Assembly (NCBI RefSeq): GCF_021869535.1
Contig: NW_026262604.1
Location: forward strand, 34,038,001-34,102,000
Reading direction: 5' to 3'
Length of the DNA: 64,000 bases
DNA from: Mytilus californianus
Lineage: Eukaryota
The notes below the pieces were generated by a model that was not told the origin of the DNA, searched no databases, and saw nothing but the letters and a program-made list of their open reading frames with translations. Of this stretch, positions 1-64,000 are shown piece after piece. Within the stretch, counting starts at the first letter, position 1, and each line of letters starts with the position of its first letter. The position numbers were made by a program, and so were the translations under genes.

Positions 1-280
1 GTCAGAATGGGGACGTTAAATCCGATGCCTCGTGTAAAGAGAGTGCCACGCTCTTTGCACGTTAAGAACCCTTGCAACAACTCTTTGAGCGGTCCGTAGG
101 TGACCTGTTGCAAGGCTAAATTTCTGTCCCTATCCGATATACCCTCATTTCCCGTGGCAGTCTAAATTTCTCCGACCTTAATCCCTACCTATTGTATTTA
201 TTGTTAACTTGTTCTCGTCCTGAATATGCATGAAATATTTGCCACTGGACGTTAAGCAACCAACAATCAATCAATCAATC
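1..280 (+). mobile_element. SINE (AATC-tailed family), 3' part, cut by the window start
   Basis: Matches the other copies; ends GTTAAGCAACCAACAATCAATCAATCAATC. Confidence 0.9.
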
Positions 281-507
281 ATATTCAAATAGACTTCTAC
301 AGTAACTCATTTATGCATTTGTTATACAGACTTTCTAACTTTATTTAATTGTCAATTTTATTTATTAATCTTCATCATCACAATTAGTGAATAGATTTAT
401 CCAAATACTACTGTTTAAAAAAATGAAAATCACAGAACCGAATAGTGCTATCTAGGTTTTGTTCTTTTTTTTTACCGCGCAAAAGTCAGAAAAGAATTAA
501 AAACAAC

Positions 508-2282
508 ATGTTTATTATAATTGTTATCCTAGCTCTATCTATTGTTCAAGCCAACCACATCATCTTTGCTGTAAATAGCAAATGTACGAGACTTGGGCAC
601 TCTAATATTTACAAGTGCAGTGAATTAAAGAGTGAGACTTATTATGTTGTGAGTGAAGATGCAAGCAGGATTACATTCAAATGCTTTCGAAGCGACCTTA
701 TCATCCATATTGATCAAGATCAAAATCAAAATTTGCAGAGGATTGATGTACAGTATGGTGTTTGTCCAACAGTTATCACAAATGTAATAGACCTGGTTGT
801 GAAGGTGAACACACAAGATTGTGGAAAAGTACATTCTCATGATTTATGCCAAAAGTTATAAAAACCCACAACTTCATTTATAAACAGTAAAGTTAAGGAA
901 CATAAAGTTTTGAACAACCAAATTACAAAAAGACAGAACCAGAAATTAAACATGCTTAAAATAGACAAAACCTTAAAAAACTCAAGTCAAGATCATACAT
1001 ACAAATAGAGTAAAAGATATATTCATTCATAGAAGTTCAACAACAAAGAACGTATACATGATGTATAAAGAGGTGTTGAGGAGTTGTTTTAAATGTTTCT
1101 ATAATCCCCGTACAAGTCCAGTTTAACAGTCATTTTATAATGTATTTTTCAACATTGAGTTTTTATATTATATCACAATTTTGTAAAGGGATCATTTGCA
1201 ATGAATTTTAATATTTGTTTACAGGAAATTATTTTCACAACTACAACAACCACTCTAAAAAAGAAGACCACAGATGGGACAGTTTATACTACTAATACAC
1301 ATCAAAAACACGAATCATTTTCCGGTACCACAGATGCTTGCACAAACTGCCCCAATCAAGAAGAAATTATTTGGGGGCAGTTATCAACAAATATACAAAT
1401 AATCATTTACGCTGCAATAGGTAAGTACAGTAACATACACATACACATATATGTGGCACAATTTCTACAATGTGTAATATCATTGTAGACAAAGAATTGA
1501 TTTAATACTATACAACAAATTAGACAGTGAAAACAGAGGTCTACAAACCATTTTAAATACAACATAAAATTGAGAATGGAAATGGGGAATTGTCAAAGAG
1601 ACAACAACCCGACCATAGAGCAGACAACATGTATTAAACAACACAATAAAACATTTTTAAAAATGTATTTAGTGATTTGATTGATTCTTATACAGACTGT
1701 CCATTCTCTGAATGTAACAAAAAAAAAAAGATAAAAAGGAAAAGGAAAAAAAGAAAAAGTTACATTTATGTTGTTTTTATATTTTCATTTTCAAAAAAGT
1801 AAATTATATATTTTCTAACTTTTTTGCAGTATGTGCTCCATTATCCGTAATCATTCTCATAATAAGCTGCTGTTTGAAAAGTACTAAAGGAAGGAGATAT
1901 CTTTTGAATTGTCCCCGTGCTTTGTGTAGGGAGGAACAGGAGGTGACTCCCCTGGAAACCCCAATGCAAGGTTTTGGGTATGTCACAAGTGAAGAGTTTG
2001 ACGAGTCAATGTCATCAGTAGAAATCTAATTTATTTGTTTCTTTATGTGTGTGTGTGTTTTTTTAAGCCTATTTACTAAAACTCGTCATTGGACTAGATC
2101 AAGTACATATTCAACCACCATTGATTCACCAGCAAGCAGTCCAACTACAACAACCTACCCACCACCAACAACCAATCCAACAGGTTCAACAACAACCCAT
2201 TCATCAACAACAACCAAGGAGACATCACCAAATAAGGAGACAAAACCAAAGACATCACTACTATCTAAGACCGAGACATTAG
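508..2282 (+). CDS. Spliced type I membrane protein (signal peptide, Cys-rich ectodomain, Thr-rich stalk, TM) with two alternative terminal exons; probable Maverick cargo
   Basis: Exon 1 starts at ATG 508 (MFIIIVILALSIVQA) with a phase-0 GT at 805 or 829. Exon 2 is 1225-1420 (ttacag|GAA...ATA G|gtaagt). Phase-1 exon 3a, 1830-2029, reads VCAPLSVIILIISCCLKSTKGRR...SVEI*. Phase-1 exon 3b, 2068-2282, reads AYLLKLVIGLDQVHIQPP...HHYYLRPRH*. Confidence 0.65.
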
Positions 2283-2356
2283 TCGTCTATGAGCTAAGGC
2301 ATAGAGGAGCTGTTTTGTTGTGATGTGCTATTGTTCTATCAATATTCTAAATTATG

Positions 2357-2778
2357 ATTGATTGTTGGTTGCTTAACGTCCAGTGGCAAATTTTTCATGC
2401 ATATTCAGGACGAGAACAAAATTAACAATAAATACAATAGGTAGGTTCTGTAATAAGGGCGTCCGGGATTAAGGTCGGAGAAATTTGGACAACCACGGGA
2501 AAATTAGGGTATATTGGATAGGGACAGAAATTTAGCCTTGCAACAGGTCACCTACGGACCCCTCAAAGAGTTGTTGCAAAGGTTCTTAACGTGCAAAGAG
2601 CGTGGCACTCTCTTTACACGAGGCATCGGATTTAACGTCCCCATTCTGACCGGACGTGGCTGCAAATTTGTACATCCCCCACAGCCAAACGGACGCCCCA
2701 CTTTAGCAAGGGTTTTACTGCCGGTCGGAGGAAGACCAATGATGACCATACTTCTATACCCCAGTCACCCTTGGGGGT
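2357..2778 (-). mobile_element. SINE, full length
   Basis: TSD TTCTAAATTATG at 2345-2356 and 2779-2790. Confidence 0.92.
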
Positions 2779-3251
2779 TTCTAAATTATGTCATTAATAT
2801 AATTTTAGTCTATCTTAATTTAAGTAAAGAAACTTGTACCTCATATTGTCATCCATATATGTTACTTTAAGTTTGTATGTCTTTTGCTCACTACTGCTCT
2901 ATATGAATTTTAAAGTTCAAAATCTCCATCAATTTTTGCTCCAGGTGGTACAGAAGAAAACCTAGAAATAATTTAAGGACATTATGTATTGTTTACTTCT
3001 TTCCAGTTATGGTTAGCAATCATATACATTATACTTTATAATTCATGAAAATGGATATTTGAAACTCGCATTTCGTTATAAAATTTGAAAGCAGTTCAAC
3101 TATTTTTGACGTAAGCAACAATCCATATTATATATTTGTGTGTGTATACTGTAATTTATTCTGTTATGTGAATCGTTTTGAGTGGACTTATAAACCTTGA
3201 TACTTCGTGATAACATCTATGTAAATTACTATAAGCTTGTCCATCTTTTGA

Positions 3252-3672
3252 ATCCCTAAGAGTGACTGGGGTATAGAAGTATGGTCACCATTGGTCTTCC
3301 TCCGACCGGCAGTAAAACCCTTGCTAAAGTGGGGCGTCCGTTTGGCTGTGCGGGATGTACAAATTTGCAGCCACGTCCGGTCAGAATGGGGACGTTAATT
3401 CCGATGCCTCGTGTAAAGAGAGTGCCACGCTCTTTGCACGTTACGAACCCTTGCAACAACTCTCTGAGGGGTCCGTAGGTGACCTGTTGCAAGGCTAAAT
3501 TTCTGTCCCTATCCATATACCATAATTTCCCGTGGCAGTCTAAATTTATCAGACCTTAATCCCGGACGCCTTATTACAGAGCCTACCTAATGTATTTATT
3601 GTTAATTTGTTCTCGTCCTGAATATGCATGAAATATTTGCCACTGGACGTTAAGCAACCAACAATCAATCAA
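3252..3672 (+). mobile_element. SINE, full length
   Basis: TSD TCCATCTTTTGA at 3240-3251 and 3673-3684. Confidence 0.92.
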
Positions 3673-5715
3673 TCCATCTTTTGATCGTCTTTACTATATT
3701 TATATGAGTTCAAAATCAACATCATATTTTGCTCTTGGTGGTTGTAATTTATTTTGTTATGCAAGTTGTTTTGAGTGAACTTATAAACCTTGCTACTTCA
3801 TGACAACGTCCATGTAATTTACTATAAGCATGATAATTTTGTCATAGTTTGGTCACAACTGCTCTATATTTTATATTAGAGTTCAAAATCAACATCCAAT
3901 TTTGCTCTCGGTGGTACACATTAGGATAATCTTGAAATAATTAACTCCAAAGCACATTTTGCTTCGAGCAATACATGTACGTGTTATTTTTTTCTTATTA
4001 TATACAATTGTGGTTAACAAATACATTCGTAATACTAAATACTTCAAGAACATTTAACAATGGAACTGACATTTTAAACTTTTTTTAAAAAACATAACAT
4101 CTTTATATTCTTTTAATTTTCTTACACAAAAGCAGCATTCCTTATGTACATGTGTATATAGTGTTTTTTTTTATTTTATTGTGGGTTGAAGATAGGATTC
4201 TTGTGTTGTTACTTTACGTTTACAATTGTATAACGCCTTTTTATGATATTCTCAGTATTTACAATTATATAGTCCCCGTTCATGATAAACTCAGGAAAGT
4301 TCATCTTTTTATCTCTTTTTATAAGGATACCCCTCCCCCCTTTTTTTTACTTGGTTGTGAGAGTATTTAACATTTTTAATAGTATAGTAACCTAATATGC
4401 TAAGCAGCATTCCATATGCATGTATGTATGTGATTAGAAGAAAGACTAGTTTTGTTGTTCCTTCGAAGTTGACTATTATACAGTCCATTTTTTGTGATAT
4501 ACTTAAGAAAGTTCAACTCTTAATTTTCCTGTTATGATTCCATCCATTTTATTTTTTAATCTTATCAATTTTTTTTACACATTTTTACAGTACACCATCA
4601 ACATATTTTATTTTGCTTGATTGTTGGATCACTCAAACTATTTTGATATAAAATCTCGATATTCTTTAAATTTTCTCTTCACAAAAACAACATTCCATGT
4701 ATGTATATATCATATTTTACTTCGATTTTGAGATTGTTTTTTTTAATCATGAGAGTATGTTTTGTTTTTACTTTAAAGTTTAAAGTTGTAAAGTCCCTGT
4801 TTTATGATATACTCAAGAAAGCACGTATTTTAATTTTTGTCTATGATTAGACCCATATGAATATATGCATTTATGAACATTTCTTTGAATTTTACACCTT
4901 TTAAAGTAAGATACATAGAATCAGCAAAGATACAAACATTCCATCAACCTATTGGTTTTATTTTCTCAGGGAGAGTTATTGTTTAGAAACACTTTTTAAA
5001 GTATTTCATATAATGTTTTTTGTTTTTTTATACTATAGTGAATAAATAAAATCTATTGGAAGTAATCTTTTATTTTAAGGAACTCACTGACTACCAATAC
5101 CTTCTAAAATATCTCCATCTACTGTTGAGTCTACAAGGGAAAAACAAATTAAAAACAAATGGAAAATAGAACATTACTATTGACCATCGACCAACATGAC
5201 AAAAACTAATGATTGAGAAACAGCTTCGAAATGTTCGAAAGTGTATGCTTTGAAATACTGATAAACTGATGGTCACAAAAGGAAAGAAACATATTAAAAT
5301 GAAAGTCACACTACTCAACATTTCACACTACTAAAAATAATTAATGGAAATAACGTACATTATAAACCCACAACCAACATATGCAGATATGGGTGTATTT
5401 AACAAATCAAATGTCATAGTGCTTTCATATCTCAGTCAAAGGCTGATGTTACTCAATCCTTTTTTCTCTATCATGGAGTTATTATCATATAATTATCGAC
5501 CAATGACACAATTGTGAAAAAGATAAAACAAAAGATTGTGGCACAGCTTTGAAATGTCCAAAGGTGTGAGCTTATGGAAGCATCAGATGCTATAATGCTT
5601 CTATCATAACCATAGACCAATACCCCTCAATTACATTTTCTATAACATTGACTTTAATCAATATTTTTTTTATTCATATATGGAGGAGAACACTTACCAG
5701 GTAAGTTATCACGCT

Positions 5716-6063
5716 TCATGCAATCTGTAAATCTGAGACCCACGGAGTGGGAGGATCTCTATTTTGAGAAGGTGATTCAACATTGAAGCTTTCCCCTCCA
5801 TCTGAATCCGAAATTATGATGGGATTGTTTGGAGATCCCATTTCCACACAATCGACAATATTAAATGGCTTGTGAGTAATAAGTCCCCCATCATGAGAGG
5901 GCACATCATTGTCTGAGATGATAATGGGTTTTTTTGAAGTTCCTATTTTATCATCCGATGTAATTTCACTATTGTAATCACTGTCACCTAAGATTAAAAA
6001 TGATTGGAATTCTGCTGCATCCGGACTCATCATTATGGCGCTGTTTTGGGTAGTAGATTGCAT
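5716..6063 (-). CDS. Acidic Ser/Asp-rich protein with two SIM-like PIIISD motifs; probable Maverick accessory gene
   Basis: 115-aa ORF containing KKPIIISDNDV and NNPIIISDSDGGES; divergent from the 6661 gene across a TATA-containing spacer. Confidence 0.5.
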   Translation of the reverse strand: MQSTTQNSAIMMSPDAAEFQSFLILGDSDYNSEITSDDKIGTSKKPIIISDNDVPSHDGGLITHKPFNIVDCVEMGSPNNPIIISDSDGGESFNVESPSQNRDPPTPWVSDLQIA

Positions 6064-6660
6064 TTCACAAGATTATATATATAGTTGTTAATAATTCCTT
6101 CAGGAAATTGGACTAGTCATTAGAATTCATAATGGTTTGGAAGTTGATACTTGTCATGTATTGGGGCTATATATATATATGACTTATGATGTGATCTTAT
6201 TTAATCAACTGGATGTGTGTGTCCATAGTGTTTTATTTATGATAACTTGGTAGGGTTAAATATTCATCGCTGTGTATGAATGAATGGAATACATCTCAAA
6301 CATTGCAGCTACTATAAACACAAAAAAATAAAAAAAACTTCACAATTCTAACCCGTATGAAAGTTAAAAAAAAATAATAATAAGGAAGTAAATTGTCGAG
6401 GAATGGTAAAGTTTGGGTGTGATGAAACAAATCATATTACAAGTACTCGTGTAAAGATATCAACCAGTGAAAGTCTGATTTGAATAGTCAACACCGAAAA
6501 AAGGACGTAACCACTAAAATACTCATAATAGTACACCAATGAAAAAGTTTGTAATCACTCTGACAAAAAAGATTATGTTCTCAAACCAATATAAATACAG
6601 CCTCAAAAGTCAGTTATCTCAACCATTTCAAAAAAAAATAAAAAACAACCAACAAACAAC

Positions 6661-7254
6661 ATGAATGTGCTCACAACCATCACCAACGGTACTGCTATTT
6701 TGAGAATTAGTGGGACTTTTGGGGCGAGCAAGACTGTATCAATCAACAGTTTTGGCGGCATTACATATTTACATCTGAGGACGCCGAAGAAAAACTGGGC
6801 AGGGTGGAAAAGCTTCACCATGAGTGTCAGTGAATATAAAGAAATGATTAGGATGGTTAGCTCAGACCATCTTTCAAATATTGCCGAGAAGTTTGATGTT
6901 CAGGTAAGGTTTTGTTTTTTAATTCATGATAATTTTGGAGAAAATGGTTAAAAAGTTAACTCCATGTGGATTTCATACATGTTTCTCTGAAATTGTACTC
7001 TCTCAAAAAAATTTCATATACTAGATTGTTTTCATGTGTGATGTGTAACTCTTTGTTGCTAACATTAAACCATTTGATATTATATATTGTAGAACAGGAC
7101 AGAACGTGTGATCGAGGAGGCAGCGTTCAGAGCAGCAGGCAGTGGGGAAGACGAAGCGGAACCGTCAGTAGGGGTATCAGCGGAGACGTCCGAGCTGGTC
7201 CGAATGCCTCCAATGAAGAGGCTAAGGTCAGAAAAGAACCCCAAAATGGTTTAG
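6661..7254 (+). CDS. Spliced PC4-like ssDNA-binding protein (134 aa)
   Basis: Exon 6661-6903 (KTVSINSFGGITYLHLRT...KSFTMSVSEYKEM, PC4-like pattern) ends CAG|gtaagg in phase 0. Acceptor ttgtag|7093 gives an open acidic tail with PPMKRLR, then TAG at 7252-7254. Confidence 0.6.
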
Positions 7255-7664
7255 AATGTTTAAGAGTGTTCTGTCTGAAACAACGATGTATTAAAAGTAT
7301 TGGTCGCATCATATGTTTGGAATCGACATCACTATTAACTCGAGACATAATAATGAGTTTACCCTCTGTACTCTTGGATGAAATATACCAATCATTAGAT
7401 CTGGATTTATCAAATACAGCCATCGATGCTGTATTCATGTTACAGGAGGTAATCTCACAACGAACTTTCGAAATACCCAATGCATCTTTGTATCAGAGTT
7501 GTTGTTGTTCTGTCATACGGAAATGTGGATTTTTAACAAGTGAAGACATTTTATCTATGGTGGGAAAGATGAACTCTTCCGTTCTAAATGACCTCACAGA
7601 CATTTTTCAAAGTGAACATTGGTGTTCAATAATTTCTAACATTCAAGTTGAGAGAACTTTTTAA
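7093..7664 (+). CDS. Putative BC-box/Cul2-box (VHL-box-like) protein, overlapping the PC4-like exon 2 in another frame
   Basis: CLKQRCIKSI (7272-7301) fits L-x3-C-x3-I, followed by LPSVLLDEI (7359-7385). The start or upstream exon is uncertain. Confidence 0.45.
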
Positions 7665-10661
7665 TTGCTGTAAAGGAAAAAAATTGTTACTTTTTTGTTT
7701 ATTTTTTTTTCACATATTATTTATCTAATATGAATTCGGAATTTTGACTAAGCATATTGTATAGGTTTTTTTTTTGTTTGTTTCTTAGACAGAACACTTT
7801 TTTTTCATATGGATATATTGTCCTCATTTAAAAAAAAAGATCTTTATTCATTTATAAATCCTCATACATACGCATACATATTTTGTGTGTGTGTTTATGT
7901 TTTTGTTTTGGTTTTTTTGCTAAAAAAAAAAAGTAGAGATTTGTACAGTGTCCGAAGTCTAACATGTTCAAACTATTGTTCATCATATAGCGTTTAAAGC
8001 TGCACTTTTCACAACAACCATCTTTAGTTAATTTTTTTTTCTGCTCAAGGAAAATATTCATATGGTGTATTATTTATCAACTAAGTCCTTGATCTTAAAG
8101 TGTCCGAAAGCTAAGGTGTCCACACTATTGTCCATCACATAGCGTTTGTCGTCAAATGCGCTTAAAGCTACCTTGTTCACACTGACCATCTGTAATTTAT
8201 GCTTTCTAGATTGAATAAAATTTTGTTGACGTCTCACATTTTTCTGTTTAATGATACATTTAATGTAATTTGAATGTTTCAGTTCCCGTCTGACTACGGA
8301 TTTTACTATTCCTTTGGCTCTCTTTTGTTCGACATCTCCATATGTCAAAGAATACATTTTGCTCCTCAAACCAACAAATTGTTTGATGGGCACACCTCCA
8401 GTTTCATCCTTGAATAGCCCCGGTTTCTTTGCATAGGTCTTGTCGAAGAGAAAATGGTTCTTGTCATAGTTTGAAAAATCAAACAAATGTTTATCTTTTT
8501 CCATGTCTGAGTATATGTCTTTTGTTTTTACATGATAAAGAAAGGAGTCTGTATCCGTCATCATCAATTTAATGTCTTTACCATACTTAGGAATAACATA
8601 ATTATAGTGGTATTTATACATTATACACTTTGAAAGTTCAAGCACTGACAAACCGATTGCGATTGGCTTATTCAATTTCAACACAACTTTTTTACACTGA
8701 ACACCCACGAGGTCTTTGGTGAAAATTTCACATCTCACAAAAGATGATTTGGCCACCTGCTTCAACACTTTTTTCTTAGTGTGTATGAGTTGTACATCTA
8801 CTCTCTTTCGGACGTTCCCAATCGTCTTCCCAAAAACCGCATTATTCATTAATTTATAGAACGATTTTTCAAAATCTCCTTTGGCAGACTTACGTCTTTG
8901 TGTATTTAACTCAATATATTCACGTAGAAATGGTGACTGAGAAAATTCTAACACTTGATGAACCCTGTTCAACTTCATACCAAGTTGTAAATACAATTGA
9001 AGATTTCGGTAGTGGCATACATATCTTCTTTTGTTTTCTAATGTACACAATAATTTATTCGTTTTTATCCTCGATCGACCTTTTAAATGACCTTTCTGCT
9101 TTGATGGATTCAACTTGTTCCATAGCTTTTGACTATATGGAGACAATATTTCATCGGACACCGATTTACTTTCTGGTGCCAGTGGATAGTCCGAATGCAA
9201 ATTATGAAGTTCAGTCGGGTAGTCCAAGTCCACCTCCAATATAAAGCCTTCATCATTACATTCTCCCACATTCATTATGTTTAAGTTATTACGTTCATAC
9301 TCATTCAAGAACTTAAAATCTCCAGTTGGAAGTGGCATACTAAGAGCGAGACCATACAAATTGTTACAGTCTTGATAAATTAGGTATGAACTCTCCTTTT
9401 CATGATCATATGTATTTCTAAGGTGTTTGTTGTTTGCAGTGGCCAGTCTATTGGAAATTTATGAAATACCACCACGCAAACCTGATTCAATAAAGAGATA
9501 GGCCTCTGCATTGTCCTCGGTGATTAGTTCCAATTTACAACCAGACAATTTCAATGCAGCACTCCATGCCAGACCGGGGCAAGTATAAAAATGGGACGGA
9601 TCTAGACCATAAGTTTCCATGCATTGATTTCGAAATCTTTCAAAAACACCATTTAAAAGTAGCACATCCGACTTCAGGTATAAGTCATGATAGGAGCCCA
9701 TATCATCAATTCCGAAAGCGTCCCAAACTTTCTTAACATGTTCATAATCCTCATCAGTGAGATGGCTTTTTGTCAAATCATCGTAGAAAGCATCTTTTGG
9801 AGGTAGACAATTCATGGAAAATTTTTCTTCCTTGTCCATGTATGAATAGGGGTACACACCCTTTCGTAACAAAAGTGATCGCCGTTCATTTGAGGGAAAT
9901 TATCTAATCAATGCTTTGAAATGTTTAGGATCTTCTTTTGCCAAATCGTCCACAAGATGGGATAAACTACTCGGCAAACACTGATAACTGTCCACAAATC
10001 TAAGAGACCCCAGAGAAAACGACACATACCTTTCCATGTTGTTAGGAATACAATTAATCTTTTTACCCTTAAAAAGTCCCACACCCTGCATCAGAAGGTG
10101 GCTGTCAAACCCCCGAAGGTTATGAAAATAAACGGGGATGTAATCTGGATGTTGAAAGTTCAGATTACATGAATTATGTGCAGCCCCTCTATATTTTCCT
10201 GAAATGTGCGAGTGGTCTCGAACTTAAATCGAGGATTGTTCAAATGATTTGCTACATATGTGACAGTTAGTGCTCTCCCTAAATGTCTGCTCGTCTTCTG
10301 GTGTCATTTGTAGTGGTTCTATTTTATCGAGAACATGTTTAATATATTTCTCTTCTTCGAATAGGTTTTCAAGTAAGCGCTTACATGCATTCAGTCCCCT
10401 GTAGAAGACCGGTGCCTTTGAATATTGCTCGGTCTCACACACTACTTGATAACCATAACCACAGGCTTCGTAATTGGTAGTCGCCGTTGAACTAGGTTGA
10501 TTTGGGTTGGGATAACATGTGTCAAGCGAACAGGCAAATGCTTCAAAATCACAGTAAATGACAAATGGGACTCTCATCTGTTTTGAATAATCATCAAATT
10601 CGACTATGTCTTCTCCGCTATCCTTAACTGGAAACTCTGCATGTTGGGCATCATGCTTTGA

Positions 10662-13600
10662 TTGATTGATTGATTGTTGTTTGCTTTACGCCGCATTAGC
10701 ACAGAAAGGCTATATCGCGGCGAGAGCTAATTCGAATATTATAACAATTTAAGGTATATTTTTAAAATCAGACAAAAGGTCTTTCAATAAACTAAAATTC
10801 TAGACTAAAGCAAATTGATTATTTACAAATAAAAATCAACACTAAGATAACGTGATAAAAATTGAAATCGTTTTAAAATTGAAATCGTTTTAAATATAAC
10901 AACATTTTTATATTTTATAATATATTCCAATTTCTTTTAAGAATGAAACAATATTTGTAAATGGAATATTATTAAATAAATCATACATATTATTGACATT
11001 GAAATGCTTCTTTCGAATATCAGCAAAGTCAATACAATTGATTAAAACATGTTTAATAGTATACTTGCAGTTACAAGGTATACATTGTGGTTCTACTTCA
11101 TTTTTTAAAAGATATTCGTGTGTTATTCTAGTATGACCAATACGACATCTAGAAATAACACACTGATCTTTTCTGCACATAAAATTATTGAAAGGTTTAC
11201 ATAAATTAGGTTTAATTTCATGTAATTTATTACCATCTTTTTTACTCCATTCATTTTTCAATATATTAAAAACATATTCTCTAATATTAGATTTAAAATC
11301 GGTATATGGTATATCACAGTTAGATAAAGGGTCACCCAGGGCATTCTTTGCCTCAAGGTCTACAGCTGTGTTTCCAAGGATTCCAACATGACTCGGCACC
11401 CATAGAAATAATATTTCTTTAAGAAGAATTTTTAAATTCCTCATTACATATAAAATTTTGAGAATTGTTGGGTTTTTAATTTTAGTATTTTGTATAGCTT
11501 GTAAGCATGAAAGTGAATCAGAACATATAATAAATTTGGATTTATCTGAAGAAGCAATAAATTTCAAAGCCAAAATTATTGCTTCTGCTTCAGCAGTAAA
11601 GATCGATGCATCAGATGGCAAACGGAGAGTTGCAGCTCTGTCCCTGAAGACAGCAGCAGATGCAACTCTGTCACCATCTTTTGATCCATCAGTATAGACA
11701 GTTGAAAAATCTGAATAATTGGCTTTGATTTCAGCATAGTGTTGCTGAATTAAAAGAGGATTTGTTTTATTTTTATTGTGTTCACGGAGATCAAATATCA
11801 TTTTTGGTTTGGGAAGTTCCCATGGAGGACATTTGCAAGTTTCAACTTGAGCAACAGATTTTAAATCAAAAGAAGCTAAATGTGGTTTTAAACGTATACC
11901 TAACGGAGGAATTTTATTTTCATGTTTTGCAAAAATATCTTCATAAATTGGATTAAAAACACAGCTGTAGGCAGGATTATCTGAGTAGGCTTTTAGTTTG
12001 ACAGCATATTGAAGTCCAAGCTTCAAACGTCTGTTAGAGAGTGAGTGCTCATCAGCCTCTACATACAGACTCTCAACTGGTGAGGTTTTAAATGCGCCAA
12101 GACAGAGACGCAAACCCTGATGATGCACAGCATCGAGAATCTGTATGTAGGACTTCCTTGCAGAGCCATACACTATAGAGCCATAATCTAGTTTAGATCT
12201 AACTAGAGATCTATATAAATTAAGTAAAATGTTGCGATCAGCACCCCAGTCGGTGCTGCCGACAACTTTTAAAATATCTAATGCTTTTAAACATTTCGAT
12301 TTTAACATTTTGATATGGGTTAGAAAGGTTAACTTTTTATCGAAAATTAACCCAAGAAATTTGGTTTCATCAACCATTTTAATTGGGTTGCCGTACAAAG
12401 TGAGTTCTGGATCAAGATGCAATTTCCTTTTGTTACAAAAATGCATCCCGACCGTTTTTGAAATGGAAAATTTAAACCCATTTTCCGAGGCCCATTTTTC
12501 AATTCTTCCAAGACATAACTGTAATTGTCTTTCTATGTTATTCATATTTTTGCCTCTATAACATATTAAAAAGTCATCAACATACAATGAACCTTCAATA
12601 TTACTTTTTAAAACTTCAACAAGGCTGTTGATTTTGAGACTAAATAATGTAACAGATAAAATACTGCCCTGAGGGACACCCATCTCTTGATCATACAGAT
12701 CAGACATGGTTGAATTTACTCTAACATTAAATTGTCTGTTAGATAAAAAATTCGAAATAAAATTTGGCATATTGCCTTTCAACCCCATATCAAACAGATC
12801 TTTTAAAATACCATACTTCCATGTAGTATCATAGGCTTTTTCTAGATCGAAAAAGACCGACACTACATGTTCATTTTTCGCAAAACCATTACGGACAAAT
12901 GATTCGAATCGAACAAGATGGTCAAGAGTACTGCGACCTTGGCGGAATCCACACTGGATATTGGCTAAAAGCCCATTGGATTCCAGGAACCAAACAAGGC
13001 GATCATTAACCATCCGTTCTAGTGTTTTACAGACACAACTGGTTAGAGCAATTGGCCGATAATTAATAGGATCCGTGTGATCTTTACTTGGTTTTGGAAT
13101 AGGCACGACGGTTGCAAGCTTCCAGATTGATGGTAAATCACCAGATTCCCAGATGTTATTCATAAGCTGCAAAAGAGCTTCCAGCGAGGAATCTGGCAAG
13201 TGTTTTAACAGTTGGTAGTGAATATTATCAGGCCCACAAGCTGTATCATGGGCTTTTGATAGAGATGTTTTAAGTTCTTCAAGAGAAAAGAGTTTATTAT
13301 AATTTTCACCATTTTTTGATTTAAAGTTTAATTTAATTTTTTCTTTTTGTTTTTTAACTTTTTTAAAATCTTCCCTGTAGTTGTTAGAAGAAGAAGATTT
13401 CGCAAAAGTTTCACCAAGCTTGTTGGCAATATCCTTTTCAGATGTTAATAAATCATTGCCATTTTTTAAATGTTTAACTGTGGCTTTAGAATTTTTACCT
13501 TTTATCTTTTGTATCATGTTCCATACTTTTGTCATCGGAGTGCGAGATGTTATCTCCGAGACAAATTTCTTCCAAGACGTTCGTCGTGCTTGCCTGCAAG

Positions 13601-14328
13601 TCCGCCGTGCCTTAGCGCGAAAAACACGGAAATTACTCAAGTTTTCTGTCGTTGGTTGTTGGTTGAACCGTTTTTCAGATTTTTTACGGTCACCTATTGC
13701 TTGATCACAAGCATCATCAAACCATGGTTTGCTGGGATGTTTCGGATTTGCCGAGGTCTTAGGAATAGTTCTGTCAGCAATTGACGTTAAAATTGTATTA
13801 AAAGTTAAAATTGGATCTTGTACAGTCTCAAACATCTTTGACTGAAGTTCCGCTTGACAGAGATTCTCAAACAAGGACCAATCCGCCTTGTCAAGTTTCA
13901 AACGTGGTACTCTCTGTTGGGCAGAAGTAAAAAGATGTTCAAGTACTATTGGAAAGTGATCACTTCCACATAGATCATCATGAACACGCCATGAATAATC
14001 CAGAAGAAGAGAGGGATCGCAAATAGTGATATCAATAGCAGAATAAGACCCGTTTCCAGGATGAAGATAAGTATTAGATCCATCATTAAAAATGCATAAT
14101 CCTTCTTGAGAGACAAAGTCCTCAATGATCTTACCTTTGATATTATGAGACTTGCTTCCCCACAAGGGGTTGTGTGCATTGAAGTCGCCCATAAGTATAA
14201 ATGGTGAGGGTAATTGATCAGTGAGGTTTTTGAGTTTAGCTTTATCTATAATTGAATTGGGTGGAATATATATAGAACATAATGTAATTGTTTTATCTAA
14301 TGATAAACGAATTGCAACTGCCTGCAGA
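10662..14328 (-). mobile_element. Nimb/I-clade non-LTR retrotransposon, 5'-truncated, with RNase H
   Basis: 13-bp TSD CATCATGCTTTGA (10649-10661, 14329-14341); 3' tail of (AATC)n; uninterrupted ORF2. Confidence 0.95.
10908..14328 (-). CDS. LINE ORF2: truncated APE endonuclease, reverse transcriptase, RNase H and C-terminal Cys/His motif
   Basis: GDFNAH and GSDHFP (endonuclease); GVPQGSILS and LYVDD (RT); YTDGS, TAEAEAI, CSDSLS, WVPSHVGILGN (RNase H); CIPCNCKYTIKHVLINC. The frame is open upstream of the annotated Met as far as the TSD. Confidence 0.95.
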
Positions 14329-15416
14329 CATCATGCTTTGAACAATATCTGATGTGTTTTTCTAACACTCTTTGAGAGGTGAAACCCCTTAAACAGTAGC
14401 GGCAAAATTTGTATGCTCTTCCGCTATTTTTTGTTCTTGACAATAATCTATTTGAATGTTTAATATAACAATAGTGGGTGTCACCTTCTTTTGTGAGATA
14501 TAACAAGTCCACTTCATGTTTCTTACCTTTGTGTTGACTGATATATATAGGAAAGAATTCATTGTTCTCATAACCAAGAACATTGATAGATATATCGTTT
14601 TGATTCTCAAATTTTGGAATTTGTTTTACTTGTACTGGGTATGAAATACCACTCATATTCAGTTCCTTTTCATATCTGATGTATTGTGATATTCGATTTG
14701 CATTCTTTGACTTTGTATGAATATGAGCAAGAACGGACAACAGAAAGCATTTCTTGTCATCGTTTTTTATGTTAATGATAGCATGGCTTTTCTCTAAAGT
14801 TTCAGGGATTCTAAAATATGACGACCCACCTATCGGTCGAAATTGAATGGTATTTAGCTCCATGTTTATCACCTGCTTCAAAGTCCAACCCGATCCTCGA
14901 GCGATGTATTCATCAAACGATTTGAACTGTTTCTGAAACGCTTCATTTATGTCATCATCTTTAATGTCAGTTTTAGATAGTAATATATATGAGTTGCTTT
15001 TAAAATAGGGACGACTATTATCCACCTCACCCTCATTCGTCTCCCGCGATAATTCAACATGTACATTGATATACCATTTCAGGTGTATCACTTTGTTACA
15101 TCTCTCTGCAAGCGCGTCCTTCAATTTTTGTCGAATGTTTGAGAAAAATGTCAATAGATCATATTTGTCCTCGTCTAATGGACGAATAGTGAATACATGG
15201 ACAGCATCTTCCAGTGCACTCTGTACTGAGGTTTGGTGGTTGAGTATGTTCACATTACCCCCGTCTGCATGGGATGTATAGTTTTAGAGTGGTCAATTAG
15301 GGTGGTATAGTCTTTAAACCCTACTCCACAATGTTGACAGCTGTATGTGTTATTGTGTGATATGTATCCTACTAAATGTCCTCTTTCATCTCGCTGTAAT
15401 GAATCTAACTCTGTTG

Positions 15417-16037
15417 ATTGATTGATTGATTGTTGGTTGCTTAACGTACAGTGGCAAATATTTCATGCATATTCTGGACGAGAACAAGTTCACAATAAAT
15501 ACAATAGGTAGGTTCTGTAAAAGATTAAGGGATTAAGGTCGGAGAATTTTAGACTGCCACGGGAAATGAGGGTATATTGGATAGGGACAGAAATTTAGCC
15601 TTGCAACAGGTCACCTACGGACCCCTCAAAGAGTTGTTGCAAGGTTCTTAACGTGCAAAGATTGACTGATTGTTGGTTGCTTAACGTCCAGTGGCAAATA
15701 TTTCATGCATATTCAGGACGAGAACAAATTAACAATAAATAAAATAGGTAGGTTCTGTAATAGAGTCGTCTGGGATTGAGGTCGGAGAAATTTAGACTGC
15801 CACGGGAAATGAGGGTATATTGGATAGGTACAGAAATTTAGCCTTGCAACAGGTCACCTACAGATCCCTCAAAGAGTTGTTGCAAAGGTTCTTAACGTGC
15901 AAAGAACGTGGCACTCTCTTTACACGAGGCATCGGATTTAACGTCCCCATTCTGACCGGACGTGGCTGCAAATTTGTACATCCCGCAAAACCAAACGGAC
16001 GCCCCACTTTGACGAGGGTTTTACCGCCGGACGGAGG
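15417..16037 (-). mobile_element. Two tandem SINE copies (15417-15660 is a 3' fragment; 15661-16037 is near full length)
   Basis: Two GATTGATTG tails; junction GTGCAAAG|ATTGACTGATT; no shared TSD found. Confidence 0.88.
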
Positions 16038-16132
16038 GGTAAAAAAACGAAGTATGGTAAATACACATATTTTTTTAATATTTACAACAAAAAGAATGAC
16101 ATACAAAACACAGTCAAAAAAAGTACAAACAA

Positions 16133-16483
16133 TTATAATGGAAAACTCAACCATTTTAAATTCTTTTTTTTTTTTAAATTTCTGTTTCAGTCTTTGTTTT
16201 GCAAGCATTTTATCAAAAGATACGAATGTCATTTTAGTAAACGGATTTGATGCTCCATCTCCATATTGATTTTCTTCTGAAATGTTTCCATCTGTGGTGT
16301 TGTTTTTTGTTTTTTTTTTTCATTTTCTAAGGTATTATACGATGCGGTGTCATCAACATTTTCATCATCACACTTTTGTTTCACAATTGGTTTATTTGAA
16401 TCACCAATAGTCCTTTCTGTTGTTGCTCTTCGAATTAGATCATCATATTTTCTTTTTGGTACAAGTACTAGTTCCCGACTCAT
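16133..16483 (-). pseudogene. Maverick hypothetical protein (MSRELVLVPK...KWLSFPL), frameshifted in A-runs; possibly PZ-like
   Basis: ORFs 16229-16483 and 15858-16232 in shifting frames; ATGA overlap with the upstream gene. Confidence 0.45.
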
Positions 16484-16819
16484 ATTTTGAAAAAAGCTCG
16501 AAGGATGATTGGTAATTCCCCACTAATTTTCAGCAACCTCTTTTTTCTGAGACGTTTAGAAATTGATTCTTCAATTGAGACCTCTAATACTGTCTTTTTG
16601 TAGTGATAAGACGTCTTTATACTTCTTTGAAATGTGAAATCTACTTTTGATCAAGTTGTATATTATTTCCACTAGAAATTGAAGTTGTTGCTCTGTTAAA
16701 GTTTGTAAAATAACGCTCCGTTGATCTTTGTCACACACCGTTAAAAACTTTAAAACCTGTCTGTCAATCGTTGTCAGGTTTTTCTTCATTTTTTGGACGA
16801 AATACAATAGTGTCTTCAC
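16480..16819 (-). pseudogene. Small basic/amphipathic Maverick virion-type protein, one frameshift
   Basis: ORF 16571-16819 continues in another frame as IEESISKRLRKKRLLKISGELPIILRAFFKI*, with the TGA overlapping the next ATG at 16480-16483. Confidence 0.5.
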
Positions 16820-17480
16820 CTGGAAAAATTCTGGTGCGAAGTGAATATAACTTTTCTGTTTTTGGATTTAAATCTGCCATTATATATCGAGAGAATGACA
16901 TTGCTATGATAAAAGAGTCTAGAAAGTACTTTCCCTTGTGAGGAAATACCTGTCTTCCAAAACGAAGTATCTGCTCCGAATCGCGTTTATTTTCAAAGAG
17001 AATATAGTAATGCATGTTTGAACTAAGAGTGCGCATAACTTTTCCTTTCTCATAAATGTAGTGACTAACCAGACACACAGTTATATTGCGATGGTGTGAT
17101 GAAACGAATATGAGTTCTTGTGCCCACCTATCGTTGGCTAAATCATGTAACAAGTCATCCAAAACGCAAATCATGTGTCGTCTGTCGTCTCCACGAGCTT
17201 CCATTAAATCTTCCTTACTCGGTATACCTTCATGAAACATAATACCGTCTATAGAACGTTGCATTTCGGTAAAAATTGGTTGCTAAACACTACCATAGCA
17301 GTATAAATGGAAGATGGAACGTTTTTGAACATTAATTGAGCATTTTCTAACAGTCGTTTAATAAACATTGTTTTTCCAGAGTTCGTTGGTCCACATAACA
17401 TGATTAATGTTGGTGTTTCAAACTGCAACACCGGTGTTTCATCTTCAAAATCTATGTTTTGTATATCCACCTGTGCAATA
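16764..17480 (-). pseudogene. Maverick packaging ATPase (FtsK/HerA-A32 type), frameshifted
   Basis: Walker A CGPTNSGKT and Walker B ICVLDDL in adjacent frames; SRHxN-like SHHRNITVCLVSH. Confidence 0.9.
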
Positions 17481-17936
17481 TGGAAACGTATTTCTAATGA
17501 CATCGAAAATGAATAAATCATTGTTATTATAATCATTTGAGAATGGACAAACAATTTCATTCATCGGAACTGCTTTACATCTATTTACTAAATAATACAT
17601 ACAATAATATCCACATGTTTCGGAAACTGTACTTTGGAGTCGTTCATCATTATATAATAAATTGAGATTGTTTGCAGCAAAAAAGTCATGAAATAGATTT
17701 GAATAAAAAGACGGCTTTAGTCCATAACTACTAAAAAATTCACCTCTGCAACCTGAAACGTAAAAAGCAACCCAGTGCTTTCCAGCACCACTTTTTCTGT
17801 CTCTATTAATGATGAAGGCGATATGGGATGAGGAAAAATGCCACTTGGGTATTTCATCCGCTGAAAATATTCCAATTACTTGTTGTGACATATTTCGATA
17901 ACAGTTCACCATACATCGAATAGTATTAGTATCCAT
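17445..17936 (-). CDS. Adenain-like cysteine protease
   Basis: GKHWVAF, EFFSSYG, LQSTVSETCGYYC (His, Gln and Cys present; expected Asp reads Ser). Confidence 0.9.
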   Translation of the reverse strand: MDTNTIRCMVNCYRNMSQQVIGIFSADEIPKWHFSSSHIAFIINRDRKSGAGKHWVAFYVSGCRGEFFSSYGLKPSFYSNLFHDFFAANNLNLLYNDERLQSTVSETCGYYCMYYLVNRCKAVPMNEIVCPFSNDYNNNDLFIFDVIRNTFPYCTGGYTKHRF

Positions 17937-19269
17937 CAGAATTTAAAATGACGTTTCTTGACTGGCTAATTTCAAAATATCCCTGTCTTTCAGCAAGAAC
18001 TATACAGTTAACGGTGTGTGGTAGCGCGACATTAAAAGCTGCATCTATTCTCAAGCTTCTTTGCTTTTTTGTTTTTTCAATGATAAATATTCATTTCCAT
18101 CAAAATCAGGTGTTGTGTCAAACGAATACAAAGCACAACCGCCAGGTATGTCATCTTTACTAATTTCGATACCCTCATCATTTAACCATTTACGGGTGGT
18201 CATTAACAGATTTGACAGCACTTCCATCACTGTGTAACCAGTCGTATTGTTATAGCTAAGCTGTAATGGACCCCCATTCACCGGTATACCATTCACACTG
18301 AGACCTATTTGACTCGATTGGTAATTTTGAAAATTACAGGGATTTCTTGTGAGATTACCCACACCTGTGGCTTCACTGTTGACAAAAGCGATTATGAGAT
18401 TGTTTGGGCAGCTGTCCTGACACACATAATTCCACGAAAAGTTCCAAGGTTCCCTTTGCTAACGTCATGGAGGCGATTTCTGTTTTCGTATATGGGTACT
18501 TGGCATTTGTCGAATTAAGCAGAGCGTTGTGTGCAGTAATAACGGCGGGATTGACTTGTATTTTACAAACTTTCAGCGTCATTTCTTGAATGTCGATTTT
18601 ATACTTCTTCGCCTCGTTGCTAAGTAAAGGAAAGTTGGCCTTAGAGCGATGAAATCTTATGCTAACACCAACCTGATTTAGAATATATCTTCTTACTTGA
18701 AATAGGTCGTGCATTATTGGACCCTGCAAATCAAGCAGTTTTGATCCCCTTATGCATGCCATCCTCACCATTCCATTGGTGTTATCTCCATTTGTAAAAT
18801 CCACATCATTAAAATGTCACTTTGTGTCCTTTAACCATAGCTGAGTTGAAAGTTGTGACTGTTTGGCATCGGATCCATATCGCAAAAGGGTTTGAATGTA
18901 TGCTGTGTATGGATAATATCCAGAAGTAGTAGATAAAGCTTTTCCCTTTATGCTCACGTCAATCAGTGAAAACAATGATTGCATAAATAGATTCACAGGA
19001 GCTACATTCTCATCTGCTGCAAGGACTGAATTGTCATCATGTAGCACCCGTAATTTAACATGGATCTGACTGTTAAAAAGATCTAAATACTCCAAACCGT
19101 TCTGACTAGAAATATCAAATAATATTGGGGACGAATCTGTAATGGTTGAGGTTGGTCTAACGTTTTCCATTCTAATACTTTCAACTCCCACTTGCGTAGG
19201 TGGAAGATCAAAAAGTGACAGTTCAGACGGTTGTTCCTCTACAAAGAATTGTTTATTGAGCATAGCCAT
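17935..19269 (-). pseudogene. Maverick major capsid protein (double jelly roll), several frameshifts
   Basis: N-terminus SELSLFDLPPTQ...YLDLFNSQIHVKLRV; GPIMHDLFQ; NPCNFQNY...GLSVNG; LYSFDTTPD; spread over ORFs 18817-19269, 18373-18804 and 18051-18425. Confidence 0.88.
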
Positions 19270-19278
19270 TTCAAATAT

Positions 19279-19743
19279 CTAGTTAAAAATATCACTGCCG
19301 TGACTTCTTGACTTCTTTTTAAAAGTATCACTGTTGTGTTTTCTTGACCTCTTTTTCTTTAACAATCGTTTTCTGGACTTCTTTTTATTTGAATTTTTAA
19401 TCCTCAAATGTCGGTGTTTAATCTCTTTTCTGATAGATTTAGATTTGTGTTTCCTTTTAGTACCCTTCTTGACATGCGTCTTGTGGTCAATGTCTGTTGA
19501 CGCTTGTTCTACAACGGCCTGTGCGGGTGAAATGATTTTAACAGGAACATCACTCACTTCCATCTGTGAGGGTGTATTCTTTTTATTATACTCTATAAGG
19601 GTAATAAATGTCTTTGCCCCACTGACTAAAGATCCTCCTCTCTGGTTTTGATGTTTACCATTCAATGTGTGTTTATTTATGGTGTCTTGATAATACTTTA
19701 TCCACTTTGTTACATTGGGAACATACAAGTAGGAAACATCCAT
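19279..19743 (-). CDS. Lys/Arg-rich putative core (DNA-condensing) protein with a QRGG motif
   Basis: 154-aa ORF with NQRGGS and a very basic C-terminal half, located between mCP and MCP. Confidence 0.6.
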   Translation of the reverse strand: MDVSYLYVPNVTKWIKYYQDTINKHTLNGKHQNQRGGSLVSGAKTFITLIEYNKKNTPSQMEVSDVPVKIISPAQAVVEQASTDIDHKTHVKKGTKRKHKSKSIRKEIKHRHLRIKNSNKKKSRKRLLKKKRSRKHNSDTFKKKSRSHGSDIFN

Positions 19744-19759
19744 TTCAAAAATATGTCGT

Positions 19760-20110
19760 CTAAAGAAAAAATGGATACTGTCGAAAATGTAACGTTAACG
19801 ACACTGGCTTCTTCATGAATGATGGAGTTTTTAATTTGCTGTCTAATATAAAGAACTCGATGTCAAATATTTGTGTGTTATTTATTGATAGATAATTCGG
19901 TGATTCGTATTTGTGAATCCAGTTTCCCTTTTTATTACACTGCAATGAACGGAGTATCGGTTGTCTCTGTCCTCCATTGACAATGGAATAATCCACCAGA
20001 TCACACAACACATACAAACCACCCATGTACATAGTTCTATTATTTTCTTTGACGTGTATCTCAGTAAATGCATCTTTCCAAATATTGTCAAGTTGAATAG
20101 GTTCTGCTAG
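19760..20110 (-). pseudogene. Minor capsid (penton) C-terminal fragment
   Basis: LYVLCDLVDYSIV...PILR...PNYLSI...IEFFI...VSLTLHFRQYP pattern; much shorter than a full penton. Confidence 0.7.
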
Positions 20111-20212
20111 GTGGATTTGGAAATTCGTTGGAGCATTGCCTGGAAACTAAGTTATATTTTGCTTCGAGTCGCTGTCTATAAACAAGAAGAAACTGCTATT
20201 GAAAGACATATT

Positions 20213-21342
20213 TTACAGATTTTTAACATCTGACTCATCAACCCAGGAATTGAATCGTTCCGAATATCCCAACCACTTCACAAAATACTGAACTTTTTTG
20301 TTCCTTTTCCTTTTCTTGATGATTTTTTCAATCTCCCATAATGCATCTTCTGACTTATTCAGGGGTTGAAGTTCTGAAGTATAGAAGTTCCCAAGAATTT
20401 TTTTTTCTTGTAAATCTACAAGTTTAAACATTGAAAAACCCTGTATTTGAAATCGCGTATATATCTTGAATACCTCATATGACCATTGTTCATTATAGAC
20501 ACGTTGAAAAGGTCTGCGTTGATGTGCAATACTAATTGATTTTTTTTATATTTATACAAAGTTCTTCTTATAGCTTTCTTCTTTTTCTTAATAGTTGTGA
20601 TATGTTGTCTTTTACGTCTTTTATCATGTCTCAAATACATGTAGGCCCAGAGATTTGCCGCATTGTTTGCGTTAACATCTCTAGGTGCTATGTTATTCAA
20701 TGACCTATGTGGAGTGGCATTGTATGACTTCACCAAATCCTGTAGTGAATCAATATATCTTTTAGACTTGTGTTTTGCTAAATATCTATATATCATGGAT
20801 TTTAAAGTTTTATTCAATCTTTCCACATAGTTTGCTTTCATTTCAATTAAAGTAATATGATAGTATATATTTCTATCTTTTAATAACTTTATAATCCATT
20901 TGTTCTTGAATTCAGTCCCTGCGTCACTTCTAATTTTTTTTGGAGACACTTTATCGAGAATGATTGCCAAAGCTTTCTCAACTTCTTTCCCAGTCTTATC
21001 TTTCAAGGGCACAACCCAAGCAAAGCGGGAGAACAAATCTACTGCAACGAGTAAGAATCGGATACCATCATTGTCTTTGTTTAATGATTGCATGTCAGCT
21101 AAATCAATATCTAGTTGTTCTTTTGGGCCTGACACAACAACCCTAGCTCTCTGAAATCGTCTACGAACAGGTTTTTGTAAACTGTAATCATCTTGATTTT
21201 GCAACCATTTTCGTATCTTGTGAATGCCTATTTTATCATTAACATCAACTTTTAAAACTAATTTTATTTTCTCTGCACCCTGGTATGCTGCTGGTTTTGA
21301 TTTGTTATAGTACTTAGTATACATTGGATAATGTTTTTTCAA
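20213..21342 (-). pseudogene. Maverick retroviral-like integrase with C-terminal chromodomain, frameshifted
   Basis: LDIDLADM, VAVDLFSRFAW, IRSDAGTEF, VERLNKTLK; chromodomain WEIEKIIKKR...YFVKWLGYSERFNSWV. Confidence 0.92.
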
Positions 21343-21353
21343 CCTGATTCATT

Positions 21354-21746
21354 TTACTGGTAGTGTGTTAAAATGTCGACGGCTTCTCTTATTCTAAGTT
21401 CCATTAGCTGCTTCTCCTGGTTGTTTTCAAACCACCAATTCCAGTTAAATGATTCACTAAATTCTTTTGCGTTTTCGGTTGGAATATCAAATTTTTTAAT
21501 GTTTTTGATGAGCAGATCGGGTATTTCATCATGATTGATTTTCTGAATAGCCTCCTCAAAATGAAATATTAATATTTCATTATCTGTGAGAGTCAAACAA
21601 TCATTGTAAAGCTGATTTGATTCATTATATTGGCAACCTAAACATCTTTGTGCGTTGATTGTTCTACAAATTCCCCAAACTTCCCGTGCGTATGTGAAGA
21701 TCAATTGTTTCCTTATCCGACGATTAATTTCTACTTCATCCGTCAT
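21354..21746 (-). CDS. Maverick terminal hypothetical protein (CxGC motif)
   Basis: Intact 130-aa ORF between INT and the terminus. Confidence 0.55.
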   Translation of the reverse strand: MTDEVEINRRIRKQLIFTYAREVWGICRTINAQRCLGCQYNESNQLYNDCLTLTDNEILIFHFEEAIQKINHDEIPDLLIKNIKKFDIPTENAKEFSESFNWNWWFENNQEKQLMELRIREAVDILTHYQ

Positions 21747-21983
21747 CCCTCAAGGCAATTAGCTAAACTACAATCACAAGAGTAATCACGACTTTAAATA
21801 GCATTATCTTTCAATTTAGAGTTTTCTTTCTTTAAACAGATTTTATAACGATACAACAAGTTCAATCATGTTGTTGGAATGTTGGAATGTGTGGATGGCA
21901 TACCACAAATATTTTTGTAAACAGTGTAAAACGAAGGGGGAAAATCACGTGACATGGGCTAGAGACATCCATTTTCCACTACT

Positions 21984-23340
21984 TATGTCAACAACGGATC
22001 TCATATAATGCTAAACCATTATTGCAAGAAACCGATATGCCACCGTTTCCGTTCGCGAAAGTAGCCGGGGAATTGTCTGGACCTTATCCAACGTCTATTT
22101 CCGGTAATAAGTATATCATAAGCTTTATTGATATTTAGAGTGGTTACCCAGAATGCTTTCCTGTTCCTGATAAAAGCGCCGCAAATATTGATCAACTTTT
22201 GATGGATGAAATTATTCCGAGACATAGTTGTCCATTGATTCTGTTAAGTGATAACAGTTCAGAAAATTGTAACAATATGGTGAGGGAAACTTTAAAAGAA
22301 TTGAACATAAACCACGTGACAACTTCATTTTATTCTCCTGGATCAAATGGCAAGGTAGAACGCTTACAACGTTTCATGCATGATATTCTTGCTAAGAAAA
22401 TAAAGGTCGATCCATCGACATGGGACGTTTATTTAAATCAAACTTTGGCTGCGATTAGGTGTAATAAAAATGAATCTACAAAATTCTCGCCGTTTTACCT
22501 TCTTTTTAACAGAGATCCCGTTCTTCCGGTAGATAACTTACTTAAGCCAAGACGTAAATATGCTGGAGAGAGTCCGCATCAAATTTTATAAGAACAACAG
22601 CACAAGTCGTTTGTTACTGTGCATAGGAATTTAAAGAAAGCTAAAACTAAACAAAAAGAATATGCAGATAAAAATAGGCAAGAAATAAACTTTAAAGTAG
22701 GAGACGCGGTGTACTTTAAAAATCATCTCCGTAAAGGTAAACTGGGAAGCCGTTTTAATGAATAATAGAGCAAAAGTCACCTGTCAGTTTTATAGTTAAA
22801 AATCAATTAACGGGTTCAACAACTAAAGTACAGGCACAGCATCTCAAACCTGCGCCCGTTGAAACGTGGGATATTCCAAAATCAAATGAAATTAAAAAGT
22901 TTAGGAAAAGCAGATTCGTTGTTCCACCGGAATCAAGCGAAAGCGAAATGGAGGTTGACAATGCAGAGAATGAGACAGTCGAGAATAGGACCTCATTTCG
23001 AAATCGATTAATCAGAAACATGAGCGAGACGCATCTTCGGATGAAGATGAGATTCCTTTAATGGAATTAAGGAAGCGAATAAATATTCCTAATAAAAGCT
23101 TAAATAGTAAAGAAGTGTTAATAGTGAGACTGATGAGGATGATGAAATTCCTTTATCAAAGTTAAAACGGACATTGAATCTGATGCGCGCGACGAGTCGG
23201 ATGTTACCGACAATTTTTCAGATAGAGAAAATATGTCGGTTAATTCTGTAAATGTAAAATCTGTATGTAAACAGAGTAGAAATAACGATCAACAGATAAT
23301 CGACATTTTCTCAGATATATCCCAATGCTTAAAAAGTATC
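21984..23340 (+). pseudogene. Gypsy integrase (DDE core, GPY/F, acidic tail)
   Basis: CQQR...KPLLQET; GPYPTSISGNKYIISFID; LLSDNSSEN; SPGSNGKVERLQR; FSPFYLLFNRDP; FKVGDAV. Confidence 0.9.
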
Positions 23341-23394
23341 CTAGTTAAAATGTAGACTTCATCTAAACTACTTTGGTATATCTTTTCAGTAAGA

Positions 23395-24170
23395 AGATGG
23401 CTGGAATTGAAGATCTAGGAAGACTGGCTGTGGCCGAAATAATTAAAGGAAAAGTTAATTTGATTATACATGAATTTTCTCACATCGCTTATTCAGGTTG
23501 TAAGGAAACATAAGAGAAAGAAGGATTAAAGCCTTCCATTATAAAACAGAATTTTTAAAGCTTGGCATTTAAAGGCTATGGTATTTCATGAAGCAAATGT
23601 TCTAGGAGAAACAATGAGGGATTCTTTTAAAGCTTTCCTCCGATTGATTGATTGTTGGTTGCTTAACGTCCAGTGGCAAATATTTCATGCATATTCAGGA
23701 CGAGAACAAGTTCACAATAAATACAATAGGTAGGTTCTGTAATAGATTAAGGGATTATGGTCGGAGAAATTTAGACTGCCACGGGAAATGAGGGTATATT
23801 GGATAGGGACAGAAATTTAGCCTTGCAACAGGTCCCCTACGGACCCCTCAAAGAGTTGTTGCAAGGGTTCTTAACGTGCAAAGAGCGTGGCACTCTCTTT
23901 ACACGAGGCATCGGATTTAACGTCCCCATTCTGACCGGACGTAACTTTCCTCCGAAACCCAGAAATTAACTTAAACCCCTCTTACATTCGTGACTTGGTC
24001 AAGAGTAGGGAAAATGCCGCTAAAAGGTGTGGGGAAACGTATTTATCTGTATTGAAAAATCATTGTTCAATTCAGAGATTGTATAATCATTTTGTGAGGG
24101 ATTTTCCAGTCTATGCAACCTTTGAACAGTTTATGGCAGCGTATTTTCCAAACTTTTGCACTAATTTTTA
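23395..24170 (+). pseudogene. Accessory ORF between pol and env, SINE-interrupted
   Basis: ttttcag acceptor then MAGIEDLGRLAVAEII...FPNFCTNF*, with a stop and a frameshift. Confidence 0.45.
23644..23944 (-). mobile_element. SINE, 5'-truncated
   Basis: TSD CTTTCCTCCGA at 23633-23643 and 23945-23955. Confidence 0.92.
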
Positions 24171-24205
24171 AATGAGTATTAAATTAGTATTTCTTTAAAT
24201 TACAG

Positions 24206-26210
24206 GACGGACATAAAGACATTATTTCTTGTCACCCTCCTCTTTTGTTTGGGTGAACAAGCATTTATTTCAGAAAATGTAGTTTTCGACAAAATAAATT
24301 CAATTACAACCACGAGATCAAATTGGTTGGTTACATTTGTAACAGACTTAAAACCTTTTGATAATTTCATAAAGAAACTTTCAAATGACATTGTTCAAAC
24401 AGGGACACTTGCTCAAGAAATTACAAGACGATTTGATAAACCAGAAAAAGAAGGATTTAAGATTGATTGATTGTTGGTTGCTTAACGTCCAGTGGCAAAT
24501 ATTTCATGCATATTCAGGACGAGAACAAGTTCACAATAAATACAAAAGGTAGGTTCTGTAATGGACTAAGGGATTAAGGTCGGAGAAATTTAGACTGCCA
24601 CGGGAAATGAGGGTATATTGGATAGGGACAGAAATTTAGCCTTGCAACAGGTCACCTACGGACCCCTCAAAGAGTTGTTGCAAGGGATCTTAACGTGCAA
24701 AGAGCGTGGCACTCTCTTTACACGAGGCATCGGATTTAACGTCCCCATTCTGACCGGACGTGGCTGCAAATTTGTACATCCCGCACAGCCAAACGGACGC
24801 CCCACTTTGACGAGGGTTTTACCGCCGGTCGGAGGAAGACCAATGGTGACCATACTTCTATTCCCCAGTCACCCTTAGGGATGAAGGATTTAAGAGTACT
24901 TTTTCTAATTTAAGGAATGAATTTCGATTATTAACAGATAACCATACTTCGATATTAAGAATTTTTAATGATTATAAAGCTTTACATAGAAATAAACGTA
25001 GTGTTTTACCAAATATCGGTAAAGCCATGCATTTTTTGTTTTGAACTTTAACAGATTCAGATGTCAGTGCAATAAAAGGTAATATATGAGTTCTTGCAGA
25101 TAATCAAAATAATATTTCTCATTTATTAGCAGAAAATCTTTCAATTTTAAATGTAACAAGAATTGAAGTTTCCGAAAATAGGCATGCAATCAATTCGTTG
25201 ATAGGAGATTTACGTGAAATATATTCTAAACTTGAAAATGTAACAGAAGAATTTGAAAAACAAATAATCGATCTAGAAAATTATATACAACAGTATGTTC
25301 AACCAGATTTAATAACAGGTGAATTAAAATTATAAATGCAGAAAGCAATGTTTTATTTAGAACATTTAAGTTCCCAATTAAATATGTTATCATTAGGTCG
25401 TCTTTCACCTAGTACTATTACTCCAACAAATTTAAAGCGACTATTAAATGAAAATAAAAATAAATTACCTAGATATTTAGAGTTATCAGAACATCCTAGT
25501 TTAAATTAATGGTTCTTTTATAGATTGTTGACTTGCACCACTGTACTTTACGATGATAAAATATTTGCCATTATCTCACTTCCGCTTCTCGATTTAAACA
25601 ATAGGTTTGAAGTTTATAAAGCATATAATCTCCCTATGCCTATGAAAAACAACAGTACAAAATTGTTAATGGTAGCGAAATTTGATATAAATGTCGAATA
25701 TTTTGCAGTAAATGCTGAGCGGTCAAAATACGTATTATTAAATAATGATGAAATAAATAAATGTACAGATCGATTTACAAAATTTTGTAAAAAAGTTAGT
25801 CCTGTTTATCATATAAATCTAAGTAAGAATTGTGCGATTTCACTATTTATGAAGAAAGAAAATAACATTGATAAATTTTGTCAGGTTTTAGAAGAACCAG
25901 GTTCAATCTTGCCCATGGCAAACAATATTTCGTCAGGATCATGGTTAGTGACGACAAATAGACCACTTGTCACTTGATTTTGCATTTGCTTGTCAAAATT
26001 CTAAATATAAAACGACCTTGACAAATAGGATTTTCCCTCCGATAAATATTTTGACGCTTAACGAGACATGTACCGCGACGAATGATTTTATGCAACATTT
26101 AGCAGAGGAACATTTATTGAACATTAAAGTTATATCTACAGGATTAAAAGTGAAATATCGGACTATATTTCCAGTACATTGGGAGGAATGTAACACTATG
26201 CAGTGATTAT
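24206..26210 (+). pseudogene. env: Env-like class I fusion glycoprotein (baculovirus F/errantivirus-like)
   Basis: Signal peptide after a splice acceptor; furin site RNKR (24988-24999) followed by the fusion-peptide-like SVLPNIGKAMHFLF(G)TLTDSD; heptad region; Cys-rich C-terminal region; several stops. Confidence 0.8.
24463..24882 (-). mobile_element. SINE, full length, inside env
   Basis: TSD GAAGGATTTAAGA at 24450-24462 and 24883-24895; removal restores the env frame. Confidence 0.93.
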
Positions 26211-27785
26211 ATAACAATTTAACGTTCAATATAATTTTATCATAAGTATTAAAAGTTTAACTCGCGGAACATATAAAACCTATACTTTTTGCAGGTGGTC
26301 ATCGTGTAGTGGTCATTTAATTGACATTTATAGTTTAGTATTAAATGAACTTCAATGCTTAGCTATGGGAGCAAATGTAATGACCACTGTTTATGAGTTA
26401 TTTATGTACCGCTTTTGGCTTTCTAAAAGTAAGTACCTTTCAAAGGTAGAAACCCACAACATTCTTTCTAAATTTAAGTCACGTTTGTAGAAGTATAAAA
26501 AGAACTATCTTATTCAGACAGTTCAGATTGTAATTTGATCAGTTAGTAGAAATTAAACTAAAAACGTTTGTACCAGTTCAGCCATTGTTTGTCTTGTGCC
26601 TGTGACTTGATTTATTTGTTGGTGTGCTGCATAACTTGACTTTTCGGGAGTCTTACATAAACATCTTTCGTTTAGCAGGAAAAAACAGATTTTGTTGTAT
26701 AAATCCAAGTCACGTATTCACAACTTGATTGACTATATCTGTACGTTTTTACATTAGCTGATCAATGTCATTATTATATGGTTTAACATATTATGAAATC
26801 CCAAAATATTGAGCAACTTCTATAAGAAGGACCGTCTTGCATTGCACGACATGTATCTCATATTCTTTTAGAGTGGGGATTGGAGAAAACAGAAGAACGT
26901 TATTTTCACTGAGAGCTTTTAATTTCAATGGGAGAACTTCATTCTCATTTGAAGAGGTAGTCAAGTTTGGTGAACTGGTCGGTCAACTTGAACTGTTAAA
27001 AGAAAGTTTCAAAGTAAGGCTATTTTTATTATTAAAAATATGTGGTATGATTGACCAGTGAGAAAATGTTTTTTTTCAAATAAAGTTAATAAAGTTAAGA
27101 TTGTTTTTATAATTAATAAAGATATTTTTATAATATGTAAATGCTGTCTTACAGCTAATGGGGAGGGGGTGTTTTTTTAATGTTGATCTTATTAATATAA
27201 ATAAAATTGATAAGATTTTAAATTTGGTTACTTTTTTTTCGCAGAGCTTTCGCTTATAATGGAAAAAATATAAAACTTATAAAAAATATAAAAAAAAATG
27301 CAAAAAAATGCACAAAAAAAATGTTTTTAAATGTATTTTAGGAGGAGGACAAAACAAGTCCCCATTTCTATCAACCATTTTCTCCAGAACCTCCGAACAA
27401 CACTACAAGGTACCAAAGATGTGGTCCAACATGTACACAAACTAGTGAAACACAAAGGGGGCAAATAGAAATGCCACCACCACCGCCGTAAACGGCACCA
27501 AGAAAAAAAGAAAATCGGAAGAAGCCTACAATGTAGACTTGATAGGGTTGTTAAATGACATAAGTAAATAATGTACTCTCTGTAAGATGAAGTTTGTTTC
27601 AGGCGTTCCATAAAAGTTTTTAAGAAAAAATCATAAAATTTTATTTGCAATAAAATGACATACTAAATTATAAAATAAAACATTAATATAAAGTTTGATT
27701 AATCATATTTTGAAATGTCCATAGGCATAACTCTTAATATGATTAATCCTAAATCTTTTCTCATCAAAATTAGATCAGAATGACA

Positions 27786-28086
27786 TCCGGTCAGAATGGG
27801 GACGTTAAATCCGATGCCTCGTGTAAAGAGAGTACCACGCTCTTTGCACGTAAAGAACCCTTGCAACAACTCTTTAAGGGTTCCGTAGGTGACCTGTTGC
27901 AAGGCTAAATTTCTGTCCCTATCCAATATACCCTCATTTCCCGTGGCAGTCTAAATTTTTCAGACCTTAATCCCGGAAACCCCTATTATAGAACCTACCT
28001 ATCGTATTTATTGTTAACTTGTTCTCGTCCTGAATATGCATGAAATATTTGCCACTGGACGTTAAGCAACCAACAATCAATCAATC
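27786..28086 (+). mobile_element. SINE, 5'-truncated
   Basis: Family sequence with AATC tail; TSD not clear. Confidence 0.88.
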
Positions 28087-29429
28087 CATATCCTTGTATA
28101 CATCATCCGTCATGATTTCGTAACACAAGCTGTCTATAAGAAAAAATGAATTACATCATTGTTTAGCTTTGACTAGCTGAATAATTTGGTTGCTGCCTGA
28201 ATTTATTAAACTGAAACATGCATGGTCGAAGCGGTAACATTGATAACTCGTGTAAAATACTACTTGTCATTTATCCCTATGAAAAAAAAAATGGTTTTCT
28301 ATGTATTGTTTTTGTCCATGTCACACAGGAAGTTGAAAATATTTTTGACATTATTAGTACGAAGTGTGAGAATTTTAAATATGTATACGAACTTTGTATT
28401 CTGTTATGCTCAAAATAGAGATGATTTTAGTATGCTGACAGTGTTAAACGTCCTGCTGGAAAACTAAAGACACTTGGTGGGACTGAAAATTTAATCTTAT
28501 TGTACACGATTGAGAAGCAACTCTTACAATTAAACAGAAACAAAAGTGTCATTGCTAATACTTTTTAGTATCATATTTTATTAATAACATAGCTATGTCG
28601 TGACGACGTGGTTCGAAAGTAATTCAATGCGTATATGAATCCGACTGAATAGATTAAGTAATTTACGTGTGTTAAATGGATATAAACAGGCGATATACCA
28701 CAATTACTCCGCAGCGGACTGCATGAAAAAGATGATACATTATTGTGTTATTAAGATGAAAACTGTAACTTAAACCCGGAAGTGACTAATTGGCACGTTC
28801 ACTATCTTTATCATAACCTTAAAAGTTATTGTCATTACGTTTGTTACAGGAATTCAGCATTATTTATTAAATCAGAATCTCTCAGTAGCGGAAAGGTCCA
28901 ACTAATATGACCGAATAAAACATTCTACTACAGGTATATCTTCCACCATTCTATGCCTTACTTCGTACAGGTAAGCGACACATTGTATCTTTCCCTGAGG
29001 CACTTTTGATTGTCTAACAGGCGGACTCCTGAACATCATATAATTATTTACATTTTTAGATGTTTGTAAATATATAAACAAGTCTAAATTGAAAACAACG
29101 TTCAAACATATGATTGCGTTGATTAAAAACCCAATTGTTATGCGTGTGCATGCAAAACAAATTTCTTGGTAGAGGGGTCTAAATACAACAGAAACAACAT
29201 TTTCCAATAGACCAAATGAGTGAAAAAGTATATTTTAACAAAACGCATTTGATTAGCAGGTCGAACAACGGATGTTCTTAAACCCTGCTGACTGTCAATA
29301 GCGATTGCCAAATAAAGGGATCACCAGATGTAACAAAATGGATCTTAACTATTAATTTAATACCAAACAGAAAACAATAAACTTGCGGAAAAGATGGTAT
29401 AACAGCAAACAAAAGGTGCAAAAATTAGT

Positions 29430-29473
29430 ACACTATATCCGGATTTCGACAATTAATGTCTCTTCAGTGATGT
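29430..29473 (-). ncRNA. Minimal type I hammerhead ribozyme motif
   Basis: ACAUCA-CUGAAGA-GAC(AUUAAUU)GUC-GAAA-UCCGGA-UA-UAGUGU; one stem I mismatch. Confidence 0.75.
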
Positions 29474-30361
29474 TAGGAATCGAAACGGTATTTGGAAGAC
29501 CATATAATTTATCTCGATTTAGGATAGACTCTTGAATTTTGAATATATATATAAAAAGTGCCTAGAAAATCAACATATATATATATATATACATGTTGTG
29601 TACTAACTGTAATGATGTAGGTTATAAGTAATTTATAAATCTCTACAAAATTAGATAAAATAAGCTCAGTGTCTTTGGTAAAGCTTATTACTTTTATCTC
29701 CACAACTTCATGTTAGTCTGGGACATATAATTTTGTATTAGTATGAAAATAACAATATAATCTAAACCAATAAACTGGATAATTAATGAAGATAAACTTG
29801 TATCAAGTGTTGAAAGAACTTGTGTGTTAAAATACTGATAAAGAAATTACAACATGTACACAACAAAACAAGCGACCATATCTTCCAACGAACCGACAAC
29901 CTACTGACTATGTAACCTCGTACAGGTGATACATTGTATTATTCCCCGGGGCACTTTTATTTGTCAAATTGGCGGACTCCTGAACAACATATTAATATAT
30001 ATTATTATATATAAACAAGTCTAAATTGAAAACAACGTTCAAACCTATGATTGCGTTGGATAAAAACCGCAATTTTTATACTTGTGCATGTACAAAAAAT
30101 TTCATGGTAGAGGGGTCTCAATATAGCACAAACAACATTCCAAAAGACCAACAAAAGTGAAAAGTATATTTTAACAAATCGCATTTGACTAACAGATCGA
30201 ACAACTGATGTTCTTAAACCCTGCTGATTGCCATTGACGATTGCCAAATAAATTGATCACGAGATGTAACGTGGATCTTAATTATTAATTTAATACCAAA
30301 CAGAAAACAATAAACTTGCGGAGAAGATGTTATACCGCAAACATGAGGTGCAAACATTTGT

Positions 30362-30405
30362 ACACCATATCCGGATTTCGACAATTAATGTCTCTTCAGT
30401 TATGT
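30362..30405 (-). ncRNA. Minimal type I hammerhead ribozyme motif
   Basis: ACAUAA-CUGAAGA-GAC(AUUAAUU)GUC-GAAA-UCCGGA-UA-UGGUGU; one stem I mismatch. Confidence 0.75.
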
Positions 30406-30590
30406 TAGGGATCGAAACGGTATTTTGAAGGCCATATAATTTACCTCAATTTAGGAAAGACTCTTGGATTTTAAAGAGTCGAAATAGGAGGAACGGATCA
30501 TATAAATCCGATGGAAAATATAATACAAGCCCAAACGAAAAAAATATAAACAAGTCTAAATTGAAAACAACGTTCAGACCTATGATTGCG

Positions 30591-30621
<31 letters not shown>

Positions 30622-30670
30622 ATAAATTGAGGTAAATTGTATGGCTTTCAAAATACCGTTTCGATTCCTA

Positions 30671-30714
30671 ACATCACTGAAGAGACATTAATTGTCGAAA
30701 TCCGGATAAAGTGT
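30671..30714 (+). ncRNA. Minimal type I hammerhead ribozyme motif (stem I degraded)
   Basis: ACAUCA-CUGAAGA-GAC(AUUAAUU)GUC-GAAA-UCCGGA-UA-AAGUGU. Confidence 0.65.
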
Positions 30715-31869
30715 ACAAAAACCTTTGCACCTTTTGTTTGCGGTATACCATCTTTTCCGCAAGTTTATTGTTTTCTGTTTAGTATTAAATTTATAACTAA
30801 GATCCATTTATTACATCGGTGATCCCTTTATTTGGCAATCGCAGTCAGCAGGGTTTATGAACATTTGTTGTTCGACCTGCTAGTCAAATGCGTTTTGTTA
30901 AAATATACTTTTTCACTTTTTTGGTCTTTTGGAAAATGTTGTTTGTGCTGTTATTAGACCCCTCTACCAAGAAATTTGTTTTGAATGCACACGTATAAAA
31001 ATTGCGATTTTTATCCAACGCAATCATAGGTTTGAACGTAGTTTTCAATTTAGACCTGTTTATATATATTGATATATATATATATATATATATTGCGAAT
31101 ATATATATATATACGCATGAATTGGTGATTAATGGCATGTTTTTGTTGATACGAACTTTTAGTGGGTGCGAGTGTATATTTGTAAAAAGTGCATTAGCCA
31201 TTCTACTAGGTAAAAGTGCGTCGATGTAAACAGCGATCCAATTTTGGAGAAAGAAAGAAAGAATAAGCAGTTGCCACTCTTTTTAGAAGTTCTTATTACA
31301 CAATAATAACATGCAATCATACAACGTTTGTATTTGCCAGATATATGGAACACATTAACTTTACCTTGCGAAGTTTCGATAGAGTGATGATTCACAATAA
31401 TCCAGAGGGTAAGTAACGCAATTCTGTCACTACATCCGTTTTGAAGAAAATTGCTTTTTCCAATTTGGTGTTAATTATTACAATACATAAAACAATGTAT
31501 TTTGTTTCAACATTTTCCCTAAGAGAAAGTTACACAAAATGACCAGTTTGTCAGTCTAGAAGATTCATTAGGGGGGTTTCTAGTATTATAATTGTAAACA
31601 ATATGGTGTAAACCACGGATGATTACTCCTACAATCTTTAGAAAAATGTCCTATTGTCTCGTTGGTAATTTGTTGAGGTGTGAAAGTGACTTATAACTGC
31701 CAACAGCCACATTATTTGGACTCTGGTAGATAGTACATCAGACTGTTGTCTCATTGGCAATCACACCCAATCTCCTTATTGTATTACGGGTTAATTATTT
31801 GAAATAAATGACTACGGCACTAAACATTAAATCATTTGAAAAAAAATAATTTTGCAATAATTCATGTTG

Positions 31870-32070
31870 TCATTTTAAGATTTCAGTGTAAATATATTTG
31901 TCAAAATATACTTTTTCACTCATTTCGTCTTTTGGAAAATGTTGTTTGTGCTGTATTTAGACCCCTCTACCAAGAAATTTGTTTTGCATGCACACGTATA
32001 AAAATTGCAGTTTTTACCCAACGCAATCATAGATTTGAAAGTTGTTTTCAATTTAGACTTGTTTATATTT
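31870..32070 (+). repeat. Partial copy of the hammerhead-associated repeat (no ribozyme core)
   Basis: Matches about 30890-31060 (GACCCCTCTACCAAGAAATTTG...). Confidence 0.8.
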
Positions 32071-33099
32071 TTTCGTTTGGGCATGTATTATATTTACCTT
32101 CGGGTTTATATGATCCGTTCATCCTATTTTGACTCTTTGTTAACCCTACGATATGAAAATAAGGAGATGTGGTATGATTGCCAATGAGACAACTATCTAC
32201 CAAAATTCAAATTTAAAAGTCAATATTAAAAAAAAATAATTTCATCTCCATATTATCATCATAGGCCGATAATTACGCTTCTTTGCAGCTAGCAGATGGA
32301 TAAAACCAATGTTCACACATCATTAAAAAAGTTGTCATACATATTTTTGCCGCGATGACACACTCCACTTTATTTTTTTTAAATCAAGAACTTTCCTTAT
32401 TAGCTTCCCTTTTGAAAAAACGCATGGCAGAAAGTAAGACAGAAGTTAAAGTTTGCCAATATCACCGACTAATGTAGCGTCCCTCTGTACTGGGTGGAGT
32501 TTTAAAATTACAATCCCAACTTATCCTGAACCTAGTAAGTAGTATAGATTTTGTTTATATATAATGTCTTTAACTGGTAGTGTTTGGAACTGCCCGGTAG
32601 ACTGCGGGTGTGTGTCCTAGGCAAAATCCCGACTTGGTCAAACCAAATATTTTGCGCTTCTCTCATAGCATGCGGTATTGAGGGATAATAGCATAGACCG
32701 ATATATAAGGTTGGAATACTAGTAAGGTCCCGGTTACTATTGACCAATTTTGATCTACATGATCAAAGGTGGAAAACTGAAAATTATTGAAGTGTCGGGT
32801 TTTTTTTCTGCGTAAAACAAATAATCAATTTAGTGAAATGTGTTGCTCGAGTTCCGTTAGTCTATTATAATAACTCATTCTTATTCAGTTATTTTAATTA
32901 TTACGCTGATATTTCCTCTTCTTTTTAATGCGAACTCTGTTGGCATATTGATAGATACAAAAGAAAAAAGAAAATTAACAAATAGCAAAATAAGTAAAAG
33001 GAAAATATCATAAATAGAAAACATTGGCCCCGAGGTCTCATGTTATAGGACTACAGTTCCAAAAATCATAGAATCACGATACGAGAAAATTTGTTAAGA

Positions 33100-33320
33100 T
33101 ATTTTCGTGCCACATGTGGAGCAGGATCTGCTTACCCTTCCGGAGCACCTGAGATCACCCCCATTTTTTGGTGGGGTTCGTGTTGCTTAGTCTTTGGTTT
33201 TCTATGTTATGTCATCTGTACTATTATTTGTCTGTTTGTCTTTTTATTTTTGGCCATGGCGTTGTCAGTTTGTTTTCGATCTATGAGTTTGACTGTCCCT
33301 CTGGTATCTTTCGTCCCACT
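33100..33320. repeat. Common bivalve interspersed repeat (GGAGCAGGATCTGCTTACCCTTCCGGAGCACCTGAG type)
   Basis: Recognised from memory as a frequent Mytilus-type non-autonomous element; not verified by search. Confidence 0.5.
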
Positions 33321-34090
33321 TTTTTAAGTACCAGTACGTTTATGTATCCAAAAAATGCCACTGAAAGATATTTGATAGAAGTTGTTTTCTTTATATGATT
33401 TTACAATGACTGCTTGAAATCCAGTTGGAAATGTTTATCCATATTTAGGATCAGAAAAATGAGTGAGGTGAATATTTCTTGCTTTGTACTAAAACGACAT
33501 CCCGAGTAAGTTAGTTATATTGCTATACATATAGTTCCCTACGTATTAAAATATTCCCTTAAGCTTGAATAGAAATGGTTGAACCAATTACACACCCAAA
33601 TTATTATGAACATGTGCCAGTAAAAAAGAAATTTGTGACCACCAATTTTTCATAGGCTTTGGTTGCTTAAGATGTTTAATGATTGGTCATCATAGATTTG
33701 ACAGTTCTTACGTTTACCGATTAGATAATGTTTAGTGCATTGCTTTTTTTCAATTTAAATGTCCAGCAGCTACAGGCAGTTAATAAGGTAAAGAATCGTG
33801 CTGGAAAGTATGATTAAAGCATGACATACTCCTAGTATTTTGTGTTTTAGATTTAAAAATTAGTAGGCAATTAGAAGAGAAACATAGTAATGAATAAAAT
33901 CATTGCGCGTCTTCCAAAAACCTCAAAAACAAACAATCTACAGAGCAAAGAAAAACAAACTCTAGAAACTTTGCGCAATAAAGAGGATTTCGTGCGCAAA
34001 TTAGAAGTGAATATAAACTTGAGGCAAGGTAAACCATCATCTCAACAATTAAAAGATGATGGTTTACCTTGCCTCAACAGATGATATCGG

Positions 34091-34244
34091 CGTGGCACTC
34101 TCTTTACACGAGGCATCGGATTTAACGTCCCCATTCTGACCGGACGTGGCTGCAAATGTGTACATCCCACATAGCCAAACGGACGCCCCGGTCGGAGGAA
34201 GACCAATGGTGACCATACTTCTATTCCCCAGTCACCCTTGGGGG
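34091..34244 (-). mobile_element. SINE 5'-half fragment with a small internal deletion
   Basis: Family head sequence only, no tail. Confidence 0.85.
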
Positions 34245-34371
34245 CTGAAACAGGTGAACTGAGGGTTTTCTCAGTATTAGCAACAGTTCGGAATATTGTC
34301 TTCTCAGACATGTTTGAAGTTTCATTGTCATTCTTAGACTGCATAATCTCTTATGTTACTGTTTTGCTGGG

Positions 34372-34860
34372 AAGTACATCAAAAACGGTTTGGATGCATT
34401 TTTGTAACAACAGGAAATTGCATCTTGATTCAGAACTCACCTTATACGGAAACCCAATTAAAATGGATGATGAAACCAAATTTCTTGGGTCAGTTTTTGA
34501 TAAAAAGTTAACCTTCTTACCCCATATCAAAATTTTAAAGTAAAGATGTTTAAAAGCATTAGATATTTTTAAAACTTGTCGGCAGCACTGACTGGAGTGC
34601 TGATCGCAACATTTTACTTAATTTATATAGATCTCTAGTTAGATCTAAACTATATTATGGCTCAATAGTGTATGGCTATGAACGGAAGTCCTACGTACAG
34701 ATTCTCGATGCTGTTCATCACCAGAGTTTGCGTCTCTGTCTTGGCGTCTTTAAAACCTCACCAGTTGAGAGTATGTATGTAGAGGCTGATGAGCCCTCAC
34801 TCTCCATCAGACGTTTGAAGCTTAGACTTCAATACGCTGTCAAGCTAAAAGCATATTCAT
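34372..34860 (+). mobile_element. Internal fragment of the same Nimb-type LINE family
   Basis: SKTVWMHFCNNRKLHLDSELTLYGNPIKM...KLKAYS closely parallels the 10.9-14.3 kb ORF, with stops. Confidence 0.9.
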
Positions 34861-34869
34861 ATACACATA

Positions 34870-36440
34870 TATAAAGTAGAAAATCGTCTACTGATTCCGA
34901 AGTTTCTGACATTGAGGATAAAATGTCCAGTAATCACTCTTCATCTGTCACTTCCGACATGGAAGATAACATGTCTGTTAATAGGATTAAAATAAAAAAT
35001 AATCGGAAACCAATTGATAAGGGACTAATGAAATAAAACTAGTAACAAAAGAACATGCACAAAATTTAGTAAGGGCTTTGATAGGTATTATGTAGGTATT
35101 AATTGGCTTTGTAGGTAGGATTCAAATCAGTTAAAATTAATAAAATTATTAAATGTGTGTTAATTTATTACTCATTTTCATATTACAGAATGGCAAGCAT
35201 TGACGAAAATGAAGAAAACCAAGATGTGCTATCGGTTAGCTTGTGGGAAATGTTGCATTTCTTTAGTGTGGCGCAAAATACTACCGTATTGTGAGGCTAA
35301 CTATTTCCGAGAGCATCGCATGGAAAAGTCAAAACAGTTCGTAACAATAAATGAAGAATTTCATGCCATCCAGAATTGAGTAAATCAGTCAAAAACAGTC
35401 ATAATTGACCACTTTTGTGGGTTGCCCATCAAGTTTGAACAAATCATCAAAAGATTGATTGATTGTTGGTTGCTTAACGTCCAGTGGCAAATATTTCATG
35501 CATATTCAGGACGAGAACAAATTAACAATAAATACAATAGATAGGTTCTGTAATAGGGCTTCCGGAATTGAGGTCGGAGAAATTTAGACTGCCACGGGAA
35601 ATGAGGGTATATAGGATAGGGACAGAAATTTAGCCTTGCAACAGGTCACCTACGGACCCCTCAACGAGTTGTTGCAAGGGTTCTTAACGTGCAATGAGCG
35701 TGGCACTCTCTTTAAACGAGGCATCGGATTTAACGTCCCCATTCTGACCGGACGTGGCTGCAAATTTGTACATCCCGCACAGCCAAACGGACGCCCCACT
35801 TTAGCAAGGGTTTTACTGCCGGTCGGAGGAAGACCAATGGTGACCATACTTCTATTCCCCAGTCACCCTTGGGGGGAAATCATCAAAAGAAGGACACGTT
35901 TTGCAGAAAGTCACGATATGCCATGTCTACAACATCCCAGAAAGTGGGCAGTAGGATATTTCAAAGCTATTGGAAGGTAACGACAATACAATTGCTTTGG
36001 CAGTTATTACCAAAATATCGTCTCTTGGATGCAGCCAGACGCATGGATAGGTTACGAAATTTTTAACTTTTAAGAGAATTTGGAGTGACAAAGTGCCACC
36101 GGAAAACATTTGACCCTCGTTTGAACTTTTAAATTAATAAAGACAACGAAAAACTATACTATTATAAGCTATATTTGTATCCTTAATTGTAGGAAGAATC
36201 TGTGATGAAGTGGTTGTGGTTATAACTTTTCTTTTTGGCTTAACCAGCCAATTCATTGTCAAAGAGAATGTCATGTTTCAGAAAATTAAAGAAATTTCAA
36301 CAACCAGGTCAAATTGGCTCATTACTTTTGTCATAGACGTGGATCCTTTTGACTCGTTTCTAAATAAAATAGAACTAGACTTAAACAAGGCTTTTGCCGC
36401 TACACAAAATGTTCACACCATTTCAATGTTCTATACCCCT
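34870..36440 (+). mobile_element. Second env-bearing Gypsy remnant (integrase tail, accessory ORF, env N-terminus)
   Basis: ENVMFQKIKEISTTRSNWLITFVIDVDPFDSF (36210-36440) matches ENVVFDKINSITTTRSNWLVTFVTDLKPFDNF; same layout with acceptors. Confidence 0.75.
35455..35876 (-). mobile_element. SINE, full length
   Basis: TSD AAATCATCAAAAGA at 35441-35454 and 35877-35890. Confidence 0.93.
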
Positions 36441-37189
36441 GACATCTTAACCGCCCCCCCCCCCCCCCCCCCCGAGTATATCTAAAAACAAATCAGGGGG
36501 TGGGGTAAAATTAAATGTTGCATTCTAAATGTTTTTAAAACCGTAACATTTTCTCCAACGCGGATGAATTAAAATTGAACTAGAAATTTACATAAAAACT
36601 TGTTTTTTATTTAAACTGATTTGTAATGCACAAACATAAATATTTGGCAAGGATGCCACTTTATCATTAGGAAGTATTAATATTATCCATTCCGTCAATG
36701 AAACCAAACTGGAAAAGGGTTTAATATTTTGTATATTTATAAAATCTGGATTGCAGATCTTTGATGAAAAAATAACTTTTTTAAAGTATGACGATTTGAA
36801 GCTTGACATAAGGAACAGCTAGGCACCGTTTATAAAAAATATTCCTTTACCTATAGATTTAGATTCTATGCCTTTTGATAGTTTTAAAATAGACCCTTAT
36901 TTGCTCACATCAAGAACAGAGCTCTCTTCCTTTGTTGTTTACTACACATGCAAGCAATTATCTTTATAGACGCAGGTATTACTCCATAATAAAAATGTCG
37001 ACGAAACACCTTTCAATATCGTAAATATTTGATAATCAATACGGATACAGGAATACAGTAGTATCCAATTCACTTTGATACCAAAAAATTCACTCCCATG
37101 ACCATTCAAGAAAGAGGATATCTTGAAAACTCATTGGCGTGTTACATGTTTTGTTTTTGTAATTCAACGAAATTTTCAGACACTCGACC

Positions 37190-37560
37190 GACTTTTCGTC
37201 GTTAACCAACTGTTCCTGTTTCCTGAACTCCTGAACCTAATGGCAAAGGATTATTTCGACCCCGAGAAGTTCATAGAGTTTTACTACTCCCCAGATATGC
37301 TCTGCCCAGTGGCAAATTGTGATTTTGGTTGGAAACCAAATACTCACGACATTGGGAGGAAAGGAACATGTTTTCTGAGCAAAAGATGGAATGTGCCATC
37401 CAACACTGCAACTTATGAGTTATGTTCACGGGGAGATGGACGGTAGAAGAGTAGAGGAATTAATGGTGAAATGCCAAAAAGTAACGGAAACTGGAAAAAG
37501 AATTATAAACCCTGGATTCTTTGTAATTAAGGGGGTGACGCAAAAGAGTGTAGACTTCAA
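37190..37560 (+). pseudogene. Degenerate Cys/His-containing ORF remnant, probably TE-derived
   Basis: LCPVANC...H and CHP...IINPGF pieces in shifting frames after a ttttcag acceptor. Confidence 0.3.
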
Positions 37561-38143
37561 AGCCCACTTCATCGTCACAGTCTAACATCTCCACTGCAAC
37601 TACATCTTCTTCATACACAAGCGCCTGCACAGTAACACAGTAACTTCAATTACTCCAGAAACTACATCTAAATTCCAAGTGACCTTTTCAATTCTGTATG
37701 TTCAAGATTTCAAACTTATAAGTTAGATCTTGATAAATTTAACAAAATGATATACTTTAATTGATGATCTTATGAACTGTCAGAGAAAAATTAATATATC
37801 TACTAACGAAGCCTTCATGTAAAAGGAAAAAATGCATTTTCAATGTGGTGTCGCCTGTTTACAAGGAATCTGGTGAAGGTCAAGGTCGGGAGATTTAGTT
37901 GAATACCACAAAGTACAACAACAGGCAACAACTTACCAGTGAGGAACTCTCCTAAAAGGAGATAAAAATATTTATCCCCGGGATAACTTGAAAACTTAAA
38001 CTATGCAAGTCATGCAACAAAGTAAACAAGTAAGTTCGTGAAGTGAATGGTATACATATGACTAGGCCTACAGTCCTACATACTATGTGAAATGACATAA
38101 ACATGCAATAGATCAACACTCCACCGTTTAACGTTATGTACGG

Positions 38144-38326
38144 CAGTGGCAGATCCATGGGTAGGTGGGGGGGGGGCGTGAGTGCACATACCCCTTTATT
38201 TTGGCGGATCGATGCATTTGTATCAGGACATACGTTTTACCACACACACACCCCCCTTTTCTGCCCTGGGTTATCACCCCCCCCCCCCCCCCCCCCCCCT
38301 TTCAAAAAATCCTGCATCTGCCCCTA
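38144..38326. mobile_element. Short MITE-like element with poly-G/poly-C tracts
   Basis: Termini GGCAGATCCA and TGCATCTGCC (inverted repeat with one mismatch). Confidence 0.55.
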
Positions 38327-39119
38327 AAGTGTACAGATTACACTGTCTGTAATGGGTAACCAAATTGCCAAGTTCACAGTGTGGTTTTTGACGATTGCAA
38401 AGATACTGTTACAACATCATTGTTAATTTTTATTTTGAAACAAGTAGACAACATTGACAAAATAAAAGGGGGTGGGTGATCTGGGTACCCCGGTAGTACC
38501 CTGGGCGATTTGGGTACCCTGACGTTAGGTCTTGGAACGAATAGATTTACATTATTTTGACGATCTTAATTATATTGTGGATGATTGGCACAAAGAGAAA
38601 ACTTATTACATAAATAAGGAGGTGCATTATCATTCATACATTTATACATTAGACCTCCCTTGTGGTATTGTATTCTGTGATGAATAGTTAACCAACCTAA
38701 TTTTTGAAATAGCTGTAATCATGGAATATCATGATCTTATTTAGCTTCAAGAATACTTCTTGCAGCACATTTGTGTAATTTAATATAGGTTTTTAAATAT
38801 TAAAATCAGTTGTTTCTCCCTATATAGAGCAACAGTAGTCAAATAGTGATAAAATATAACCGTTATAATATAAGATTAATCCATCTGTTGGTATATATAT
38901 GTTCTTAAACGATACATTAAACCAATTCTAAAAGACATTTTAGAACCCATGAGGTATATTTGATAATACCATGACAAACAATTATCAATAGTTACTCCAA
39001 CAATTTTTCATAATCAACATTTTCTAACCTACTAACATAGATTTTGATTTACCTTTTTTTATTAACATATTATCATCTTTACACCATTCTGAAATATTAT
39101 CCACATTTGTATTTAAAAT

Positions 39120-39560
39120 AAGAATTATATTACTTATTGATTTAGATGAGTAATGAACCGTAGTATCATCTGCATATATAAGTCATACATGTACATGGAA
39201 TCTTTTAAAGTAAAAAGGTAAATCATTTATATATACAAAGGGAATAAATAAGTACCAATAATACTTTCTTACAAGTGGTATTCCAAAATTACAGGATTTG
39301 GTAGATTCCATGCTATTTATTACAACTATTTGAGATCTTTCAAGTAAATAGGATGTAAAACCTTTAAGTAATAAAGAATCAAGCTTATAAGAGTTTAGTT
39401 TAGTTATTAACATATAATGATTAACCATATCAAATGCCTTTTTTAAATCTAGAAATGTATTCCAGTAAAGTTTCCATTATCCATTTCTTAATATATCTCA
39501 TTAACAATTTTAGTAAGAGCTGTTACATCTAAAACCAGACTGATTTATATGTATTAACTG
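39120..39560 (-). mobile_element. Old CR1/L2-like RT remnant
   Basis: LITKLNSY...FTSYLLERSQIVVIN...GIP...YINDLP. Confidence 0.7.
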
Positions 39561-40213
39561 TGTCCTTCTATATATTTAATTCAATTCAATATTTTATTGG
39601 AAACAGCATAAGTTTCCAGATCATTAATAGATTCCTTGTAAACTGAGACCACTTTCACATAGTATGTAGACCTAGTCATATTTATAGCATTCACCTTCAC
39701 AATCCAACTACAGATATGATAACAATAACATGACATACAACAATTATGGAACACATTTCATGTAATAAACAATCAAACTCATATATAATTTTGCTACATT
39801 GAGGACATTTGAGCATGAAAAATATCTCGTTCACCTAAATTTTCAAGCAAAACTGGCCCCAGGCCACACCCAAATTAGATTCTAATACTATTACAACAAA
39901 AGAAATGAATACCCAAATTAATACATTTTATAGAAAATATACACCTGAATTCAAAGATGAACAACAATATTGACCTGATGATATTGGCACCATATCACAG
40001 TTTGATTACCAATTTACTAAGTAATGTTTGTGTGTGGGGGGTTGAGGGAGGAAAGGGGGGGGGGGTGGGGTGGTGGATGGCAGATTTTGGAAATAAATAT
40101 TGTGGCCAATAAATAATCTTACTGTAGAGCGACCGAAAATAAATTTTGTCCCGAAAAGATCCCAAGAATCAAATGGTCGTCTCCTTATGTACTGAATTTT
40201 TTCTGTTGCAGTA

Positions 40214-43200
40214 ATGGATGATGATACTCCATGGATTCTTCCATGCCTACATGGAACCTTAGTTGATGAGGGTAAAACATTTGTAACAGGATATGTGGAA
40301 TCCAAAGAAGATCTTGACATGGTTATTGAGGCTCACAAGAGAGCCTCCTTGAGCACTTTTGTGTCTTGGTAATATTTATATAACATTAAAAATAAAACTT
40401 TCAAAAACCATATGTATTCTATAGATTTAACATAATTCAATATACACTGATGTCAAGGTGTCTAACATGATGGAAACACCATCACATTGTGACATTCATT
40501 ACCAGTAGAACCGAAAATTGCTAATTTTATTATATAATTTATCCTTGTTTTCTTGTTCTTTTTGTGATAAATAAATACACTATTGAAAAATCAACTGAAT
40601 TCCTTCTTCAACTTATATAGAAATTATTTTCTGTTTCAATGTAAAATTTAGACTTTACCAAAATTTTACATTTTCTTAATCTTGTTTATGATGCATCCCG
40701 ATCACAATGTGATGATTAAAACACTTAAGTGTTCTTTATTTTTAAAAATTGATGTCATTTCATTGAAAAACAAAACAGCCATTCAAAAAGTTTATCACAT
40801 GAATATTAGGAATTTAAATCCTTGTTTATCTGTGTAATCAAAGAAATTTATTTCAATGGTGAATTAATGCAACAAAAAAATGCCACCTATGACTTATTTT
40901 CCCAAATACATGCAATTGCCATTTTGAAAGCCTTTAATCTTACAAACTATGCAGTTTTGTTGTCATGCTGTTAAATAATTCATACTTTTTAAAATCTAGG
41001 TCAGATGACATCAAAAAGAAAGAGAAAGCAGGCAGTAGAAGACTTCTTTGGAAGTACCAGGATATCCAGAGCAATACCCCTTTTGTGGTTGAAAGGAGCA
41101 TTGTCCTTTTGTGCCAGTATGGTCACCCACGGTCTCCTGGAGAAGAGGTTATTAAGTCTGGACATATATTTATAGATTTATCATTAAGCATTTTCACACC
41201 CTGTCAGGCTAGTGGGTGCATATAGTGACGTAGATGACCAATCCTTCCATTTAAGGCTTTAAGGCCATCTATTGTTCACCACTTGCCCAAACAATGGGCT
41301 GAAATTCTATGACACTATCTGAGAATATTTTGTTACATAGTTTAAATATGAATCTGACTAACCACAGCTGTTTCTCCTAACATGAATATCTGTTAAGAAT
41401 TTTCTCTCAAATCAATTCCATTTTTAAATCATTTATAATAAATTTTAACAGTGAGAGGTATAATCTTAAATAACAAAAAGGGTTTTGTGAACAATGCTAA
41501 ATTAATTTTGTGTTTTCCTATATTTTTGTCACATTACTCAGATTGCTTACCATGCTTCATTGTCTTGAGAATAAAATATTTTTTTGTATTTAACTTTTTC
41601 TAATTTCCCCCAATTTACATTGGATTGACCTCAACTCAATTATGTTGTAGACTGAAGTTCAGGAAGGTGACCACAACTATAAGAGGAAACGGTTTAACAT
41701 ACAAAGTAGCAAAAAAGTTGGATGTACTGCCCAACTCTCAATTAAATATATTACAAGGTAAGAAATTTTATGTGTATATATATATATATATACATAAGTA
41801 TATGACATCAGATTCCTGTATATCACAGGAATCTGATGTCATATACTTATGTCTACCAAAATAAAACACAGATACATCAGATTCCATCATATATCACATG
41901 AATCTGATGTCATATACTTATATCTACCAATATAAAACACCAATACACCAGATTCGATCATATATCACAGGAATCTGATGTCATATACTTATATCTACCT
42001 ATATAAAACACCAATACATCAGATTCCACCATACATCACAGGAATCTGATGTCATATACTTATATCTACCTATATAAAACACCAATACATCAGATTCCAC
42101 CATATATCACAGGAATCTGATGTCATATACTTATATCTACCTATATAAAACACCAATACATCAGATTCCATTATATACCACTGGCATCTGATGTCATAAA
42201 CTTATATCTACCAATATAAAACACAAATACACAAGATTCCATTATATATCACAGGAATCTGATGTTATATACTTATATCTACCAATATAAAACACAAATA
42301 CACAAGATTCCATTATATATCACAGGAATCTGATGTTATATACTTATATCTACCTATATAAAACACCAATACATCAGATTCCATTATATACCACTGACAT
42401 CTGATGTCATAAACTTATATCTACCAATATAAAACACAAATACACAAGATTCCATTATATATCACAGGAATCTGATGTTATATACTTATATCTACCAATA
42501 TAAAACACAAATACACAAGATTCCATTATATATCACAGGAATCTGATGTTATATACTTATATCTATCAGTATATAACATAAATACATCAGATTCCATTAT
42601 ATTTCACAGGAATCTGATGTCATATACTTATATCTATCAGTATATAACATTAATACATCAGATTCCATTATATATCACAGGAATCTGATGTTATATACTT
42701 ATATCTACCAATATAAAACACAAATACACAAGATTCCATTATATATCACAGGAATCTGATGTTATATACTTATATCTACCTATATAAAACACCAATACAT
42801 CAGGTTCCATTATATACCACTGGCATCTGATGTCATAAACTTATATCTACCAATACAAAACACAAATACACAAGATTCCATTATATATCACAGGAATCTG
42901 ATGTTATATACTTATATCTACCAATATAAAACACAAATACACAAGATTCCATTATATATCACAGGAATCTGATGTTATATACTAATATCTACCAATATGA
43001 AACACAAATACACAAGATTCCATTATATATCACAGGAATCTGATGTTATATACTTATATCTATCAGTATATAACATTAATACATCAGATTCCATTATATT
43101 TCACAGGAATCTGATGTCATATACTTATATCTATCAGTATATAACATTAATACATCAGATTCCACCATACATCACAGGAATCTGATGTCATATACTTATA

Positions 43201-46200
43201 TCTACCTATATAAAACACCAATACATCAGATTCCACCATATATCACAGGAATCTGATGTCATATACTTATATCTACCTATATAAAAAACCAATACATCAG
43301 AATCCACCATATATCACAGGAATCTGATGTTATATACGTATATCTACCAATATAAAACACAGATACACCAGATTCCATCATATATCACAGGAATCTGATA
43401 TAATATACTTATATCTACCTATATAAAACACCAATACATCAGATTCCACCATATATCATAGGAATCTGATGTTATATACTTATATCTACCAATATAAAAC
43501 ACAGATACATCAGATTCCATCATATATCACAGGAATCTGATTTAATATACTTATATCTACCTATATAAAACACCAATACATCAGATTCCACCATATATCA
43601 CAGGAATCTGATGTTTTATACTTATATCTACCAATATAAAACACCAATACATCCGATTCCACCATATATCACAGGAATCTGATGTCATATACTTATATCT
43701 ATCAATATATAACACCATTACATCAGATTCCATCATATATCACAGGAATCTGATGTCATATACTTATATCTATCAGTATATAACATTAATACATTAGATT
43801 CCATCATATATCACAGGAATCTGATGTCATATACTTATATCTATCAGTATATAACATTAATACATCAGATTCCATTACATTTCACAGGAATCTGATGTTA
43901 TATACTTATATCTACCAATATAAAACATTAATACATCAGATTCCATGATATACCACTGGCATCTGATGTCATATACTTTTATCTACCAATATAAAACATT
44001 AATACACCAGATTCCATTAATAATCACTGGCATCTGATGTCATATACTTATATCTACCAATATATAACACCATTACACCAGATTCTATCATATATCACAG
44101 GAATCTGATGTCATATACTTATATCTATCAATATATAACACCATAACATCAGATTCCATCATATATCACAGGAATCTGATGTCATATACTTATATCTATC
44201 AGTATATAACATTAATACATCAGATTCCATTATATTTCACAGGAATCTGATGTCATATACTTATATCTATCAGTATATAACATTAATACATCAGATTCCA
44301 TTATATTTCACAGGAATCTGATGTCATATACTTATATCTATCAGTATATAACATTAATACATCAGATTCCACCATACATCACAAGAATCTGATGTCATAT
44401 ACTTATATCTACCTATATAAAACACCAATACATCAGATTCCACCATATATCACAGGAATCTGATGTCATATACTTATATCTACCTATATAAAAAACCAAT
44501 ACATCAGATTCCACCATATATCACAGGAATCTGATGTTATATACTTATATCTACCAATATAAAACACAGATACACCAGATTCCATCATATATCACAGGAA
44601 TCTGATTTAATATACTTATATCTACCTATATAAAACACCAATACATCAGATTCCACCATATATCACAGGAATCTGATGTTATATACTTATATCTACCAAT
44701 ATAAAACACAGATACACCAGATTCCATCATATATCACAGGAATCTGATTTAATATACTTATATCTACCTATATAAAACACCAATACATCAGATTCCACCA
44801 TATATCACAGGAATCTGATGTTATATACTTATATCTACCAATATAAAACACAGATACATCAGATTCCATCATATATCACAGGAATCTGATTTAATATACT
44901 TATATCTACCTATATAAAATACCAATACATCAGATTCCACCATATATCACAGAAATCTGATGTTATATACTTATATCTACCAATATAAAACACCAATACA
45001 TCAGATTCCACCATATATCACAGGAATCTGATGTCATATACTTATATCTATCAATATATAACACAATTACATCAGATTCCATCATATATCACAGGAATCT
45101 GATGTCATATACTTATATCTATCAGTATATAACATTAATACATTAGATTCCATCATATATCACAGGAATCTGATGTCATATACTTATATCTATCAGTATA
45201 TAACATTAATACATCAGATTCCATTACATTTCACAGGAATCTGATGTTATATACTTATATCTACCAATATAAAACATTAATACATCAGATTCCATGATAT
45301 ACCACTGGCATCTGATGTCATATACTTTTATCTACCAATATAAAACATTAATACACCAGATTCCATTATAAATCACTGGCATCTGATGTCATATACTTAT
45401 ATTTACCAATATATAACACCATTACACCAGATTCCATTATATATCACAGGAATCTGATGTCATATACTTATATCTATCAATATATAACACCATTACATCA
45501 GATTCCATCATATATCACAGGAATCTGATGTCATATACTTATATCTATCAGTATATAACATTAATACATTAGATTCCATCATATATCACAGGAATCTGAT
45601 GTTATATACTTATATCTATCAGTATATAACATTAATACATCAGATTCCATTATATTTCACAGGAATCTGATGTCATATACTTATATCTATCAGTATATAA
45701 CATTAATACATCAGATTCCATTATATTTCACAGGAATCTTATGTTATATACTTATATCTATCAGTATATAACATTAATACATCAGATTCCATTATATTTC
45801 ACTGGAATCTGAAGTCATATACTTATTACTGATTATATTGTGGCTACCTGAAGAAATTAATATCATAAAAAAGCTGCATTATTAATTATGATATATATTT
45901 CTTCAGGTATCCACAGTATTCAGTAGAGAATTCTGGTCGACATAGAAAAAAGACACAGTTAAACCTGTTAACCGATCATTTAAGAACCCAGAATTCGGCA
46001 TCAGAAACCAGAATTTTTGTAAAGTTACCGCTTAAATCAGCCCATAATAATCACAATATAACTGTTGAAAGTGGATTTGGAAATACAATGCATCCTGAAT
46101 TGAAATCAATTATTAAACAAAATGTTGAAATGGGCCTCACATCAGTCCCATATCTGAGACGTGTTCTACAGCAGCATGTGAAGGGCAACTTATGTTCACC

Positions 46201-49200
46201 AGGGATGGTTGACCCAGCTGAAACCGACAGATCATATTATCCAACCAGTAGGGATATTTATAATTTTATACATCAATACCTGGCAGCTGGATCTTTCTCA
46301 GGCTTTGACCAAGAAAATTTACAACATAAAATTAATGAATGGAGGTCAGCAACATCTGACAAATTTTTCTTTAGGCAATGTTGTGGTGATCAGCCAACCC
46401 CTAAATCTAAAATAAATGTCCAGAAAGTTTTTCTGCCTGATTCAGAGGATGAAGAAGATGAAGAGGACACTATGGATTGCTCAGAAGAAGCCAGCAATGA
46501 GAAAAATACTTTTCTCTTTGTACACCAAACAGAAAATCAAATGAAAATTCTTCAAAAATATGGGAAATTTATACTTATAGATGCTACTTACAAAACTAGC
46601 AAGTATGCACTACCATTGTTTTTAGTTGTCGTCAGAACCAATGTTAATTATGTACCTGTTGGACAATTCATTGTTGAAAGTGAGAATGCAGACAACATAT
46701 CAGAGGCCATAAGAGTTCTAAAACAATGGAATAAGGAATGGCAGCCTGAAGCTTTCATGATGGACTACTCAGATATTGAGTACCAAGCAGTTCATCAGGA
46801 ATTCCCATTGTCAAAGAAATATCTTTGCATTTTTCACATAGAACAGGCATGGCTTCGTTGGACAAAGAAAAGTAAGTAGAGATTCCTGTGATATATGGTT
46901 GAATCTGATGTATTGGTGTTTTATATTGGTAGATATAAGTATATGACATCAGATTCCTGTGATATATGATGGAATCTGATGTATTAATGTTTTATATTGG
47001 TAGATATAAGTATATAACATCAGATTCCTGTGATATATATTGGAATCTGATGTATTGTTGATTTATATTGGTAGATATAAGTATATGACATCAGATTCCT
47101 GTGATATATGGTGGAATCTGATGTATTAATGTTTTATATTGGTAGATATAAGTATATGACATCAGATGCCAGTGGTATATAATGGAATCTGATGTATTGG
47201 TGTTTTATATTGGTACACTGTATATATAAGTATATAACATCAGATGCCAGTGATTTATGATGGAATATGGTGTATTAATGTTTTATATTGGTAGATATAA
47301 GTATATAACATCAGATTCCTGTGATATATGATGAAATTTGATGTATTGGTGTTTTATATTGGTAGATATAAGTATATGACATCAGATTCCAAGGATATAT
47401 GATGGAATCTGGTGTATTAATGTTATATGCTGATAGATATAAGGATATGATATTTTTTATGTCTCCCCCACTTAGTCTGGGAGACATATAAATTTGTTTT
47501 TGGCTTTAAAATACCATAATTTTATGTTGGTTACCAGGATTTTTGTTGGATATTTGTATGCCCTTTGAACTTATAGAAGAACAAGACATGGGTAGACTTA
47601 AGCTTGTGTAGACAAAAACAAACTGTAAATTTGATATTATTTTACTTACAGGAAAATCCAATCTCACAGATGATGAGACATCACAGTTTCTGCTCTTAAT
47701 GAGGGAAATTCTGAGGGCCCCAACTGTACCAGCTTATGAAGATGCTGTGTCAAATTTAAGAAAATCGGAGGTGTATGCCAAAGAGAATGTGAGGACATAC
47801 CTAGATAGGTATTGGCTAAGTATTCCAGAGGTAATGATATTTTAATTATATTTTAGTAGTAAGATTAAGTGGCTGGTGTGATTAGTGCTTTATATACTAT
47901 ACAATGTATTACCATAAAAAGAATGCTATCATATGCCATGTTTAATAAAAAAAATACAAGTACAACCAAATTTCAAATCATTGAAGATTCAGGACATACA
48001 GACTGTGCAGGGGTAATGGTATGGACCAGTGGATTTAGATATCGGCTCCACTGGTCTGTACTAGAAATCTAGGGCACTTCTGATATCCTTAAGTTAGTTG
48101 TCTGACATTCTCAGTAACTATTTATATGTTCATTGTGTTAATTGTGTGTCACTTAAGAAATAATTGCATTTAAAATTTTATTTGCATCATTTATCATCGT
48201 GCCTCTATTGATTTCCTTGAAAATACAAAGTAACATCAGTCAAATTACACAGTTTTTTACTGCTGAGTGAGTGCTGGCATCTGTATAAAGAAATATAGTT
48301 GGCAATGTATAGTTAAAATATATATTAACCAAACAAAAATTTTGGTTAATATATATGTTTAAGAAAACAAAACACTAGCCAAACTATTATGAGTGAAAAT
48401 GTTTCATAAATAGCCTTTTGAAATTGCCTGACCTATATTGTACGTATTACATTTTTGAAGACACAATGGGTAAATAAATAATGTAACACTGTGACTGTCT
48501 TAGTGTTTCAAAATATAAACATGATTTTTTTCAAACAGGGAAAACATTGATTGCAACAATTTACGTGAATGTATATTTTATACAATATATTTTGTAATAC
48601 ATTTTTTTCTATTATTCCTTTTTGCAGAGATGGTGTAGGACATTCATTGATTCTGGTTTTAATTCAATGTTGAGAACTAACAATGGAGTGGAATCCCTTA
48701 ATAGTTCGCTGAAGAATTTCTACACTAAACTAACAGGAACAGGGACAATTACAAATCTAATTGACATAATTGTCAATGATTTCGTGCCTGATCTGATTAA
48801 GTCATTCCGCAGACTTAATTACTGTTGTAGTAGTCAATACAGGCAGTATAACACACACGTACCAGAATACCTTCGTAATCTTCCAAGAAATGTAGTCAAA
48901 CATTGTTTGATCAGGTATGCATCAGCTACTGGCTACTCTAGCGATGATATTGACGAAATTTCCATTGGTGTTCTTTTAGTAGAGTGAAAATGAACCCGAA
49001 CGTCATTATGCAGTCGACTTTGGTTCAGATGATAGATTACCATCATGTTCATGTGATGACTTCCAAAAGTACTTTTTGCCATGCAAACATTATTTTGCTG
49101 TGCTGCGTAACACCCAATATTGTTGGAATGACTTAAGCTCTAGTTATATTCAAAGCCCATATCTACAACTTGATACAGAATTTCTGTCATCAGGAGCATT

Positions 49201-52200
49201 AGAGGTGTCTACTGAAAATATAGATCAAAGTGAAATGTTGGAATTGCTAGAAGTTCAACCTGATTATTCTGGAAGTGATCTACCTCATTACTCTGACACC
49301 ACATTACTTAGTAAGGCTAGAGGAAAGTTTCGTCAGAATTTAAAAGTAATGGATGACCTGAGTTTTCTCTCACAAAGCTCAGATGTGCTAAATAATGCAA
49401 ACAATGTTTTGGAAGAACTAATAACCAAATTAAAATCCACGGTTGAAAAAAGTGACAGTCTTCCTCTCCACAATGGTAAATCATCAACATTAACCTCTAC
49501 TGTTCGACCATTACCACAAAGAAAGAAAAAGAAAGTAGCAAGGAAGAAAAATGTCACAGCTACCATACTTTCTGTGAAAGGTAAGTTTGATGTTCTTACC
49601 CATAATCATAATGTAAATCAAGTTATAAGAGGGAAAAATATGATTCTGTGACATAATCACTTAAATAATAAGTCAACATTGATAGAGAATTTATAATGTT
49701 TTTATGTCTCTAAATATTCATGCTGATAAGCATATGATAATTGTAATAACAAAATTACCTCACAGTAATCTGATTCAAAATTAAAATTCCTAGTCCAAAT
49801 AAAATGATCAAATAGATCATCAATTACGAGGTTGATACATGGATACTGCAATGGTCCTGACTCATGGTACAGTCATTTCAAACAAAATATCATAAAGGGC
49901 ATATAATCATTAAGAGTTTCATACGTAATGAAGAAAAGTTGGCAGCTTTGTCATTTTTTTTTCAGAGAAAAACTACCTGGGTGTACAAGAAACTACAGAG
50001 AACACTCCAGCAGGTAATTAATAATAATAAGGCCACCTCCCCATATACAGTCCTATAGTGACAAATTCCACTTTTATATATATAGTTTTTACCTTTTGGA
50101 GTAGTCTCAGTGATGGAATTTGTCATGATTATTTTAAGGTGTGGCCTTACCATTATCCAGGTAATAATATCTACATCACAGGTAAATATCTTAGTCAAGA
50201 GATGGACCCTCTGTAATGGTAGTCTTCACATTTTTTTATCTAGTCTAAAAATACATTGTTTCAGCGATTTAAAAAAAGACACTGCATGTAGATCAATGAC
50301 CATTAATTACATGTAATAAATGATTATAAGGGTTAGAATATAAATTTAAGGATAAACCGGAGCTGGTTTTGAATTTGATCTTCAATCTGATTGCAATTTC
50401 TTCATTGTTTTTGTCCTAACTTATGATGTATTTCAACATGAATAATATATTGTCACCTTCGGAAGTACTCAATCACCACCTGTGAAACCAAAATTGGTAA
50501 AAATGAGATATATATATATTTATAAAAGTAACTATATGTTTTTTATCTCTGTACTAATTATCCTGAACATTTTATATAAATAATATATATATATGTTTAA
50601 TATTTATTTTTTCAGTATTCGTCAGGTTGCATTGGTAATGTAACACATCGCTTTGGGTACTCAGTCATATTTGCATATAGTAGTTTTCTAGCTCTTTTAT
50701 CTCTGTACTAATTATCATGCACATTTTCCATTCATAATCCTTATATTCCTCTTATTCTTTGTAGTTAATTATGTACAGTAAATGAATACAATTATAGCTT
50801 ATAGTTTACAATTATCACTTAATATTAATACACACTCTAATATTCTATTTTCATAATGTAGTTTTATGTTATGAATTGTATTTAATGTGATAATAATAAT
50901 AACATACTCATTTTTACTTTTATCATGATAATCGTGTGATGTATAATTATTTTTATGAACGTATGATCATACCATGTGTTAAATAAACTTTTATAATGAA
51001 TACCTATCTGCCTCATACAATGTAATGTTCTTGGTACCAATGAATAATATGTACAGCTAAATTCTGACAATATCATTAAATATCAATTAGAGTTAATGCT
51101 TGGTTTAAATTTTATTTATCTTTGACAACATATGTAGGGATGCATGATTTGCATCCAATTAAACATTCTATGTTGATGTTTTTGTGAATTAACCACTTGT
51201 ATTCGTTGGGGCCATTTCAAACATATTTTTCTATGTCAAAGAAGGACTTTTCACATATTGAAAATCATATATAGTGTCACTTTCCAATGAAATTTCTTGT
51301 CATATCTATTTTTGATGTGCTTTTATATTTGTTACATTTACTTATATCGTTACGTTCTAATGTATAACCCCCCAAGGGTGACTGGGGAATAGAAGTATGG
51401 TCACCATTGGTCTTCCTCCGACCGGCAGTAAAACCCGTGCTGAAGTGGGGCGTCCGTTTGGCTGTGCGGGATGTACAAATTTGCAGTCACGTCCGGTCAG
51501 AATGGGGACGTTAAATCCGATGCCTCTTGTAAAGAGAGTGCCACGCTCTTTGCACGTTAAGAACCCTTGCAACAACTCTTTGAGGGGTCCGTAGGTGACC
51601 TGTTGCAAGGCTAAATTTCTGTCCCTATCCAATATACCCTCATTTCCCGTGGCAGTCTAAATTTCTCCGACCTTAATCCCTTAATCTATTACAGAACCTA
51701 CCTATTGTATTTATTGTGAACTTGTTCTCGTCCTGAATATGCATGAAATATTTGCCACTGGACGTTAAGCAACCAACAATCAATCAATCTAATGTATAAT
51801 GTATAAATCATCTACATTGCATGTTATTTGTATTATTTCAGGAGACGATCAGCTTAACCCTGATAGTATAATAGAGACTAAGAAGACTAAGAAAAGAAAG
51901 TTAAGAAATCAGCCTTCAGGTATTAACTATTTTATATAAGTGCTTGTAACCTATAGCTATTGAGAAGTGTAGATGTAACAATGTTGTAAGGAAAAAACGC
52001 CTTTGTTTGTAATGTAATAGTAGACTGTGGTAATGATGAGGATGAACATCATTTCTTCTCAATGTGTCCACTATATGCATCACAGAGACAGAGACAGAGT
52101 TTCATTGAAAACCTTAAAAAATACCCTAATCCAGTTCCCCTGTCGAATTTTTCACTTTGTACCACTGTCACAGTTTCATACAAATTTTTGTATATCACAT

Positions 52201-55200
52201 CATTATTGTGTGTTTTCCTTTATATGTTTTGTTTATTGATTGCCATATATGTGTTTGAGCAAATAAAAATTGTCTATTGTCTGTATAGCAAAGGATAAAA
52301 AGGTATATAATTTGAAATTCTTTACATATAATTTTGTATAAGGTAACTAGGTAAGATTAATTTAATGACTCTTTGTATTATACATACACTGTGTACTTAA
52401 AGAAACAATTAAGCTTTTAAATGCTGATATTGACCTATGGCGAGATTAATTAATGACTGCTTGAAAATATATATTATGTTCTGGTATGTTCATTAGCTTA
52501 TAGGGGAGTTAACCATGATTAGGCTTGAACAAATTTCCTTTAGAAGGTCCCTCCTAGAAATAAAGTATTGATTGTTTTTATTGAACAGTTACATATTATC
52601 ACACTACACATACTTTTTTAAACTGATACATATTTAAAAAAAGAAAAGGAATAAGAAAAGGAAAATATATGATAGAATCTGATGATGCACTACAAATGTT
52701 ATCAGTATTGAGGTGCAATGCATTGATCATTAAGAACTTGGAACAAAAATTCTGTTTTGTATCAATATATTTTGTGATTCATATTATACACCATATTTAT
52801 GTTTATAAAACATATGTACTTTTGGTCATACATTTTCACAGGGTAAGGACAAGTTGATTTTGTAACTACATTATGTTTTACTTTATACATGTACCCCTGC
52901 ACATGAAGTAAGGGTTTTTTTTGTCTGCTCAAATGTACATTGACCACAACTCCTCTTAATAACTTAATTTCCTTGAAACTTTGTATATTATTAGATAACC
53001 ATGTGGGGGTATTTCACATGTAAACACTCATGATGTTAAAGTGGTATTACACAATGTAACTGATGTAATAAAATGAAGTGAAAGCTTAAAAGATGTGAAC
53101 AATCCATTTTTTTTTCAGGGAATTGCAATAAGTGTAAGAACACATCATCCCGCAGTCAGGAGTTTTTTGAATTTGGTGTTTCAATAACAGAGGCAAGTTA
53201 TTTACTAATTAAGAACTTAACAAATATAATACAAAATTACTTTGATGTGACCCATCAGAATTATCTAGTTTATATCACTATGCATTCATTTATTGCAATG
53301 GAATATTGATTATTAGTGGTTTACTTTCAGCACCAAACTATAAGTCATGCACTGGCAGGATTCTTTAAGGATGAGCAGGTTGAGAAAAAATGTAGTGGGT
53401 AAGTTTTCAATTTGTTTCTGCATAAGAATCTTGTCTTTTTACTGTATACACCTTGATATAGACACCTGACATCAGATTCCTGTTTTCTAGCAAGGAATAT
53501 CATGTCTTTTTACTGTATATACCTTGATATAGACACCTGACATCAGATTCCTGTTTTCTTGCAAGGAATGTCATGTCTTTTTACTGTATATACCTTGATA
53601 TATACACCTGACATCAGATTCCTGTTTTATAGCAAGGAATGTCATGTCTTTTTACTGTAAACACCTTGATATAGACACATGACATCAGATTCCTGTTTTC
53701 TTGCAAGGAATATCATGTCCTTTTACTGTATATACCTTGATATAGACACCTGACATCAGATTCCTGTTTTCTTGCAAGGAATGTCATGTCTTTTTACTGT
53801 AAACACCTTGATATAGACACCTGACATCAGATTCCTGTTTCTTGCAAGGAATATCATGTCTTTTTACTGTATACATTTTGATATAGACACCTGACATCAG
53901 ATTCCTGTTTTATAGCAAGGAATGTCATGTCTTTTTACTGTATACACTTTGATATAGGCACCTGACATCAAATTTAATATATTCTGTGGTGTTCATACAA
54001 TCTTTTTTGTCATATCTTTATTTTCTATTATTGTCAATATTCTACATTTGATAGTATGTGGTTTATTTAAATGGTGTTTGTTTGTATTATAAAAATCATG
54101 TGTGCATTTTACTAAGTCTTATATTTTAACATTATTTTTGTTTATCTGTTGCCAGAAAAATACATCAGCAACAGTGTCAAAAAGTATGCTGAATGTGCCA
54201 AAGAATATCATTATTCAGTTACAAAGGTAGTTTTATTATTCTAATAGTTACAATTGAATTAAAAATTGTTGACAAACTAGTCTAATTTCACAACATTTTT
54301 GCACCTGCACCAAGTCAGAAATTCTAGTCTGACTGTGTCTTGATACATCTTGGATCATATTTAGTTCTTTTATTTGTGTATAAACTGATACAACATGTTT
54401 CTAAGTCATGTAAGGGGTAAAATGGGTTTCTTTTAGTTGTCAATATGTACCATTAGCTTTGATGATCTGTAATAATAATAGATTTAAAACAATGTATAAG
54501 AAAAAAAATAGATTATATTATTTTTTCGACAGAAAAATTTTGTCAATTAAAAATATAAATGTGTTTTTATGTATCCTTCATACTTGCCAAATACCTTTCC
54601 TAAAATTAGTAACTCAAGTTTTCATAATACAACAATTTAAGTACAGTCATTCTGTTGAGCATATTTACATCTATTTAAAATCATGCTATCATTTGGTTAT
54701 ACTTTGTCCTTACAGGTCCACAAGTACACAGAGAAAAGTGCTAAAGCAGATAGAACTCCATTTCAGGATTGATTTAAAAAAGATTATGTTGAGGACAATA
54801 ATGTATGTACTTTCATTAAAATAATGATATTGCACTGATTTCAAAAATGTCATTAACAGAAACACTTTTTTCAACAAAGGTCTCTGTACGTATCATTAAG
54901 TTCATAAAATCCTGGAAACAAGCTCTTTTGTGACTCTAATAAAGATAATCATGGTATTAAACTAAGAATGTATCACAAAGTTAAAAATAATTTCGAATTA
55001 GAGAAATACCTCATGCTGGACATTAACAAAAGTGTTATATCTTAAATGGTAAAAATTTTAATTTTTAATAGCCAAAAACTAATAGAAGTTGGTAGATATA
55101 TACTAGAACACCTTTAGAACAGAGAATTTGTCAACTTTCAAAGGATAGGATCCAGCAGAAGCTCAGCTAGGCCACGTCCGACTATGTAAGACAGGGTTAC

Positions 55201-55995
55201 TTTGGAATACTGAATAATAAATGTTTCTGATCATTTTGTAGGGTCAAGAAGTCAAGGCTGACCTTTTTGCAGTGATAGTCCACAAAGGGGGAACTTTAAA
55301 AAGTGGGCATTATTATGCATATATACAGTTTGGAGGACACTGGTATTGTGTAGATGACATGAGGGTTTGTATAACAATTAAAAACTTAAGACTTACAGGA
55401 ACAGACACAAAATATGTTTACTAATTAGTATACCTCCAGCATACCTTGTAATTGCATCTCCTCCTAAACGTCTGGATGGATATTGATAAATTTTGCACAG
55501 TTGTAGTGCATGACATGAGTATCTGCAAGAAGCAAGATAAACCAGGTCCTCTTTGTAAAAGAGGAGATAATCTAATTTATTTAGTTTAATTTTGAAATTC
55601 AAGTTAATATTCTTGTAAGCGCAAATCCTCCTAAACTATTCAATGGACAAAACAACCAAGGCCACCCTAAGGTCTTCAATGAATGGCAGGGAGTAACCAT
55701 ACCTGGGGACAGACTAACAGTTGGCCCCCTATAAATCATTAGTAATTGTACAATAAAATCAGCTAGCTCCTTGATATTAAATGAATGGATTGATATACAG
55801 TTTGATATGAAGTTTTAAGTTTGGTATTACACATATATTCTTTAATAGCCACATGTTTGATCATTGGATTATCAGCTTTGTAATATGCCTTATTGCTTAA
55901 ATTTGATTGTTTTCTTTCAGATTGAAGAGGTTTCTTTATCATCCGTTAAAGCAATGGATGGCCAGAGCTATTTGCTTTTTTATAGAAGGAACTAA
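40214..55995 (+). CDS. MULE (Mutator-like) transposase with SWIM finger, spliced to a C-terminal USP-like half-domain; about 1047 aa after repairing 3 lesions
   Basis: Phase-consistent exons: 40214-40368, 41000-41147, 41651-41757, 45907-46871, 47652-47830, 48628-49580, 49966-50013, 51842-51919, 53119-53192, 53331-53398, 54146-54226, 54716-54802, 55242-55364, 55921-55995. Motifs: SKKVGC...H (DNA-binding domain), IDATYK, MMDYS, CIFH, TNNGVES, CSC...PCKH (SWIM), CNKC/CSGC, VIVHKGG..SGHYYAY..WYCVDD, YLLFYRR. Confidence 0.82.
41826..45826 (+). repeat. 71-bp tandem satellite, about 56 units, in intron 3
   Basis: Unit CACAGGAATCTGATGTCATATACTTATATCTACCTATATAAAACACCAATACATCAGATTCCACCATATAT; period confirmed (41966 to 42037). 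Confidence 0.97.
46880..47452 (-). repeat. Same 71-bp satellite in inverted orientation, about 8 units, in intron 4
   Basis: Reverse complement of the 41.8-45.8 kb unit, starting 9 bp after the splice donor. Confidence 0.96.
51368..51787 (+). mobile_element. SINE, full length
   Basis: TSD TCTAATGTATAA at 51356-51367 and 51788-51799. Confidence 0.93.
51960..52200 (+). mobile_element. LINE ORF2 C-terminal remnant
   Basis: C...EDEHHFFSMCPLYASQR zinc-knuckle-like pattern. Confidence 0.55.
53432..53970 (-). repeat. Second, diverged 71-bp satellite, about 7.5 units
   Basis: Period 71 (53470 to 53541); aligns without gaps to the main satellite. Confidence 0.93.
55000..55140 (+). mobile_element. 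LINE ORF2 C-terminal remnant
   Basis: LEKYL...IEVGRY...EQRIC pattern. Confidence 0.5.
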
Positions 55996-57249
55996 AAGTC
56001 CATAAACTGAGCTTATATATTCAATGTTTTACCAAGTTCTTACCTCATTAACCATTTTCTATGCAACTCACAGTTATTGATGTCTAAGTTTGAGGTTGTG
56101 ATGTATCTTTAGAATATTAGTGTGTTACATCATCATGATCATAGAATACACTTATTGTGCAATTGATATAGTCTTGAGAATGGTCTCACAAGAAACAACC
56201 TTGTGCAATGTATTTCAAATACTTCAAGTCAATTGTCTAGTTACCATAGTTTTTTAGTATTAAATATGTATTGCCTGCTCAAAATGCTGAGTACAATGTA
56301 TTTATGTGTATCACCCGTACACAATTCTTTGTATGTGACAAATATGCATGTATAAATTTTGTGGTATAATTTTCTGCATTGGTCTTAAATGTGCAGGTGT
56401 TATCTTCACTCAGTACCAATGGAAGTGAACGGTCTTTTGTATTTTGAGTAAATTTTGTCATTTTCATGCAAAATGAGTAACAAAGCATGGTCAAGTTGTA
56501 GAACTATTTGCAATATAATCCTTGTAGATATGTGTTTAAAGGAGACTGAAATATACCCATCATTCTTTTCATTTTATTCAAAATACTAATTAATGTTTAA
56601 AACGGTTGAGATTTAGCATCTTTAAAAAATGTATTTGTTCGGTCATTTTGTAGCAAATTCTTTGGATACTCACTGGTCAAAATAGGCAACATCCGAAAAA
56701 TAAAATTTTATAATTTTTATAATTCCCTTTACTGTAGAAATATTCTCCTTAAATTACCATTTAGTTTTACTTTTAGTTGGTTCATTGGCTGATCAAGTAT
56801 TTTAATTTTGAAAATATGCCAATTTTGGGTTTATTGTATTATTTGTCGACTAAAATAACTCACCAAATGATGAAAATACTCAGTCATTTGGTTGTACACT
56901 TTGGTTTTATGTACTGTGATCTTGTTGTGGGGTTCTTGCAGTTGTTGATGTTGTTGTAAATATAAAATTTGTATTAATCTGACTATTTCATAGATGTTAT
57001 GCAACAAATAGCAGTGATTAATGGAATGAGTACAGTTGATTATAGAATGTATGTAATCTAAGCATATAGAAACAGAGTATTTGTTAGAGAAACCTGGGTA
57101 TATATTGTTTATAGATGTTTTTTAACTGTTTATTTGTACAGTTTCTTTCCTGTGACATTTGAATGACTATTAGCACTAGCACAGTTATATTGAGATTATT
57201 TTCAATGAACGTAACATGCAGCCACTTTCAATTCTGACAAAAAACAATA

Positions 57250-59560
57250 ACTAGAGGCTCTAAAGAGCCTGTGTCGCTCACCTTGGTCTATGTGAATATT
57301 AAACAAAGGACGCAGATGGATTCATGACAAAATTGTGTTTTGGTGATGGTGATGTGTTTGTACATCTTAATTTACTGAACATTTTTCCTGCTTACAATTA
57401 TCTCTATCTATAATTAACTTGGCCCAGTAGTTTCAGAGGAGAAGATTTTTGTAAAAGATTACTAAGATTTACGAAAAAATGGTTAAAATTGACTATAAAG
57501 GGCAATAACTCCTAAAGGGGTCAACTGACAATTTCGGTCATGTTGACTTATTTGTAGATCTTACTTTGCCGACATTTATCGTTTTTTACAGTTTATCTCT
57601 ATCTATAATAATATTCAAGATAATAACCAAAAACAGCAAAATTACCTTAAAATTACCAATTCAGGGGCAGCAACCCAACAACGGGTTGTCCGATTCATCT
57701 GAAAATTTCAGGGCAGATAGATCTTGACCTGATAAACAATTTTACTTCTGTCAGATTTGCTTTAAATGCTTTGGTTTTTGAGTTAAAAGCCAAAAACTGA
57801 ATTTTACCCCTATGTTCTATTTTTAGCCGTGGCGGCCATCTTGGTTGGTTGACCAGGTCACGCCACACATTTTTAAAACTAAATAACCAAATGATGATTG
57901 TGGCCAAGTTTGGTTTAATTTGGCCCAGTTGTTTCAGAGGAGAAGATTTTTGTAAAAGATTACTAAGATTTACGAAAAATGGTTAAAAATTGACTATAAA
58001 GGGCAATTACTCCTAAAGGGGTCAACTGACCATTTCGGTTATATTGACTTATTTGTAAATCTTACTTTGCTGAACATAAATGCTGTTTACAGTTTATCTC
58101 TATCTATAATAATATTCAAGATAATAACCAAAAACAGCAAAATTTCCTTAAAATTACCAATTCAGGGGCAGCAACCCAATAACGGGTTGTCCGATTCATC
58201 TGAAAATTTCAGGGCAGATAGATCTTGACCTGATGAACAATTTTACCCCCATGTCAGATTTGCTTTAAATGCTTTGGTTTTTGAGTTAAAAGCCAAAAAC
58301 TGAATTTTACCCCTATGTTCTATTTTTAGCCGTGGCGGCCATCTTGGTTGGTTGACCAGGTCACGCCACACATTTTTAAAACTAGATAACCAAATGATGA
58401 TTGTTGCCAAGTTTGGTTTAATTTGGCCACGTAGTTTCAGAGGAGAAGATTTTTGTAAAAGATTACTAAGATTTACGAAAAATTGTTAAAAATTGACTAT
58501 AAAGGGCAATAACTCCTAAAGGGGTCAACTGACCATTTCAGTCATGTTGACTTATTTGTTAATCTTACTTTGCTGAACATTATTGCTGTTTACAGTTTAT
58601 CTCTATCTATAATAATATTCAAGATAATAACCAAAAACAGCAAAATTTCCTTAAAATTACCAATTCAGGGGCAGCAACCCAACAACAGGTTGTTCGATTC
58701 ATCTGAAAATTTCAGGGCAGATAGATCTTGACCTGATAAACAATTTTACTTCATGTCAGATTTGCTCTAAATGCTTTGGTTTTTGAGTTATAAGCCAAAA
58801 ACTGCATTTTACCCCTATGTTTTATTTTTAGCTGTGGCGGCCATCTTGGTTGGTTGGCCGGGTCACGCCACACATTTTTTAAACTAAATACCCCAATGAT
58901 GATTGTGGCCAAGTTTGGTTCAATTTGGCCCAGTTGTTTCAGAGGAGAAGATTTTTGTAAAAGATTACTAAGATTTACGAAAAATGGTTAAAAATTGACT
59001 ATAAAGGGCAATTTCTCCTAAAGGGGTCAACTGACCATTTCGGTTATATTGACTTATTTGTAAATCTTACTTTGCTGAACATTATTGCTGTTTACAGTTT
59101 ATCTCTATCTATAATAATATTCAAGATAATAACCAAAAACAGCAAAATTTCCTTAAAATTACCAATTCAGGGGCAGCAACCCAATAACGGGTTGTCCGAT
59201 TCATCTGAAAATTTCAGGGCAGATAGATCTTGACCTGATGAACAATTGTACCCCATGTCAGATTTGCTCTTAATGCTTTGGTTTTTGAGTTATAAGCTAA
59301 AAACTGCATTTTACCCCTATGTTCTATTTTTAGCCGTGGCGGCCATCTTGGTTGGTTGACAGGGTCACGCCACACATTTTTTAAACTAGATACCCCAATG
59401 ATGATTGTGGCCAAGTTTGGTTAAATTTGGCCCAGTAGTTTCAGAGGAGAAGATTTTTGTAAAAGTTTACGGACGACGGACGACGGACGACGGACGCAGG
59501 ACGACGGACGACGGGTGATGAGAAAAGCTCACTTGACCTTTCAGGTCAGGTGAGCTAAAA
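57250..59560 (+). mobile_element. Helentron-associated non-autonomous element (HINE/pearl-like) with about 4.3 tandem 502-bp cores
   Basis: Core starts at 57421, 57922, 58425, 58927 and 59429; (GGAC/GACG)n at about 59466-59515; 3' hairpin AGCTCACTTGACC-TTTCA-GGTCAGGTGAGCT; 5' GCTCACC subterminal inverted repeat. Confidence 0.85.
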
Positions 59561-61339
59561 ATAACAGCTTTTTGCTCAAAATGGACAATTAAGAAAATTA
59601 TGAATTAAAATTGTGATGTCATAATAAAACTCAATGTAATCACAAAGAAAAGCGAAATTCATATCTTGGATATTTGGGCAATACTGACGTTTAAACAGCT
59701 ACAAAATATAACATAAAACCATTTATTTTTATTGCCAAATTGAAAGGCCAATATATAGCCCAAACGTACTTCATTCTTTGAGAAATTTTCAATATAAATT
59801 TTGGCATGTTGAACTTGGCTTTTTTTATTAGAAAAGTATGGTTTTTATTATCTTAACTTTGTGTAACTAGAAAACGATTCAACCTATGATATTAATAATT
59901 TACACAGTGTTTATATATCATTATGTTGATTGCTGTTTCATACAAATTTATGTATATTATAAATATTATTATTGTGTGGTTCTTTTTCCCTTTACATGGT
60001 TTCTTTATTGTATTGATTATGTGCACTTTTATTTTTGCCAAATTTGGGAACTTATAAATCACTATAATATGATTTTTGACATGTTATACTTGGCTTTATA
60101 TAATTTGTTTCGAAGATTATGATGTACTGATGGTGCATAATTTGTGTAATCTGTAACTTCAAAAAGATTAAACATTTGATATTTAAACTATGCACATTGT
60201 TTATATAAATATTAAATGTATGCATCTTTTTTTCCTAATGTAAATTTGAGAAATTTGTATTATAATTGTTTGCATGTTCACCTGAGCCATTTTCAATGAG
60301 ACATTGTTATTAAAGATTATTAACTTATCAGAATTAAACAACAATTTACATATCATTAATCAAAACCAATCTTGTCAACACATTTTATTCAAATGTTGGT
60401 CTTTTATGAATTTCCATATTCACAGTATATTCAGTATTATTTGGTGCAATCAAAATTTTGGAATCAAATTAATTTATGAAAAAACATAGGCTAGATTTTA
60501 AAATACAATCAAATATTTAAACCTAGAGAAAAGGAATTCAACTTCAGAATTTAAAAAAAAATATTGCACAGTTAAGTTTTAAAAATAGTAAAATATGAAC
60601 TAGACTAGATTTAAATGAAATTAAATGTGTAATGCAACTGCTAGTTTATGGGTCTTTTTAATGCTATTGAATTGGTGAAGTATTATGAGAAGATTTTTAT
60701 ATTCAAAATTGTGACTTTGGTTTATGTATTGCCTTTTAATGCAGAAGTGCTATCGGATGGAGAATGTATATTTGAGTGGTTCCTTAATATGTACTGTGAA
60801 TGTAAAGATTTTGTTTAATTAAATAAAAGTTTTTCATGCAAATTTACAAGTTGTTTCTCATTCTTATCTTGCCTAATATGGAGAGTTATCCACACATTAT
60901 AACTGATCTTAACTATCATAGAAATCCAATTATCCTCATTCAGATAACAGAAGAAAATAATGAAATTTGTGGAATCCTTTTTGGCTGTTTGGTGGTTAAA
61001 CTGGTGTTGATACATCTTATGATGAGTCCAGTGGTAAACTATCACCTTTAAGTGATAAAATGTAGTTGGGAGTGATCAAGTTTAGGGTGAATTTATAGTA
61101 ACCTCCATTGGTTTTATCTATTTGTCTTTAAACCCCATCGTAAAATGTATCATTAAAAAGACAACAATCCCAGTTTTCAATATTTATCCTTAGCGCCATC
61201 AGGTGTTGAAAGTAGATACATGCATAATCATAGAGCTGATCATGAAATCAGTCTGTCAAGCTGTCTGTATTTTCAATGTTGAACAATAATTCCAGATTTA
61301 ATTGATTTTAATAAACCCACAAAACCCACACAAACGAAA

Positions 61340-61900
61340 TGGGGTGGGGGTATAGGAAAAAACCCTCTCTGTGTGTCCGTCCGTCTGTCTGTCCACATTC
61401 CTTGTAAGTGCATCTCCTCCTAAACGGCTTGGCAGATATTGATGAAACTTTGCACAGTTGTCGAACACCACCTGAGGATGTACGTGCATGCAGCAGGTAA
61501 AAAGTGGGCGAAATTAGTTGTTAAAATCTTGCAATATATGTTATCAGTCTCATTAAGCCCAACTCCTCCAAAACTGTTCAAAGGATTTCAATGAAACTTT
61601 ACCTGAGGGTAGTACACACTGTGTTGATCATGATCAATGTGCATATTAATATAGTATACAGAAATTTCTTTCTGGAAATTGAGATTTTTCCATTTGAGAA
61701 AAAAAAGGGGTATGTCTGTCCATGTACCTTGTAAACACATCTCCCAAATTTTTTGGCTAATTGGATATTTATGTAAAAGGGGATCAAAATTGAACTTAAC
61801 AAAATTTTAATATCATAATGTGGTTACAGTCTTGTAAACACAACTCCTCCTTTGAAAATATTTATGAAGGTAAGTTAATATTTGTAGATATGCTTGATGG
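61340..61900 (-). mobile_element. Degenerate HINE/pearl-like remnant (related piece at about 55425-55560)
   Basis: (CCGT/CTGT)n microsatellite and a GCATCTCCTCCTAAACG...TTTGCACAGTTGT motif shared with 55430-55510. Confidence 0.55.
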
Positions 61901-63819
61901 AAGACAATTTACTTCCAGTTCTTTGAAAGGGAGATAATTCAACTTAAAAAAAAGAGGGGGGAATGGGGGTATTCTCTAGTGAAACATGCAAATGAATTTA
62001 CTGCAGCTGTATGGAATAAAAGTGTAGGTAAGTGTAACTTTCTGCTGTCTGTATACTGGTTTGCTATACAAATGAAATATAAGATAAGCTAGGTATTATG
62101 TGATTTATGATATAGAATAAATTCTGACATCAATCTACACCAACATCATAGTCAAGGAAGGTCACAAAATACATCTGTTAACATATACTTGTTCTGATGT
62201 CAACGTTATTTGTGTACATAACATAAATAAAATTTAAAATGTGTTATATTAGAGATTTCAATTGATTTTTATACCAATGATTCTAGACTAGACCAACAAG
62301 TGTTAATTCCTAAAATTTTGTTTATCTTAGAACAAATTTTAATTGATACTTCTTTCCCTTTCTTATCTGTTAGTTGTTTTTATTTAAACTTCTTTTATTT
62401 CAAACATTGTATTTACCGGATATATTTTCCATTCCGTTCCGATATTATTTTTTTTTATAATGAGGTACGTTGTATTCGTTGTTAGTTTTTGCGGTATTAA
62501 GATGCATTTTTAATCTACATCACATTCCTTGTAAACAGGCGACCCCTTTCAATGTCCTGTTACGTCCAACATAACCTCTGACCAACATGCTATTTAGTTC
62601 TAATTTTATGTTTTCAGACTAAATAACTATCTTTTTACATGTAAAACCCTTAACTAGAATCATTCTCCTCTCAGAAAATCATGTTATCATGATTGAAACA
62701 GCTACTTAAAAAATCATACATTTCGTCATGCACTTTCAACACTGTACTGAATACTTAGCCATATATATTCCTCAGAAAAAAGTCCCATGTGAATATTTTT
62801 CCTGATAAAACATGTATATATCAAATTAAATAATGTTCTACAGACTTACTTTATTGTTTAATATGTTAATTATTATTATAATGCAGTATTTAATTAAATT
62901 AAAATCTCTTCATACTGTAAACGACAAATTTATTTTCCATTACCTGTGTGACGAACACAAATATAATTGTTGTTCAGTGATTGGTCCTATCCGCAAATGT
63001 AGTCCATTTAGATCCGTAAGACACTTATTAATAATATATAAATTTCATCCTAATCGATGGAAAAACCACAACCACTTTGGATAATAATTTGTTTTTTAAT
63101 GTAGAAACCGTATAATTGCATCTCTTTACACTTTAAACGACAAATTTATTTTTCATTACTGTGTGAAGTACGAAAAATAATTGAGACTTATTGTGCAGTG
63201 ACTACTTCCTGAGACTACTTTGTGTTAGATCGGTCACTTCCTGTACTGACCAGTCAAATTGTAGTTAATTGTAAGTCTTCGATCACATGCCTTGGCACGT
63301 GACCCGAAATGATTGACAAGAAGGATTCGATCCGTCATTTTTGACAGCGGAAGAGAAAATAATATTTAACTAATGTGGATGAGTCAAAGTCAAAGATTTT
63401 ATTGATATAAAATCCAAAATCTGGATCGTCATCAACATGAATTGCTAGGATTATCTTGCAGACAAAGTGTCCTCACCTTCTGCCTTAAGTTGTTAACAAC
63501 TTCTTTTGTAGTATTCTTTAAGCTAGCAATCCTTATCTCCAAATCATCCCTCTTTCTTTTATTTGTCTCATTGTTGTTGTCACCACCACTCTGCACATTG
63601 TCAAGACTTCTCTGCACATTGTCACCACTTCTCTGCACATTTACAGGATTACCACTAGTGGTGGGGGTCTTGAAAACAAAAACAAGACCACTACAAATAT
63701 TAACACTCATTACGTTACATCAGTTAATCTATATTAATATCAAAATTCTATGTAAATTACTTCAGTGTTATCAATGAACTATTAAACAATATAGGTTCAC
63801 AATCACTGTAAACATAAAA

Positions 63820-64000
63820 AAGAAGATGTGGTATGATTGCCAATGAGACAACTCTCCACAACAGACCAAATGACACAGAAATTAACAACTATAGGTCACT
63901 GTACGGCCTTCAACAATGAGCAAAGCCAATACCGCATAGTCGGCTATAAAAGCCCCCAAAATCACAAATGACAATTGAAACGAGAAAACTAACGGCCTCA
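63820..64000 (+). repeat. Common bivalve interspersed repeat (GATGTGGTATGATTGCCAATGAGACAAC type)
   Basis: Same motif at about 32160-32200 and inverted at about 31740-31780. Confidence 0.65.

What the first reader, a model, noticed from the sequence alone, without database searches (positions are those of the whole stretch)
1..21983. Near-complete Maverick virus-like genome with both capsids and an 8-kb spliced accessory arm
Seen: full morphogenesis set (MCP, mCP, protease, ATPase, basic core), INT and pPolB with viral-style ATGA gene overlap and an AGTAGT end. The left 8 kb carries intron-containing genes on both strands. Because Gypsy integrase resumes right at the terminus and no upstream Gypsy sequence occurs in 1-8000, those genes are inferred to be cargo. 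Their predicted themes are membrane protein, SUMO binding, ssDNA/transcription and Cullin recruitment. This resembles an adenovirus-like early host-manipulation region, which is poorly described for mollusc Polintons.
Basis: partly seen in the sequence, partly recalled or inferred. Interest (0 to 1): 0.7.

Follow-up and report, generated by a model that had tools for sequence, protein, structure and literature searches.

The report
Mussel Maverick's alternatively spliced regulatory arm
A decayed virus-like jumping element in a mussel-type genome carries, inside its own ends, three intron-containing genes shared with related elements; one is spliced in two ways in transcript-like data from a related family, and another is predicted to be spliced into a DNA-binding protein that likely recruits the host's protein-destruction machinery.

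Summary
The arm is real cargo. The left TIR lies 1,568 bp upstream of the window (103 bp, 97% identical to the right one). TATGTC flanks both ends, and the interrupted Gypsy integrase reads on across the insertion. The element is 23,552 bp, but this copy is decayed: a LINE splits pPolB, and ATPase, MCP, mCP and integrase carry stops or frameshifts. Three diverged Maverick families here carry the same arm in the same order. Gene A is a type-I membrane protein with two alternative tails; both splice forms appear in RNA-like contigs of a sister family. Gene B is an acidic two-exon protein with SUMO-binding-like motifs. Tandem acceptors 5 nt apart (12 of 16 loci) would give a short PC4-like protein and a long PC4-like/VHL-box fusion from a dual-coding exon; no RNA junction was seen for it. 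An Elongin C complex prediction gave weak support (0.57; best control 0.01). Intron-bearing Maverick cargo is known from nematodes. A conserved, alternatively spliced regulatory cassette was not found in my searches. Functions are inferred, and the window copy's own expression is untested.

The parts
1..21983 (.). Maverick/Polinton copy (begins 1,568 bp upstream of the window; G000:C24:34036432-34059983; 23,552 bp with nested repeats)
21880..21983 (-). right terminal inverted repeat (103 bp, 97% identical to the left TIR upstream of the window)
21984..21989 (+). 6-bp target-site duplication TATGTC; Gypsy integrase resumes here
508..861 (+). gene A exon 1: signal peptide plus small Cys-containing domain; in-frame stop at 859-861, splice donor unresolved in this copy
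1225..1420 (+). gene A exon 2: Ser/Thr-rich stalk and first half of the transmembrane helix; phase-1 donor GTAAGT
   Evidence: matching intron spliced in sister family
1830..2029 (+). gene A exon 3: second half of the helix, Cys/basic then acidic tail (isoform 1)
   Evidence: sister-family joint 1347-1858
2068..2282 (+). gene A alternative exon 4: second half of the helix, Gln/Pro-rich tail ending in a basic motif (isoform 2)
   Evidence: sister-family joint 1347-2089
5698..6063 (-). gene B exon 1: acidic protein with two IIISD (SUMO-interaction-like) motifs; frame break near its 3' end in this copy
5084..5130 (-). gene B predicted mini-exon 2 (acceptor TTCCCTTGTAG shared with sibling copy and sister family)
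6661..6903 (+). gene C/D exon 1: PC4/Sub1/Pur-like domain, phase-0 donor after Gln
7093..7254 (+). gene C/D exon 2, first acceptor: short acidic/basic (NLS-like) tail (predicted short isoform)
   Evidence: P0039
7098..7664 (+). gene C/D exon 2, second acceptor (+5 nt): overlapping frame running into a helical domain with BC-box/Cul2-box-like motif at about 7275-7385 (predicted long isoform)
8070..15414 (-). pPolB-like gene, broken (LINE insertion, frameshift, 3 stops)
10662..14326 (-). nested LINE (endonuclease, RT, RNase H-like)
16737..17464 (-). packaging-type ATPase, broken
17448..17936 (-). adenain-like protease, open frame
17944..19269 (-). putative major capsid protein (label by size and position, not tool-confirmed), broken
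19279..19743 (-). basic core-like ORF, open
19760..20200 (-). putative minor capsid protein (label by size and position), one stop
20219..21324 (-). rve integrase (chromodomain in the sister copy), one frameshift
21354..21746 (-). conserved ORF of unknown function next to the right TIR
1..279 (+). SINE-like host repeat inserted in the arm (further copies at 2355-2779, 3251-3678, 15415-16037)

Best explanation
This is a decayed copy of a Maverick (Polinton) inserted into a Gypsy element, and its left arm is the element's own spliced cassette, conserved across diverged families, that likely acts on the host cell through a two-tailed membrane protein, a predicted SUMO-binding protein and a PC4-like gene predicted to be spliced into a short form and a long form that would recruit an Elongin BC-Cul2 ligase. 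SHOWN: boundaries and TSD; shared gene order across families; purifying selection on gene C/D; GT-AG splicing and two alternative 3' exons of gene A in a sister family. INFERRED: host Pol II and the spliceosome express the arm from the integrated or nuclear element. Alternative 3' acceptors double the products of a small genome. The short C form (PC4-like plus NLS-like, often a terminal SIM-like motif) would bind single-stranded or melted DNA. The long form would bring a Cul2 ligase to such DNA-bound complexes and remove host factors that restrict the element. Gene B would bind SUMO, and gene A would act at a membrane. The window copy itself is probably inactive.
For: BOUNDARIES. SHARED ARM: a sibling copy with both TIRs shares arm DNA at 71-85% up to window 6095. 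Two further families (core DNA 73-83%; arm DNA mostly not alignable) have the same order A, B, C/D, pPolB. GENE A: on the sister-family arm (L070), GT..AG joints 502-905 and 1347-1858 appear in 5 of 6 RNA-like contig runs, and the alternative joint 1347-2089 in 2 of 6. The same phase-1 intron splits the helix in the window (KD19 2.74 and 2.08 for the two forms). GENE C/D: an unbiased acceptor scan and targeted scans find AG|AAYAG in 12 of 16 loci. The +5 frame runs into the helical domain in 8 of those 12, and in 4 of the 8, the window included, no Met precedes the BC-box-like motif in that frame. In one search the +5 frame is open across exon 2 in 7 of 8 loci (codon-shuffle null 0.001-0.16). 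A public Mytilus coruscus model (P0001) joins exon 1 to the +5 frame and the helical domain; an M. galloprovincialis model (P0039) uses the first acceptor. pN 0.16-0.47 against pS 0.57-0.85 in all 25 pairs. PC4/Sub1/Pur-alpha recur among the top fold hits (Foldseek prob 0.84-0.97 but E 0.4-1.0; VIA Z 5.0-5.7, rmsd 3.2-5.3 over 59-71 residues), and Pfam PC4 scores E 0.013-0.025 in 3 of 24 homologues. The BC-box plus Cul2-box pattern (Cul2 box from PMC3355856; BC-box pattern recalled) matches 5 of 7 sequences against 0.2-0.8% of shuffles. Complex with Elongin C: score 0.57, best control 0.01; runs agree in at least 86% of contacts; partner pLDDT at least 67. That mark was reached by 51 of 78 solved and 2 of 108 mismatched pairs.
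Against: No read was laid on the window copy; all RNA evidence is from a diverged sister family, and those runs are only guessed to be RNA, with no DNA control laid. No joint was listed for the C/D intron in any of 8 runs. Contigs of X1 and X2 contain intron sequence, and raw run X22 (38 reads) covers introns without joints. The +5 frame is interrupted in 4 of 12 loci and no acceptor was found in 4 of 16; loci are related, so counts are not independent. Searches looked for the tandem pattern by design. Fold matches are below significance (pLDDT 65; the D model is 50 and gave no clear fold). The complex score lies in the band (0.60 or under) reached by only 5 of 78 solved complexes and by all 4 mismatches that passed. 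It used a stand-in Elongin C and may reflect memory of solved VHL/SOCS complexes. SIM-like motifs exceed shuffles in the window and sibling (p 0.03, 0.003) but not in the two other families (0.18, 0.11). The sibling copy lacks gene C/D. Gene A's exon-1 donor is unresolved in the window copy.
Confidence: 0.66

Rival explanations
1. The arm is real spliced cargo, but C and D are two separate genes, and the second AG and open frame are by-products of a purine-rich exon.
For: No RNA junction to the second acceptor was seen. Some copies have a Met just before the helical domain (L082/L083, L091). The exon is poor in T, so alternative frames open more easily (codon-shuffle null up to 0.16).
Against: There is no in-frame Met before the BC-box-like motif in 4 of 8 open loci. 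The residue after Asn is always AG-initial (Arg or Ser) across families. P0001 uses the second acceptor. X5 contigs stop at the donor (6177) and start at 6409, as two acceptors would cause, though a SNP could too.
Confidence: 0.2
2. The arm is host DNA captured by chance and carried along as passenger, like nematode wasp/krma cargo, with no role for the element.
For: The introns look host-like. Pieces of gene A DNA (window 929-1559 and 1863-2349) occur at 75-80% identity on small contigs; no Maverick core matched within the 40-kb stretches fetched for 5 of them. The sibling copy lacks C/D.
Against: Gene order and intron phases are kept across families whose synonymous sites are saturated. No Pfam family passes its cut-off for any arm protein. 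The PC4-like profile finds only 31 proteins among 1.84 billion, and the 3 named representatives of the 10 looked up are unnamed Mytilus models. 14 of 34 C/D loci show a core gene within about 1.5 kb; several others are the same elements seen with a shorter flank.
Confidence: 0.1
3. The spliced arm has been domesticated by the host; its expression serves host functions rather than the element.
For: Spliced gene A contigs appear in 6 of 6 RNA-like runs from three coded organisms, while only X2 of the 4 runs laid over pPolB shows broad cover there.
Against: Those runs were chosen for holding the arm, so they cannot rank genes. Copies sit at different sites with different TSDs and decay by nested insertions.
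Confidence: 0.04

Closest known systems
Nematode Mavericks with intron-bearing cargo (wasp, krma; bioRxiv 10.1101/2022.07.12.499685, passages read)
   Same: A variable region beside the left TIR with intron-containing genes, next to intronless core genes.
   Different: There, 2-5 kb with one host-family gene next to the integrase. Here, 9.6 kb with three genes downstream of pPolB, no known family, conserved order, and alternative 3' acceptors.
Vertebrate Mavericks (PMC8097293, passages read)
   Same: AGTAGT-type ends, 6-bp TSD, size range 12.7-24.6 kb, accessory regions flanking the core, most copies degraded.
   Different: That paper saw no introns in genes of intact elements. The core there usually forms two opposed modules; here all core genes are on one strand.
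Adintoviruses and their Oncoid genes (PMC8502044 section 3.2 read; PMC11071296 passages)
   Same: rve integrase with C-terminal chromodomain; motif-defined host-manipulation genes proposed.
   Different: Oncoids are defined by LxCxE/CXXC and lie typically upstream of PolB. Here there is no LxCxE, the arm is downstream, and the genes are spliced.
Adenovirus E4orf6/E1B55K and other viral Elongin BC-Cul2/5 adaptors (PMC3355856, passages read)
   Same: Predicted BC-box recruitment of a host cullin ligase by a nuclear DNA virus.
   Different: No homology found. Here the predicted adaptor is fused by splicing to a PC4-like domain; E4orf6 has no Cul5 box and uses a separate substrate-binding partner.
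PC4/Sub1 and Pur-alpha ssDNA-binding domains
   Same: Four strands plus helices; recurrent top fold hits; weak Pfam PC4 hits in homologues.
   Different: 10-15% identity, matches below significance, binding untested.

Membership tests
Maverick/Polinton | Terminal inverted repeats with AGTAGT-type ends | tested here: met
   103-bp TIR, 97% identical; left end differs at its first base
Maverick/Polinton | 6-bp target-site duplication | tested here: met
   TATGTC on both sides, Gypsy frame continuous
Maverick/Polinton | rve integrase | tested here: met
   rve E 5.9e-9 in the window; rve plus chromo in the sister copy
Maverick/Polinton | Protein-primed family B polymerase | tested here: inconclusive
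   1,296-aa homologue in the sister copy with C2H2 fingers and endonuclease VII; no Pfam PolB hit at E 0.05; polymerase-type motifs such as DTDS are visible, their naming is recalled
Maverick/Polinton | Packaging ATPase and adenain-like protease | tested here: met
   Peptidase_C5 E 1.5e-4, over cut-off, in the sister copy; P-loop with weak FtsK and Pox_A32 hits
Maverick/Polinton | Double jelly-roll MCP and single jelly-roll mCP | tested here: inconclusive
   440-aa and 150-aa ORFs in the expected region; no profile, PDB or viral-contig hit; not folded
Intact (potentially active) Maverick copy | All core frames open | tested here: not met
   Breaks in pPolB, ATPase, MCP, mCP and integrase
Adintovirus | [quoted passage not shown] | tested here: inconclusive
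   No OTU hit in Pfam for the N-terminal 530 aa; no reference hexon was available to compare
Oncoid / E1A-like gene | LxCxE motif, upstream of PolB | tested here: not met
   0 of 8 exon translations carry LxCxE; the arm is downstream of pPolB
VHL-box (Elongin BC-Cul2) adaptor | BC box followed 8-23 aa later by phi-P-x-x-phi-x-x-x-phi | tested here: met
   5 of 7 sequences match, shuffles 0.2-0.8%; the residue before the BC-box Leu mostly departs from the recalled consensus
VHL-box (Elongin BC-Cul2) adaptor | Binds Elongin C | tested here: inconclusive
   Weak support, 0.57 against best control 0.01, stand-in partner
PC4/Sub1/Pur ssDNA-binding fold | Strand-strand-strand-strand-helix fold matching PC4/Pur | tested here: inconclusive
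   Top recurring hits but E 0.4-1.0, Z 5.0-5.7, model pLDDT 65
PC4/Sub1/Pur ssDNA-binding fold | Binds ssDNA as a dimer | not testable with these tools
   needs a binding assay
SUMO-interacting protein | Hydrophobic core flanked by acidic/Ser residues, binds SUMO | tested here: inconclusive
   Motif above shuffles in 2 of 4 sequences; binding untested

The most novel reading that the evidence does not exclude
Mussel Mavericks have evolved, independently of adenoviruses, a conserved spliced regulatory region. In it, one gene uses two acceptors 5 nt apart and a dual-coding exon to make both a PC4-like DNA-binding protein and a PC4-like Cul2 E3-ligase adaptor, and a second gene makes one ectodomain with two inner tails. 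Polintons would then run a small-DNA-tumour-virus-style programme of host control through alternative splicing.
Probability: 0.4. Interest if true: 0.8.

Novelty: new variant of a known kind. Interest (0 to 1): 0.62.

Why it matters
Maverick core genes are described as intronless, and their accessory genes are mostly unexplored. A cassette kept in order and under purifying selection across diverged families, with alternative splicing seen in a sister family, suggests these elements express host-directed proteins as nuclear viruses do. It gives concrete tests (two junctions, one ssDNA-binding domain, one Elongin-binding motif) for the open question whether animal Polintons have a virus-like life cycle. 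ORF-only annotation would miss or mis-split such genes.

Tried and rejected
Left TIR near 8 kb: rejected. Single-sequence search with the PC4-like exon found no relatives at near length. PDB sequence searches with profiles A2 and A3 gave 0 hits. The Atlas held no window sequence, and P0001 gave no usable hit. The D-domain model was too poor for a fold call (pLDDT 50; best Z 6.7, generic helical). BFVD gave no significant hit. PHROGs gave only one weak unknown family for exon 1. No relative of the putative MCP in viral contigs. Supplements of PMC4028283: 4 files held as text, no motif hit; the capsid FASTA (.doc) could not be seen and bears on the MCP/mCP labels. No holder on record as RNA was listed; raw run X21 gave 0 reads, which is no test. 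A small hydrophobic ORF near the left TIR did not match P0039's N-terminus. The recalled foamy-virus chromatin motif was not found spelled out in PMC9040877, so the likeness of tail 2 to it stays recall. Literature searches for a prior description: (listings and abstract starts), with passages of 10 papers: PMC8502044, PMC10748475, PMC8097293, 10.1101/2022.07.12.499685, PMC3355856, PMC11131425, PMC4028283, PMC11071296, PMC8363768, PMC11296320. 'Polinton' with 'PC4' gave 1 paper (listing only). None that I saw described an alternatively spliced Polinton cassette; subscription journals are not covered.

Full report
BOUNDARIES. A search of the own genome with the right end found a second, inverted match 1,568 bp upstream of window base 1. 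It is a 103-bp TIR, 97% identical to the right one, preceded by TATGTC, the hexamer that follows the right end. The flanks are two halves of one Gypsy integrase frame. The element is G000:C24:34036432-34059983, 23,552 bp, of which about 3.7 kb is a LINE and 1.9 kb SINE-like copies. The host is likely a mussel; this is inferred from named Mytilus homologues.

CORE. Using open frames of a sister copy as queries, all core genes are present on the minus strand, but most are broken. pPolB has the LINE, a frameshift and 3 stops; ATPase a frameshift and 2 stops; MCP 2 frameshifts and a stop; mCP a stop; integrase a frameshift. Protease and the basic ORF are open. Integrase, chromodomain, protease and P-loop are supported by Pfam. 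MCP, mCP and pPolB had no naming hit, so those labels rest on size, position, visible motifs and recall.

THE ARM IS SHARED. A sibling with both TIRs (C24:44.006-44.024 Mb) shares arm DNA at 71-85% up to window 6095 and lacks 6096-8445. Two further families, with their own TSDs where checked, align over the core at 73-83%. Their arms are mostly not alignable as DNA, yet hold the same series: signal-peptide gene, acidic minus-strand gene, PC4-like exon, helical domain, pPolB end. Synonymous sites are near saturation while replacement sites are not (pS 0.57-0.85, pN 0.16-0.47; 25 of 25 pairs).

GENE A. In three families the layout is: signal peptide and Cys domain, a Ser/Thr-rich exon, a phase-1 intron inside the transmembrane helix, then a Cys/basic tail, followed by a Gln/Pro-rich frame. 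That frame has its own acceptor in the window and in the sister family. From the sequence I expected this acceptor to give a second tail. On the sister-family arm (L070), joints 502-905 and 1347-1858 (GT..AG) were seen in 5 of 6 RNA-like contig runs (X1, X2, X3, X5, X12), and 1347-2089 in 2 of 6 (X5, X6). Of 2 raw RNA runs, X22 gave 38 reads without joints and X21 none. The runs are only guessed to be RNA, no DNA control was laid, and a fourth joint (AT..CA) looks like a genomic deletion. In the window copy exon 1 has an in-frame stop at 859-861 and its donor is unresolved.

GENE B. A minus-strand acidic ORF with two IIISD motifs, a donor at 5697 and a 47-nt second exon whose acceptor sequence is shared with the sibling and the sister family. 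The window copy has a frame break near the end of exon 1. SIM-like motifs beat shuffles in 2 of 4 sequences. No splice joint was seen for it.

GENE C/D. Exon 1 (6661-6903) has 19 hits in the genome; I examined the 16 best. An unbiased scan placed a phase-0 donor after Gln and acceptors 200-730 nt downstream. Targeted scans found AG|AAYAG in 12 of 16 loci and none in 4. The first acceptor gives a 47-69 aa charged tail in 11 of the 12. The second, 5 nt on, opens a frame that reaches the helical domain in 8 of 12 loci; it is interrupted in L085, L087, L090 and L094. In the window, L081, L084 and L086 no Met lies in that frame before the BC-box-like motif, so the domain needs the splice. Public models use either acceptor: P0001 the second, fused to the helical domain, and P0039 the first. 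These are automatic predictions. RNA did not settle it: no joint in 8 runs, and intron sequence in X1 and X2. X5 contigs end at the donor and start at 6409, a weak hint. Exon 1 folds (pLDDT 65) as four strands and two helices; PC4/Sub1 and Pur-alpha recur at the top but below significance, and Pfam PC4 is weakly hit by 3 of 24 homologues. The helical domain carries a BC-box/Cul2-box pattern in 5 of 7 sequences. A predicted complex of residues 1-70 with an Elongin C stand-in gave weak support: 0.57, best control 0.01, contacts agreeing at 86% or more, partner pLDDT 67 or more. The mark was reached by 51 of 78 solved and 2 of 108 mismatched pairs, but scores this low came from only 5 solved complexes and all 4 false passes, and like complexes have been solved.

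MECHANISM. Shown: cargo status, conservation, and splicing with alternative 3' exons of gene A in a sister family. Inferred: the arm is transcribed and spliced by the host; alternative acceptors double its products; the short C form binds single-stranded DNA; the long form would bring Elongin BC-Cul2 to remove host restriction or silencing factors; B would bind SUMO; A would act at a membrane. I put cargo at 0.98, two gene A isoforms in this group at 0.9, the C/D fusion at 0.72, the PC4-like role at 0.7, Elongin recruitment at 0.55 and SUMO binding at 0.5.

COMPARISON. Accessory regions are common in vertebrate Mavericks, where no introns were seen in intact elements (PMC8097293, passages). 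Intron-bearing cargo beside the left TIR is described in nematodes (10.1101/2022.07.12.499685, passages). Motif-defined Oncoid genes are described upstream of PolB in adintoviruses (PMC8502044, section 3.2). The arm fails the Oncoid test and shows no adenovirus homology; it may work like an early region without being one. Searches showed no report of an alternatively spliced Polinton cassette or of a PC4-like/VHL-box fusion.

VERDICT. A real feature and a new variant of a known kind. The window copy is a decayed witness; the interest lies in the family-wide spliced cassette, above all the predicted dual-acceptor gene. Interest 0.62.

Noticed in passing
G000:C24: 14 of 19 hits of the PC4-like exon lie on one 66-Mb contig, so this Maverick group seems concentrated on one chromosome-scale piece (counts are lower bounds).
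   Followed up: no
L030-L037, L039 (contigs C92, C128, C109, C102, C127, C164, C139): Pieces of gene A (exon 2 with flanks, or exon 3 region) occur at 75-80% identity on small contigs; no Maverick core matched in the 40-kb stretches fetched for five of them; in C128 and C92 they lie beside degenerate tandem arrays. Relic or donor is unresolved.
   Followed up: partly
G000:C24:41404000-41411000 (L076-L077): A second, different Polinton-like gene set (421-aa capsid-like ORF, ATPase-like ORF) lies next to a copy of this group; labels recalled.
   Followed up: no
L082, L084, L086, L087, L092: Short-isoform tails of the PC4-like gene end in SIM-like hydrophobic-acidic motifs in these five loci; the window copy's tail does not.
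   Followed up: partly
L095, L109, L112: In some copies the C/D gene neighbours ATPase/protease, mCP or the pPolB start instead of the pPolB end, so its position varies between families.
   Followed up: no
window 2790-4850: AT-rich stretch with short degenerate internal repeats, shared and expanded in the sibling copy; no convincing gene found.
   Followed up: partly
window 41805-45826, 46880-47450, 53428-53974: 71-bp tandem arrays (56.7 copies in the largest) explain the strong GC skew at 42-46 kb.
   Followed up: no
L070, run X22: All 38 raw reads lie in one orientation and cover introns; sense or antisense was not calibrated.
   Followed up: no
G000:C89:3756888-3785193: Several broken, repeated copies of genes B and C/D without a matching Maverick core in the 60 kb fetched.
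   Followed up: no

Follow-up and report, generated by a model that had tools for sequence, protein, structure and literature searches.

Exon layout and the MULE-derived body

The window, by which we mean the whole stretch of 64,000 nucleotides of Mytilus californianus DNA that was analysed, holds 14 exons on its + strand, spread over 16 kb at 40214-55995 and numbered e1 to e15 below, with e6-7 being one exon. The first part (e1-e7, 40214-49580) encodes a protein composed of ALS2CR8, MULE/ZSWIM1-3 RNaseH-like and SWIM regions, while the last part (e10-e15, 53119-55995) encodes the fingers, His box and C-terminus of a ubiquitin-specific protease (USP). Profile and homology searches were run on single exons, and phases were checked by arithmetic. 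In the following list, P0220 is a protein of Mytilus coruscus (CAC5423573.1, 1111 aa) and X1 is the public run that yielded a cDNA contig.

e1, 40214..40368, +, start codon and N-terminus of the MULE-derived protein; 55% identity with P0220 residues 1-51, with an identical exon end
e2, 41000..41147, +, first part of the ALS2CR8-type N-terminal domain; Pfam PF15299, E 2.4e-4; exon homologue in L027
e3, 41651..41757, +, ALS2CR8-type domain continued; 61% identity with P0220 residues 109-141; splice sites read
e4, 45907..46871, +, end of ALS2CR8 and MULE/ZSWIM1-3 RNaseH-like catalytic core; DATY, MDYS..E; PF21056, PF10551; alignment of 10 relatives
e5, 47652..47830, +, helical spacer of the transposase body; 50% identity with P0220 residues 464-523; splice sites read
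e6-7, 48628..49580, +, TNNGVE catalytic-E region, SWIM zinc finger, acidic stretch and K-rich tail; donor 49580/49581; alignment
e8, 49966..50013, +, 16-codon linker exon, phase 1 to 1; canonical AG/GT sites
e9, 51842..51919, +, 26-codon K-rich (NLS-like) linker exon, phase 1 to 1; canonical sites
e10, 53119..53192, +, USP fingers with the first CxxC; GC donor (AG/GCAAGT); cDNA contig X1, record 5
e11, 53331..53398, +, fingers, ending midway through the second CxxC; depth of the cDNA contig and record arithmetic
e12, 54149..54226, +, second half of CSGC and the P-x-x-IIIQLQR strand; reference acceptor TG, not AG
e13, 54716..54802, +, palm strand ahead of the His box; two extra A in the reference at 54776
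e14, 55242..55364, +, USP His box (GHYYAY) and Asp box region (VDD); Pfam UCH, E 8e-7
e15, 55921..55995, +, C-terminal USP strand (YLLFYRR) and stop codon; phase 0

As an acceptor lies immediately upstream of e1, a 5' UTR exon is likely. The introns of the locus are filled with satellite, and an abundant, transcribed repeat ends at ~51789, about 50 nt before e9.

An earlier note on this DNA had described 14 exons joining in matching phases. This holds once two read-supported 2-nt corrections are made, whereas in the reference the frame is broken at 48980 and at 54776. At the first position the reference has a 2-nt deficit in e6-7, and the read-based contigs X2 and X4 carry an additional AA after 48980 that restores the frame. 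At the second it has two extra A that are missing from the cDNA contig (X1) and from X2 and X4, and only without them does the phase of e13 agree with the donor that the cDNA uses. With +AA at 48980 and -2 nt at 54776 the 14 exons add up to 3138 nt with all phases matching, and the predicted product has 1045 aa. A 70-nt intron (48915-48984) that would bridge the first frame break was rejected, as the stretch is coding and conserved in relatives and the +AA of the read-based contigs restores the frame. All four exonic substitutions seen are non-synonymous, which fits relaxed constraint.

The description of the first part as a MULE DDE transposase with a SWIM finger was confirmed. Pfam assigns PF21056 (E 7e-16) and PF10551 (E 6e-15) to the MULE exon (46088-46879), ALS2CR8 matches are present in e2 and e4, and the DDE-type residues (DATY, MDYS..E and TNNGVE) are conserved in an alignment with 10 relatives. 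The SWIM motif CxC...CxH occurs in frame at ~49040-49100, where it lines up with SWIM in the relatives; Pfam SWIM scored in the paralogue P0220, and the window exon alone is below the Pfam threshold.

The USP half and its Mytilus paralogues

The fingers (CNKC/CSGC), the IIIQLQR strand and the terminal YLLFYRR were all found where they had originally been reported. In Pfam, the exon with the His box (55242-55364) matches UCH (E 8e-7, profile positions 203-238); a genome-wide UCH scan covers it at profile positions 197-254, and it matches the structures of USP36, USP46, USP12 and USP18 (E 8e-5 to 3e-3; up to 2e-3 for the first three and 8e-5 for USP36) with GHY and DD aligned. The zinc ribbon of the fingers consists of two CxxC pairs, CNKC in e10 and CSGC across the e11/e12 junction that is used in the cDNA, and its short exons give no Pfam score on their own.

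The absence of a USP Cys box, previously noted for 49.6-53.1 kb, extends to the whole 64 kb. Motif scans of all six frames gave no Cys box, even with patterns loosened to the divergent form of the family itself, and no QQD(A/S)xE box. Likewise, tblastn with the Cys-box exon and N-terminal half of P0220 found no match in the window, the genome-wide Pfam UCH scan gave no further match on the window's contig (C24), and no Ulp1 or PHD remnant was found in the window. The protein predicted from these exons cannot be a cysteine protease, and its fingers-palm remnant might bind ubiquitin at best, a decaying appendage being more likely. Catalytically inactive USPs include USP39, PAN2/USP52 and USP53/54. 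One PDB entry (8c61) bears the title 'Inactive ubiquitin carboxyl-terminal hydrolase 54'. Such proteins resemble the window copy in keeping a USP fold without protease activity, possibly for the binding of ubiquitin or partners. However, they retain the whole thumb-palm-fingers fold and lose catalytic residues only, whereas the entire thumb is absent from the window copy, which makes independent folding of its USP half doubtful.

P0220 and its cluster-mate P0152 (VDI37852.1 of M. galloprovincialis) have the same seven-exon MULE-SWIM body as the window, with 50-69% identity exon by exon and a common donor after SWIM. This donor is conserved at the nucleotide level in the paralogue loci of M. 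galloprovincialis and M. coruscus, where the annotated models splice onward. In the P0220 gene model the MULE body is followed by a linker, a divergent Cys-box-like motif and a QQD motif, with UCH as the only Pfam match in the part after the MULE-SWIM body (E 0.012). P0220 is a paralogue and not the orthologue. It has a linker domain of ~170 aa, a Cys box and a QQD box, none of which is present in the window. A fingers/His-box half was not seen in P0220; its model ends, and the 10 kb downstream contain no C-terminal USP half. Its linker and Cys-box region gave no match as a word-search query, a result that is uninformative because P0220 itself is no cluster representative.

Further genomic copies bear on how the two halves belong together. 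In a paralogue on C132 the QQD exon is followed 1 kb further on by a fingers exon similar to e10 (39% identity), an arrangement that ties both halves to one USP family. A stop-containing fragment of the sister lineage, with 77% identity to P0220 and one TGA, is found at C132:45088197, and L023 holds a paralogous e12 exon together with a decayed paralogous e11 exon. On C126 and C96 the USP half occurs as decayed copies, whose similarity at the DNA level is limited to the His-box exon; these have no MULE in the 13-18 kb upstream and no adjacent USP N-half exons, so the half may also travel or duplicate alone.

The earlier note had left a choice between a pseudo-DUB and an element that lost its Cys-box exon, and had proposed to look for that exon in paralogues. 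The M. coruscus model does carry a Cys box, in divergent form, together with a QQD box, both absent from the window, after the same exons and the same donor, and this favours the second option. Since the front half is present in a related mussel gene, the catalytic part of the window copy seems to be lost, and the N-terminal USP half would have been lost rather than never present.

Relatives and a proposed origin

Ulp1 (Peptidase_C48), with or without PHD, is carried by P0002, P0065, P0053, P0154 (Misgurnus), P0208 (Ciona) and the oyster proteins P0210/P0211. Four of these (P0002, P0065, P0154 and P0208) are the closest relatives outside Mytilus and have it after the same tail. The transposase bodies of the Ulp1 carriers share 35-56% identity with that of the window, a K-rich tail (LPLH...RKKK) follows SWIM in both, and a cysteine protease for a ubiquitin-like modifier occupies the C-terminal position at which the window has its USP half. 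In contrast, the module in the window belongs to clan CA family C19 (USP) and not to C48, lacks a PHD finger and comprises the fingers, palm and His-box half only. Pfam detected no UCH domain in any of ~200 proteins in the databases that are related to the MULE part; exon-by-exon searches covered the 150 best representatives and Pfam scans ten long ones, and word searches with relatives as queries gave none with PF00443.

Mutator-type transposases travel with Ulp1 and OTU proteases, and KI-MULEs are the plant analogue of the Ulp1-bearing MULEs. OTU-bearing MULEs and Helitrons resemble the window in having a deubiquitinase-type protease, which MULEs encode together with a Mutator-type transposase. 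The OTU elements are multi-copy and young with an N-terminal OTU, whereas the window has a single-copy locus with a truncated USP at the C-terminus. Vertebrate ZSWIM1/ZSWIM3 and CARF (ALS2CR8) are domesticated relatives, single-copy and intron-bearing, that have the Pfam domains ZSWIM1-3 RNaseH-like, SWIM and ALS2CR8 in common with the window gene. To our knowledge, they have no protease module. In a table of a MULE survey (PMC6446971), MuDR-6_HM of Hydra is an OTU-bearing MULE, and the survey gives OTU and SET as cargo but not USP. Our literature search found no paper that unites MULE, SWIM and transposase with a ubiquitin-specific protease.

Based on these comparisons, we propose with moderate confidence that the locus is one intron-rich, single-copy Mytilus gene, derived from a MULE, in which a truncated USP module stands in place of Ulp1 and PHD. 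The ancestor of the gene would have been a MULE-type transposase in the family with ALS2CR8, ZSWIM1/3-RNaseH-like and SWIM, whose K-rich tail after SWIM would lead into a 3' effector module, mostly an Ulp1 SUMO protease and a PHD finger in the relatives. In at least two Mytilus lineages this effector module would be a divergent USP deubiquitinase. The window copy would lack both the linker domain and the thumb of the USP with its Cys box and QQD box, with e8 and e9 presumably running directly into the fingers, palm and His-box exons by way of the joins e7-e8-e9-e10. The product would retain a transposase-type DNA-binding and RNaseH-like body and is probably catalytically dead. On our reading, a USP takes the place of Ulp1 in a gene derived from a MULE, which varies an arrangement already known in kind.

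Transcript evidence and competing explanations

Splicing within the USP half is seen in a 478-nt cDNA contig from one public run (X1), which joins e10-e11-e12-e13 and uses both the GC donor and the TG acceptor. The contig carries the junctions 53192/53331, 53398/54149 (forming CSGC) and 54226/54716 as well as the donor at 54802; its piece on e12 begins at 54148 and its piece on e13 ends at 54803. By length arithmetic, the rest of the contig fits e14 and 20 nt of e15. Its first 30 nt are non-intron, upstream-exon sequence, with a 5-nt overhang that fits only the donor of e9; over the 23 kb ahead of e10 there is no other TTCAG/GT donor. The remaining genomic His-box copies have kept their introns or are lone exons, and thus no retrocopy was seen that would mimic the contig.

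Expression of the locus is very low. Among the RNA sources, from 48890 onward, neither reads nor contigs connect e7 with e8 or e8 with e9, and none connects e9 with e10 unambiguously. Run X1, the source of the USP cDNA, shows zero depth at e7, an exon that no RNA source covers, and a 10-million-read sample (6%) of the raw RNA run X5 gave zero reads on the exons from 48890 onward, which is no proof of silence. The earlier note's 'spliced' product therefore stands in part: RNA connects the USP exons with one another and with a single upstream exon fitting e9, and does not demonstrably reach the MULE body. Of the junctions 49580/49966, 50013/51842 and 51919/53119, for which the earlier note had proposed junction reads as a check, none has direct RNA support and only the third is backed by the 5-nt fit; for this step from e9 (51842-51919) into the fingers exon the phases match as well, although the join is not unambiguous. 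The MULE-to-USP link would instead be supported by the matching phases, the conserved donor at 49580 and the M. coruscus paralogue.

Alternatively, the locus could comprise two transcription units, with the MULE gene ending at or just after e7/e8 and the USP exons, of which e9 would be the first or second, forming a separate truncated-USP remnant that is non-coding or gives a short peptide from the Met of e12. We regard this as unlikely, although it accounts for several observations. The zero depth of X1 on e7, together with the zero raw reads, suggests that the USP exons may start internally, for example near the transcribed repeat ending at ~51789, which could supply a promoter. Read-through of the e7 donor leads to a stop after 24 codons (~49649-49651), where several relatives end, and the decayed USP-half copies elsewhere have no adjacent MULE. 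However, the reading frame is uninterrupted across e7-e8-e9-e10 with matching phases, paralogue models that continue to USP exons make use of the conserved e7 donor, and e8 resembles the tails of family members, its x-x-x-[FY]-x-G-V motif being also present in those of P0152 and P0151. There is also no ATG in e8-e11, which would leave a USP-only transcript without a sensible start, and no upstream USP exons (Cys box, QQD box) were found in the 40 kb before the gene.

It is rather improbable that the locus is a dying, dispensable relic without selection, with spliced RNA that is low-level noise and phases that reflect a formerly functional fusion gene. The two frame-breaking indels of the reference haplotype, the exclusively non-synonymous exonic differences, the empty 6% RNA sample and the loss of the catalytic half would all be expected of such a relic, as would the stop in the sister lineage on C132 and the many family copies with stops. 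Nevertheless, the frame is intact in other assemblies (X2 and X4 for the MULE exon; X1, X2 and X4 for e13), the DDE-type residues, the SWIM finger and the His and Asp motifs of the USP are all conserved, and the splice sites, two of them non-canonical, are still functional.

The best other genomic match to the MULE exon has 47% identity, which makes the locus single-copy; at least 76 distant family matches are present in the genome, many of them with stops. No terminal inverted repeats were found between the 10-kb flanks, where two perfect inverted matches of 19-20 nt, unextended on either side, look like chance. The term 'element' is therefore doubtful, and a single-copy, intron-rich locus with no detectable TIRs points to a transposase-derived gene rather than a mobile MULE. 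An autonomous, mobile Mutator-like transposon with a USP fragment as its cargo, comparable to a Pack-MULE or KI-MULE, is thus very improbable, as its intact catalytic motifs, the number of family matches and a protease cargo typical of MULEs are set against that low identity, the missing TIRs and 14 exons over 16 kb with satellite-filled introns.

Returning to a single MULE-derived gene with a truncated USP module, a more far-reaching conjecture, which we consider improbable as it stands, is that a small Mytilus family of domesticated MULE proteins delivers a deubiquitinase and not a SUMO protease to DNA or chromatin, with the window copy as a naturally truncated member that would retain the body targeting DNA and a fingers-palm remnant binding ubiquitin, and would serve as a catalytically dead competitor or ubiquitin reader. 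If Ulp1 and PHD were indeed replaced by a USP at the same position, this would suggest selection for 'some ubiquitin-like-modifier protease', and the replacement would amount to a natural swap experiment. As for the truncated copy in the window, it is a candidate for a natural pseudo-enzyme. For the annotation of this genome, it matters that GC-AG and GT-TG introns are really used and that 2-nt differences in the reference break frames. In M. edulis, the short models P0218 and P0221 cover only e1-e3.

Gene model and reading frame

We read the locus, with modest confidence, as one gene with a truncated USP (ubiquitin-specific protease) tail. A 14-exon model (40214-55995) was reconstructed from sequence on the forward strand of this AT-rich, eukaryotic DNA; Pfam and other searches were run per exon, and phase agreement was established by arithmetic.

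Exons of the gene model, with Pfam matches and splice-site features
40214-40368, +, e1
41000-41147, +, e2; ALS2CR8
41651-41757, +, e3
45907-46871, +, e4; ALS2CR8 at start, ZSWIM1-3 RNaseH-like (E 7e-16), MULE (E 6e-15)
47652-47830, +, e5
48628-49580, +, e6-7
49966-50013, +, e8
51842-51919, +, e9
53119-53192, +, e10; GC donor AG/GCAAGT
53331-53398, +, e11
54149-54226, +, e12; TG acceptor in reference
54716-54802, +, e13; GTATGT donor at 54802
55242-55364, +, e14, His-box exon; UCH (E 8e-7)
55921-55995, +, e15

The MULE and UCH domains named in the earlier note were borne out by Pfam on separate exons, and the CxC...CxH SWIM finger by alignment with relatives, to which the K-rich tail and the catalytic-type motifs DATY, MDYS..E and TNNGVE can also be aligned. 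The reference frame is interrupted at 48980, after a conserved pre-SWIM strand and before the SWIM finger. A 70-nt intron at this break was rejected, as it would remove codons that are homologous in the aligned relatives. Contigs of X2 (DNA-type, from the same species) and X4 (a run labelled as another organism) have an AA insertion behind 48980 that restores the frame. At 54776 in e13, two of six A are absent in X1 (the run that yielded the cDNA contig below), X2 and X4, in X2 in only part of the depth; without them the donor at 54802 is in phase 0 with e14. Each of these 2-nt differences disrupts the frame in the reference only; either the reference is misassembled at these sites or it represents a broken allele. 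With both, the 14 exons amount to 3138 nt (1045 codons and a stop) and all phases agree. Further small indels between the reference and read-based contigs lie at 49953 and 52082, and all four exonic substitutions seen were non-synonymous, too few to conclude from.

Splicing and expression of the USP half

Among the public runs compared with 48890-54889, X1 provided a Logan contig (478 nt, depth 4.5) with aligned pieces at 53114-53190, 54148-54225 and 54715-54803, while its bin depths additionally require 69 nt on e11. The record arithmetic fits e10, e11, e12 and e13, with a further 123 nt belonging to e14 and 20 nt to e15; splicing therefore joins the USP-half exons in the way that the earlier note had modelled. 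The GC donor of e10 (53192/53193) is used in the cDNA, as is the TG acceptor at 54147-54148 of the reference, where the e11/e12 junction creates CSGC. Copies of the His-box exon found across the assembly (1.65 Gb, 175 contigs) were either intron-keeping or lone exons, so that no retrocopy was seen that could mimic the contig, which is most simply cDNA.

Upstream, the predicted junctions fared unevenly. The first 30 nt of the contig do not continue into the intron, and its alignment extends 5 nt (TTCAG) past the e10 acceptor; across 23 kb upstream, only e9 ends in TTCAG/GT, which indirectly supports the e9-e10 join (51919/53119). Nothing in the data examined bridges e7-e8 (49580/49966) or e8-e9 (50013/51842), and the depth of X1 on e7 is zero. 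Two transcription units, one for the MULE part and one for the USP part, would be compatible with these unbridged junctions; we consider such a division rather unlikely. Raw RNA-seq of X5 (10.3 million reads sampled, ~6% of the run; same study as X2 and X3) gave 0 reads on any exon, and expression of the locus is very low.

Relatives and the absent catalytic half

The His-box exon matches solved structures of USP36, USP46, USP12 and USP18, in alignments that pair the GHY and DD residues. The lack of a Cys box reported earlier was confirmed: neither Cys nor QQD box occurs anywhere in the 64 kb, whichever frame is read, with canonical or family-form loosened patterns, and a genome-wide UCH scan gave no match on contig C24, which holds the window, besides the His-box exon. 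The USP remnant of this copy cannot cleave; a fold and ubiquitin binding of the fingers-palm-His-box remnant are putative.

A profile-free exhaustive search returned 2447 relatives; the USP exons had no match among the best 150 of them. In the closest full-length relatives, Ulp1 (Peptidase_C48) stands straight after the same K-rich tail, frequently accompanied by a PHD finger; no Ulp1 or PHD trace was found in the window. A paralogue with a Cys-box-like motif, of the kind the earlier note proposed to look for, came from a 90% cluster listing: P0220 of Mytilus coruscus (CAC5423573.1, 1111 aa) has the same seven body exons, 50-69% identical and with equal ends. The donor after the SWIM exon is nucleotide-conserved at its locus and common to M. 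galloprovincialis. Beyond it, the protein continues with a linker of ~170 aa, then a Cys-box-like motif of divergent form and a QQD motif, a region with no counterpart in the window. The sole Pfam family reported for this stretch is UCH (E 0.012, two stretches), and an 'inactive USP54' structure is matched weakly at the correct position. The M. coruscus model end looks like a read-through donor, and no His box was found in the 10 kb downstream.

In the window's genome, the P0220 lineage appears as a stop-containing fragment only. On contig C132, a QQD exon 47% identical to that of P0220 lies 1 kb upstream of an exon 39% identical to e10; the two halves are therefore of one USP family. On the same strand, ~39-44 kb upstream of these, are MULE and SWIM exons (C132:15474238-15519057, -), and MULE, SWIM and P0220-like linker exons stand in order on one strand at C99:19980242-19993644 (-). 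Decayed USP-half copies comprise L023 (C126:815797-821163), with e11-e14-like exons, three with stops, and L015/L024 and L016 (C96), with a His box only; no MULE was found within 13-18 kb upstream of the C126 and C96 copies. Two further sets of USP-like loci, with identical scores within each set (C110:67597330-67603679, C132:54676023-54682373 and C141:821250-827600; C99:54703415-54707903 and C110:26719304-26723792), have paired long stop-free frames (~700-1650 aa), one matching the front of the UCH profile and one the back, and resemble a multi-copy element that codes for a complete USP.

Origin of the gene and surrounding repeats

Mutator elements bearing Ulp1 or OTU are established. The cargo listed in a MULE survey (PMC6446971) includes OTU and SET but not USP, and our literature search found no paper connecting MULE, SWIM and transposase with a ubiquitin-specific protease. 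A USP on a MULE-derived gene would therefore be a new combination relative to known Ulp1/OTU carriage, with a putative MULE-USP join at a locus that is very weakly expressed and shows signs of decay. The simplest explanation would be that an ALS2CR8-MULE-SWIM transposase-derived gene family bears a 3' modifier-protease module, that in Mytilus a USP replaced Ulp1 and PHD, and that the window copy afterwards lost the linker and thumb (Cys and QQD boxes), leaving an in-frame fingers-palm-His-box remnant still spliced at a low level. A functionless relic would suit the scarce transcripts and interrupted reference frame, less so the restored frame and used splice sites, and appears improbable. A mobile element with cargo is very improbable, given that no terminal inverted repeats were found and that the MULE exon is single-copy (next genome match 47% identical), its distant matches numbering at least 76, many broken.

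A 71-bp satellite occupies the introns flanking e4 as arrays in opposite orientation (41805-45826 and 46880-47450), with arms of 336 nt that are 90-92% complementary; the e11-e12 intron holds a third array, also of 71-bp units (53428-53974). A very abundant repeat at ~51290-51789, also present at 34042-34344 (-) and 35636-35980 (+), has an ORF-like frame of 90-114 aa and ends ~50 nt before e9; in DNA-type runs its contig depths add up to more than one million, and the X5 reads within 48890-54889 are confined to it. Short ORFs at 34238-34543 (+) and 39183-39428 (-) resemble reverse-transcriptase fragments by eye and, if so, would represent retroelement debris upstream of the gene.
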